Shown piece by piece: positions 1 through 40,218 of a DNA stretch of 40,218 nucleotides. Made by a program: the position numbers and the translations under genes. Origin of the DNA: Candidatus Moraniibacteriota bacterium. Lineage in GTDB: Bacteria; Patescibacteriota; Minisyncoccia; Moranbacterales; GCA-2747515. Below the pieces are notes generated by a model that worked only from the letters and a program-made list of their open reading frames with translations, was not told where the DNA came from and made no database searches. Every line of letters starts with the position of its first letter. The stretch's first letter is position 1. The stretch lies in contig JAGLWU010000010.1 of assembly GCA_023133275.1 (NCBI GenBank), positions 1-40,218 of the forward strand, written 5' to 3'.

Positions 1-55
1 GGGCTTTAAATTGTTGAATTCAAGAGAAACTGAAGATTTATTAAATTAAAAATAA

Positions 56-2269
56 ATGCCTAAAAAAATTCTAAAAAAAACTTTCGGTTACAACAAATTC
101 CGACCGCTCCAAAAAGAAATAATACAAAACGTCTTGAACAAAAAAGATACAGTCGTATTAATGCCAACTGGAGGAGGAAAATCACTTTGCTATCAAATTC
201 CTGCAATTCATTTGCAAGGATTAACTATTGTAGTTTCACCATTAATTTCCTTAATGAAAGATCAAGTCGATGCTCTTCGTCAAAATGGAGTTGAAGCCGC
301 TTTTTGGAATTCCACACTTTCACTTGACCAACAAAATAAATTACAAGAAAAAATACATAATAAAGAATTAAACATTCTATACATTGCACCAGAAAGATTT
401 GGAGCAGGCGGATTTTTACAATTTTTACAAAACCTCAAAGACGACATTTCACTTTTTGCTATTGATGAGGCACATTGTATTTCGGCGTGGGGACACGATT
501 TTCGTCCAGATTATCGCAACTTGCAAATTCTTAAAAACGATTTTCCAAAAATTCCCATTATTGCTTTGACTGCAACAGCAACGCCGAAAGTTTTACAAGA
601 TATAATTTCAAACTTAAATTTAAGTAAAGACTTTAAAGTTTTTCAAGGATCTTTTGATCGGAAAAATTTGTTTTATGAAGTAAAACGAAAGCAAAAATCT
701 TTTGATCAAATTTGTTATTTTTTAAACAAACGGAAAAAACAGTCGGGAATTATTTATTGTTTTTCACGAAAAAAAGTCGATGACATGGCTTCTAAATTGA
801 AACATAAAGGTTTTTCAGTTTTGCCGTATCATGCAGGTTTAACTCCACAAGTTAGATCAAAAAATCAAGATAAATTTATTAAAGATGAAGTGCAAATTAT
901 TGTGGCGACGATTGCTTTTGGGATGGGGATTGATAAGCCAGATGTTCGCTTTGTCATTCATGACAGTTTACCAAAAAATATTGAAAGTTATTATCAGGAG
1001 ACTGGGCGAGCGGGACGTGATGGTGATCCAGCACATTGTCTTTTGTTTTTTTCTTATGGCGATAAACGAAACATTGAATTTTTCTTCAATGAAATTTCAA
1101 ATGATTTAGAACAAAAAAATGCGGAGGAAAAGTTGCAAAAAATGATTGATTTTTGTGAACAAAAAAGATGTCGGCGACAAATATTGTTAAATTATTTTGA
1201 TGAAGATTTTTTAATTTCTCCAGATAGAAGTGAAGAGAATGCAAAAAAATGTTGTGATTTTTGTGCAAATCCTCCAGAGACTTTTGATGCGACAGAAATT
1301 TCTTTTAAAATATTTTCGGCGATTGCTCGGACTGATCAGCGATTTGGAATGACGACGATTGTTGATATTTTGAAAGGCAGTAAAAATAAAAAAATGACTG
1401 GGCGTGGTTTTGAGAATTTATCAGTTTTTGGAATTGTCGATGATTTTTCAAAAGATGCGATGAGTGAAATTATTCGTCAATTGGTTGAACAGGGTTTTTT
1501 GCGAATTACAAAAGATGAATTTCCTGTTTTGAAATTGATGCAACAAGCAGCTGAAACTATTTCGAAAAGGAAAATGATTAAACTTTTTGAAGTTAAGCGA
1601 ACCGTTTCAGATTCAAGAACAGATGCGCAAGAAGATTTTGAATTTGATGAGGAATTATTTGAAGATTTGCGAGTATTACGAATGAAAATTGCTCAGGAGA
1701 AAAATCTTCCTCCTTATGTTATTTTTCATGATAAGGCTTTGCGTCAGATTTCGGCGATTTTACCGACTTCGACAGATGATTTGAAAAATATTTCAGGAAT
1801 TGGTCAGCGAAAAATTAATGAGTATGGTGATGATGTTTTGGAGATTGTTCGAAATTTTTGTGAAAGGAAAAAAGTTAATGTCGGTGATCATAAAAATAAT
1901 ATTGATCTTGAAAAAATTAATAAAGTTGAAGTTAAGATTTCTCCGCCGAATGGTCGTTCGTTTGAAACGTTAAATTTTATTCAGGATGGTAAGTCCTTGG
2001 AAGAAATTGCAGAAATTTTTGCGGTTAAAGTTGGGACAATCTGTTCTCATTTAGAGCGTTTGATTTTTGCGGGGGAAATTGAGGATATTGATGATTTTGT
2101 GGATGAAAAGACTCAAGAAATTATTGCGGATGCGTTTGATGATAATTTTGAGCAGGGACTTTCTTCAATTAAAGAAGGGTTGGGGGATGATTTTAGTTAT
2201 GATGAGATTAGATTGGTGAGGGTGATTGGGTTGAGGAATGAAAATAAAAAAGTTATAATTAAGATGTAA
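56..2269 (+). CDS. recQ: ATP-dependent DNA helicase RecQ (helicase core, RQC, HRDC, C-terminal HTH)
   Basis: MPTGGGKSLCYQ, DEAHCISAWGHDFRPDY, ATIAFGMGIDKPDVR, YYQETGRAGRDG, Zn-binding CRR...CCDFC, HRDC-like PPYVIFHD. Confidence 0.97.
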   Translation: MPKKILKKTFGYNKFRPLQKEIIQNVLNKKDTVVLMPTGGGKSLCYQIPAIHLQGLTIVVSPLISLMKDQVDALRQNGVEAAFWNSTLSLDQQNKLQEKIHNKELNILYIAPERFGAGGFLQFLQNLKDDISLFAIDEAHCISAWGHDFRPDYRNLQILKNDFPKIPIIALTATATPKVLQDIISNLNLSKDFKVFQGSFDRKNLFYEVKRKQKSFDQICYFLNKRKKQSGIIYCFSRKKVDDMASKLKHKGFSVLPYHAGLTPQVRSKNQDKFIKDEVQIIVATIAFGMGIDKPDVRFVIHDSLPKNIESYYQETGRAGRDGDPAHCLLFFSYGDKRNIEFFFNEISNDLEQKNAEEKLQKMIDFCEQKRCRRQILLNYFDEDFLISPDRSEENAKKCCDFCANPPETFDATEISFKIFSAIARTDQRFGMTTIVDILKGSKNKKMTGRGFENLSVFGIVDDFSKDAMSEIIRQLVEQGFLRITKDEFPVLKLMQQAAETISKRKMIKLFEVKRTVSDSRTDAQEDFEFDEELFEDLRVLRMKIAQEKNLPPYVIFHDKALRQISAILPTSTDDLKNISGIGQRKINEYGDDVLEIVRNFCERKKVNVGDHKNNIDLEKINKVEVKISPPNGRSFETLNFIQDGKSLEEIAEIFAVKVGTICSHLERLIFAGEIEDIDDFVDEKTQEIIADAFDDNFEQGLSSIKEGLGDDFSYDEIRLVRVIGLRNENKKVIIKM
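2231..2259 (+). promoter_or_regulatory. Putative sigma70 promoter inside the last codons of recQ
   Basis: TTGAGG (2231-2236), 17-bp spacer, TATAAT (2254-2259), 30 bp before the SGNH gene start. Confidence 0.5.
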
Positions 2270-2289
2270 GTTTTTTAAAATTAAAATCT

Positions 2290-2895
2290 ATGAGTAAAAG
2301 AGTTTGTATTCTTGGAGATAGTATCACACAAGGTTATAACGATTTTGAAAAAGGTGGTTGGGCAGATCGATTAAAAATTTATTTTAACAAAGAGAATTCT
2401 GATCATTCATTTTTCAATTTGGGAGTTTCTGGTGATAACACAGAAGATTTATTGAAGAGATTTAAAGTGGAAGCGGAAGCAAGAAATCCTGAGGTTTTTA
2501 TTGTTGCAATTGGAATAAATGATTCTCAATATATAGAAACAAAGAGTAATCCTAGAATTGATATAGAAAATTTTAAAAATAATTTGAAAACAATTAAAGA
2601 GATCGCGGATAATTTTTCTAAAAACATAGTTTTTATTGGGTTAACTAAAGTTAATGAATCAAAGGTGATGCCTATACCTTGGAGTATTACTAAGTATTAC
2701 GATAATGAAAATGTTCAATTGTATGATCAAGTGATTAAAGATTTTTGTGAGGAAAATAACATTTATTTTATAGAAATGTTTGATTTATTAGAAGAAGAGA
2801 ATTTGTCTGATGGTTTGCATCCAGATTCTGAAGGACATAAAAAAATGTTTGAAAAAATAAAAGATTTTTTAGTTGAAAATAAAATTATTAAATAA
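2290..2895 (+). CDS. SGNH/GDSL hydrolase
   Basis: Block I GDSIT, block II NLGVSG, block III GIND, block V DGLHP. Confidence 0.9.
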   Translation: MSKRVCILGDSITQGYNDFEKGGWADRLKIYFNKENSDHSFFNLGVSGDNTEDLLKRFKVEAEARNPEVFIVAIGINDSQYIETKSNPRIDIENFKNNLKTIKEIADNFSKNIVFIGLTKVNESKVMPIPWSITKYYDNENVQLYDQVIKDFCEENNIYFIEMFDLLEEENLSDGLHPDSEGHKKMFEKIKDFLVENKIIK

Positions 2896-2904
2896 TTTAA
2901 ACCT

Positions 2905-3207
2905 ATGAATAAAAAACAACCGCAACCAAACAATCAAATAAAACTTGCAGATAATATCGTGGGAGCAGAATATGCCAACATTGCACAAATAATGCATAAC
3001 AAAGAAGAATTTCGTTTAATGTTTGCTCATATTTTTGAACCGACGGGAAAAGTTGTGAGTAAAATTACAGTTACTTCCAGTCATTTTAAAAGAATAGTTT
3101 TAGCGATGCAGGAAAATTTAAAAAGGTATGAAGATCAGTTTGGTGAAATTGAAAAATCGGAAGGTCCGAGTTCCGAAGGGATTGGGTTTGCGGATAGGAA
3201 AGAATAG
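2905..3207 (+). CDS. DUF3467-like small protein
   Basis: YANIAQIMHNKEEFRLMF and HFKR...LKRYEDQFGEI pattern typical of this family (recalled). Confidence 0.7.
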   Translation: MNKKQPQPNNQIKLADNIVGAEYANIAQIMHNKEEFRLMFAHIFEPTGKVVSKITVTSSHFKRIVLAMQENLKRYEDQFGEIEKSEGPSSEGIGFADRKE

Positions 3208-3215
3208 TTTTTTTG

Positions 3216-3224
3216 TGTTATAAT
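3216..3224 (+). promoter_or_regulatory. Extended -10 promoter element
   Basis: TGTTATAAT 27 bp upstream of the lipoprotein start. Confidence 0.55.
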
Positions 3225-3251
3225 CGATATACTTATTTTTAATAAAACATT

Positions 3252-4130
3252 ATGAAGAAAATATTAATTTTGTTTGGGCTAATATTTGTTCTAGCTGGTT
3301 GTGGGCAACAGGTACAAAAAGATGTTTTAGATGAGCAAAAAGTAAAAGATGAGAGTAAGAAAAGTCAAAATAAAAAAGAAGTTGTTATTACTGAAGATAA
3401 AAATTTAGTTAAAGAAAAAAAGGACTTAGATAATATTTCAGAGCAAAAAGAGAACGATTTAGCTGTTTATAAAAATGAAAAATATAATTACAGTTTTAAA
3501 TATCCAAAGGACTGGTATCTTTATGAATATTCTGAGTATAAAGAAAAATGTCCAACTGATAGTCCTATATATGGAGAAGGTGTTATTACTTTAAGTAGGA
3601 CTAAACTAGAAGGATGTGAGATTGTTGGAGATGGAAGTCGTAATAGTATTTTTGGTGGGGATATTATTTTTTGGGCAGGAGATAAGGGTGGTTCGGTTCA
3701 TCCTGTTGAGGGAAAAATAAACTATGGAAGGGAAGAAGTATTTATTGGAAATGTCATAAGATCATTAAAAAATATTCCTTCTTCAGATACAGCTTTACCG
3801 ATAGTTTCTTATAAATTTAGGGTAGCAAAGTTTAATTATGGTGTAATGTTTAAATCAAAAGATAGAAAAAATATTGACCTAGAATTAGCTAAATTTTTAG
3901 ATAGTATAGTTATAGAAGATTATTATTGTGAAACAGATAGTGATTGTGTTATAAAAGAAGAAAAAGATACTTGTCTTGAATGTGATAAAAAGTTTACTTG
4001 TGTTAATGAAAATTCAGAAATTGATAAAATGGAACCTATGTGTGCTCTATCGAAAGATTATGAAACATGTATTAATTCAGTTATTCCTACAGGTTGTCAG
4101 TGTGTAAATAACATATGTGAGTCTAATTAA
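3252..4130 (+). CDS. Lipoprotein with PsbP-like segment and Cys-rich C-terminus
   Basis: Lipobox VLAG|C; YKNEKYNYSFKYPKDW motif; C-terminal CETDSDC...GCQCVNNIC. Confidence 0.7.
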   Translation: MKKILILFGLIFVLAGCGQQVQKDVLDEQKVKDESKKSQNKKEVVITEDKNLVKEKKDLDNISEQKENDLAVYKNEKYNYSFKYPKDWYLYEYSEYKEKCPTDSPIYGEGVITLSRTKLEGCEIVGDGSRNSIFGGDIIFWAGDKGGSVHPVEGKINYGREEVFIGNVIRSLKNIPSSDTALPIVSYKFRVAKFNYGVMFKSKDRKNIDLELAKFLDSIVIEDYYCETDSDCVIKEEKDTCLECDKKFTCVNENSEIDKMEPMCALSKDYETCINSVIPTGCQCVNNICESN

Positions 4131-4217
4131 TTTTTGATTTAGTAAATAAAACCTCTTTCCTAGTGATTGAGGCTTTTTGTTTTGTTAGCGTGTTGAATAT
4201 TTAAAATCATGCATTAA

Positions 4218-4237
4218 AAAGCCCGTGCGGCGAGCAC
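4218..4237 (+). repeat. Dispersed 20-bp motif, copy 1 (AAAGCCCGTGCGGCGAGCAC)
   Basis: Identical to the copies at 16281, 26749 and 33276. Confidence 0.95.
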
Positions 4238-4277
4238 TTTATTTATTTTTCTTGAGGATTTGAAAAAACTTAAAATT

Positions 4278-4306
4278 TTGCAACACCTTTTTTAAAATGT
4301 TACAAT
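4278..4306 (+). promoter_or_regulatory. sigma70 promoter of pheT
   Basis: TTGCAA, 17-bp spacer ending in TGn, TACAAT. Confidence 0.7.
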
Positions 4307-4344
4307 TGAGAATGTAAAATTAACTTTTTAAAATACTAAATTTT

Positions 4345-6759
4345 ATGAAATTTTCATATAACTGGCTCAAGGAAATAAGCGGAACTAAAAAAACAGCTCA
4401 AGAAATAGCAGATTTATTTCTAACACATAGCTTTGAAGTTGAAGAAATTATCGATTTAGGAAAAAATTTAGAAAATGTAGTTGTTGGTGAAGTTTTAAGT
4501 GTAGAAAAACATTCTGATGCAGATAAATTAAATGTAGCTAAAGTGAATGTTGGCAATGAAAAATTGCAGATTGTTTGTGGTGCATCAAATTTAGAAGTTG
4601 GACAAAAAGTTCCTGTGGCATTGATTGGAGCGAAATTACCAATGCCAGAAAATAAAGAAACTATTAAATTTTTTGAAATTAAAAAGGCTAAATTGCGAGG
4701 AATTGAGTCGAGTGGGATGATTTGTGCGGAAGATGAATTAGAGTTGGGAGAAAATCACGATGGAATTATGGTTTTAGCTGAAAATGCGGAAGTTGGTCAG
4801 TCTCTCGCAGAATATTTACAGTTGAATGATTTTGTTTTTGACATTGATATTTTACCAAATCGGGGACATGATTGTTTAAGTTATAATGGAATTGCACGGG
4901 AAATTGTTACTTTGGATCAAAATATTGATTTAAAAGATTGGCAGGAAAAAAATGTTGAGAATGATATTTTTTCTGATAAAAAAGGTGATAGTTTGAATAT
5001 TTCTATTGATACGGAAAATTGTAATCGCTATATTGGTACAAAGATTAGTGGTGTGAAAATTGGTGAGGCGCCAGAGTGGATGAAAGTAAGATTAAAAGCG
5101 TCAGGAATGAATTCTATTAATAATATTGTTGATATTACTAATTATGTGATGTTGGAAACTGGTCAGCCGTTGCATGCTTTTGATACAAATAAAGTTGAAA
5201 AAATTTCTGTTCGTCAGGCAAAAAATAAGGAAAAAATAATGTTATTAGATGATGATGAAATTGAATTGATTGAAGATGATATTGTAATTACTGATGGAAA
5301 AAATCCGATTGCATTGGCGGGTGTGATGGGTGGTAAAGATAGTGGAATTGCAGATGAGACGACAGATATTATTTTGGAAAGTGCTAATTTTAATTCCAGT
5401 TCAATTCGTTTTACACAACGGCGGTATAATTTGCAAACAGATGCAGCTTATCGTTTTGAGCGAGATATTGATCCTAATTTTACTGAGCAGGCGACAGTGC
5501 GAGCGATTGAGTTAATTCAAGAATTATGTGGTGGAAAAGTTGAAATTGTTAAAGATAATTATAATAAAAAAATTAAGCCGTGGACAGTTCAGCTTTCGGG
5601 TGAATACGTGAGAAAACTTTTGGGAACCGATATTTCTAGCGAAAAAATTGTGAATATTTTAGAGCGGTTGGGAATTGGTACAGATGGAAAAGCAGGTGAG
5701 GAAAAAATTTCTTGCATTATTCCAACTCGACGAAGGGATTTGCGAGGTCAGGAAGATTTGATTGAAGAAATTGGACGAGTTTATGGTTACGACAAAATTA
5801 AACCAATTCCAATTGTTGGAAATGTTGAATTGCCATATCGAAATGAACAGAGATTTTTTGAGCGAGCTTTGAAAGACATTTGTGTGGGAAGTGGTTTTAG
5901 TGAAATTAAAGGCTATTCTTTTTACGGAAAAGATCAAGCGGAGGCAATTGGTTTAGGTGAGAAAAAACATTTAGCTCTTTTGAATCCATTTAATGTGGAA
6001 CAAGATTTTTTACGACGAACTTTGGCGGTTCATTTGCTTTCTGCGGACAAGAAAAATTTGAGTTATTTTGATCAAGTGAATATTTTTGAAATTGGTAGGA
6101 TTTATAATCCAACTGAAAATTCTCTTCCTGATGAAAAATTAGTTTTTGGTGCAAGTGTGGCGAGTAAAAATAAAAAGGGTGAACAATTTTTTGAACTGAA
6201 AGGTTTGCTGGAAGTTTTATTTGAACGAGTTGGTTTGAATGATTTTTATTTCGATGATTCTTTAGATGAGACTGAACAATATTTAATTCCGTCTTTGCAT
6301 CCATCTCGACAAGCGGTAATTAAGATTGCGGACGGAAAGGTTTTAGGTTGGATTGGTGAAATGAGTCGAAATTCTCATAAGCACTTTGGCTTGAAAAAAG
6401 TTAAAGTATCAGTTTGTGAGATTGACATTGATAATTTGCTAGCGGAGACAGAGAAAGAGCGATTTTTTGAACCGTTGGCGAAGTTTCCTTTTGTGAATCG
6501 TGATTTGTCGATGATTGTTGGCGAAGAGGTCCGAGTTGGTGATGTTGAACGGGTGATTTATATGGCTGGTGGTGATTTGGTGAAAGATGTTGATTTGTTC
6601 GATCTTTATGTGAATGCTGAAAGCAGTGAGCGTTCAATGGCTTTTCGGATTACATTTGGAAATGTTGAGAGGACTTTGAAATCTGAGGAAGTTGATGAGA
6701 GGATTATTAAAATTATTGAGAGTGTTGAGGAGAAATTGGGAGTTGAGGTGAGGAAATAA
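4345..6759 (+). CDS. pheT: Phenylalanine--tRNA ligase beta subunit
   Basis: MKFSYNWLKE start, QIVCGASN, PNRGHDCLS, GQPLHAFD, DLIEEIGRVYGY, ferredoxin-fold anticodon domain RDLS...RSMAFRI. Confidence 0.97.
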   Translation: MKFSYNWLKEISGTKKTAQEIADLFLTHSFEVEEIIDLGKNLENVVVGEVLSVEKHSDADKLNVAKVNVGNEKLQIVCGASNLEVGQKVPVALIGAKLPMPENKETIKFFEIKKAKLRGIESSGMICAEDELELGENHDGIMVLAENAEVGQSLAEYLQLNDFVFDIDILPNRGHDCLSYNGIAREIVTLDQNIDLKDWQEKNVENDIFSDKKGDSLNISIDTENCNRYIGTKISGVKIGEAPEWMKVRLKASGMNSINNIVDITNYVMLETGQPLHAFDTNKVEKISVRQAKNKEKIMLLDDDEIELIEDDIVITDGKNPIALAGVMGGKDSGIADETTDIILESANFNSSSIRFTQRRYNLQTDAAYRFERDIDPNFTEQATVRAIELIQELCGGKVEIVKDNYNKKIKPWTVQLSGEYVRKLLGTDISSEKIVNILERLGIGTDGKAGEEKISCIIPTRRRDLRGQEDLIEEIGRVYGYDKIKPIPIVGNVELPYRNEQRFFERALKDICVGSGFSEIKGYSFYGKDQAEAIGLGEKKHLALLNPFNVEQDFLRRTLAVHLLSADKKNLSYFDQVNIFEIGRIYNPTENSLPDEKLVFGASVASKNKKGEQFFELKGLLEVLFERVGLNDFYFDDSLDETEQYLIPSLHPSRQAVIKIADGKVLGWIGEMSRNSHKHFGLKKVKVSVCEIDIDNLLAETEKERFFEPLAKFPFVNRDLSMIVGEEVRVGDVERVIYMAGGDLVKDVDLFDLYVNAESSERSMAFRITFGNVERTLKSEEVDERIIKIIESVEEKLGVEVRK

Positions 6760-6783
6760 GAGATTTTAAAAATAAAAGTATTT

Positions 6784-7773
6784 ATGAATAATCTAAAATT
6801 TATTGATTTTTGTGCAGGTATTGGAGGAGGGAGGCTTGCGTTTGAGAATCTAGGACTTGAATGTCTTGGTTTTTCTGAAATTGATAAAAATGCTGAAAAA
6901 ACATATAAATTATTTTATGGAGAAAACGAAAAGAATTATGGAGATTTAACAAAAATAAATACAGATGAATTACTAGATTTTGATGTAATGGTTGGAGGTT
7001 TTCCTTGTCAGACATTTTCTGTAATTGGGCAAAGAAAAGGAATGAAAGATGAAAGAGGTGAAATAATTTTTCATCTTATAAATATAATGAAGAAAAAAAA
7101 TGTTAAATTTTTTCTCTTAGAAAATGTAAAAGGTCTTGTAAATCATGATAAAGGAAGATCTTTAAAAATTATTTTAGAAGCTCTTAATGAAGCTGGTTAT
7201 CATGTAGATTGGAAGGTTTTAAGTAGTATCAATTATGGAGTTCCACAAATGAGAGAAAGAATTTATTTTATGGGAATTAGAAAAGATTTATTAAATGATA
7301 ATATAAAGTTTTCTTTTCCAAAAAATACTACACAAACAGCAAATGTTGAAGATTTTTTAATTGATGATAGTGATCTTACTTTTAATGAAAAACAACAAGC
7401 CTATAAAACTTTTCTAAAATATCTCAATAATAAATACAACCAAAACAAACATTTAATAGAAAAATTATTAGAAAGTGAATATCTTGTTTTAGATACAAGA
7501 CAATCAGATTTGAGATTATATTACAATAGAGTTCCAACTCTTAGACTTGGAAGACATGGAATTTTGTATGTAAAAAATGGAAAATTCAGAAAATTATCTG
7601 GCTATGAATCCTTACTGTTACAAGGATTTCCGAAAAAACTAGCAAAAAAAGCAAAAGAAAATATTGCAGAAGCTCATATTTTGAGACAGGCAGGAAATGC
7701 AATGACTGTAAACACGGTACAAGCAATAGCTGAAAAAATGCTAGATTTTGCAAAAAATTTAAAAATTAACTAA
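6784..7773 (+). CDS. C5-cytosine DNA methyltransferase, probably GCGC-specific; now orphan
   Basis: FCAGIGG, GFPCQ, ENVKGL, QMRER, QAGNA; TRD segment LDTRQSDLRLY..PTLR..RHG resembles GCGC methyltransferases (recalled); followed by a HinP1I-like stump. Confidence 0.9.
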   Translation: MNNLKFIDFCAGIGGGRLAFENLGLECLGFSEIDKNAEKTYKLFYGENEKNYGDLTKINTDELLDFDVMVGGFPCQTFSVIGQRKGMKDERGEIIFHLINIMKKKNVKFFLLENVKGLVNHDKGRSLKIILEALNEAGYHVDWKVLSSINYGVPQMRERIYFMGIRKDLLNDNIKFSFPKNTTQTANVEDFLIDDSDLTFNEKQQAYKTFLKYLNNKYNQNKHLIEKLLESEYLVLDTRQSDLRLYYNRVPTLRLGRHGILYVKNGKFRKLSGYESLLLQGFPKKLAKKAKENIAEAHILRQAGNAMTVNTVQAIAEKMLDFAKNLKIN

Positions 7774-7781
7774 AAGATTTT

Positions 7782-7859
7782 ATGAATGATAAACAAGCCA
7801 AAGGTTCAAAAACTGCAAAAGACGGATTTAAAAATGAGTATATTCTATGTTATAATTAA
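7782..7859 (+). pseudogene. Truncated N-terminus of a HinP1I-family restriction endonuclease
   Basis: Translates MNDKQAKGSKTAKDGFKNE then YILCYN*; GSKTAKDGFKNE matches the start of R.HinP1I as I recall it; absent from the ORF track. Confidence 0.7.
7848..7856 (+). promoter_or_regulatory. Extended -10 promoter of the second R-M cassette
   Basis: TGTTATAAT immediately after the endonuclease breakpoint. Confidence 0.55.
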
Positions 7860-7887
7860 ATTATCATAATAAATTTAAAAAATATAG

Positions 7888-8826
7888 ATGAAATTTATAG
7901 ATTTATTCGCTGGAATAGGTGGAATAAAAACAGGTTTTGAAAAAGTTGGTTTTGATTGTGTTTTTTCTAATGATTTTGATAAAAATGCAAAAATAACATT
8001 TGATTTGAATTTTTCTAATCCAATGGTTCTTGGTGATATTCAAGAAATTAAACTTGATGATATTCCTAATTTTGATGTTTTATGCGGAGGTTTTCCTTGT
8101 CAGCCTTTTTCGATTGCGGGATATAGACAAGGGTTCAAAGATGAAGATGGAAGAGGAAATTTATTTTTTGATATAGTTAGAATTTTAAAAGAAAAAAAGC
8201 CAAAAGCCTTTTTATTGGAAAATGTTAAAAATTTAAAAACACATGATAAAGGACATACAGTAAAAGTTATTTTTGAACAGCTTGAGAGTTTAGGCTATAA
8301 AGTTGATAAAGATGTTTTGAATACTATAAAATATGGAAATCTTCCTCAAAATAGAGAAAGAATTTACATTGTTGGTTTTTTAGAACAGGAAGCTTTTGAA
8401 AAATTTGAATTTCCAAAGAAGATAAAACTTACAAAAACTATCCATGATTGTTTGGAAAATAAAAAGATTGATGATAAATATTATTATAATGACAAACCTC
8501 TTTATGAAAAATTGAAGGATGATGTTATAAAAAAAGATACAGTATATCAATGGAGGAGAAAATATGTTAGAGAAAATAAAAGTGGCGTTTGTCCTACTTT
8601 AACAGCAAATATGGGAATGGGTGGTCATAATGTACCAATTATTTTGGATTCAAAAGGAATTAGAAAGCTAACACCAAGAGAATGTGCTAATTTTCAAGGG
8701 TTTCCGAAAAGTTATAAATTACCAGATATAGCGGATTCTCATTTATATAAACAGTTTGGTAATTCTGTTTCGATACCTGTAATAAAAAGAGTTGCAAAAA
8801 ATATTTATAAAGCTTTAAATAAATAG
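7888..8826 (+). CDS. C5-cytosine DNA methyltransferase, GCNGC-type TRD
   Basis: LFAGIGG, GFPCQPFS, ENVKNL, QNRER, QFGNSV; TRD YQWRRKYVRENKSGVCPTLTANMG resembles M.Bsp6I-like enzymes (recalled). Confidence 0.92.
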   Translation: MKFIDLFAGIGGIKTGFEKVGFDCVFSNDFDKNAKITFDLNFSNPMVLGDIQEIKLDDIPNFDVLCGGFPCQPFSIAGYRQGFKDEDGRGNLFFDIVRILKEKKPKAFLLENVKNLKTHDKGHTVKVIFEQLESLGYKVDKDVLNTIKYGNLPQNRERIYIVGFLEQEAFEKFEFPKKIKLTKTIHDCLENKKIDDKYYYNDKPLYEKLKDDVIKKDTVYQWRRKYVRENKSGVCPTLTANMGMGGHNVPIILDSKGIRKLTPRECANFQGFPKSYKLPDIADSHLYKQFGNSVSIPVIKRVAKNIYKALNK

Positions 8827-8828
8827 TT

Positions 8829-9953
8829 ATGTTTTTTGATCTTCAAAATAATAAACAAAAAGAAGAATATCAGAATTTTTTAAGAATTACTGGTTGTCTT
8901 TCTAATTTATTCTCAGATTCAAATGTTCCGTATTTGTATTATCGAGTTGCTGAAAAAGTTTTTTGTCGTGCATTTGAAGCTGAAGATTTATCTAGGAGTG
9001 ATGTTTCTGCAGATGCAAAAAAAGAAAAATTAGGAATAGGTTTAAAAACTTTTTTAATTGGAAATGATAAATCTTTTCAGAAAGTAGCTGAATTTAATAG
9101 TGACAGATCTTTATACATAAATTTAGAAAAAGAAAAATTAATTAGAAAAGTTTCTAAATTAAGAAATGCTAGAATTGATTTTACTGAAAATGCTCATGGA
9201 TTGGATAATTCTATTTATCATTGTGTTTTGAGAGATTCTGGGAAATTTAAAGTTTTTGAGGAATCTATGGACAGGGTTGATATTGATAATATTAAAATTA
9301 CAAGAGAAAATAAAAATTCAATTATTTTTGAAGATGGTAAAAATGAATATTCTTTCTTACTTTCAAAAAGCACTTTAACAAAAAGATTTGTAACAGAGAA
9401 AATAATTGATGAATTTGAAGTTAAAATTTTAAAGGATCCTTTACTAGAATTAAGTGAAATTTTGTTGAATGGTAATTTATTGATGCCGAATGAACAAAGA
9501 ATAAAACAAACAGTTTATTTGCCTTTGTATGGTAAAAATCATATTGTTTTTGAAAGAAGTGGATTGAATCAGTGGAATGCTGGGGGCAGAGATAGACATT
9601 CAGACGAAGTTTATATTCCAGTACCAGCTAAAATTCATAAAAATTTTCCAAATTTTTTCCCAGATAGGGATATTCCTTTTTCTTTAATTTTTCCTGATGG
9701 TGAAAAGGTTGAATCTAAGATATGCCAGCAAGGTAAAAAAGCATTGATGACAAGTCCAAATAAAAAGTTAGGAAAATTAATTTTAAGAGACGGTTTAAAA
9801 TTAAAAGAAGGAGAATTAGCTACCTATGAACGATTGCAGTTATTGGGTATTGATTCAGTTAGAATTGATAAAGTTAGCAATGATGAATTTGAAATAAATT
9901 TTGCAAAAAATGGAAGTTACGAATTTTTTGGTCAAAATAATCTTGAAAAATAG
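8829..9953 (+). CDS. Type II restriction endonuclease, NgoFVII-family-like
   Basis: Starts 2 bp after the MTase; PD-(D/E)XK-like SADAK...GIGLKTF; C-terminal SGLNQWNAGGR...EVYIP motif. Confidence 0.75.
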   Translation: MFFDLQNNKQKEEYQNFLRITGCLSNLFSDSNVPYLYYRVAEKVFCRAFEAEDLSRSDVSADAKKEKLGIGLKTFLIGNDKSFQKVAEFNSDRSLYINLEKEKLIRKVSKLRNARIDFTENAHGLDNSIYHCVLRDSGKFKVFEESMDRVDIDNIKITRENKNSIIFEDGKNEYSFLLSKSTLTKRFVTEKIIDEFEVKILKDPLLELSEILLNGNLLMPNEQRIKQTVYLPLYGKNHIVFERSGLNQWNAGGRDRHSDEVYIPVPAKIHKNFPNFFPDRDIPFSLIFPDGEKVESKICQQGKKALMTSPNKKLGKLILRDGLKLKEGELATYERLQLLGIDSVRIDKVSNDEFEINFAKNGSYEFFGQNNLEK

Positions 9954-9977
9954 AAAAGAATTTGAGTAAATTAAAAA

Positions 9978-10235
9978 ATGACCTACTACGTCTACATCCT
10001 AAAATGCTCCGACCAAACACTCTACACAGGAATAACTACAGACCCAAAACGACGAATCCACGAACACAACAATTCCAATAAATTAGGTGCAAAATACACC
10101 CGACCTAGACGACCAGTAAAATTAGTCTACACTAAAAAATACAAAACACGCTCAGAAGCAACTAAAGAAGAAATCAGAATCAAAAAACTTTCACGAGAAA
10201 GCAAAAAATTATTAATCACAAAAAATACTTTTTAA
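9978..10235 (+). CDS. GIY-YIG nuclease family protein (UPF0213/YhbQ-like)
   Basis: YYVYILKCSDQTLYTGITTD..RR..EHN, GAKYTR, A.KEE..IK. Confidence 0.9.
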   Translation: MTYYVYILKCSDQTLYTGITTDPKRRIHEHNNSNKLGAKYTRPRRPVKLVYTKKYKTRSEATKEEIRIKKLSRESKKLLITKNTF

Positions 10236-10289
10236 ATAATTTATCATTTTTGTGTAGATTAAATTATTCTTAAAAAAGTTTAACGCTCA

Positions 10290-10298
10290 TGCTATAAT
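10290..10298 (+). promoter_or_regulatory. Extended -10 promoter element of gpmA
   Basis: TGCTATAAT. Confidence 0.55.
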
Positions 10299-10336
10299 AT
10301 TAAAATGATATTTATAATTTAAATAAAATATTTTTT

Positions 10337-11023
10337 ATGGGAAAATTAATATTAGTTCGACACGGTGAATCAAAATGGAATAAAAAACAAATCTTCACTG
10401 GTTGGGTAGACATAACTCTAACCAGAAAAGGTATCGATGAAATTCAAGTGCTTGCAAAAAAGTTAAGAAAAATTAAATTTGATTTAATGTTTGCTTCTTG
10501 TCTTGAGCGAGCACAGGCTACATTATTACTAATTGCATCGGAGCAAGAAAAAACTGCAATTTTTATGCACGAAGAAAAAAAATATAATGCTAATGCAGAT
10601 AGTAATCATAGCATTCCTATTTTTACAGATTGTGATTTAAATGAAAGATATTACGGTTCATTGCAAGGAATGAAAAAGGAATTAGCAAGAGAGAGGTTTG
10701 GAGAAAAGCAAGTTTGCAAGTGGCGACGTTCATATAAATCACGTCCTCCAGAAGGCGAGAGTTTGCAGGATGTTTGTTGTCGGGTGAAAGCATTTTTTGA
10801 AGAAAATATTAAGCCAGTGTTGGATAATGATAAAAATGTTTTGATTAGTGCTCACGGAAATAGTTTGCGTGCTTTAATTAAATATATTGATAATATTTCA
10901 GATGATGAAATTGCACATCTTGAATTAGCTCCGGGAGATATGATTTCGTACACTATTGAAAATAAAAAGTTGATTAAAGATGACGGTGGTCATAAATTTA
11001 CGAGACCGTTGGAATGGAAGTAG
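10337..11023 (+). CDS. gpmA: 2,3-bisphosphoglycerate-dependent phosphoglycerate mutase
   Basis: LVRHGESKWN, FTGWVD, LNERYYGSLQG, WRRSY, AHGNSLRAL. Confidence 0.93.
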   Translation: MGKLILVRHGESKWNKKQIFTGWVDITLTRKGIDEIQVLAKKLRKIKFDLMFASCLERAQATLLLIASEQEKTAIFMHEEKKYNANADSNHSIPIFTDCDLNERYYGSLQGMKKELARERFGEKQVCKWRRSYKSRPPEGESLQDVCCRVKAFFEENIKPVLDNDKNVLISAHGNSLRALIKYIDNISDDEIAHLELAPGDMISYTIENKKLIKDDGGHKFTRPLEWK

Positions 11024-11130
11024 TTAGCAGTGAGTGTTTTTTTGAGATGATGTTTAAATAAGTTTATAGAAAATGTAAGTTTAACGAATTTTTTTGAGAT
11101 GAAAGTTTAATAAAATAAATAGCAAATAAA

Positions 11131-11862
11131 ATGGAAAATGAAAAACAACAAAATTTATTATTTTTAGATGTTGAAGCGACAGGATTAGAAAAAGAAGATC
11201 GGTTAGTTCAAGTAGCTTATTCTTACAAAGGAGAAGAGCAAGAACAAATGTTTAAACCAGAGGAGCAAGAAATGTGTGTGCGAGCGATGGAAGTAACTCA
11301 CATTACTAATAAACATTTAGCAGATAAAAAATCTTTTCAAGGATCAGATTTTTATGAAAAACTTAAAATAATTTTAGAAAAGGATGAAACTATTTTTATA
11401 GCACATAATGCACCTTACGATATTGAAATGATTGAAAAAGAAAATCTAAAAACTGGAAAATTTATCGACACTTTTAAAATTGTACAGCATTTAGACACAG
11501 AAGCGAAAATTCCTTTTTATCGTTTACAATATTTACGTTATCATTTTGGAATGGAGGTTGATGCAAATGCTCACGACGCTTTAGGTGATGTTCGAGTTTT
11601 AGTAGCTTTATTCGAAAAATTGTATGATGAGATGAGTGAAAAATTATCTCACGAAGAAGTTATTGAAAAAATGATAAAAATTTCTAGTGAAGCAACTTTA
11701 ATTAAACGTATTAATTTTGGAAAGCATAAAGGCGAGTTAATTTCAGATGTGGCACGAAAAGATAAAGGTTATTTGCAATGGCTTTTGCAACAGAAAGAAT
11801 TTGCGGCAACGAATGACGATGTGGATGCAGATTGGATTTATACTTTGAGAAAATATGTTTAA
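11131..11862 (+). CDS. DEDDh 3'-5' exonuclease (ExoX-like, with C-terminal FGKHKG module)
   Basis: DVEATG, AHNAPYD, AHDALGD, FGKHKG...YLQWL. Confidence 0.85.
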   Translation: MENEKQQNLLFLDVEATGLEKEDRLVQVAYSYKGEEQEQMFKPEEQEMCVRAMEVTHITNKHLADKKSFQGSDFYEKLKIILEKDETIFIAHNAPYDIEMIEKENLKTGKFIDTFKIVQHLDTEAKIPFYRLQYLRYHFGMEVDANAHDALGDVRVLVALFEKLYDEMSEKLSHEEVIEKMIKISSEATLIKRINFGKHKGELISDVARKDKGYLQWLLQQKEFAATNDDVDADWIYTLRKYV

Positions 11863-11877
11863 ATAGTTTTGATAGAG

Positions 11878-11886
11878 TTATCCACA
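11878..11886 (+). promoter_or_regulatory. Consensus DnaA box
   Basis: TTATCCACA, intergenic, 13 bp upstream of a promoter -35. Confidence 0.4.
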
Positions 11887-11899
11887 GTTTTCAATTTGT

Positions 11900-11928
11900 T
11901 TGCGAAAAAAAGTGAATGGGTGTAATAT
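11900..11928 (+). promoter_or_regulatory. Putative sigma70 promoter of the large surface-protein gene
   Basis: TTGCGA, 17-bp spacer, TAATAT. Confidence 0.55.
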
Positions 11929-12019
11929 GAATTATGTAGGAGAATTTAAAATATATTATTTATTATTTCTAATAAATAAATGTCAAATATATATAAAAAT
12001 AATTAATAAAATAAAATCT

Positions 12020-15000
12020 ATGAATAGAATAAGTTTTTTCGTTTTAGTTTTGTGCTTGTCATTATTTTCATTTAATGTCATGGCTCAGAGTCAGGAGGAA
12101 GTATTAGTCGATGGGTTACCAGCGGATGCAGTCGTTACTGAAATAGAAATGGTAGAAATTGCAAATGTTAATTTTAATGACATTTTTATTAAAGAGCAAA
12201 GTGGAAATAAATTCACTATTGTTTTTGATATTTATAATGGACAGGGAGTTCAACCAGATATGCGTTATGGTATTAAACTGATTAACAAGACTTCATCAAA
12301 ATCAAATCCGAATAGTAGTTTTGTTGATGAAAAAGTATATGATGAAATATTTTCGATGGAGTCAGAATCATCTTTAAAGGAAGAATTTGTTTATGAAGCA
12401 CCAGAAGGATTGAAAGGCGTATATCATTTATATTTTTCTATAAAAAATTCGAACGGTCTTTCTTTGGCGTTAATGGATTTAGGTGAAGTTAGTTTTACAG
12501 GAGGTAAAAATAATATTAAATTAAATCTAGATGATTCTAAATGTTATGTTAATGTTGTAGGAGAAGAAAAGAAATATATTTTAAGTGAGGGCGTTGATAT
12601 TAACCCATCGGAAAATATTGAATTAGTATGTTTTGTTAAAAATAAATCAGCAAATAATGTAGATGCTTCAGTTAATTTTGAGGTTAGAAACAGATCTACT
12701 TTCGGAGATAAAGTTAAAGTAAAAGAAGAACAACAAGTATTTAATTTTGCAGGAGGTGGAGAAAAAGAAATTAAGATAAAAATTCCAGTTGTACAGAAAC
12801 CTCAGGCTTATAGTGTGAACGTTTCTTTTTTAGATGAAGAAAAAAATGCAGTTTCAAATGTTCTGAATGTTCATTATGTTGTGGCGGGAGAGAGTGCATC
12901 TATTATAAATGTTATTTTTGATAAAAATGAGTATAAAAAAGGTGATAAAATTATGGGCAAGATTTCACTTTCTCAATCAGCTGATAGTTTTGCTGGATCT
13001 AGGTTAGGTGGTACACAAACAAAAGGATTGAAATACAATTTAGATATTGAAAATGACAAAAATATAAGTTGTATAGAATCAGTTCAAAATAAATCTATTG
13101 ATAATGAGGCGAATGAAATTGTAATTGATTCTAAAGCGGTGGTTGATTGCACTAATCCTAATGCTTCAATTGTAATAATGGATGCTGATGGGAATGTTTT
13201 AGATAGTCAATCATATAAAATGTTTTATGATAAAAGTTTAGAAATGACTGAGAATAAAAAAACAGGCTTTACCGATTTAAAAAATAATACAGGTTGGATT
13301 GTTGGTGGAATAATTTTATTTTTAATACTAATAGTTACTATAATTATGCTTATAAAAAATAGAAAAGGTAGTGTTCTTGGTTTATTAATGTTAATGTTGT
13401 TTTCTGGACTTTTTTCTTTCCATAAGGTTGAGGCAATTACTCTTTCGGCAGATAAGGCGACATTTACTGTAAGTATTAACAGTACTTCTTATGCACCAAA
13501 AGGAGATATAAAAGTTTGTGGAAAGGGTGTTATAACTTCTTGTTGGAATGAAATGTATGCTGGAGCTTCGGCAAATGGGACAGATTTTTTATATACGCAT
13601 GTTAAAGATGGAGATGGAGGGGGCAAAACATTTGAATGGCCTATAGATTACAACTGTAAAACAATAAAAGCTGCAAAAACTTGTGGTAATCATTGTGTTG
13701 ATATAGATGTTGTTTTTTGGCATTTAACTAGCTCTGGATGGAATAAATATACTGATAGTAAAGAAATATGTTATACAATTCCTGATTCATATTGTGAAGT
13801 TAAAGTGAATGGACAATGTAATAGCGTATATAACGGACAAGTAGTAGATTCAAAGCCAACTTCAGGTTTATGTACTGCAGGTACAACTTCAGGCGTTTCA
13901 GGAGCAGGTCTTTTAACTAATCCATGGAAATGGTCTTGTAGTGGTTCTGGAGGTGGGAGTACAGCAAGCTGTTCAGCAACTCAGACTCCATCAGATGGAC
14001 AATGTAATAGCGAATACAATGGACAAACAGTAGATTCAAAACCAACTTCAGGTTTATGTGAAAATGGTACGGCTTCAGTCATCTCAGGAGAAGGATCTTT
14101 AACTAATCCATGGAAATGGTCATGTGATGGAATTAATGGTGGAGTACTTGAAAATTGTTCAGCTAGAAGAGCTTGTGGAACTGCTGCAAAAACTTTTACA
14201 GAACAGTATGTTGTGCCTAGTGAATGGTCAAGCCCTGTTGAAGGATATTTTTGTCCAGCTGGAACAGTTGCAACACCAACTAATCCAGAATTTCCACAAG
14301 CAGGTAGCACAACGATTTGGCAGTGTGATGGCAGTGATGGTAGTAGTGATTCTTGTTTAGCAACAAATGATGCCATTGTTCCGACATGTCCAGCGTGGGA
14401 TGGTACTGTTATGACGAGAGAGACTCTTGAAGGAAAAACAGATGAACAATTATGTGGTCCAAATGGTAAATTAAAAGAAGGAACAAGTTTTGTGTCAAAT
14501 GATATATACTGGAATTGGTCATGCGTACTTAATATGGATCCTTTGCCTGCTGGAGTTAATGCTGATGATGTTTTTGCAGAATGCAAAGCTGAAAACTGTT
14601 TAGCAAATACAACTTTCAATGAGGAACTTTATGTTTATTTCAAGGAAGATGGAACAGTTGACCCAGCTAAATTCTTTATAGAAAGTGATTGTCCAGATTT
14701 ATGTTGTGTTTATAAAAATGATAGTTCGGGAGAAGAGGTAAAAGTTGGTACTTGTGATGGAGAGGATTTAAAAGAAGGTGAAATAGTTGTAGATGGTCAT
14801 CCAGATGAAATAATAAAGAAATGTACAGGAGGTCCAGAAGATGAATGTGATGATTATGATTGTCCAGATGGAGATGATTGTCCAGAGGATTGCAAGGATT
14901 CAATTGATTGTGATGATTATGACTGTCCAAGTGGAGATGACTGTCCAGATAGTTGTAAAAGTTTAGAAGAAAGCCTAACTATCCAATGTGTATGTACAGC

Positions 15001-15136
15001 TAATAGATGTACTGCTCAAGGATCATGTGCTGCGACTCCAGTTTTTGCAAGTTCTATTGCAGACGCCAACTGTTCAAGCGAATGTTCTTCTGACTCTGAT
15101 TGCGGAGATGGAGGTGTTGTAACAGAGAAAAACTAA
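12020..15136 (+). CDS. Large surface protein: signal peptide, beta-rich (Ig-like) domains, TM helix, second signal-like segment, Cys-rich repeat region
   Basis: Start moved from TTG 11900 to ATG 12020 (MNRISFFVLVLCLSLFSFNVMA|Q); TM GWIVGGIILFLILIVTIIMLI; Cys-rich C-terminal half. Confidence 0.75.
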   Translation: MNRISFFVLVLCLSLFSFNVMAQSQEEVLVDGLPADAVVTEIEMVEIANVNFNDIFIKEQSGNKFTIVFDIYNGQGVQPDMRYGIKLINKTSSKSNPNSSFVDEKVYDEIFSMESESSLKEEFVYEAPEGLKGVYHLYFSIKNSNGLSLALMDLGEVSFTGGKNNIKLNLDDSKCYVNVVGEEKKYILSEGVDINPSENIELVCFVKNKSANNVDASVNFEVRNRSTFGDKVKVKEEQQVFNFAGGGEKEIKIKIPVVQKPQAYSVNVSFLDEEKNAVSNVLNVHYVVAGESASIINVIFDKNEYKKGDKIMGKISLSQSADSFAGSRLGGTQTKGLKYNLDIENDKNISCIESVQNKSIDNEANEIVIDSKAVVDCTNPNASIVIMDADGNVLDSQSYKMFYDKSLEMTENKKTGFTDLKNNTGWIVGGIILFLILIVTIIMLIKNRKGSVLGLLMLMLFSGLFSFHKVEAITLSADKATFTVSINSTSYAPKGDIKVCGKGVITSCWNEMYAGASANGTDFLYTHVKDGDGGGKTFEWPIDYNCKTIKAAKTCGNHCVDIDVVFWHLTSSGWNKYTDSKEICYTIPDSYCEVKVNGQCNSVYNGQVVDSKPTSGLCTAGTTSGVSGAGLLTNPWKWSCSGSGGGSTASCSATQTPSDGQCNSEYNGQTVDSKPTSGLCENGTASVISGEGSLTNPWKWSCDGINGGVLENCSARRACGTAAKTFTEQYVVPSEWSSPVEGYFCPAGTVATPTNPEFPQAGSTTIWQCDGSDGSSDSCLATNDAIVPTCPAWDGTVMTRETLEGKTDEQLCGPNGKLKEGTSFVSNDIYWNWSCVLNMDPLPAGVNADDVFAECKAENCLANTTFNEELYVYFKEDGTVDPAKFFIESDCPDLCCVYKNDSSGEEVKVGTCDGEDLKEGEIVVDGHPDEIIKKCTGGPEDECDDYDCPDGDDCPEDCKDSIDCDDYDCPSGDDCPDSCKSLEESLTIQCVCTANRCTAQGSCAATPVFASSIADANCSSECSSDSDCGDGGVVTEKN
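13809..14163 (+). repeat. Intragenic tandem duplication, 186-bp (62-aa) period
   Basis: ATGGACAATGTAATAGCG...CCAACTTCAGGTTTATGT...TTAACTAATCCATGGAAATGGTC starting at 13809 and 13995. Confidence 0.9.
14846..14959 (+). repeat. Intragenic repeat, 63-bp (21-aa) period, CDDYDCPxGDDCPxxCK twice
   Basis: Copies start at 14846 and 14909. Confidence 0.85.
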
Positions 15137-15171
15137 TTAATTTGATATTTTAAATTCATTTTAATTAATAA

Positions 15172-15199
15172 TAAAAACCACTCGAAAGGGTGGTTTTTA
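15172..15199 (+). terminator. Intrinsic terminator, potentially bidirectional
   Basis: TAAAAACCACTC-GAAA-GGGTGGTTTTTA hairpin with GNRA loop. Confidence 0.85.
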
Positions 15200-15296
15200 A
15201 TTACCTTATATTTTTTTGTCATAACTTGCAACGATGAGAATTTATTTAAAAATATTTTTTATTTAAAATATTGTCTGAAGAGATTTGATGTAAATA

Positions 15297-15305
15297 TGTT
15301 ATAAT
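15297..15305 (+). promoter_or_regulatory. Extended -10 promoter of trmD (nearly leaderless)
   Basis: TGTTATAAT 9 bp before the ATG. Confidence 0.55.
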
Positions 15306-15314
15306 ATAAAATAT

Positions 15315-16016
15315 ATGAATTTTCACATAATTACAATTTTTCCAGAAATTTTTGATTCCTATTTTTCAGAGTCAATTATTGGACGTGCTCAAAAAAAAAG
15401 TTTAATTAATATTAAAGTTTATAATTTGCGTGATTTTTCTGAAAATAAACACAAAAATATTGACGACACTCCTTATGGTGGTGGAGCGGGAATGGTTATG
15501 AATGTGAAACCTATTTTTAAAGCGATTAATCATATTAAAAATAAAATAATTTTTGAGGGAAGAGAAGTTGAAAAAGTTAGAACGATTTTGTTTGCGGCGA
15601 AAGGGAAAAAATATTCCCAGCAAGATACGGTTCGTTTTAATGATGATTTTACTGATTTAATTTTTATTTGCGGACGATATGAAGGTGTGGATGAACGGGT
15701 TGCTAAATATATTGCTGATGAGGAAATTTCTATTGGGGAATATGTTTTGACTGGGGGGGAAATTCCGGCGATGGTTGTGGTGGATTCTGTCTCTCGGTTA
15801 GTGCCAAATGTTTTGGGTAATAAGGAATCGTTAAATGAAGAGAGTTTTTCTTTTCAAAATGATTTGAATAATTCTGATGATGTTAATTTTAAAAAAAAAT
15901 TAGAGTATCCACAATACACGAAACCCAGAGAATTTAATGGTTGGAAAGTTCCAGAAATTTTATTAAGTGGTGATCATGGAAAAATTAAAAAGTGGAGGGA
16001 AAATAATAGATTTTGA
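15315..16016 (+). CDS. trmD: tRNA (guanine37-N1)-methyltransferase
   Basis: DDTPYGGGAGMV, CGRYEGVDER, SIGEYVLTGGE, LEYPQYTKP, LLSGDH. Confidence 0.97.
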   Translation: MNFHIITIFPEIFDSYFSESIIGRAQKKSLINIKVYNLRDFSENKHKNIDDTPYGGGAGMVMNVKPIFKAINHIKNKIIFEGREVEKVRTILFAAKGKKYSQQDTVRFNDDFTDLIFICGRYEGVDERVAKYIADEEISIGEYVLTGGEIPAMVVVDSVSRLVPNVLGNKESLNEESFSFQNDLNNSDDVNFKKKLEYPQYTKPREFNGWKVPEILLSGDHGKIKKWRENNRF

Positions 16017-16100
16017 AAAAGCATCAAGATTTAATAATTAAAAATTATTCGGAATCTAGGAAACTGTAAGATTAACAATGAAACTTTTAATTTTAATCTA

Positions 16101-16160
16101 AGATCCTGAATGAATTATTTAATTTTTTTACAAAAAATAAAATAATTTTTCAGGATGATA
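16101..16160. repeat. Long imperfect hairpin, REP-like palindromic element
   Basis: ATCCTGAA (16103-16110) pairs with TTCAGGAT (16149-16156), enclosing AATTATTT/AAATAATT and ATTTTTT/AAAAAAT. Confidence 0.6.
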
Positions 16161-16250
16161 TGACTTGAAAGACTTAAAAGTTTTATGATTTACCATTTTG
16201 GATTGAAAATTTTAAACCTTTGCATTACAATGATAAAAAATATTTTAGAA

Positions 16251-16282
16251 TTTCAACAAGTAGTCATGACTACTTGTTGAAA
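16251..16282. repeat. Perfect 32-bp loopless palindrome
   Basis: TTTCAACAAGTAGTCA|TGACTACTTGTTGAAA. Confidence 0.95.
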
Positions 16283-16300
16283 AGCCCGTGCGGCGAGCAC
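16281..16300 (+). repeat. Dispersed 20-bp motif, copy 2
   Basis: AAAGCCCGTGCGGCGAGCAC. Confidence 0.95.
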
Positions 16301-16304
16301 TTTT

Positions 16305-16332
16305 TTGATTTTTTTAAAAAAAAGTGTAAAAT
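16305..16332 (+). promoter_or_regulatory. Putative promoter upstream of proS
   Basis: TTGATT, 16-bp spacer, TAAAAT. Confidence 0.45.
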
Positions 16333-16520
16333 GGATGTAGACTAAGAAATTTTTGTTTTATGATTATTTTGTTGTCAGAAAATTTACTTAAAAACAATAT
16401 TCCCGTTGGGGTGTATTAAATAATGAAGTTTAAAGACCTTAGGTTTTTTTGGATGATTGCAATTAATGATTTTATTCAAAAAATTTAAAGCAGAAAATAT
16501 AATTTATTTAATTTAATATT

Positions 16521-18194
16521 ATGAAACAATCAAAATTATTTGGAAAAAGCATTAAAGAAATTCCAGTTGGAGTTTCCACAAAAAATCATGAGTTTCTTTA
16601 TCGAGGAGGATTTATTCGTGAGTCAGTGGCTGGAAGATATTATTTTCTACCTTTGGGAATGCGAGTTCATGACAAGTTAGTTAAACTTATTGAAAAGGAG
16701 ATGGATAAAACTGGAGCACAGAAAATTGTTACTCCGACTTTGCATCAGCTCGAGCTTTGGAAAGAAACTAATCGAACGGATACAGCAGGTTTTGAATTGA
16801 TGACAGTGAAAGATCGGCGAGAGGCGGATTTTGCATTGGGTGGAACAGCAGAAGAAATGATTGTTGATTTAGTGCGAAAGTTTAATATTAGTTATAAAGA
16901 TTTACCATTTAACATTTATCAATTTTCCAATAAATTTCGTGATGAGATGAGAGCGAGAGGCGGGCTTTTGCGAGTGCGAGAATTTGTGATGAAAGATGCT
17001 TATTCTTTTCATGCGGACGAAGAAGATTTTAAGCGAGAATATAAGTTGATGGAAAATACCTATAAAAATATTTTTGAAAAGTGCGGTTTGAAAACATATT
17101 CAGTATTGGCGGATAATGGTTATATTGGTGGAGAATATTGTCATGAGTTAGTTGTCGAATCTGAGATTGGTGAATCTGATTTCTTTGTTTCTGAAGATGG
17201 AAAATATGTTGCTCATGAAGATGTGGCGGAATTTGATCGTGGTGAGATTAATCCAGATGATGAAATGAAAGAAGTGGAAACTATTGAACAGCCAGAATGG
17301 GTAAAGACAATGGATGATAATGTAAAACATTACGATTTGCCAGCATCAAGGTTTTTGAAAAATGTGGTATATCAAAATACGACTAATGGAGAGTTAATTA
17401 TTGTGGTGATTCGTGGAGATTTGGAAGTGAATAAAACTAAATTGGAATCAAAATTAAATTTAGTTGGTCAATTGGAGGCGGCGACTGATGAGGATTTGGC
17501 AAGTATTGGAACGAAGAGTGGATGGGTTCATTCTTGGGGACATGACGCAAAATATGTTGGTGATATTTCTTTGAAAAGTGTGAAAAATTTTATTGGTGGT
17601 CAGAAAGAGGAAAAGACAGATACAATTAATGTGAATTATGGACGTGATTTTGAATGTGAGATTTTGGATGACTTTGCGTTGGCGGAAGATAGATTTATTA
17701 AAGATGGTCAAAAATTGATTGCTAAAAAAGGTGTAGAAGTTGGAAATATTTTTCAGCTCGGTCATCATTATTCTGAATTAATGAATGCGACTTTCAAAAA
17801 TAAAGAAGGGAAAGATGAATTTTATTACATGGGTTGTTACGGAATTGGTGTTGGACGAACGATGGCGACGATTGCGGAAATTCATCATGATGAAAACGGA
17901 ATTATTTGGCCAGAAAATTTAGCACCTTTTAAAGTTCACTTGTTGAGTTTGAATGTTAATGAGAAAACGGAAGAGATTTATCGACAACTTTTGGATCAGG
18001 ATGTCGAGGTTCTTTTTGATGATCGTGATGTTCGACCAGGGCAGAAGTTTGCGGATAGTGATTTGATTGGTATTTCTTATCGTGTGGTGGTGAGTGAGAG
18101 GTCTTTGGAGGCTGGTGGTTTGGAGGTTAAGAAGAGGGATGAGAAAGAGGGGAAGATTATGAGTGTTGAAGAGGTTTTGGAATTGGTTAAGTAA
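16521..18194 (+). CDS. proS: Proline--tRNA ligase (bacterial type, with insertion domain)
   Basis: KFRDEMRARGGLLRVREFVMKDAYSF, EVGNIFQLG, MGCYGIGVGR, anticodon domain DDRDVRPGQKFADSDLIG. Confidence 0.97.
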   Translation: MKQSKLFGKSIKEIPVGVSTKNHEFLYRGGFIRESVAGRYYFLPLGMRVHDKLVKLIEKEMDKTGAQKIVTPTLHQLELWKETNRTDTAGFELMTVKDRREADFALGGTAEEMIVDLVRKFNISYKDLPFNIYQFSNKFRDEMRARGGLLRVREFVMKDAYSFHADEEDFKREYKLMENTYKNIFEKCGLKTYSVLADNGYIGGEYCHELVVESEIGESDFFVSEDGKYVAHEDVAEFDRGEINPDDEMKEVETIEQPEWVKTMDDNVKHYDLPASRFLKNVVYQNTTNGELIIVVIRGDLEVNKTKLESKLNLVGQLEAATDEDLASIGTKSGWVHSWGHDAKYVGDISLKSVKNFIGGQKEEKTDTINVNYGRDFECEILDDFALAEDRFIKDGQKLIAKKGVEVGNIFQLGHHYSELMNATFKNKEGKDEFYYMGCYGIGVGRTMATIAEIHHDENGIIWPENLAPFKVHLLSLNVNEKTEEIYRQLLDQDVEVLFDDRDVRPGQKFADSDLIGISYRVVVSERSLEAGGLEVKKRDEKEGKIMSVEEVLELVK

Positions 18195-18224
18195 TTTTTA
18201 AATTAATTTCTTAAAATAAAATTT

Positions 18225-19397
18225 ATGTTTTTAGAAAAAAGAGAAAATAAATATCCTTACAATATTCCAATTGAAAAACCTGAAGAAGAAAGAGATCCTG
18301 ATGATGAAAATTTTCCAGGAAACATTAAAATTGAAAACCCTGATGATAAAAATCCAAAAAGTATAAATGAAATTTTTGAATACAGAAAAAAATTTATTCC
18401 TGAAGTTGGAAAGCAATTAAAAAATCCAACAAGTATTGACGTTGAAGTCGCTGGAGAAAAATTAAATATAGATTATCGAGTCGTTCAAATTGAATCTGAG
18501 ATTGATAAAGAGGAAAATAAAAATCAAGATCCTGTTCTACTTTTGACTGGCTTTGGTTCGGGCTGGGAAGGAATTGCAGAATTAGCATTTTCGTTAGCTT
18601 GTGAAGGAAGATAGGTTATTTTAGCTTCTCTGCCAGGTTATGGAAATTCAAGTAATCCATCAGAAAATTATTATAAAAATGATCATTATAATAACGAAGG
18701 AGAAGTAATTTCAGAACTTTTGACAAAATTAAATAAAGAGAAAAAAATTAAAAGTGAAAAGGTGCATTTGGTGGGACATTCAATGGGAAGTGAAATTATT
18801 GCATCTACTGCTGTGAATAATTCAGAAGTTGTTTCTAGTTTAACTTTATTAGATCCAAGTGGAGTTGATGAGAAAGAAAATATTCCATTATTATTTTCAA
18901 AATTTGTTGCGTCAGGAATTCACGCATCTGCAAAGTATAATATAGCGATGTATTTATCTGGGGAAGGAGATTATGAAGGAGGTTTGTATGATTATATTCC
19001 TGAAAGAAAGCAGTGTGTTGTTGAAGTTGAAGAGGGTAACAGAAAAAGATGGAGACAAAGACTTGCGGAAGGTAAAAAATTTAAAAAAGGTCAATTATTG
19101 GAAAAGTTGAAAAAGATAGCAAAAAATATTCCTGTTAATTATATCGCTGGGGAAAAAGATTGGGTTTATCCTCCCGGAAAAACTACGAATGAGGATGATG
19201 TGATTAATGCAAGCTCTCACTCAGGAAAAGTGGCTGAAATAATTGGTGTGGAAAATATCCATGTTTTGGCAGGATTGCCTCACAATACTACTTTAAGTCC
19301 AGATGAAATTGTTGCGGTATATATGGATAATTGTTTTAAGCAATCTGAGTATAGAAATAGAATAGAAGAAGTTAGAAAAAGTTTAGAAGAAAATTAA
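18225..19397 (+). pseudogene. Alpha/beta hydrolase interrupted by a single in-frame TAG at 18612-18614
   Basis: ORFs 18225 and 18720 share a frame; read-through gives LLTGFG...ACEGR*VILASLPGYGNS...LVGHSMG...LLDPSG. Confidence 0.8.
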
Positions 19398-19411
19398 ATT
19401 AATTAAAAAAT

Positions 19412-20353
19412 ATGTCAAAAAAATATAAAATTATTATAACTGTAATTTTGGCGATTATAATTATACCAGTCGGTAAAATAGCTTATAACGAAATTCACAA
19501 AGAAGGTGTTACTCCTTTAATGTTTGCATCAAAAGATGGAGATTTGGAAAAAATAAAAGGCTTAATTGAAAAAGGTGTAGATGTTAATGAAAAAAGTGAT
19601 TACGATTGGACAGCTTTAATGTTTGCTTGTTGGAATGGTGAGGAAGAGATTGTAAAATTATTACTTGAATCAGGCGCAGATCCAAATATTGTTTCAAAGC
19701 CTGTATCTTCTCCGATGTTTGCTACATCAGGAGGACATTTTGCCACTAGTGCTTTAAAAATAGCACTTGATCGTAGATATAACTCAATTACAAACATCTT
19801 ACTTCAGTATAATGCTAATGATCCTATTTCATCTGCTGTTTTATCAATAGAGGAGAAAGAATTAAATAGAAACTTTAAGAATGATTCGAATGTTTCAATA
19901 ATTAGTGCGATACAAAGTGAAGATTTGATAGATATTAAAAATCTTCTGCAAAATGGAGCTAATCCAAATGTTGTAATAGAGAAAGGAATATATTTAAGAT
20001 CAGCTTTAGGTTATGCTATTAAAACTGATAATAATTTAGAAATAGTTAAAATTTTATTGGAAAATGGAGCAGATCCAAACATTATTTTTATAAATGGGGA
20101 AACTCCTTTTTTTGAAATAATCAGTGATGAGATTTATTCTAATGATTTGGAAATTATCGAACTTTTTTTGAAATATGGAGCGAATAAAAATCATAAAAAT
20201 AAAGGTGGTCAAACTGTTTTAGATGTTTATAATGAAATGTTAAATGCTTCAACCAAAAAATATAATGAGGAAAAAGATATAAATGAAAAAGATTCATGGA
20301 AGAATAAAGTGAAATATCAAAATAAAATCATTCAAATATTAAATAAATATTAA
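19412..20353 (+). CDS. Ankyrin-repeat protein with N-terminal membrane anchor
   Basis: GVTPLMFA, WTALMFA, LLESGADPN, LLENGADPN, GETPF. Confidence 0.9.
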   Translation: MSKKYKIIITVILAIIIIPVGKIAYNEIHKEGVTPLMFASKDGDLEKIKGLIEKGVDVNEKSDYDWTALMFACWNGEEEIVKLLLESGADPNIVSKPVSSPMFATSGGHFATSALKIALDRRYNSITNILLQYNANDPISSAVLSIEEKELNRNFKNDSNVSIISAIQSEDLIDIKNLLQNGANPNVVIEKGIYLRSALGYAIKTDNNLEIVKILLENGADPNIIFINGETPFFEIISDEIYSNDLEIIELFLKYGANKNHKNKGGQTVLDVYNEMLNASTKKYNEEKDINEKDSWKNKVKYQNKIIQILNKY

Positions 20354-20364
20354 TTTATAATTAC

Positions 20365-20562
20365 ATGAAAAAAATAAAAGAAATAAATCTGTTTAAGTTT
20401 TTTGATTATTTTGGTTTGCCAGTTTTTATTTTCCTAATGACAGACTCCATTTTTTATTTGTTGGCTGGCGATGATAGTTGGAGAGTTATTATAAGACTTT
20501 TAATTGGTGTCGCTGGAGTTTTGGTAGATGGTTATTTAGTATTTTTCCATAAAGATAAATAA
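20365..20562 (+). CDS. Small membrane protein (2 TM)
   Basis: 65-aa ORF with two hydrophobic segments, co-oriented with neighbours. Confidence 0.6.
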   Translation: MKKIKEINLFKFFDYFGLPVFIFLMTDSIFYLLAGDDSWRVIIRLLIGVAGVLVDGYLVFFHKDK

Positions 20563-20674
20563 ATTTTTAGATTTATTTATTAAAGTTTATAAAGTTCACA
20601 AAAAACTTTGGAAAATTGATATGGATAATTTGAAGAAAAATTAGTTTTTAAAATTCTCTTTTTGAAAAAAGATG

Positions 20675-20711
20675 AAACCCCGACTGATATATACGTACCA
20701 GCGGGGTTTTT
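20675..20711. terminator. Terminator between convergent genes
   Basis: AAACCCCG-a-CTG...CAG-CGGGGTTTTT. Confidence 0.7.
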
Positions 20712-20732
20712 GTGTTTGATGGAAGACCGTTT

Positions 20733-21077
20733 TTAAAGCAATTGATGAGGAATGTTTATTGTTACCTCATCAGATTCAGTATTAAAAAGAGTGACTTTTT
20801 TCCAGATTTTTCTTCTCCCTTTTGAAATCCTAACTAAAACTTTTAACCAGTTTTTTGAAGATCTTTTATCAGGTTTTAATCTTTTTTCAATTTTACAAAC
20901 AAAAAATTCTCTATCACCATTTCTGGTTTTATAGAATATTAATATTCTATTATTTGAATTCACACATTTCTTAATATTTTTTCCACTAGGAATTGTGTAA
21001 AAACATCCTTGCCAAACGGTTTTATTTTTGCGTTGAGGATGACAATTATTTTTATGTCTTCTGTTTAAATTTCTCAC
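20733..21077 (-). CDS. Small basic hypothetical protein (antisense cassette)
   Basis: GTG start with GGAGGT Shine-Dalgarno 5 nt upstream; own promoter and terminator. Confidence 0.65.
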   Translation of the reverse strand: MRNLNRRHKNNCHPQRKNKTVWQGCFYTIPSGKNIKKCVNSNNRILIFYKTRNGDREFFVCKIEKRLKPDKRSSKNWLKVLVRISKGRRKIWKKVTLFNTESDEVTINIPHQLL

Positions 21078-21129
21078 GGCACACCTCCGTTTTTTGATTT
21101 AAAAAACTACAAAGAACTTACTTAAAACA

Positions 21130-21160
21130 AGTCTATATATATATATCAATAATTAGTCAA
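21130..21160 (-). promoter_or_regulatory. Promoter with a (TA)n tract in the spacer
   Basis: Minus strand TTGACT (21160-21155), 19-bp spacer largely made of the TA tract 21134-21146, TAGACT (21135-21130). Confidence 0.5.
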
Positions 21161-21235
21161 GTATTTTTCAAAAATATTTTTACAAAAAAATTAACAATGT
21201 GCTAAAATAAAAACATAAATCAACAAAAAAACAAA

Positions 21236-23905
21236 ATGAAAAAATTTACCAAAAAACCTTATTACATTTTATCAATCCAAGAAACATTAGCTACTCTAAA
21301 AACCAGTCGACAAGGATTGAGCGAGTTCGATGCACAAGGACGTTTAGAATCATTTGGCGAAAACGTTTTGCCAAAAAAGAAAAAATTATCAAAAATAATA
21401 CTTCTCTTAAAACAATTTAACAGCGTTTTAATCTACATAATTTTAGTAGCGGCGGCAATTTCATTTTTCATTGGAGATATAATTGAAGGCACTTTCATTA
21501 TTTTCGTGGTTTTGGTAAATGTAGTGGTAAGTTTTTTTCAGGAATACAAAGCTGAACAAACTTTGAAAAAATTACAAGGATCTGTGCAACAATATACTCG
21601 AGTAATTCGTGATGGTCAAAAAAGACAAATTTTAGCTAAAAATATTGTAGTAGGTGATATTGTTGAAGTAATGTCGGGTGATAAAATAACAGCAGACGGA
21701 CGAATTATTAATGCAACAGATTTGAAAATAAATGAATCTAGTTTGACAGGCGAATGGAAAGGAGTTTCTAAAAATAATAATTCTTTGAAAAAATTGGTAG
21801 CAATTAGTGATCAGGAAAATATGGTTTTTTCTAGTACAAGTGTAATCCAAGGACAAGCTCTTTTTATAGTAACGACAACTGGAAAAGATACAGAAATTGG
21901 AAAAATTGCACAATTAGTTAAGGAAAGTGAAGAACCTCCAACACCACTTCAAAAAAAATTAGCACATCTTTCTCGACTTGTGGGAGTTTTTATTTTAGTT
22001 TCGATTGCTATTTTTGCTTCTTTGGAAATTTGGCGAGGTGAGGGAGTTGAGGATGTTTTTCTTTCTTCAACGGCTTTGGTGGTGAGTGCGATTCCAGAGG
22101 GGTTGTTGCCAGCGATTACGATTATTCTTATTTTTGGAATGCGACGTTTGGCGAAACAGCGAGCCTTGGTTCGTAAATTAGCGGTTAATGAAACTATGGG
22201 TGCAATTACTACAATTTGTACTGATAAAACTGGTACTTTGACGGAAGGGAAGATGCAAGTGAGTCATATTTTGACTGGTTCGAAAGAACTTTTTAATTAT
22301 GAAATTAATCATCTTGGATCGAACGGCGAATCTCATGGTCATATGAAAGCTTTATTAATTGCATCTTTAGTTAATGATGCCTACATTGAAAATAAAAGTG
22401 AAAGTCTAATTTCTTGGAAAGTGCAGGGTCGTCCGACGGATAAAGCTTTGTTATTGGCTGGTGTGCAGTCGGGAATTGATGTTGAAAAATTTCGGTTAAA
22501 TAATAAATTGATCGATCAAAAATTATTTAATTCAAAGCAAAAATATGCCACTCGAACTTTCCAAATTAATGATGATTCAATAAATTTAATGATGTTGGGT
22601 GCACCTGAAAAAGTGTTAGCTAAAACTTCTCAAATTTGTATCGGAAATCATTGTCAGTCAATAAATTCAAAAGAGGGAGAAGAGTTGAAAAAACGTTTTA
22701 ATGAATTGACAAGTAAAGGTTTGCGAGTTTTGGCTTGTGCGGAAAAAATTATTGATAAAAATGAATATGAAAATTTATCTCGTGAGGAAAAAAATCAAAA
22801 TTTATCGTTGGTGGGCTTTATCGCTTTAAAAGATCCGTTGCGATCAGATGTTCACGAATCATTGGCGTTGGCTGAAAAAGCTGGAATTAAAACTATGATT
22901 ATTACGGGTGATCATGCAATTACGGCGGAGGCAATTATGTCGGAATTAGGATATTATTTAGAAAAAAATCAGATTTGTGAGGGTAAAGAATTAGATAGAA
23001 TTTCTGAAGAAGAATTAGATAAAAAAATAAAAACAGTGAAAGTTTTTGCCAGAGTTTTGCCGGAACATAAAATTAAAATTGTGAAAGCGTTGCAAAAAAA
23101 TAAGGAAATTGTAGCGATGGTGGGTGATGGAATTAATGATGCCCCTGCGTTGAAAGCGGCAGATGTGGGAATTAGTGTTGGCAGTGGTACGGATATTGCG
23201 AAGGAAGTTTCTGACATTGTTCTTTTGGATAGTAGTTTTAATACAATTGTTAAAGCGGTGGAGCAGGGTAGGATGATTTATGAAAATATTCGGCGGATTA
23301 TTATTTGTCTTTTGGCGGATGATTTTTCGGAAATTTTTGTTTTTTTTATCGCAGTATTTTTTGGTTGGCCATTGCCACTTTTGGCGGTGCAAATTTTATG
23401 GATAAATTTAATCGAGGATAGTTTTTTAGATATTGCCTTGACAGTGGAAAATGATAAAAAGGGTTTGATGAATGTTCCACCACGAGATCCTCAAGAATCA
23501 ATTTTGCCTAAAAATTACAGAAATTTTGCTTTGAATGTATTTTTAATTTCTGGTGTAGTGGCGACTTTGACTTTTTGGTTGACTTTTCAATTTACTGAAG
23601 ATATTGATTTTGCTCGAACGATGACTTTTGTTATGATTAGTTTTGATTCGTTGATTTTTGTTTTTATTATTCGTAATTTGCACAAACCGATTATTCGTTG
23701 GGATATTTTTTCTAATAAATTTTTAAATTTGGCAAATCTTGTTTCTTTGGCTGTGCTTTTAGTGGGTTTGTATAATCCGTTTGTGTCTCGGTTTTTGCAT
23801 ACTGTTCCGTTAAGTTTGAATAATTGGTTTTTAATAATTGGTTTTACTGTTGTGGAAACGATTATTTTTGAGATTTTAAAAGTGAAGTTTTTTCGGAAGG
23901 TTTAA
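21236..23905 (+). CDS. Cation-transporting P-type ATPase (type IIA-like)
   Basis: IPEGL, CTDKTGTLT, ITGDH, MVGDGINDAPALK, QILWINL; TGCTAAAAT extended -10 at 21200-21208. Confidence 0.93.
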   Translation: MKKFTKKPYYILSIQETLATLKTSRQGLSEFDAQGRLESFGENVLPKKKKLSKIILLLKQFNSVLIYIILVAAAISFFIGDIIEGTFIIFVVLVNVVVSFFQEYKAEQTLKKLQGSVQQYTRVIRDGQKRQILAKNIVVGDIVEVMSGDKITADGRIINATDLKINESSLTGEWKGVSKNNNSLKKLVAISDQENMVFSSTSVIQGQALFIVTTTGKDTEIGKIAQLVKESEEPPTPLQKKLAHLSRLVGVFILVSIAIFASLEIWRGEGVEDVFLSSTALVVSAIPEGLLPAITIILIFGMRRLAKQRALVRKLAVNETMGAITTICTDKTGTLTEGKMQVSHILTGSKELFNYEINHLGSNGESHGHMKALLIASLVNDAYIENKSESLISWKVQGRPTDKALLLAGVQSGIDVEKFRLNNKLIDQKLFNSKQKYATRTFQINDDSINLMMLGAPEKVLAKTSQICIGNHCQSINSKEGEELKKRFNELTSKGLRVLACAEKIIDKNEYENLSREEKNQNLSLVGFIALKDPLRSDVHESLALAEKAGIKTMIITGDHAITAEAIMSELGYYLEKNQICEGKELDRISEEELDKKIKTVKVFARVLPEHKIKIVKALQKNKEIVAMVGDGINDAPALKAADVGISVGSGTDIAKEVSDIVLLDSSFNTIVKAVEQGRMIYENIRRIIICLLADDFSEIFVFFIAVFFGWPLPLLAVQILWINLIEDSFLDIALTVENDKKGLMNVPPRDPQESILPKNYRNFALNVFLISGVVATLTFWLTFQFTEDIDFARTMTFVMISFDSLIFVFIIRNLHKPIIRWDIFSNKFLNLANLVSLAVLLVGLYNPFVSRFLHTVPLSLNNWFLIIGFTVVETIIFEILKVKFFRKV

Positions 23906-23921
23906 GCTTGAGTTTAAAAGT

Positions 23922-23950
23922 TTGACGTGAATTAGTTTGTGTGATAATTT
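23922..23950 (+). promoter_or_regulatory. Putative promoter of the lipoprotein gene
   Basis: TTGACG, 17-bp spacer ending in TGn, TAATTT. Confidence 0.5.
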
Positions 23951-23983
23951 AAAGAAAGTTAATAAGCTTTAAATTATTCTTTT

Positions 23984-24655
23984 GTGAACAAGTATTTTAA
24001 ACAATCAGTTTTTTTAATTTTGCTTGCAGTTATGTCTGTAAGTTTTTTTGGTTGTGGTAAGGATAAGAGTTTTGAAGAAGTTTGGGAAATTCAAGAAACT
24101 GAGAATGTTGAAGTAGTTGGAGAAGAGACTGAAGAAACCGATGAGGAATGTGAGGAAATTGTGAAAGAAGAAGAAATTGAAAATTTTCAATTAAAGCCAA
24201 ATGAAAAATTAAATACATCAAACTGGCAAACTTACAAAAATGATGAGTTTGGTTTTGAGGTTGAGTATACGAGAGGTTGGAATGTTAAAAAGAAAGAAAG
24301 AGAATACTACACTTATTTTATGTTTGGTGTTAACACTGGAAATTATTGTTCTCTTGTTTATGTGCGTGTGCATGATCTTCCAAAAGAAAATATGACTTTA
24401 GATGAATTGTTAGAAACAAAAACAGATAAAAGTGACTACGTAAAATATAAATTTGAAAATTCTAAAAAAGTAAATATAAATAATCAAGAGTTTATAATTT
24501 CTGATATATATCCTGATTTTTTAAATGCAGTCACAGTCAAAAATAATAAGTATTACATAATTGAAATGGGAGACGACACAGGAGGAATAACAATTACAAA
24601 TGAATGTAGAAATTACTATTATAATGTTCTAGATTCGTTTAAATTTACAAAATAG
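23984..24655 (+). CDS. Lipoprotein with PsbP-like domain
   Basis: Lipobox FFG|C; acidic linker; WQTYKNDEFGFEVEY motif; ends LDSFKF. Confidence 0.7.
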   Translation: MNKYFKQSVFLILLAVMSVSFFGCGKDKSFEEVWEIQETENVEVVGEETEETDEECEEIVKEEEIENFQLKPNEKLNTSNWQTYKNDEFGFEVEYTRGWNVKKKEREYYTYFMFGVNTGNYCSLVYVRVHDLPKENMTLDELLETKTDKSDYVKYKFENSKKVNINNQEFIISDIYPDFLNAVTVKNNKYYIIEMGDDTGGITITNECRNYYYNVLDSFKFTK

Positions 24656-24663
24656 CTATTATT

Positions 24664-24688
24664 GAATAAGTGAATAGTTCGCTTATTC
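24664..24688. terminator. Intergenic hairpin
   Basis: GAATAAGTGAA-TAG-TTCGCTTATTC. Confidence 0.5.
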
Positions 24689-24736
24689 TACATAGTTATT
24701 TTTTGTTCTTTTCAAATTCAACTAAGGTGCGAACAT

Positions 24737-25588
24737 ATGAAAGCTAAACTGTTTTTAGCTGTATTTTGTGGAATGATGTTTTTTGGTGCTACTCAGTCTA
24801 ATGCTGAGATGGTTTTACACAAAAATTATTGGGTTTATCCTATGGATAGAAAGCCAACTAAGTATGAATGGAATGAAAGTTGGTATAGTTATTCTGTACA
24901 TATTGGTCATGATTATATGCAGCCAGCAGGATATACTGTGAGAGCTATTGCTGATGGTGTGATTGAGGATCATAATGATAGCTTGGGTTTTTACGGGGGC
25001 TGGGATGGAGCTAGTGGTTCTGCTATTCTTGTTAAACACAAGACTTCTACAGGGAGAGTGTTTTATGCTGTGTATGGTCACAACAAGCTTCAAGGTTGTC
25101 TTGATACTGGTGATAAAGTCAAAGCTGGTGAAGTTATAGGACATACTCATGTGTATTTTGGTGATGGAGGAAAACGAGCAGATCACATCCACTTTGGTAT
25201 TCGTCCAGATGAAAAAGATTCAAAAGCATTTCGTGGCAGATGTTCTGCTGCTGATGACTGCGGATGGGTTCATCCTGATGAATTCCTTAACGATAATTTT
25301 CCCGAGATGAAATTTATCAACGTTTACGAACCTGCAAGAATGTTCTTTGATGAAGATGATTTCGACTTCGGTTGGTGGCCTAGTAATGTTACTTGCATAA
25401 ATGCTGAAGCATGGGCAAGAGACAAAAAAATTGTCAAAAATGCTAATGAATCAATATGTCGAGAAGCATTTGATGATTTGGAAGGAAGATTTTTATTTGG
25501 AGATCAATATGGTTTTATTGATATGTGGCAAGGAGCTTTTTTTGGCGATGATATGAATATCGGAACTCTTCAATGTATAGCAAGATAA
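24737..25588 (+). CDS. Secreted M23-family metallopeptidase
   Basis: Signal peptide ending SNA|E; HIGHD (HxxxD), YGH, HIHF (HxH), VKAGEVIG. Confidence 0.88.
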   Translation: MKAKLFLAVFCGMMFFGATQSNAEMVLHKNYWVYPMDRKPTKYEWNESWYSYSVHIGHDYMQPAGYTVRAIADGVIEDHNDSLGFYGGWDGASGSAILVKHKTSTGRVFYAVYGHNKLQGCLDTGDKVKAGEVIGHTHVYFGDGGKRADHIHFGIRPDEKDSKAFRGRCSAADDCGWVHPDEFLNDNFPEMKFINVYEPARMFFDEDDFDFGWWPSNVTCINAEAWARDKKIVKNANESICREAFDDLEGRFLFGDQYGFIDMWQGAFFGDDMNIGTLQCIAR

Positions 25589-25603
25589 TAAGGGGGTAAT
25601 GTA

Positions 25604-26605
25604 ATGAAATCAGTTATAGTAAGTTTGTTGGTTGTGTTTTTATCATTAAATACAGCTTTCTCGGAATGTGTTGATGTTATTGTCATAAAACCAGTAGGAG
25701 CTATTGGAAATAGCAATGATGCGGGAGGGGTTAATTACCCTGATCAAGGCTACGAAGACTTCACAACCTACAAGCACCGAGTCTCAATGAAGCACGTCAA
25801 AGCTTCAATTCATGATAGAGATAAATACAGAAAAAAGCTGACTTTTCTCTACGATCAAGAAATCCCAAATATCGATCTCGAAGCTAAGGTGAGAAATAAA
25901 TATAATACACCAATTGAGGATGTATATATTGATTACTATTATTCACCAAATAAATGGTTTTCCAAAAATCATGACAAACTACTCGGAACCGATAAGATCA
26001 GTAAGATTAAAGGAAAGAAGAGCGTGGAAAAACATCTAAGAGAAATAGACATTTCCAGTCTTGAAATAGGAAATCACTATTTTTTCATAGATATCAGATA
26101 CACAGGAGGTCATAACATTAGTAGTCGCAACGACAAAACTGAGTTTGTCAAAATCTCTATAATCGGAGAGATCGAACCCGAAATCCCATCTATAGAGCCA
26201 GATTCAGACGGATCATTTCCAGTTTATAGATATGAAGATTTAGACTATGGTAACATACGATACAGTCTGAATTACATATCAAATCACGTAGCTTGGAATG
26301 CGTTCGCAGAACAGCAATTGGACACAACTCCAGTTTATGAACTTTGGTCAGGTTATCATTTCTTCTACGTTACAGGAGAAGAGGTACGTCAAGAACTGAT
26401 GAATGACAGAGGTTGGGAATATTTAGGTATAGCATTTTACGTGTATGATCAACTCTACTCAGGAACCATGCCAGTTTACAGAATCTACGATAATGATACT
26501 GGCGAACATCTCTACACTGCTGATGATCAAGAAAAAGATCAATGGATGAGCGTTGGAGATAAGAGAGTTGATGGTCCAGGTTTTTGGGTTCCAATTCAAC
26601 CTTAA
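25604..26605 (+). CDS. Secreted protein with Ig-like region and C-terminal DUF5648-like repeats
   Basis: Signal peptide; PVYRY/PVYEL/PVYRIY...GEHLYT repeats and GWEYLGIAFY. Confidence 0.65.
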   Translation: MKSVIVSLLVVFLSLNTAFSECVDVIVIKPVGAIGNSNDAGGVNYPDQGYEDFTTYKHRVSMKHVKASIHDRDKYRKKLTFLYDQEIPNIDLEAKVRNKYNTPIEDVYIDYYYSPNKWFSKNHDKLLGTDKISKIKGKKSVEKHLREIDISSLEIGNHYFFIDIRYTGGHNISSRNDKTEFVKISIIGEIEPEIPSIEPDSDGSFPVYRYEDLDYGNIRYSLNYISNHVAWNAFAEQQLDTTPVYELWSGYHFFYVTGEEVRQELMNDRGWEYLGIAFYVYDQLYSGTMPVYRIYDNDTGEHLYTADDQEKDQWMSVGDKRVDGPGFWVPIQP

Positions 26606-26618
26606 ATATTTTCTCTTG

Positions 26619-26634
26619 ATATATATATATATAT
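26619..26634. repeat. (AT)8 microsatellite
   Basis: Read directly from the sequence. Confidence 0.85.
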
Positions 26635-26683
26635 CTTACAAGATAATTCTTGAAGATAGATATATGGATATCAATTGAAATTT

Positions 26684-26735
26684 ACTCCCCGACTTTTATT
26701 TTTTTATTTAAAATAAAAGTATGGGGAGTTTTTTT
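26684..26735 (+). terminator. Intrinsic terminator with long stem
   Basis: ACTCCCC-g-ACTTTTATTTT...AAAATAAAAGT-at-GGGGAGT followed by a T-tract. Confidence 0.75.
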
Positions 26736-26748
26736 ATTTTTATGTATC

Positions 26749-26768
26749 AAAGCCCGTGCGGCGAGCAC
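26749..26768 (+). repeat. Dispersed 20-bp motif, copy 3
   Basis: AAAGCCCGTGCGGCGAGCAC preceded by ATGTATC. Confidence 0.95.
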
Positions 26769-26789
26769 AATTATTTTTTTGAAAAAACT

Positions 26790-26818
26790 TTGACTACCCA
26801 CTTTCTATCTGATAAACT
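26790..26818 (+). promoter_or_regulatory. sigma70 promoter of secA
   Basis: TTGACT, 17-bp spacer ending in TGn, TAAACT. Confidence 0.7.
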
Positions 26819-26859
26819 GAAGAAAGTTATATTTTTAAATTATTTTAATAAACAAAACA

Positions 26860-29514
26860 ATGTCCATATTCACAAAACTGTTCGGATCAAATGAAAGTCA
26901 AATAAAAAAGTATAATCCAATCGTAGAACAAATAAATTCACTCGAAAGTCAAATAAAAAAACTAACCGATGAAGAAATAAAAGAAAAAACAAAATCTTTT
27001 CAAAAAACAATTCAAAGCGAGGAAAAAACTTTGGATGAAATTTTACCAGAAGCCTTTGCTTTAACTCGGGAAGCGGCTCGACGAACATTGGGCGAGTGGG
27101 CACACAACACTCAATTGATTGGTGGAATGATTTTACATGAAGGAAAAATTACAGAAATGAAAACTGGTGAAGGTAAAACTTTAACTTCAGTTTTTCCAAT
27201 TTATCTTAATGCTTTGACTGGAAAAGGAACTCATTTAGTAACAGTTAACGATTATTTAGCAAAACGTGATTGCAACTGGATGGGCGTAGTTTACGAGAAA
27301 TTAGGTTTACAAGTAGCGTGCATCACTCACGAAGGTGGATTTCTTTACGAGGCGAATACGGTTGATCGGGATGAGGTGGATATTGAAATGGAAAATTTGA
27401 AAGCAGTTACAAAAAAAGAGGCTTATAATTCTGACATTACTTATGGAACGAATAATGAATTTGGCTTTGATTATTTACGGGATAATATGGCACAGTCTGA
27501 GGAACGATTGTCTCAACGGGAATTACATTTTGCAATAGTAGATGAGGTGGATTCAATTCTTATCGATGAGGCACGGACACCTTTGATTATTTCTGCACCA
27601 GACAGTGAATCGACTAAACTTTATGAAAAATTTGCTCAAATTGTTCCAAATCTTCAAATAGAAAAAGATTTTAATGTTGATGAAAAAACTAGAAATGCAA
27701 CTTTAACAGACGATGGAATTCAGAAAGTGGAAAAACTTTTAGGTGTGGGAAATATTTACGAAGAAGGGAAAGTTCAATATGTTCATCATTTAGAGCAATC
27801 TTTGAAAGCACATGCCCTTTTTACGAAAGACAAGGATTATATGGTTAAAAATGGTGAGGTTATGATTATTGATGAATTTACTGGTCGGGCGATGGAAGGA
27901 CGGCGTTATTCAGACGGTCTTCATCAAGCAATTGAAGCAAAGGAAAAAGTGGCGGTTCAGCGTGAATCAAAAACTTTAGCGACGATTACTTTTCAGAATT
28001 ATTTTCGAATGTACGATAAGTTGGCGGGTATGACGGGGACAGCGGTAACGAGTGCGGAAGAATTTAAGAAAGTTTATGAATTGGATGTTATCATTGTGCC
28101 GACAAATAAAGAAATGACTAGAAAAGATTTAGCGGATGTTGTTTATAAAAATGAAAAGGGAAAATTTAAAGCAATTGTGGAAAAAATTAAAGAGTTGCAT
28201 GAAGTGGGACAACCTGTTTTAGTGGGTACGGTAGCGATTGAAAAATCTGAGTTACTGAGCAATATGTTGAAAAAAGCAAAAATTTCTCACAGTGTTTTGA
28301 ATGCTAAATTTCATGAAAAAGAAGCTCAAATTATTGCTAATGCAGGTTTGAAAGGATCTGTTACAATTGCGACAAATATGGCGGGACGTGGTACGGATAT
28401 TAAATTAGGAGAAGGAGTGCGAGAAGTTGGCGGGCTTTACATTATCGGAACTGAGCGTCATGATGCTCGGCGAATTGATAATCAGTTACGAGGGCGTTCT
28501 GGACGACAAGGTGATGCTGGGACAACTCAGTTTTATATTTCTCTTGAAGATGAATTGATGCGACGTTTTGGCGGTGATCGTTTGAAAGGGATTATGGAGA
28601 AGATTGGTTTTGATGAGGATCAACCGATTGAAAATAAAATTATTTCTAAACAAATTGAAGGAGCTCAGTCGAAAATTGAAGGCTTTAATTTTGACGCACG
28701 TAAACATGTTTTAGATTACGATGATGTTGTTAATAAGCAAAGGGAGGTTATTTATAATCGACGGCGAAATATTCTAGAAAAATTAGATTCCAAAGAAGAG
28801 ATTTTAAAAATGTTTAATGAGGAAGTGGATGAAATTGTAACTGCTTATACAAATTTGGATAGACATAAATGGAGTGATTCTGAAATTATTAAAGAAGTGA
28901 AGGCAATTGCTCCTATTTCTGATGGATCTACAGAAAGTTTGAAAAAAATATTTGACGATGAAAGCAGGAATGATAGCGAAGTTATTGAAGAAGTAAAAGA
29001 ATTTTTAACGAAAGAATTACAGACTACTCACATTAAAAAAGAAACGGAAAATGGTGAGAATGCGATGCGAGTGATTGAGCGTTCAATTTTGATGCAGACG
29101 ATTGATCAACATTGGATGAATCATTTGGATGCGATTGATCATATGCGACAGGGAATTGGTTTGCGGGGTTACGGTCAGCAAGATCCTTTGATTGAATATA
29201 AAAAAGAGGCGTTCGGCATGTTTAACCAACTTTTGGGAAATGTTCGAAATACGGTTTTGCATACGGTTTTTCGGGCAACTGTTGTGAGTAATCAGGATTC
29301 AAGTGCAGTTTCTGAGTTGGCACGGAATATGAATTTTTCTGGAGCGGAGAGTAATCCTGAACAGTTTGCTCAAGTAGCGGAAATGGAAAATCGACAAATG
29401 AATGCGAATATGTCAAAAATTGAAAAACCTGTTCAATCTGAAAAGACTGTTGGGCGGAATGACCCTTGTTCTTGTGGGAGTGGGAAGAAGTATAAAAAGT
29501 GTTGCGGGCGGTAG
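26860..29514 (+). CDS. secA: Protein translocase subunit SecA
   Basis: MKTGEGKT, VTVNDYLA, DEVDSILIDEARTPLIIS, NQLRGRSGRQGD, SEC-C motif GRNDPCSCGSGKKYKKCCG. Confidence 0.98.
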   Translation: MSIFTKLFGSNESQIKKYNPIVEQINSLESQIKKLTDEEIKEKTKSFQKTIQSEEKTLDEILPEAFALTREAARRTLGEWAHNTQLIGGMILHEGKITEMKTGEGKTLTSVFPIYLNALTGKGTHLVTVNDYLAKRDCNWMGVVYEKLGLQVACITHEGGFLYEANTVDRDEVDIEMENLKAVTKKEAYNSDITYGTNNEFGFDYLRDNMAQSEERLSQRELHFAIVDEVDSILIDEARTPLIISAPDSESTKLYEKFAQIVPNLQIEKDFNVDEKTRNATLTDDGIQKVEKLLGVGNIYEEGKVQYVHHLEQSLKAHALFTKDKDYMVKNGEVMIIDEFTGRAMEGRRYSDGLHQAIEAKEKVAVQRESKTLATITFQNYFRMYDKLAGMTGTAVTSAEEFKKVYELDVIIVPTNKEMTRKDLADVVYKNEKGKFKAIVEKIKELHEVGQPVLVGTVAIEKSELLSNMLKKAKISHSVLNAKFHEKEAQIIANAGLKGSVTIATNMAGRGTDIKLGEGVREVGGLYIIGTERHDARRIDNQLRGRSGRQGDAGTTQFYISLEDELMRRFGGDRLKGIMEKIGFDEDQPIENKIISKQIEGAQSKIEGFNFDARKHVLDYDDVVNKQREVIYNRRRNILEKLDSKEEILKMFNEEVDEIVTAYTNLDRHKWSDSEIIKEVKAIAPISDGSTESLKKIFDDESRNDSEVIEEVKEFLTKELQTTHIKKETENGENAMRVIERSILMQTIDQHWMNHLDAIDHMRQGIGLRGYGQQDPLIEYKKEAFGMFNQLLGNVRNTVLHTVFRATVVSNQDSSAVSELARNMNFSGAESNPEQFAQVAEMENRQMNANMSKIEKPVQSEKTVGRNDPCSCGSGKKYKKCCGR

Positions 29515-29546
29515 ATGTTTAAATATTATTTGGATAACATATTTAT

Positions 29547-30200
29547 ATGAAAAAATCTACAAAAAAGTTAAAGAAAATTCCAGTTAAAGAAGTAGTAAAT
29601 AAAGTTTCTGTAGAATTAGCAGAAATTATAACGGTTAAAAATGATCTTGAGTTTTCAAAAACATCTTGTCAAATAATTTTATTAAATTCACATGATGGTC
29701 AATATGAAACAGTTGATATAGCTCTTTGGAACAGTGCGATCATTTCATTTTTTCGCTGTTTTGGTGGGGGAAAGAGGGGTTATAAGTTGGATAAAAAAAT
29801 TTTCGAAAACTTGCCTGGTGAGCCTATGAATTTTTATGATTTTTTAAAAAATTTACGAGATAAACATTTAGCACATCCAGTTAATATTTTTGAAGAAGTT
29901 AAAATAGGTGTAATATTTTCGGATGACTATAAAGAACTTCTAGGGATAAGTAATTTCTTCATAAAAAGATTACTTGAGACACCAGAAACTATTAAGCAAT
30001 TTATTGGTTTTATAAATGTAGCTTTAAAAGAGGTGAATTTTGAATTAGAAATAAAGAATATTCAGTTAGTTAATGTAGTTAAAAAAGAAAGTGCTATAAA
30101 TATATCAAAATGGGAAAATTTGAAATACGTAGTACCTGACTCTTTGAAGGCATCAGAGAAAAACCGAGTCGGAAGTAAAGAACCTAGATTTAAAAAATAA
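29547..30200 (+). CDS. Hypothetical protein with HEPN-like RDKHLAH motif
   Basis: LKNLRDKHLAH in a helical-looking 217-aa protein. Confidence 0.55.
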   Translation: MKKSTKKLKKIPVKEVVNKVSVELAEIITVKNDLEFSKTSCQIILLNSHDGQYETVDIALWNSAIISFFRCFGGGKRGYKLDKKIFENLPGEPMNFYDFLKNLRDKHLAHPVNIFEEVKIGVIFSDDYKELLGISNFFIKRLLETPETIKQFIGFINVALKEVNFELEIKNIQLVNVVKKESAINISKWENLKYVVPDSLKASEKNRVGSKEPRFKK

Positions 30201-30238
30201 ATATTTGTAAAATTATCAGTTGCATAATCAAAAAAATT

Positions 30239-30265
30239 AGACTATCCTTAAAGATAGTCTTTTTT
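30239..30265 (+). terminator. Hairpin/terminator overlapping a putative dxs promoter
   Basis: AGACTATC-cttaaa-GATAGTCT plus T-tract; TTGCAT (30220) 17 bp TATCCT (30243) overlaps it. Confidence 0.5.
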
Positions 30266-30308
30266 AAATTATTCAAAAAAGACAAAAATTAACAATTTAT
30301 ACAAAAAC

Positions 30309-32150
30309 ATGAAATACCCAATATTAGACAAAGTAAATTACCCAAAAGATTTAAGAAAATTACCAGTCGAAGAATTAGAAATTTTAAGTGCAGAAATTCG
30401 TCAATTCCTAATCCAATGCGTTTCCAAAACAGGAGGACACTTCGGTTCAAATTTAGGAGTAGTCGAATTAACAGTCGCTTTACATTACGTTTTCAATACA
30501 CCAAAAGATTTACTCGTCTGGGACGTTGGACATCAAACTTACCCACATAAAATTTTAACAGGACGAAAAAATCAACTTTGCACCATTCGACAAAAAGACG
30601 GGCTAGCACCTTTTCCAAAAAGAACAGAAAGTGAATACGACACTTTAGGCGTTGGACATTCCAGTACCTCAATCAGTGCAGCGGTGGGAATGAGTATTGC
30701 AAATAAAGATAAAAAAAATCCTCCGCAGACAGTGGTAGTGATTGGCGATGGAGCATTGGGTGGAGGAATGGTTTTTGAGGCGATGAATCACGCAGGCGAT
30801 GTCGGTACGGATATGTTGATTATTCTCAATGATAATAAAATGTCAATTTCACCAAATGTTGGAGCGATCGACAAATATTTAACACGACTTATTTCTTCAC
30901 AAAAATATTTAAAAATTCGTCGAAAAGGTAAAAAAATTCTTTCTCAATCTTCCTCTAGAATTCACAAACTTGTTCAGCGGGCGGAAAAGTACGCCAAAGG
31001 AATGATTACTCCCGGAACTTTATTTGAAGAATTAGGCTTTGGGTATTACGGTCCGATTGATGGTCATGATACAAAAATGTTAGTCAAAGTTTTAAGTAAT
31101 CTTAAAAAAGTGAAAGGTCCAAAATTATTGCACATAGTTACTCAAAAAGGTAAAGGTTGTGAATTTGCAGAAAGCGATGATTTTTCTCTTCATGCCGTTG
31201 CTCCATTTGATCCAAAAACAGGTAAATCTTTGAAAAAAAGTAGTTCAAAAACTTTTACAGATGTGTTCTCTCAGTGGATTATTAAAACAGCAGAAAAAGA
31301 TGAAAAACTTCATGCAATTACGCCAGCGATGTGTTCAGGATCTGGTTTAACAAATTTTCAAAAAGAATTTCCTGAGCGGTTTCATGATGTAGGAATTGCG
31401 GAACAACATGCAGTAACTTTTTCAGCAGGATTGGCTTGTCAGAGCAAAAAACCAGTAGTTGCGATTTATTCGTCTTTTTTGCAACGAGCGTATGATCAGT
31501 TAATTCATGATGTGGCGATTCAAAATTTGAATGTTCTTTTTGCAGTGGATCGAGCGGGGTTGGTTGGTCCAGATGGGGCGACACATGCGGGAAGTTTTGA
31601 TATGGCGTTTGCACGAAATATTCCTAATTTAACAATTCTTGCTCCAACGACAGCAGAAGAATGTGAAGCGATGTTGGATTGGGGCTATGAGTATGAAGGT
31701 CCAGTTATCGTTCGTTATCCTCGTGATAAAGTAATTTCTAGTAAAAAAGATAATTTTCAAGAAATTAAATTAGGGAAATCTGAAATTATCAGAAAAGGTA
31801 AAAAAATAGTTATTTTAACGTTCGGTACAGTTTTGAATAATTGTGTATCTTTGGCGGAAAAGTTAAATGCGACTTTGGTGAATATGCGTTTTGTGAAGCC
31901 GTTGGATAAAGAAATGATTCGAGGATTGGCTAAAAATCATAAAACTTTTTTGACGGTTGAAGAGGGAGCTGTTTTGGGCGGGGTGGGAAGTGCGGTTGGT
32001 GAATTTGTAGCACAGGAAAATTTGAATGTTACGGTAAAAAATATTGGTTTGCCAGATAAATTTTTACAACACGGAAGTCGGGAGGAATTATTGGTTGAAG
32101 CGGGATTGGATGAAAGGAGTATTAAAAATGTTTTGAAAAGTTTAGTTTGA
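30309..32150 (+). CDS. dxs: 1-deoxy-D-xylulose-5-phosphate synthase
   Basis: GGHFGSNLGVVELT, WDVGHQTYPHKILTGR, GHSSTSISA, GDGALGGGM..EAMN, IAEQHA, DRAGLVGPDGATH. Confidence 0.97.
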   Translation: MKYPILDKVNYPKDLRKLPVEELEILSAEIRQFLIQCVSKTGGHFGSNLGVVELTVALHYVFNTPKDLLVWDVGHQTYPHKILTGRKNQLCTIRQKDGLAPFPKRTESEYDTLGVGHSSTSISAAVGMSIANKDKKNPPQTVVVIGDGALGGGMVFEAMNHAGDVGTDMLIILNDNKMSISPNVGAIDKYLTRLISSQKYLKIRRKGKKILSQSSSRIHKLVQRAEKYAKGMITPGTLFEELGFGYYGPIDGHDTKMLVKVLSNLKKVKGPKLLHIVTQKGKGCEFAESDDFSLHAVAPFDPKTGKSLKKSSSKTFTDVFSQWIIKTAEKDEKLHAITPAMCSGSGLTNFQKEFPERFHDVGIAEQHAVTFSAGLACQSKKPVVAIYSSFLQRAYDQLIHDVAIQNLNVLFAVDRAGLVGPDGATHAGSFDMAFARNIPNLTILAPTTAEECEAMLDWGYEYEGPVIVRYPRDKVISSKKDNFQEIKLGKSEIIRKGKKIVILTFGTVLNNCVSLAEKLNATLVNMRFVKPLDKEMIRGLAKNHKTFLTVEEGAVLGGVGSAVGEFVAQENLNVTVKNIGLPDKFLQHGSREELLVEAGLDERSIKNVLKSLV

Positions 32151-32157
32151 TTTTTTG

Positions 32158-32166
32158 TGTTATAAT
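32158..32166 (+). promoter_or_regulatory. Extended -10 promoter element
   Basis: TGTTATAAT 7 bp after the dxs stop. Confidence 0.55.
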
Positions 32167-32191
32167 TAACGTAAAATAGTAAAATAAGTAT

Positions 32192-32665
32192 ATGGAAAGT
32201 AATAATTTGTTAACTGATAAAGTCCAAAATAATAAAAAAGAAATTAAAAATTTTCAAAAGATTATAATTATATTTGGAATAATTAGTTTATTAATTGTCG
32301 TAAATTTAGTATACACTAATTCTTCTATTTCAATATTGAGTAGAATAGAAAGTGAATCAAATATAGATTTTCCTGATAGTTCGAATATAATTGATTTTGA
32401 TAAAAAACCACCCATAGATCCTATAATAATAGCAAAAATATCAATATCAGAATCATCAGTTGAAAAAATGAAAGAAGATATAGAATCAAAAACTGAATAT
32501 AGCGGTTCTGTTAGTGGGGCATTATCAGAGTCGATGAGTTGGTGGACGCCTAATCAAGTTATTGTTGAAAAAACATATTGGTCAAGTGAACACATACTTG
32601 TACACGTTATTTTATCAAAACAAAATAATGAATATTTTGTTTATATAGAATGCTCTGTTTTTTAG
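32192..32665 (+). CDS. Hypothetical membrane-anchored protein
   Basis: Single N-terminal TM segment; own promoter. Confidence 0.6.
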   Translation: MESNNLLTDKVQNNKKEIKNFQKIIIIFGIISLLIVVNLVYTNSSISILSRIESESNIDFPDSSNIIDFDKKPPIDPIIIAKISISESSVEKMKEDIESKTEYSGSVSGALSESMSWWTPNQVIVEKTYWSSEHILVHVILSKQNNEYFVYIECSVF

Positions 32666-32687
32666 AATGAAACCTTTTTAAAATTAT

Positions 32688-33224
32688 ATGATTATAAAAA
32701 ATTTAATTCAAGTGGGAAATCCTTTATTAAAACAAAAAAGCAAAATTGTTAAAAATATAAATTCAAAAGAGACACAAAAAATAATTAAAAATTTAATTGA
32801 TTCATTAAATTATCATGAATTAGTAGGATTAGCTTCTTCTCAAATTGGAGAAAAATCAAGAATATTCGTTACAAAAATTGACAAAACACCAAACAGAAAT
32901 CCTGATGAAATTGACAAGCTGAGAATTTATATTAATCCAAAAATAATTTGGAGTTCTAAAAAGGAAATTATTATTTATGAAGGTTGTGGCAGTGTCGCTT
33001 ATGCGAAATTTTTTGCACCAGTTAAAAGACCGGAAAAAATAATCATTGAAGCGACTGATGAAAAAGGTGATAAATTTAATTTGAAAGTTGAGGGACTTTT
33101 AAGTCGAGTGATTCAACATGAATACGATCATCTTGAAGGAATAGAGTTTACAGAAAAAATTACTGATATGAAAAAAATAATGAGTTCAGGAGAGTATAGA
33201 AAAATGATTTTTGCAAAAAGTTAA
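32688..33224 (+). CDS. def: Peptide deformylase
   Basis: GLASSQIG, EGCGS, QHEYDHLEG. Confidence 0.9.
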   Translation: MIIKNLIQVGNPLLKQKSKIVKNINSKETQKIIKNLIDSLNYHELVGLASSQIGEKSRIFVTKIDKTPNRNPDEIDKLRIYINPKIIWSSKKEIIIYEGCGSVAYAKFFAPVKRPEKIIIEATDEKGDKFNLKVEGLLSRVIQHEYDHLEGIEFTEKITDMKKIMSSGEYRKMIFAKS

Positions 33225-33275
33225 TTTAAAATTATTTAAATTTAATTTTAAATCCAATTTTAATTCAATGTATCA

Positions 33276-33295
33276 AAAGCCCGTGCGGCGAGCAC
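33276..33295 (+). repeat. Dispersed 20-bp motif, copy 4
   Basis: AAAGCCCGTGCGGCGAGCAC preceded by ATGTATCA. Confidence 0.95.
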
Positions 33296-33320
33296 AGAAA
33301 AAATCTAAAATTACAAAAAT

Positions 33321-33349
33321 TTGACAGTTGAAAATTATTCATATAAAAT
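33321..33349 (+). promoter_or_regulatory. sigma70 promoter of the atp operon
   Basis: TTGACA, 17-bp spacer, TAAAAT. Confidence 0.8.
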
Positions 33350-33367
33350 ATTAATGTAAAGTAAAAT

Positions 33368-33640
33368 ATGAAAAAAGATAAAAATAATCGAGAAGAAAGT
33401 TTGAGAGATATTGTGAAAGGTTCCGCTATTTATACGGGCGTTTCTATTTTAACACCAATGATTTTCTTTGGCGGAATCGGTTTGTTTCTCGATAAACATT
33501 TTCAAAAAAAACCATTGTTTATACTTATCTTTATCGGAATAGCATTTATCATTACCAATATTTTACTTTTCAAGAAAACGAGGATGCTTACAAAAAAAAT
33601 GGAGCAATACTCAGATGAAATTAAAAAAGAAAGTTTGTAA
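33368..33640 (+). CDS. AtpZ/AtpI-family ATP synthase accessory membrane protein
   Basis: 2 TM with G..LDKHF...P motif; first gene of the atp operon. Confidence 0.8.
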   Translation: MKKDKNNREESLRDIVKGSAIYTGVSILTPMIFFGGIGLFLDKHFQKKPLFILIFIGIAFIITNILLFKKTRMLTKKMEQYSDEIKKESL

Positions 33641-33691
33641 AAGAAATTTGAGTGCCTCGTGCATTCAGTTTTTATTTTTATTTAAATTCAA

Positions 33692-34510
33692 ATGGAACTA
33701 AACATATCATTAGCACCAGAAATACTTTTTAAAATAGGATCATTTCCAGTTTCCAATTCTTTTTTTTGGATGGTTGTGGTATCTATTTCGTTGATGATTT
33801 TAATTTTAACAATCCGTTATAAATTCAAACAAGTTCCAGGCAGGACTCAAGCAGCTTTTGAAATTTTAATTGAGGGCGGACTCGATTTTGTACAGTCTAT
33901 CATAGAAGACAAGGATATAGCAAAAAAAGTTTTTCCTTTAGTTTTCACACTTTTTCTTTTTATCATGCTAGCAAATTTGATAACTTTCATTCCTGGTTCA
34001 GCAGTTGTTCTTGAGAGCGGTGAGGGAAAAGTTTCTTTATTTCGAGCAGTGATGTCAGATTATGGTATAGTGATAGTAATGACTTTAGTAGCGGTGATTA
34101 CAGCTCAGATTGTGGCAATTATTTCTTTTGGACCATTTGGTTATCTCGGAAAGTATTTTAATTTTAGTGGGATGAAAGAATTTTTTTCAGAACTTTTTCG
34201 TGGAAAATTGAAATTTGGATTGTTGGCACAAGGTTTTTTAGATATATTTTTAGGATTGATGGATATTGTTGGAGAGATTGCTAAGATTGTTTCACTGTCA
34301 TTTCGTTTGTTTGGTAATATTTTTGCAGGTGAAGTTTTGGGAATGGTGATGTTATTTTTGATGCCATGGTTTTTGCCATTGCCATTTCAGTTTTTGAGTC
34401 TTTTGACAGCAGTGGTGCAAGCATTTGTTTTTGCGGTATTGACTTTGATGTTTATTTCATTAGCATTAAAGATAGATGATGAAGATTTAAATGAAAAAGC
34501 GACGGTATAA
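33692..34510 (+). CDS. atpB: F0 ATP synthase subunit a
   Basis: VPGRTQ, SLSFRLFGNIFAGE, VQAFVFAVLT. Confidence 0.96.
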   Translation: MELNISLAPEILFKIGSFPVSNSFFWMVVVSISLMILILTIRYKFKQVPGRTQAAFEILIEGGLDFVQSIIEDKDIAKKVFPLVFTLFLFIMLANLITFIPGSAVVLESGEGKVSLFRAVMSDYGIVIVMTLVAVITAQIVAIISFGPFGYLGKYFNFSGMKEFFSELFRGKLKFGLLAQGFLDIFLGLMDIVGEIAKIVSLSFRLFGNIFAGEVLGMVMLFLMPWFLPLPFQFLSLLTAVVQAFVFAVLTLMFISLALKIDDEDLNEKATV

Positions 34511-34547
34511 TATTATTTGAAGTTTAATAAATTTAATTAATAATTAA

Positions 34548-34790
<243 letters not shown>

Positions 34791-34800
34791 TAATTTTAGT

Positions 34801-34832
34801 ATGTCTTGTATTTCAATTTAAATATGAGACAT
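34801..34832 (+). other. Intercistronic hairpin after atpE
   Basis: ATGTCTTGTATTT...AAATATGAGACAT. Confidence 0.55.
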
Positions 34833-34954
34833 CTTGAGTTATTAATTTTTTTGGAAAATTTATATTTTTTAAGATTTCTGTTTCTGTGGAAATGCTAAAT
34901 AAATATATTTTTCAAAAAAACGTTTAAAAATATTAAAAAGTTTTTGCTAAAACT

Positions 34955-35446
34955 ATGGAAATTATTAAAGCTTTAGGAATAGATAATTATTGGGTGCTTA
35001 TTGCACAATTTGTTAATTTGGCAGTATTGCTTTTTGTTTTGTATAAATTTGCTTATGGTCCGATGATGAAAATGTTGGACGAGCGAAGTGCTAAAATTGC
35101 GGAAGGAATTAAGGATGCGGAAAAAGCTAATAAAAAGTTAGAGGAAACTGAATCGAGAGAAAAAGATGTTTTAAATAAAGCTAAAAAAGAGGCAAAAAAA
35201 ATTATCGCTGCAGCTGAAGAAATTGCTGAAAAAAATAAGGCAGAAATTTTAGAAAATTCTAAGATGGAGGCTGATGAAATTTTCAGAAAAGCGGAAGAAA
35301 AGATTGAAGAAGAAAAGAATAAATTGAGAGAAGAGTTAAAAAAAGAAACTATCGAGTTAGTGATGATGGCGACGGAAAAAGTTTTAAAAGAAAAAATTGA
35401 TAGTGATAAAGATAAAGAAATTATTGAAAAAGTGGTGAAAAATTAG
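34955..35446 (+). CDS. atpF: F0 ATP synthase subunit b
   Basis: N-terminal TM ending YKFAYGP..LDER, then long coiled coil; operon position. Confidence 0.93.
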   Translation: MEIIKALGIDNYWVLIAQFVNLAVLLFVLYKFAYGPMMKMLDERSAKIAEGIKDAEKANKKLEETESREKDVLNKAKKEAKKIIAAAEEIAEKNKAEILENSKMEADEIFRKAEEKIEEEKNKLREELKKETIELVMMATEKVLKEKIDSDKDKEIIEKVVKN

Positions 35447-35521
35447 CTTGCATGGAAGATTGATTTGTAAAATATTTTGTGAGTTATTTAATCAAATTTA
35501 GAATTACGAAAAAATTGAAAT

Positions 35522-35923
35522 ATGAAAATCAAATCTAAACAATATGCTCAAGCTTTGTTCGAGTTAACAAAAGAAAAAAATAAATCTGATGTTGATGCGT
35601 TGGTTTTGAAGTTTGTTGAGAATCTGAAAAGAAATAGTGAGTTTAAAAAAATTGATGAAATAATTAAAAGTTTTATTCAAATTTATAATAGGGAAAATAA
35701 TATTGTAGAAGCCGAAATTATGAGTGCGAAAGAATTGAATGTAGATCAATTGCAGAGTGTGAAGGATTTTATTGGCAAAAAATATGAATCTGAAGAAGTT
35801 ATTTTGAAAAATGAAGTCGATGAGAGTATTTTGGGAGGTGTTTCTGTCAAAGTTGGTGAAGAGGTTACTGATTTTAGTATTGGTGGACAGTTGAAGCAAT
35901 TGAAAAATTGTTTGGTGAAGTAG
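35522..35923 (+). CDS. atpH: F1 ATP synthase subunit delta (short form)
   Basis: YAQALF, DESILGG..VKVG..D.SI; operon position. Confidence 0.9.
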   Translation: MKIKSKQYAQALFELTKEKNKSDVDALVLKFVENLKRNSEFKKIDEIIKSFIQIYNRENNIVEAEIMSAKELNVDQLQSVKDFIGKKYESEEVILKNEVDESILGGVSVKVGEEVTDFSIGGQLKQLKNCLVK

Positions 35924-35992
35924 TTATTTGTAAGTTTATATTAAATTGCAAATAGAAATTGTAAATTAAAAAAGTTTTTTGAGAAATAAAAA

Positions 35993-36031
35993 AAGACCCT
36001 TTGAACATTGTTCTGGCAGTAAACGGGTCTT
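35993..36031 (-). terminator. Terminator of the antisense gene
   Basis: AAGACCC...GGGTCTT hairpin with an A-tract on its left (T-tract on the minus strand). Confidence 0.6.
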
Positions 36032-36045
36032 GTGCCAATTGGAAG

Positions 36046-36255
36046 TTAAAGATTAGGATCAATTACAGAAAATTTATCTATTGCTTCAACATCTATTCCC
36101 TTTCTTTGTAATTCATTAAAAAAGTTGTTCATGGAAAAAGTGTGTATTGCCTCAATCGTTACTTTTTCTCCAGAGAAAAGAATTATTTTCAGAGTCAATT
36201 GGTTTGTACCTAATTTTTTCTTTATTTCTTCCCAAATTTGTTTATCAGTTCTCAT
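36046..36255 (-). CDS. Small hypothetical protein (69 aa) inserted antisense between atpH and atpA
   Basis: Start moved to ATG 36255 (MRTDKQIWEEIK...) with AGGAGA Shine-Dalgarno; the ORF-track ATG at 36321 falls inside the promoter. Confidence 0.6.
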   Translation of the reverse strand: MRTDKQIWEEIKKKLGTNQLTLKIILFSGEKVTIEAIHTFSMNNFFNELQRKGIDVEAIDKFSVIDPNL

Positions 36256-36311
36256 TTGAAAAATTCTCCTTTTATATGTTGTTGATTCGTGGATTTTTCT
36301 ACGAATATATA

Positions 36312-36340
36312 AATTTAGCATAATGATAATAATAAGTCAA
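36312..36340 (-). promoter_or_regulatory. Promoter of the antisense gene
   Basis: Minus strand TTGACT, 17-bp spacer ending in TGC, TAAATT. Confidence 0.6.
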
Positions 36341-36415
36341 GAGGTAAAAAATTGAAGAAAATTTTAAAATAAATTAACATTTAAATTATCAAAACAATTA
36401 AATAAATTATAAATT

Positions 36416-37909
36416 ATGAAAAATTACATAGTCGATCAATTAAAAAAACAAATTGAGAATTTCGAAACTCAATCTCAAACCGAAAAAGTCGGAAAAGTTT
36501 TAGAAGTAGGGGACGGAGTAGTTCGAGTTGAAGGACTTTCAGATGTAATGAGTCAAGAAATGCTAGAATTTTCCGATGGAAGTTTAGGTGTGGCGTTAAA
36601 TTTAGAGGAAGATCAAGTTGGTGCAATTGTTTTAGGAGATTATAAAGGAATTAAAGAAAGTGATGAGGTAAAATCAACAGGAAAAATTCTTTCCGTACCA
36701 GTTTCTGAAAAAATGATTGGACGAGTGTTAAATCCGCTTGGACAAACAATCGATGGAAAAGAAGAAATTAAAACTGATGAATTTTATCCAATTGAAAAAA
36801 TTGCACCAGGGGTTATTTCTCGAAAATCAGTTCATGAGCCAGTGCAAACTGGAATTAAGGCAATTGATGCGATGATTCCTGTAGGAAGAGGACAACGAGA
36901 ATTAATTATCGGAGATCGACAAACTGGAAAAACAGCTGTGGCAATTGATGCAATCATCAATCAGAAAGGACAGGATATGGTTTGTATTTATGTAGCAATT
37001 GGTCAAAAGGAATCAAAAATTGCTAGAATTGTGGCGGAATTAGAAAAAAATGGAGCAATGGAGTATACAACTGTTATTGTAGCGGGAGCTTCGGATCCTT
37101 CATCTTTTTCATTTATTTCTCCATATTCAGGTTGTGCTCTAGGTGAATATTTTATGGATAAAGGATTGGATGTGATGATTGTTTATGATGATTTGTCAAA
37201 ACATGCGTGGGCTTATCGACAAATTTCTTTAATTTTACGTCGTCCACCGGGGCGAGAGGCTTACCCTGGAGATGTATTCTATTTACATTCTCGTCTTTTA
37301 GAAAGAAGTGCTAAATTGAACGAAGATTTTGGTGGAGGTTCAATGACAGCTTTTCCGATAATCGAAACACAAGCAGGAGATGTTTCTGCTTACATTCCAA
37401 CTAATGTTATTTCTATTACTGATGGGCAAATTTATTTAGAGGCAGATTTGTTTTACAAAGGCATTCGACCAGCGATCAATCCAGGGTTAAGTGTGTCCCG
37501 TGTAGGAGGCTCTGCTCAAACTAAAGCAATGAAAAAAGTAGCTGGAAAATTAAGATTAGATTTGGCACAGTTTAAAGAATTGGAAGCGTTTGCTCAATTT
37601 GGATCTGATTTAGATGAAAAAACTAGAGCACAAATTGAAAGAGGAAGGAGAACAGTTGAAATTCTAAAGCAAGATCAGTATTCGCCACTTTCAATGGAAA
37701 ATCAAGTTGCAATTATTTATGCTTTGATTAATGGATTTTTAGATGATATTGAAGTAAATAAAATTATTGAATGGGAAAAATCTTTTCACAAATTTATGCA
37801 CTCAAGCAAGCGAGAGGTTTTGGAAAATATTGCTGATGAGAAAGAATTAACGGATGAAATTGTTGAAAAATTAGAAAGTGCGATTAAAGATTTCAAGGAA
37901 ACGTTTTAA
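36416..37909 (+). CDS. atpA: F1 ATP synthase subunit alpha
   Basis: [51 protein letters not shown]. Confidence 0.98.
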
Positions 37910-37929
37910 TTAATTTAATATTAGGTTCT

Positions 37930-38382
37930 ATGTTAAAGTTTGATATAAATTTTGATTTCAAAAAACGTTTTTTGTATAATCTTTTTAGTATTACTTGGAG
38001 TCGATGGTTTTTGGTTTGTATTTTTGTGATATTTTTTGCTTATATTTTAAATAGGGAGCTAGGAATGTTTTTGAATAGCTTATTTAAATATGTTATACCA
38101 TTTCTTTTTATTGTTTCTCCTTTATATTTGCACTTTTTATCAAAAAATAGAAATGTTAAGTATTTTTTTGATGAGAATAAATTTGGTATTGAATTCGAAA
38201 ATAAAAAGTTAGAAGGAAATAAACAAAGTATTGATAAAATGATTTTTAAACCCAATTATTTCTACTTGTATATAAGATATTCCAAAAATAAGAAAATAAT
38301 ATTCATTGGGACGAAAGATGAGATATTTAGTATGAAAGAGGGATTATCAAAAACTGATTATAAAAAATATTTTATAAATTAA
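37930..38382 (+). CDS. Hypothetical 2-TM membrane protein (YcxB/PH-like tail) between atpA and atpG
   Basis: Two hydrophobic helices followed by a beta-rich tail; very AT-rich. Confidence 0.6.
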   Translation: MLKFDINFDFKKRFLYNLFSITWSRWFLVCIFVIFFAYILNRELGMFLNSLFKYVIPFLFIVSPLYLHFLSKNRNVKYFFDENKFGIEFENKKLEGNKQSIDKMIFKPNYFYLYIRYSKNKKIIFIGTKDEIFSMKEGLSKTDYKKYFIN

Positions 38383-38435
38383 TTTTTTTATAAAAAACTC
38401 TTAAATCATAATTCTAAATTTAAAATTATTAAACT

Positions 38436-39392
38436 ATGTCAAATAGTAAAGAAATACAACGGCGAATAAAATCAATCAATAATACTGGAAAAATAACTCG
38501 AGCGATGGAGATGGTTTCAGCTGCAAAAATGCGACGAGCGACGGAAAGTGTTTTGAAAATTCGTCCTTATGCTAAAAGTGCTTGGAATATTTTGACTAAC
38601 TTAGCTCGTTCTTTTGATAAACACGAATCAAAGCTTTTAGAGGTGCGAGAGGTAGAAAAGGTTTTGGTTATTATCATTACTTCTAATCGAGGTTTGTGTG
38701 GATCTTTTAATTCTCAAATTATGAGAAGGATTAGAAATGAAATTGATAATCCAAAAAGTTTGAAAATAAATAGAATTGGAGCGAAAAAAATTGAGCCAAA
38801 AGATTCAAATAAAGAATTGAAAGTCGATTTTGTAACTATTGGAAGGAAAGGTGAAAATTTAGTTGCTAAATTAGGCAAAGAAATAATCGCTTCTTTTCCT
38901 GATTTGACTTATTTACCAGGAATTGAGGCAGTGCGACCGTTGTCGAATTTGGTTATCGAAGAATATGAAAAAGCTAATTATGATAAAGTGGTTATTGCGT
39001 ATACGGATTATATTTCAGTGGTAAAACAGGAGCCGAAAATTCGTCAAATTTTACCTATTTCAAAAATTGATTTGGAAAAGCAAATTATTGAGATGGATAA
39101 TTCAATTGAAGAGCGTGAATTAAAAGAGCCGAAATTTGAGTATAAAGTTGAGCCGAGTCCAAATGAGGTTTTGTCAAATATTTTTCCACGGTTGATTGAG
39201 ATGCAAATTTACCATTCTATTTTGGAGTCGAATGCGTCTAAGGAATCGGCTAGGATGATAGCGATGAGGAATGCGACGGATGCGGCGAAGGAGATGGGTG
39301 AAGATTTAACATTGGCGTATAATCAGATTAGGCAGATGAAGATTACACAAGAAATAGCTGAAATTTCGGCGGGGAGTACAGCTGTGGAATAA
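38436..39392 (+). CDS. atpG: F1 ATP synthase subunit gamma
   Basis: KITRAMEMVSAAK, SNRGLCGSFN, ARMIAMRNATD, RQMKITQEIAEI. Confidence 0.98.
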   Translation: MSNSKEIQRRIKSINNTGKITRAMEMVSAAKMRRATESVLKIRPYAKSAWNILTNLARSFDKHESKLLEVREVEKVLVIIITSNRGLCGSFNSQIMRRIRNEIDNPKSLKINRIGAKKIEPKDSNKELKVDFVTIGRKGENLVAKLGKEIIASFPDLTYLPGIEAVRPLSNLVIEEYEKANYDKVVIAYTDYISVVKQEPKIRQILPISKIDLEKQIIEMDNSIEERELKEPKFEYKVEPSPNEVLSNIFPRLIEMQIYHSILESNASKESARMIAMRNATDAAKEMGEDLTLAYNQIRQMKITQEIAEISAGSTAVE

Positions 39393-39428
39393 GTTTATGT
39401 TTTTTTGATTAAATTTATGTAAGAATAT

Positions 39429-40218
39429 ATGAATAAAAAAATTATCTTTGGTTTTATAGGGGTGATTCTTATTGGAATGATCTTTACAATGATTATTTAT
39501 TTTAAAAAAGAAAATGAATCTGTTGAAAATATTAAGGAGTTGGAGCTTTTAGAAAATTCTATTATTATCAATTTTACGGGTCATACAGATACAGTAGTAA
39601 AAGAAGATGTTGAAAATGGTGAAAATAAAAAAGAGGATTTAAATTTAGAAGTTATTTTAGGAGATGATTTTTTTGTTTATAAAAATTCTTCAATAATGAA
39701 GATATATAATTTTAAGACAAGAAAAATTGTTATTGCTAATTTAGAAAATAATACTTATGAAGAATTTTCATTGTATTCAGATTTAGGACTTAGATTATCT
39801 GAATTTAAAAATAGTTCTAGAATAAATGAATTATTAGATCACGGGGATTCTTCATCGGAACAAATTTTAGATAAAACATTATTGGAACATCAATTTTCTT
39901 TACAAGGAGAAAGTTTAGAAAATAATATAAATATATCATTTGAAAATGATAAAACTAGAATGAGTTATTCAGATAAAGATAAACTTTTATTTGAATATAC
40001 AAGGGATTTTTCTGATGACTTAGAAGAAAAATATAAAGTTTCTATAGATGAAATGAAAATGTTTACCAAATTTATAAGGTACTCATTTGGAGGACATCCT
40101 TACATTTTAGATAATATAGTGAGAGAAAAAAATAATGCTATTCCAGAAAATGTAAAGATTACTCAGTATAACTTTATGGATCAGAAAGATTATAATTTGT
40201 TTGTAAATTCAATTGAAA
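39429..40218 (+). CDS. Hypothetical membrane-anchored protein, truncated by the window end; occupies the position expected for atpD
   Basis: ATG 39429, MNKKIIFGFIGVILIGMIFTMIIYFKKE...; no stop seen in the part I translated; absent from the ORF track, consistent with running off the window. Confidence 0.7.
   Translation, partial: MNKKIIFGFIGVILIGMIFTMIIYFKKENESVENIKELELLENSIIINFTGHTDTVVKEDVENGENKKEDLNLEVILGDDFFVYKNSSIMKIYNFKTRKIVIANLENNTYEEFSLYSDLGLRLSEFKNSSRINELLDHGDSSSEQILDKTLLEHQFSLQGESLENNINISFENDKTRMSYSDKDKLLFEYTRDFSDDLEEKYKVSIDEMKMFTKFIRYSFGGHPYILDNIVREKNNAIPENVKITQYNFMDQKDYNLFVNSIE

Follow-up and report, generated by a model that had tools for sequence, protein, structure and literature searches.

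Strand skews arising from replication or transcription are uniform within a gene, and GC-biased gene conversion shapes sequence in eukaryotes. In horizontal gene transfer (HGT) hotspots and replacement flexible genomic islands, variable genes lie at fixed places between core genes, and the exchange route given in excerpts of the two reports is homologous recombination within the core genes on either side (PMC5635113, PMC4033161). The recombination machinery is also described as having a compositional preference. Chi sites are embedded in TG-rich islands and RecA prefers TG-rich single-stranded DNA (ssDNA), according to excerpts of PMC3763553 and PMC6393298; at low RecA, filament stability is highest on TGG repeats and lowest on CCA repeats (PMC3763553, in excerpt).

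The window analyzed here is a 40,218-nt stretch of DNA from Candidatus Moraniibacteriota bacterium (GCA_023133275.1 JAGLWU010000010.1:1-40218). It belongs to a MAG of 1.03 Mb, denoted G000, in which 914 ORFs were called for this analysis. Its sister species is denoted G001; neighbors without a homologue in G001 form the no-hit class, which is contrasted with syntenic junctions.

Base-composition polarity of conserved genes

The initial annotation reported, from hand counts, that conserved genes gain G and lose C toward their 3' ends and show the reverse at their 5' ends. A recount reproduced all five counts exactly: 29 G and no C at 2171-2240, 24 G and no C at 6691-6759, 28 G and no C at 18121-18190, and on the 5' side 12 C and 5 G at 61-120 and 33 C and 9 G at 9981-10080. 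The last interval lies in an 85-aa ORF (9978-10235), which had been called a GIY-YIG gene and matches no NCBIfam family. Stretches free of C occur in 3 of 4637 internal 66-nt windows versus 4 of 273 conserved-gene tails. The features of the window are given below, with skew between G and C at third codon positions (GC3 skew).

56..2269, plus strand: recQ (TIGR01389, 740.6 bits), conserved, both ends polarized; GC3 skew over the terminal 240 nt -0.44 at the 5' end and 0.92 at the 3' end; downstream neighbor without a G001 match
2290..2895, plus strand: slot gene of 201 aa, no-hit, with weak esterase-like NCBIfam matches below cut-off
4345..6759, plus strand: pheT (TIGR00472, 750.5 bits), conserved, C-free 3' tail; GC3 skew -0.09/0.71
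6784..9953, plus strand: restriction-modification insert with two Dcm-type methyltransferases (TIGR00675, 288.9 and 352.9 bits) and an NgoFVII-like endonuclease (PF20731); G001 matches weak only, genes without a consistent gradient
16521..18194, plus strand: proS (NF006625, 577.4 bits), conserved, 3' arm facing a variable slot; GC3 skew 0.58/0.94; colinear with G001:C13 up to position 18193
18195..21235, unstranded: variable slot with a 129-aa ORF, an alpha/beta hydrolase, an ankyrin-repeat protein and one minus-strand ORF (Pfam)
21236..23905, plus strand: P-type (Ca-type) ATPase (TIGR01494, 299.9 bits, above cut-off; TIGR01522, 563.1 bits, below its cut-off), both ends polarized; GC3 skew -0.40/0.91; both neighbors no-hit
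23906..26859, plus strand: variable slot with a 223-aa ORF, an M23 peptidase and a DUF5648 protein (Pfam)
26860..29514, plus strand: secA (NF009538, 1109.9 bits), conserved, 3' end polarized; GC3 skew 0.00/0.85; both neighbors no-hit
29515..30308, plus strand: variable slot with one ORF of 217 aa that matches no Pfam family
30309..32150, plus strand: dxs (TIGR00204, 842.7 bits), conserved, strongest polarity in the window; GC3 skew -0.89/0.82; both neighbors no-hit
33368..40217, plus strand: ATP synthase operon, with atpB, atpF, atpA and atpG named and interposed ORFs at 36046-36321 (minus strand) and 37930-38382

In the ATP synthase operon, the genes at 34955-35446 and 35522-35923 have GC3 skews of 0.89/0.70 and 0.70/0.65 at their syntenic junctions, so that reset there is weak or absent. 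The atpA gene, flanked by no-hit ORFs, has a skew of 0.00/0.58.

The hand-counted pattern is genuine and far wider than the window. Across G000, GC3 skew is 0.03 over the first 60 nt of genes, has climbed to about 0.55 at 900-1200 nt and stands at 0.59 over the last 60 nt; values at gene ends are 0.6-0.8 overall. AT3 skew runs from +0.09 at the start to -0.20 at the end. The gradient survives at four-fold sites, which argues against amino-acid composition as its source (A.41 to.28, C.10 to.055, G.11 to.19, T.38 to.47, start to end). Codons shift from NNC to NNT and from NNA to NNG in all codon families, and codon positions 1 and 2 also move toward G and T. Third-position G+T is higher in the last third than in the first in 82% of 546 genes of 600-2700 nt (t-test p=7e-76). 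The within-gene swing in GC3 skew, about -0.3 to +0.8, is far above ordinary replication or transcription skews. The initial placement of the effect at gene ends stands; its range, put at 100-300 bp, measures 400-700 nt.

The pattern is confined to one genus and absent in its relatives. G001 shares the gradient (0.13 to 0.56, 446 genes), the profile is flat in 11 other genomes of the same family and order, and no closer relatives were found. A search of the literature found no description of the same pattern.

Variable slots and syntenic junctions

The polarity is local, with each gene end tracking its own neighbor. Conserved 5' ends have a GC3 skew of about -0.25 beside a no-hit neighbor versus about +0.3 at syntenic junctions, and conserved 3' ends about 0.78 versus about 0.54. 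The corresponding median third-position G+T in G000 is.400 (no-hit) versus.550 (syntenic) at 5' ends (n=80 and 94, p=1.3e-11) and.725 versus.613 at 3' ends (n=89 and 87, p=6.8e-12). The tie to accessory inserts that had been proposed therefore holds in G000 (p ~1e-11), and it is reproduced in G001 (p=8e-5 and 5e-9); the gradient is not equal at all gene ends. Genes with different neighbors on their two sides follow the same rule, with skews over the first, middle and last 240 nt of -0.43/0.14/0.53 (upstream no-hit, downstream syntenic) and 0.17/0.51/0.78 (upstream syntenic, downstream no-hit). The effect persists in majority-strand genes alone, under an ORF-free classification of the flanks, and in every gap class and every gene-length class.

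Syntenic junctions still carry a weaker gradient (0.16/0.32/0.56 over the first, middle and last 240 nt, n=22), as do no-hit genes themselves (0.10 to 0.56). The ends of insert genes that face conserved genes are flat, at 0.26 and 0.33.

Replication-associated skew was rejected as the source of the gradient, which is found in all strand classes. From the start to the end of the gene, GC3 skew is 0.25/0.47/0.62 on the majority strand, -0.09/0.28/0.51 in the mixed class and -0.12/0.08/0.33 on the minority strand, so that strand adds only an additive offset.

This independence of replication strand would also suit a process coupled to transcription or translation, in which G and T build up along a transcription unit or ORF, for example through repair strand choice, and inserts are merely tolerated between units. 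The wide occurrence of the gradient among genes fits such a process, as does its sharp stop at ORF boundaries, within 30 nt, with no reset at internal AT-rich tracts. In the ribosomal-protein operon only the start of the first gene is low, and the G001 23S rRNA is unbiased, with 14 of 34 private changes toward G/T versus 17 toward A/C. A similar fungal pattern was attributed to transcription, according to an excerpt of PMC3315797. However, divergent and convergent pairs are unit ends by definition, yet they differ by neighbor class (p=7e-4 and 0.0037). At 5' ends, skew is -0.22 (co-oriented pairs) and -0.36 (divergent pairs) beside no-hit neighbors and +0.33 and -0.04 beside syntenic ones; 3' ends give 0.80 and 0.73 versus 0.54 and 0.44. 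Gap size is irrelevant, in that syntenic pairs more than 80 nt apart reset no more than tight ones (0.30 vs 0.34), and tight pairs with a no-hit neighbor reset fully (-0.24). Exposure of the non-template strand, a known transcription-linked process, would moreover be expected to give the strongest skew at 5' ends. Transcription-associated strand skew was rejected as a candidate in that the coding-strand excess is present but neighbor class matters, as judged by pair orientation and gap. Build-up coupled to transcription or translation is thus considered unlikely.

Matching slots carry unrelated genes in the two species. The slots between conserved genes are short (median ~0.8 kb); 97 of 123 are occupied in both species and 26 are empty in G001, and 130 of the 162 G001 genes in matching slots have no G000 match. 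Different genes therefore occupy the same slot in related genomes, as in HGT hotspots, and the Pfam families of two window slots differ between G000 and G001. In G001, the place of slot 18195..21235 is taken by 3.3 kb to which the slot shows no tblastx match and which encode a protein of 687 aa outside any family, together with a CDP-alcohol phosphatidyltransferase. Likewise, tblastx finds no match between slot 23906..26859 and the corresponding 5.9 kb of G001, which encode a protein of at least 1304 aa and no family, and the place of slot 29515..30308 holds 6.5 kb of unrelated DNA. The reads represent a clonal population (3 differences in 20 kb). No exchange event was seen.

At shared junctions, 3' ends are equally extreme in G001 and G000 (0.76 vs 0.77) despite different slot genes, which dates the polarity to before the arrival of the present inserts. 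This age would agree with a reversed order of cause, in which ends polarized beforehand make junctions fragile or recombinogenic, and genes land and turn over there. However, ends in G001 are weaker where the slot is empty (0.63 vs 0.84 in G000 at 3' ends and +0.10 vs -0.24 at 5' ends, with only n=13 per end), which also speaks against the transcription-coupled process. Reverse causality further offers no source for the polarity itself, and it appears quite improbable.

Substitution rates and the proposed recombination arms

A stationary two-state model is assumed in the substitution-rate analysis. The synonymous relaxation rate K in 3' arms at variable slots is 1.20 at Y sites and 1.03 at R sites, versus 1.81 and 1.57 at syntenic ends; for A/G sites, the bootstrap intervals of the 3' arms [.90,1.22] and syntenic ends [1.36,1.83] do not overlap. 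From the first to the last quintile of the gene, C>T rises from.95 to 1.49 and A>G from.28 to.45, and T>C falls from.29 to.18 and G>A from 1.18 to.67. Forward and reverse rates shift reciprocally and match a scaled bias of ~1. This signature points to fixation bias rather than damage. The middles of arm-bearing genes are also somewhat slower, and the lower K of the arms could reflect slower-evolving genes.

The initial annotation had ascribed the skew to deamination, with repeated resection or strand invasion leaving 3' ssDNA tails on which C becomes U and A becomes hypoxanthine, a purely mutational process. The geometry and the tie to variable slots fit this explanation, as do a transition-type, context-free shift in all codon families that touches codon positions 1 and 2, and the presence of endonuclease V in 0 of 31 genomes. 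The rates do not. By our own calculation from the observed compositions, deamination predicts a 5'-to-3' rise in K of ~2.5-fold at C/T sites and 1.35-fold at A/G sites, whereas the observed ratios are ~1.34 and 0.77. Arm K at variable slots lies below that of syntenic ends, and falling T>C and G>A rates cannot come from added deamination. Gene flow that homogenizes the arms could mask extra input, so the deamination explanation is only weakened; its probability is low, similar to that of transcription-coupled build-up.

Selection on mRNA and decoding could also produce a fixation-bias-like rate signature and sharp boundaries at ORF ends, if translation efficiency, processivity or stability favored open, A/C-rich starts and G/U-rich ends. 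Shine-Dalgarno sequences are not used for initiation in the group, which would suit such selection; its relatives also lack them and are flat. Local folding energy stays level beyond the first 90-nt window (-10.5, -12.0, -11.7, -12.8, -11.9 kcal/mol), and true partners of a 3' end and the next 5' end pair no better than swapped ones (-22.1 vs -23.1, p=0.17). The shift is similar whether or not a codon family has a C34 tRNA. Genes with high expression are no more extreme than others and do not favor codons ending in C, and this explanation gives no reason for the role of the neighbor's conservation. A codon ramp or open mRNA at the start was rejected given the 400-700 nt reach, the flat folding after the first window and the matching 3' effect. 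Selection of this kind is very improbable.

On the strand that runs 5' to 3' into the slot, G and T are enriched at all codon positions and without a motif. The explanation proposed is that the 400-700 nt of conserved-gene ends facing a slot act as recombination arms. If a slot undergoes a break or exchange and 5' resection follows, the 3' tails thereby exposed would be precisely the G/T-rich strands. Because RecA filaments have their highest stability on TG-rich ssDNA and their lowest on CA-rich ssDNA, variants adding G or T to the tail strand may be preferentially fixed, through a conversion-like drive or because repair or exchange is selected for. The earlier proposal that core-gene ends serve as exchange arms is partly supported: its tie to junctions with non-conserved neighbors holds, and deamination as the cause is not supported. 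That the pattern is linked to recombination in a broad sense is somewhat probable. The complete explanation of recombination arms with RecA preference is tentative, falling short of an even chance, and RecA preference as the agent is rather doubtful. It is unlikely, if slightly less so than deamination or transcription, that RecA's liking for TG acts as a conversion-like fixation bias beside hundreds of small slots, rewriting codons and even amino acids in the outermost 400-700 nt of roughly one conserved gene in three into self-reinforcing arms for exchange in ultra-small bacteria.

RecQ, RecJ and RecA are all encoded in G000. They are also encoded in relatives with flat profiles, such as G007, which leaves the restriction to one genus without explanation. 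Of the RecBCD and AddAB enzymes that read Chi sites, the AddA family was searched for; in G000 and G001 it gave helicase-like matches only, all below threshold. In the arms, 2-3-mers follow the single-base shift and reveal no sequence motif. A Chi-type hotspot was rejected by oriented oligomers, since none of the 5-8-mers in 232 arms exceeds a z of 5 against Markov expectation. An integron-like or site-specific cassette array was rejected as well on the sequence of its boundaries; seven aligned junctions between conserved ends and inserts show 49% mean identity and no shared motif.

The sharp stop at ORF ends is not obviously predicted by a process at the DNA level. The weaker gradient at syntenic junctions and in no-hit genes also speaks against recombination arms, as does the lack of an observed exchange event in a clonal read population with no closer relatives found.

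If the link to exchange is true, base composition alone could mark the sites of gene swapping and their geometry, even from a single MAG of an uncultured organism. The indication of fixation bias makes testable whether the sequence taste of the recombination machinery can shape coding sequence. In practical terms, such polarity can mislead analyses of codon usage, of replication origin and terminus, and of selection in these genomes.

Comparison with known systems

Bacterial skews from replication and transcription favor G over C and T over A on leading and coding strands, which is common to the pattern here, and a replication offset of ~0.3-0.4 between majority- and minority-strand genes is present as well. 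Unlike those skews, the within-gene swing exceeds the replication offset and resets at junctions. A known case of gene-end skew resembles the present one in having a coding strand C-biased at the 5' end and G-biased at the 3' end, with four-fold sites and amino-acid usage affected. The stop at ORF ends, the A/T component and the dependence on the neighbor's conservation distinguish the pattern here.

Variable content in fixed spots between conserved genes is shared with HGT hotspots and islands, as far as excerpts of Oliveira et al. (2017) and Lopez-Perez et al. (2014) describe them. The scale differs: hotspots make up ~1% of chromosomal regions (PMC5635113, in excerpt), and here 123 bracketed junctions differ between two congeneric genomes of 1-1.5 Mb, mostly by one small gene each, unlike hotspots or islands. 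Island boundaries show peaks of synonymous substitution in the excerpt of Lopez-Perez et al. (PMC4033161), whereas in the two genomes compared here no raised substitutions were seen in the flanking core genes and the arms turn over more slowly. The excerpts of PMC5635113 and PMC4033161 do not mention a polarity of strand composition in the flanks of hotspots or islands.

As in Chi sites and their TG-rich islands, within what the excerpts describe, the G/T-rich strand would end 3' at the break and be the strand that RecA must coat. The stable TG-rich and unstable CA-rich filaments define the same compositional axis as the polarity here. In the search for the AddA family no match lies above cut-off. 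Unlike in Chi systems, in place of an over-represented oriented oligomer there is a base-composition gradient that reshapes codon and amino-acid use.

The genome and the course of skew along its genes

The source MAG (G000) spans 1.03 Mb in 74 contigs, with a GC content of 30.4%. All but two ORFs of the window lie on the plus strand. Family searches identified recQ, pheT, two dcm genes, proS, dxs and ATP synthase genes, together with the following:
21236-23905, plus strand, P-type ATPase (family search)
26860-29514, plus strand, secA (family search)
The window occurs in runs from cold-seep metagenomes, with Logan contigs serving as the read data in all runs. Positions 16401-36400 compared with contigs of runs X1, X2, X3 and X6, all from one study (P1), gave 3 differences per 20 kb, and the population looks clonal across samples of that study (four runs). 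A metagenome scan with the P-type ATPase returned 70 loci with a best-segment identity of at most 45% in all, and closer relatives were not found by it.

Average profiles were drawn from 914 ORFs, each 80 aa or longer, called with our own simple longest-ORF caller, so that some start codons may be off. Third-position GC skew (GC3 skew) in G000 starts at 0.03 over the first 60 nt of a gene, climbs to about 0.55 and ends at 0.59 over the last 60 nt, while AT3 skew drops from +0.09 to -0.20. The shift is present in 82% of 546 genes, at four-fold sites and in all length classes between 600 and 2700 nt, and depends on the distance from both the start and the end of the gene. NNC gives way to NNT and NNA to NNG in all codon families. 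The five hand counts of bases on which the initial annotation had based its G/T versus C/A skew proved exact on recounting. Words of two and three letters track the single-base shift; a motif is therefore not involved. Nuclease, Shine-Dalgarno-like and Chi-like motifs were looked for in gene ends and in arms (conserved-gene ends facing a variable stretch), and none was seen.

The gradient is shared by G001, a sister species of the same genus, where it runs from 0.13 to 0.56 over 446 genes. The profile is flat in 11 other genomes of the family and order (359 genes; relatives sampled at 20-200 kb each), and other CPR lineages have at most a faint GC3 trend (11 loci). Codon positions 1 and 2 are also shifted in G000 and G001 and are unshifted in the relatives. 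The bias was not found in the 23S rRNA of G001, where just 34 private changes give low power. The 23S genes of the group (G001:C5:25281-28447 and relatives) measure 2943-3890 nt against a 2925-position model, which suggests insertions of varying size; 16S is not adjacent to 23S in the four loci scanned.

Gene content does not set the genus apart from its relatives, as judged by the presence of Rho, UDG, endonuclease V, RNase HI/HII, tmRNA, RecQ, RecA, RecJ or DprA. Among 31 genomes, Rho exceeds the cut-off in one, which is neither G000 nor G001, and endonuclease V in none. UDG is present in 28, RNase HII in 29, and RNase HI likewise in 29, including G000 and excluding G001 (88% complete). RecQ occurs in nine, some with flat profiles; searches of four genomes each placed RecA and RecJ in all four and DprA in three. 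A tmRNA scores above cut-off in 28 of the 31, G000 and G001 among them. The G000 copy (G000:C47:1099-1518) reaches 112 bits with Infernal, and aragorn reported none; an aragorn miss should not be taken as tmRNA absence in these lineages.

Replication, transcription and translation as possible sources of the gradient

Whole-contig GC skew in G000 reaches 0.2-0.4 with either sign, and co-oriented runs have an intergenic skew of 0.19. Both far exceed ordinary bacterial values. Replication skew does not account for the gradient, which is found in majority- and minority-strand genes alike with an offset of about 0.3-0.4. A hairpin across junctions is rejected by folding energies at 172 junctions, where true partners of a 3' end and the next 5' end (-22.1 kcal/mol) showed no better pairing than swapped ones (-23.1 kcal/mol; p=0.17). 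AT-rich tracts do not act as a reset signal, the skew not being reset at 104-392 internal tracts, and an mRNA folding gradient is absent beyond the first 90-nt folding window.

A promoter before every gene is not borne out: the excess of TAnAAT upstream of starts equals the base-composition expectation by our own arithmetic, and extended -10 matches are confined to non-tight junctions. Neither a Shine-Dalgarno effect nor its loss as a trait of the genus is tenable, as all sampled relatives are without such sites too (10 of 10). The 25 nt before starts form an A-rich leader with 5-9% G, and T occupies position -1 in 66% of genes genome-wide (for example, window 40-55 and 2275-2289). Decoding by specific tRNAs is discounted by codon families shifting alike, and the gradient is no stronger in highly expressed genes.

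Conserved gene ends and the variable slots between them

Junctions sorted by gap class alone had first been read as an equal reset at all of them, a reading overturned by classing neighbours by their conservation. Neighbours were classed against 922 kb of the ~1.5 Mb of G001, in which 391 G000 genes have an orthologue-like match; a syntenic neighbour is shared in order, and a no-hit neighbour has no G001 homologue (blastp E >1e-10). Skew at the 5' ends of conserved genes is +0.30 to +0.47 where the upstream neighbour is syntenic and -0.17 to -0.29 where it has no G001 match, at any gap. At 3' ends the corresponding ranges are 0.47-0.57 and 0.66-0.85. Once genes with a G001 orthologue close to a contig end in the 922 kb were removed, median third-position G+T is.550 beside syntenic and.400 beside no-hit neighbours at 5' ends (n=94/80, p=1.3e-11), and.613 and.725 at 3' ends (n=87/89, p=6.8e-12). 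The initial annotation had tied the skew to accessory inserts, and this greater polarisation beside no-hit neighbours bears it out.

The difference persists among divergent pairs only (p=7e-4), convergent pairs only (p=.0037) and majority-strand genes (~1e-6), and the reverse classing, of G001 against G000, repeats it (p=8e-5 and 5e-9). Classes that use no ORFs, defined by whether 600-nt flanks are alignable, give the same result (p=7.8e-5 and 1.4e-7). Every length class shows the effect, and it acts locally: the skew of a gene end tracks the neighbour on its own side. From a 5' end the difference dies away within ~450-540 nt, and from a 3' end it takes more than 700 nt to do so.

Each of 123 variable junctions, or slots, is bracketed by two conserved genes that are also close together in G001; the slots hold unrelated genes in the two species. 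They span a median of 813 nt in G000 and of 834 nt in G001. Of the 123, just 26 are empty in G001, and 130 of 162 G001 slot genes have no match in G000. Four conserved genes of the window, proS, the P-type ATPase, secA and dxs, run colinear with G001:C13; the intervening segments give no tblastx match to their G001 counterparts and differ in Pfam families between the two species. Insert genes are flat at their own ends facing conserved genes, and no boundary motif is common to seven junction sequences. The 3' ends are equally extreme in both species (0.76 in G001, 0.77 in G000), and gene ends are weaker in G001 where its slot is empty (n=13 per end).

Several loci of the window have individual profiles. 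Two ORFs with no G001 match and no family interrupt the ATP synthase operon, at 36046-36321 (minus strand, between atpH and atpA) and 37930-38382 (plus strand, between atpA and atpG); atpA, flanked by both, starts with a GC3 skew of 0.00, unlike its syntenic neighbours. Positions 6784-9953 form a compact restriction-modification unit without the usual gradient, consisting of a pair of Dcm-type cytosine methyltransferases and, after them, a protein bearing an NgoFVII-type C-terminal DNA-binding domain. The 1069-aa ORF at 11927-15136, with no NCBIfam family and a weak G001 match, has a reversed profile (GC3 skew 0.33 at the start, -0.57 in the last 240 nt). The short ORF at 9978-10235 (85 aa), which is conserved in G001, uses A or C almost exclusively at third positions (G3 = 0; GC3 skew -1.0 in either half; first 100 nt A42 C33 T16 G9); the initial annotation labelled it GIY-YIG, but the NCBIfam search matched no family.

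Substitution rates, a proposed role of recombination and known systems

The initial annotation had attributed the skew to deamination on single-stranded tails. Synonymous sites of G000-G001 orthologue pairs are not saturated, and rates were estimated by gene quintile under an assumed stationary two-state model from 258 pairs of at least 600 nt, drawn from 359 pairs (median amino-acid identity ~81%). From first to last quintile C>T rises from.95 to 1.49 and A>G from.28 to.45, while T>C falls from.29 to.18 and G>A from 1.18 to.67, with bootstrap intervals that do not overlap. By our calculation, deamination alone would raise the synonymous relaxation rate K at C/T sites by a factor of ~2.5, where ~1.34 is observed, and at A/G sites by a factor of 1.35, where the observed ratio is ~0.77. 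In slot-facing arms, K is below that of syntenic ends and not above that of the middles of the same genes, so that added damage in the arms, as deamination on tails would leave, is not supported. Opposite rate shifts of ~1.6-fold match a scaled fixation bias near 1. The lower K of arms could possibly stem from constraint, gene flow or fixation bias.

The geometry noted in the initial annotation does stand, being that of the 3' tails that resection would leave when a slot is broken or exchanged. Such an event, followed by resection, would place 3' tails over the conserved-gene ends. G000 encodes RecQ, RecJ and RecA; no match to an AddA-type enzyme reaches the cut-off in G000 or G001, and the arms hold no Chi-like word. 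According to the available part of PMC3763553, the stability of RecA filaments formed at low RecA is highest on TGG repeats and lowest on CCA repeats, the same G/T versus A/C axis as in the G000 arms. From the tail geometry and this preference, a recombination-linked fixation bias, which would act on the arm strands, is proposed.

Published work already describes turnover hotspots flanked by core genes in which homologous recombination takes place (PMC5635113 and PMC4033161, as far as the available portions go), as well as small variable segments (PMC2884548, likewise). A limited full-text literature search found no account, for bacteria or CPR, of gene ends with a strand-compositional polarity linked to variable neighbours. 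A similar skew pattern does exist in fungal genes, as described in the accessible text of PMC3315797.

What the first reader, a model, noticed from the sequence alone, without database searches (positions are those of the whole stretch)
4218..33295. Identical GC-rich 20-bp motif in front of the promoters of essential genes (4 copies, same strand)
Seen: AAAGCCCGTGCGGCGAGCAC occurs exactly at 4218, 16281, 26749 and 33276, always intergenic and on the + strand. Its 17-bp core is 14/17 GC in very AT-rich spacers, and copies 1, 3 and 4 also share an upstream ATGYATYA. Each copy lies 40, 4, 21 or 25 bp before the -35 box of pheT, proS, secA or the atp operon, at the right edge of an accessory or repeat-rich block. 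Copies are 12.1, 10.5 and 6.5 kb apart. The core can fold as a GTGC/GCAC hairpin, or as a mini-pseudoknot adding GCC/GGC. Inference: perfect conservation with variable distance to the promoter argues against a classical activator site. It fits better a genome-wide oriented cis-element: a recombination/att-like site for cassette exchange, an insulator or roadblock, a chromosome-organisation site, or an uptake tag (it shares GTGCGG with the Pasteurellaceae uptake sequence AAGTGCGGT). I do not recognise it as a described element.
Basis: partly seen in the sequence, partly recalled or inferred. Interest (0 to 1): 0.85.

Follow-up and report, generated by a model that had tools for sequence, protein, structure and literature searches.

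The report
Cross-phylum mini-hairpin intergenic repeat
The 20-base motif is one of about 145 copies of a tiny GC-rich hairpin repeat that sits between genes and points along the direction of DNA replication; the same hairpin occurs in unrelated bacteria, and it behaves like a selfish repeat rather than a promoter signal for essential genes.

Summary
There are four exact copies in the window (0 in 100 shuffles), 147 copies at up to 3 mismatches in this 1.03-Mb, 30% GC genome, and 144 in a sister species.

The motif is a 4-bp hairpin, GCCC-GNNC-GGCGA-GN'N'C. Compensatory stem changes in other carriers support the hairpin. It is the constant 3' end of mosaic intergenic repeats.

Its orientation follows GC skew, my proxy for replication direction, not transcription. 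Between lagging-strand gene pairs, 13 of 15 copies oppose the genes. Density per kb is about equal in tandem, convergent and divergent spacers. Synteny breakpoints are not enriched (44/224 against 27/138). So the link to promoters, essential genes and cassette exchange is incidental.

Of 44 syntenic sites, 26 keep the motif in the sister species. There the downstream DNA is homologous and the upstream modules are mostly replaced.

The same hairpin is high-copy in patchily distributed, unrelated lineages: Flavonifractor-type Clostridia, Deltaproteobacteria and Nitrospinaceae genome records. It was not found above background in 400 other Patescibacteria.

It matched no Rfam family and no paper held its sequence. 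It does not track Y1 (RAYT) transposases.

Best reading (about 0.5): a REP/MITE-like, non-autonomous single-strand hairpin element or landing pad, with its enzyme unknown.

The parts
4218..4237 (+). Motif copy 1. It is a solo form with ATGCATTA upstream. It lies 39 nt after an intrinsic-terminator-like hairpin (4152-4178) and before pheT.
   Evidence: An orthologous copy (ATAGCCCGTGCGGCGAGCAC) is present in the sister species.
16281..16300 (+). Motif copy 2. It is the 3' end of a mosaic repeat, between trmD and proS.
   Evidence: The sister species has the motif at the same site, but with a different hairpin module upstream.
16254..16279 (+). Hairpin module CAACAAGTAGTCATGACTACTTGTTG, which abuts copy 2. 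It belongs to the commonest family of modules upstream of the motif in this genome.
   Evidence: The fold of the 78-nt stretch 16235-16312 that contains this hairpin gives -22.9 kcal/mol, z -5.05, with 0 of 200 shuffles as good. The family is listed.
16102..16164 (+). Long AT-rich hairpin module (GATCCTGAAT...TTCAGGATGATATGAC) of the same mosaic. It recurs upstream of many copies.
   Evidence: recurrent ...TTCAGGATGACATG / CCGGAATGACA modules.
26749..26768 (+). Motif copy 3. It is a solo form with ATGTATC upstream. It lies 13 nt after the terminator-like hairpin 26684-26735 and 21 nt before the conserved secA promoter (26790-26818).
   Evidence: The motif is absent at this site in the sister species, where homology begins at the -35 box.
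33276..33295 (+). Motif copy 4. It is a solo form with ATGTATCA upstream, between the peptide deformylase gene and the atp operon.
   Evidence: The sister species has the motif here with a roughly 21-nt hairpin inserted between GAGC and CAC.

Best explanation
The 20-mer is the constant end-module of a family of intergenic mosaic repeats. It is a 4-bp hairpin with an invariant GGCGA loop and an invariant GCCC on its 5' side.

I read it as a non-autonomous, selfish hairpin element of the REP/MITE kind. Either it is copied itself, or it serves as the landing pad next to which other hairpin modules are inserted. In both cases it would act as single-stranded DNA at the replication fork. That would explain why its top strand lies on the G-rich strand (the lagging-strand template) whatever the direction of the neighbouring genes.

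Its place between terminators and promoters is then a by-product: spacers are the only DNA where it is tolerated.

Shown here: copy number, intergenic placement, stem covariation, polarity with GC skew, retention at orthologous sites with turnover of upstream modules, presence or absence as whole blocks, and a patchy cross-phylum distribution.

Inferred: the single-strand mechanism, mobility itself, and the existence of a dedicated or host enzyme, which I could not identify.
For: Copy number and placement:
- 147 copies in G000 (72 exact) and 144 in G001 (72 exact), at up to 3 mismatches.
- 141 of 147 lie outside my ORF calls.

Hairpin:
- On 51 copies from the window and 36 other loci, 99% of cells pair.
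- 15 cells are changed on both sides, against 2.5 +/- 1.3 in shuffles (0 of 500 reach it).
- In G848, by my count of the listing, 65 of 69 stems are Watson-Crick, across four stem types.

Polarity with GC skew:
- With / against / ambiguous: 115/9/23 in G000 and 108/17/19 in G001.
- Between leading-strand gene pairs, 142 go with the genes and 8 against.
- Between lagging-strand gene pairs, 2 go with the genes and 13 with the skew (Fisher p = 2.9e-12).
- In convergent plus divergent spacers, 46 against 11 (p = 3e-6).
- Copies with low-GC upstream DNA are polar too: 20 against 3 and 39 against 2.

Turnover:
- Of 222 syntenic spacers, 26 hold the motif in both species, 18 only in G000 and 11 only in G001.
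- At the 26 shared sites the downstream 60 nt are homologous in 18, the upstream 60 nt in only 4.
- Private copies come and go as whole module-plus-motif blocks.
- Retention of 26 of 44 compares with about 0.7 expected if the 20-mer drifted like 4-fold sites (identity 0.603). That expectation is my own binomial arithmetic.

Modules:
- Upstream modules of several families all end exactly at AAAG/ATAG.
- A 19-21-nt hairpin is nested at one fixed point inside the motif in 2 G000 copies and in 7 of the 26 shared G001 copies.

Patchy spread across unrelated lineages:
- Pattern counts: G048 183-194, G848 69, G849 50, G044 49, G045 50, G046 54, G852 14.
- 0 in 39 family or order relatives.
- At most 2 in each of 400 other genomes of the phylum.
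- At most 8, with like controls, in each of 400 genomes of G048's phylum.

In the Flavonifractor-type genomes the hairpin sits inverted at both ends of 356-425-bp units (12 hairpin pairs found, one only 274 bp apart).

Background from passages of PMC6006769: Y1 HUH transposases bind subterminal hairpins that carry a guide tetranucleotide 5' of the foot, and they act on the lagging-strand template.
Against: - No enzyme was found.
- Y1_Tnp (PF01797) does not track the motif. It is absent from G048, G049, G848, G849 and G852. It is present in 17 motif-less relatives (19 of 41 genomes in all).
- No motif lies near the Y1 genes of 10 loci examined.
- TnpB, reverse transcriptase and IS110 were not found in G000 or G001.
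- No transposase lies between inverted motif pairs in G000.
- No target-site duplication was seen.
- A 4-bp stem is short for known HUH substrates.
- Shared (old) copies are as intact as private ones: 12 of 26 against 9 of 18 exact. That also fits selection for a host function.
- GC skew is only a proxy for replication direction.
- Both genomes are fragmented metagenome assemblies, so insertion sequences may be missing.
Confidence: 0.5

Rival explanations
1. The motif is a resident att-like landing pad. It stays in place, and REP hairpins and other modules are inserted site-specifically at its 5' edge, and one small hairpin inside its loop-side arm. On this reading the motif is a target, not a passenger.
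For: - At 26 shared orthologous sites the motif and its downstream DNA persist (18 of 26 homologous), while the upstream 60 nt are homologous in only 4 of 26.
- Module families all end at the same base before AGCCC.
- The nested insert always lies between GAGC and CAC.
- Genuine REP-RAYT systems exist in both genomes, so an insertion activity is present.
Against: - Private copies are gained or lost together with their modules as blocks.
- Only 21 of 147 and 14 of 144 motifs have a GTAG hairpin just upstream.
- No recombinase was tied to the motif.
- Synteny breakpoints are not enriched.
- A pure target does not explain how about 145 copies arose, nor why the same sequence is high-copy in other phyla.
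Confidence: 0.2
2. It is a host polar DNA signal read in relation to replication or segregation, in the manner of KOPS, Chi, Ter or other strand-skewed architecture sequences.
For: - Strong polarity with GC skew, independent of gene direction.
- Retention at 26 of 44 syntenic sites, well above neutral expectation.
- Old and young copies are equally intact.
Against: - Not found in 39 genomes of the same family and order, nor above background in 400 of the phylum. It cannot be a core chromosome function.
- It is almost confined to spacers.
- In Flavonifractor-type genomes it comes as inverted pairs, which have no net polarity.
- Half of the copies carry decay-like C-to-T or G-to-A changes.
Confidence: 0.1
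3. It is an RNA element: a 5'- or 3'-terminal hairpin acting as a stabiliser, insulator or weak terminator of neighbouring transcripts.
For: - It is co-oriented with the flanking genes in 142 of 150 leading-strand tandem spacers.
- A T-run often follows it.
- In a subset, a -10-like TATCAT (this genus) or TATAAT (Clostridia records) abuts it, with an ATGACA -35-like box 18 nt upstream.
- On the opposite strand the scan calls GCTCGCCGCACGGGC+TTTTT a terminator-like site.
Against: - Between lagging-strand gene pairs, 13 of 15 copies are antisense to the genes.
- The motif alone folds no better than shuffles: -5.9 kcal/mol at z 0.23 for copy 1 and -5.8 kcal/mol at z -0.32 for copy 4.
- Relative to the adjacent terminator, its orientation in Flavonifractor-type genomes is the reverse of that in this genome.
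- It matched no Rfam family.
Confidence: 0.1
4. It is a DNA uptake sequence, or a binding site of a transcription activator for housekeeping genes.
For: - High copy number and sharp motif boundaries.
- It shares GTGCGG with the Pasteurellaceae uptake sequence.
- It lies upstream of promoter-like hexamers in the four window copies.
Against: - Strand polarity and stem covariation are not expected for a double-stranded uptake tag or for a fixed protein site.
- The identical sequence occurs in unrelated phyla.
- It is nearly absent from coding DNA (6 of 147).
- Density is equal in convergent spacers, which have no promoter.
- The distance to the hexamers varies (4-40 nt).
Confidence: 0.05

Closest known systems
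REP / BIME / REPIN elements with RAYT (TnpA-REP) transposases
   Same: It is a high-copy intergenic GC-rich hairpin with a conserved tetranucleotide at the 5' foot. It is arranged in mosaics with other modules and is kept at orthologous sites. Genuine REP-RAYT loci sit in the same genomes.
   Different: The tetranucleotide is GCCC, not GT[AG]G. The stem is 4 bp, not 7 bp or more. The motif does not flank the RAYT genes. It occurs in genomes without any Y1_Tnp match. The sequence is shared across phyla, whereas REPs are, as I recall, species-specific.
Subterminal hairpins of IS200/IS605 elements and their miniature derivatives
   Same: It has a hairpin plus a 4-nt 5' flank, and its strand bias is consistent with action on the lagging-strand template. 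That mechanism is described in PMC6006769 (passages seen).
   Different: No tnpA or tnpB lies beside it. No second matching end or cleavage tetranucleotide was found. Sequence similarity stops at the last base of the stem.
Neisseria dRS3 repeats and intergenic mosaic elements (NIMEs)
   Same: It is a roughly 20-bp constant repeat bounding variable intergenic modules, with a suspected role as an insertion or recombination site. This comparison is recalled and comes from no call.
   Different: dRS3 is an inverted-repeat site tied to one genus and to a phage integrase-like system. Here there is one polar hairpin, spread across phyla, with no recombinase identified.
MITEs such as Correia elements
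   Same: In Flavonifractor-type genomes the hairpin forms inverted ends of 356-425-bp units wedged between convergent terminators. The units show presence or absence as blocks.
   Different: In the window's genome most copies are single ends. No target-site duplication and no parent insertion sequence with these ends was found. The ends are themselves covarying hairpins.
Strand-skewed chromosome motifs (KOPS, Chi) and DNA uptake sequences
   Same: Like KOPS and Chi, it shows strong orientation bias with replication. Like uptake sequences, it is high-copy with a sharp motif.
   Different: Those motifs are 5-12-mers that also lie in genes, and they are lineage-specific. This one is a 17-20-nt hairpin, lies in spacers only, is missing from sister genera, and is shared with distant phyla.

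Membership tests
REP (repetitive extragenic palindrome) sensu Nunvar/Quentin | GT[AG]G tetranucleotide 0-2 nt 5' of the hairpin | tested here: not met
   The 5' flank is GCCC in all 51 aligned copies, although the pattern used to collect them fixed it. In G000 it is GCCC or a one-base decay of it. The criterion was read in PMC6006769 passages.
REP (repetitive extragenic palindrome) sensu Nunvar/Quentin | Basal stem of 7-20 paired bases | tested here: not met
   The stem has 4 pairs, columns 11-14 with 20-23.
REP (repetitive extragenic palindrome) sensu Nunvar/Quentin | Copies flank a RAYT gene (REPtron), and the repeat co-occurs with RAYT across genomes | tested here: not met
   RAYT-like genes are flanked by GTAG...CTAC palindromes, not by the motif on both sides. 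No motif lies in 10 Y1 loci. Y1_Tnp is absent from 5 carriers and present in 17 motif-less relatives.
REP (repetitive extragenic palindrome) sensu Nunvar/Quentin | High copy number, extragenic | tested here: met
   147 and 144 copies. 141 of 147 lie outside ORF calls.
MITE | Terminal inverted repeats bounding a unit of 50-500 bp | tested here: inconclusive
   Met in Flavonifractor-type genomes: 12 hairpin pairs 274-425 bp apart, 11 of them 356-425 bp, and serial (-,+) pairs about 338 nt apart. In G000 only 3 close inverted pairs were seen (238-476 nt); most copies are single.
MITE | Target-site duplication, and a parent insertion sequence with the same ends | tested here: not met
   The flanks are a T-run on one side and an A-run on the other, with no direct duplication. 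No transposase lies between inverted pairs. The multi-copy transposases of G001 show no fixed relation to the motif.
DNA uptake sequence (USS/DUS) | Both orientations about equal; frequent inside genes; sequence specific to one lineage | tested here: not met
   Polarity is 115/9 and 108/17. Only 6 of 147 copies lie inside ORFs. The same 17-mer is high-copy in other phyla. The defining features are recalled, not read here.
DNA uptake sequence (USS/DUS) | Preferential uptake by a competence receptor | not testable with these tools
   This needs an uptake assay.
KOPS / Chi-type polar motifs | Orientation skewed with replication | tested here: met
   with GC skew as the proxy.
KOPS / Chi-type polar motifs | Short motif also used inside genes and shared by related genera | tested here: not met
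   It lies in spacers only. There are 0 matches in 39 relatives and at most 2 in each of 400 genomes of the phylum.
Rfam RNA families | A match to a curated covariance model | tested here: not met
   No match at the motif at gathering or E-value thresholds, in the window or in loci of other carriers.

The most novel reading that the evidence does not exclude
The hairpin is a minimal, horizontally spreading single-strand DNA element, or landing pad, that is read by a conserved component of the host replication fork rather than by a transposase of its own. That would explain three things together: why the same 17 nucleotides (constant loop and 5' flank, free stem) work in Patescibacteria, Clostridia, Deltaproteobacteria and Nitrospinaceae; why no cognate enzyme co-occurs with it; and why in this genus it is polar with replication.
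Probability: 0.15. Interest if true: 0.85.

Novelty: new variant of a known kind. Interest (0 to 1): 0.6.

Why it matters
Small intergenic hairpin repeats such as REPs and MITEs are usually species-specific and tied to a known transposase. This case differs on three counts:
- A 17-nt hairpin has an invariant loop and flank across at least four phyla.
- It blooms to 50-190 copies in scattered lineages.
- In one Patescibacteria genus it is laid down almost only on one replication strand.

It gives a compact, testable substrate (one oligonucleotide) for finding the protein that moves or reads such repeats. At least one carrier record (L100) is titled as an isolate, so it may be culturable.

It also warns annotators that conserved GC-rich boxes in front of housekeeping promoters in AT-rich genomes can be repeat ends rather than regulatory sites.

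Tried and rejected
RNA family searches. Rfam found nothing at the motif. This held at gathering score on the window and on 6 loci of other carriers. It also held at E <= 1 on 8 loci, and at E <= 10 on window 16060-16330 and on L165, where only weak, unrelated hits appeared.

Literature. No paper held the 17-mer, its complement, the RNA spellings or two sub-strings. Word searches on REP, hairpin and phyla, on Patescibacteria repeats, and on CPR with RAYT gave nothing on this motif. One search timed out.

tRNA idea. In L072 the motif abuts a partial tRNA-Lys-like 3' part (my reading), but ARAGORN calls no tRNA there.

Enzymes:
- Y1_Tnp shows no association.
- TnpB, reverse transcriptase and IS110 are absent from G000 and G001.
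- Inverted motif pairs in G000 enclose ordinary genes.
- Paralogue families of G000 and G001 show no fixed geometry with the motif.

Cassette exchange. Breakpoints are not enriched.

Viral contigs. Of 15 stretches, most are GC-rich or read as coding. Only L159 has two tandem hairpin variants in a spacer.

Genome-collection scan. Most single hits are in high-GC DNA and look like chance or coding matches, for example CPCGEH-type codons. The Gluconobacter hits (8 against 5 control matches) I treat as background.

Expression. No RNA holder was listed. Laying the four DNA runs gave only contigs. Several end inside or beside the repeats (for example pieces ending at 16280 or starting at 16253 and 26753), and there was no usable insertion or excision joint.

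Promoter calls. The scan finds no excess over shuffles, so promoter distances are not evidence.

The search of earlier findings. No earlier findings were seen.

Supplements of papers were not opened. Supplementary REP catalogues of PMC6006769 and related papers might list similar atypical hairpins.

G050, the genome behind L071, has the same rounded size as G001 and like counts. I count them once.

Full report
The 20-mer occurs exactly four times in the window, all on the + strand. No near-matches appear at up to 3 mismatches, and none in 100 shuffles. All four copies lie between ORFs. The genes after them are pheT, proS, secA and the atp operon. In this 30% GC DNA, though, such pairs are as common in shuffled sequence (99 against 96.2). 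Only the secA promoter is supported by conservation. The genes upstream of copies 2 and 4 are trmD and def, so 'edge of an accessory block' is not general.

**2. It is a genome-wide repeat.**
- The assembly (G000: 1,028,523 bases, 74 contigs, 93% complete) holds 134 copies at up to 2 mismatches, with 0 for the reversed control.
- It holds 147 copies at up to 3 mismatches, 72 of them exact.
- 141 of the 147 lie outside my simple ORF calls.
- The one other genome of the genus (G001, 1.47 Mb) has 144 copies, 72 exact.
- The other 39 genomes of the family and order have none.

**3. It is a hairpin with a constant loop and flank.** The motif folds as GTGC/GCAC around GGCGA. Alone, that fold is no better than shuffles. 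A scan of one genome per species for the exact 17-mer was unexpectedly informative. Besides chance hits in high-GC DNA, it found the same 17-mer in spacer repeats of unrelated organisms.

Whole-genome counts:

| Genome | Reached through (record title) | Copies |
|---|---|---|
| G048 | Flavonifractor metagenome genome | 183-194 |
| G848 | L100, titled as a Flavonifractor isolate | 69 |
| G849 | Clostridiales record | 50 |
| G044 | Deltaproteobacteria record | 49 |
| G045 | Deltaproteobacteria record | 50 |
| G046 | Deltaproteobacteria record | 54 |
| G852 | Nitrospinaceae record | 14 |
| G049 | Oscillospiraceae record | 16 |

In these genomes the two middle stem pairs change together (GTGC/GCAC, GCGC/GCGC, GTCC/GGAC, GCCC/GGGC). 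GCCC, the closing pairs and GGCGA stay fixed. On 51 aligned copies, 99% of cells pair. 15 cells are changed on both sides, against 2.5 +/- 1.3 in shuffles (0 of 500). The constant columns were fixed by my collecting pattern; the stem columns were free. In the G848 listing I count 65 of 69 Watson-Crick stems.

**4. It is the end-module of mosaic repeats.** In G000 the DNA just upstream falls into families:
- a CAACAAGGGGTCATGACCCCTTGTT hairpin;
- GTAG-hairpins;
- a ...AATGGTGA unit;
- a ...TATGTATCAT unit.

These are often preceded by long AT hairpins ending in AATGACAG. All of them stop at the same base before AGCCC. After the last C of the stem, similarity ends. The GTAG-hairpins are true REPs: the three RAYT-like genes of G000 and several in G001 are flanked by GTAG...CTAC palindromes. 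But only 21 of 147 and 14 of 144 motifs have such a hairpin directly upstream. No motif lies in the Y1 loci of other carriers. In Flavonifractor-type genomes the hairpin stands inverted at both ends of 356-425-bp units. These units are wedged between a T-run and an A-run of convergent terminator-like hairpins.

**5. Orientation follows replication, not transcription.** I used local GC skew (+/-5 kb, |skew| < 0.08 called ambiguous) as a proxy for replication direction.
- With / against / ambiguous: 115/9/23 in G000 and 108/17/19 in G001.
- Between two leading-strand genes, 142 copies point with the genes and 8 against.
- Between two lagging-strand genes, 2 point with the genes and 13 with the skew (Fisher p = 2.9e-12).
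- In convergent and divergent spacers, where gene direction says nothing, the count is 46 against 11 (p = 3e-6).
- Copies without a GC-rich module upstream are equally polar.

Along the long contigs of G001, the motif strand switches where the skew switches. 754 of 895 genes run with the skew, which explains why the window shows everything on one strand.

**6. It has no special tie to promoters, essential genes or breakpoints.** Copies per kb of spacer are 0.98 / 0.89 / 0.77 (tandem / convergent / divergent) in G000 and 0.49 / 0.50 / 0.38 in G001. The median 83 nt to the next start codon (n = 107), against 177 nt from the previous stop (n = 97), reflects the modules lying upstream of the motif. 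Among neighbouring gene pairs with orthologues in G001, the motif is in 44 of 224 conserved adjacencies and in 27 of 138 broken ones (odds ratio 1.0). It is rarer (40 of 386) next to genes without an orthologue.

**7. Retention and turnover.**
- Of 222 syntenic spacers, 26 hold the motif in both species (always in the same orientation), 18 only in G000 and 11 only in G001.
- Four-fold degenerate sites are 60.3% identical (saturation 33%).
- A neutral 20-mer would keep 17 or more matches with probability about 0.016 (my arithmetic). That is about 0.7 of 44 expected, against 26 seen.
- Shared copies are no more decayed than private ones (12 of 26 against 9 of 18 exact).
- At shared sites the 60 nt downstream are homologous in 18 of 26, the 60 nt upstream in 4 of 26. 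The same motif often carries a different module in the two species.
- Private copies differ by whole blocks of modules plus motif.
- A 19-21-nt hairpin is inserted at one fixed point (GAGC | CAC) in 2 G000 copies, and in 7 of the 26 shared sites in G001.

**8. Distribution is patchy.** With the stem left free (GCCCGNNCGGCGAGNNC):
- 400 other Patescibacteria have at most 2 matches each.
- 400 genomes drawn from G048's phylum have at most 8 each, with similar control counts.

High copy number is therefore confined to scattered lineages. That speaks for horizontal spread of a selfish element rather than an old host function.

**9. What it is not.**
- No Rfam family matches it, and no paper holds the sequence.
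- Y1_Tnp does not track it.
- TnpB, reverse transcriptase and IS110 were not found in the two genomes.
- No transposase lies between inverted pairs.
- An uptake tag or a fixed regulator site does not fit the polarity, the covariation or the cross-phylum identity.
- An RNA role does not fit the 13 of 15 antisense copies between lagging-strand genes.

**10. Verdict.** The promoter, essential-gene and cassette readings are by-products of where spacer repeats can live. My best reading (0.5) is a REP/MITE-like single-strand hairpin element or landing pad acting on the lagging-strand template, with an unidentified enzyme. This is analogous to the hairpin-plus-guide-tetranucleotide substrates of Y1 transposases (PMC6006769, passages). 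It fails the defining tests of REPs.

The cross-phylum constancy of loop and flank, and the replication polarity in this genus, are the new and interesting parts.

Limits: both genomes are fragmented metagenome assemblies. GC skew stands in for replication direction. My ORF calls are crude. No expression data exist.

Noticed in passing
G000 contigs outside the window: C9:12471-13031, C73:24606-25139, C12:11783-12193; G001 C13:6547-7140, C4:31222-31764: RAYT-like Y1 transposase genes are flanked by GTAG...CTAC palindromes, for example GTAGGGGTTTGCCAGTGGCAAACCCCTAC on both sides of C9:12471-13031. These are classical REPtrons in a small Patescibacteria-like genome, with several paralogues, each with its own REP family.
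   Followed up: partly
G000 C19:15728 and C20:28643; many G001 copies (e.g. L019:1427): A 19-21-nt hairpin (CTGYCTG...CAGRCAG) is nested at one fixed point inside the motif, between GAGC and CAC. It may carry a 2-bp GC duplication. It is far commoner in the sister species.
   Followed up: partly
window 33264-33275, 26737-26748; G000 C1:1237 and C49:8623 flanks; G001 copies: The unit TTCAGAATGACAGGAAA...TTAAATTATGTATCAT, which abuts some copies, reads like a near-consensus sigma-70 promoter: ATGACA, an 18-nt spacer, then TG-n-TATCAT. It would start transcription inside the motif. In several Clostridia records a TATAAT abuts the motif in the same way.
   Followed up: no
window 6784-7773 and 7888-8826: These are two adjacent cytosine-5 DNA methyltransferase-like paralogues. 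Six members of this family are in the genome, the largest paralogue family I found.
   Followed up: no
L077 (3880-4090) and listings for G044, G045: In the Deltaproteobacteria genome records the hairpin also occurs in head-to-tail arrays with a period of about 90 nt (hairpin plus a constant roughly 73-nt unit).
   Followed up: no
L159:292-340 and 460-500: A 5.7-kb viral contig carries two stem variants of the hairpin in tandem, in a spacer that also holds two TGTGGATAA (DnaA-box-like) words, upstream of an 884-aa ORF.
   Followed up: no
whole window: GC skew is very strong (0.12-0.45 per 2 kb). All ORFs over 130 aa that do not lie within a longer ORF are on the + strand. Genome-wide, 754 of 895 genes run with the skew.
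   Followed up: partly
L092 (flanks of 304-320): A Deltaproteobacteria genome record shares further short modules with this genome's mosaics, besides the hairpin: GTTCAGGATGACAGG and GTGGGGG-type words. This suggests that the whole mosaic system, not only the 17-mer, is related across phyla.
   Followed up: no
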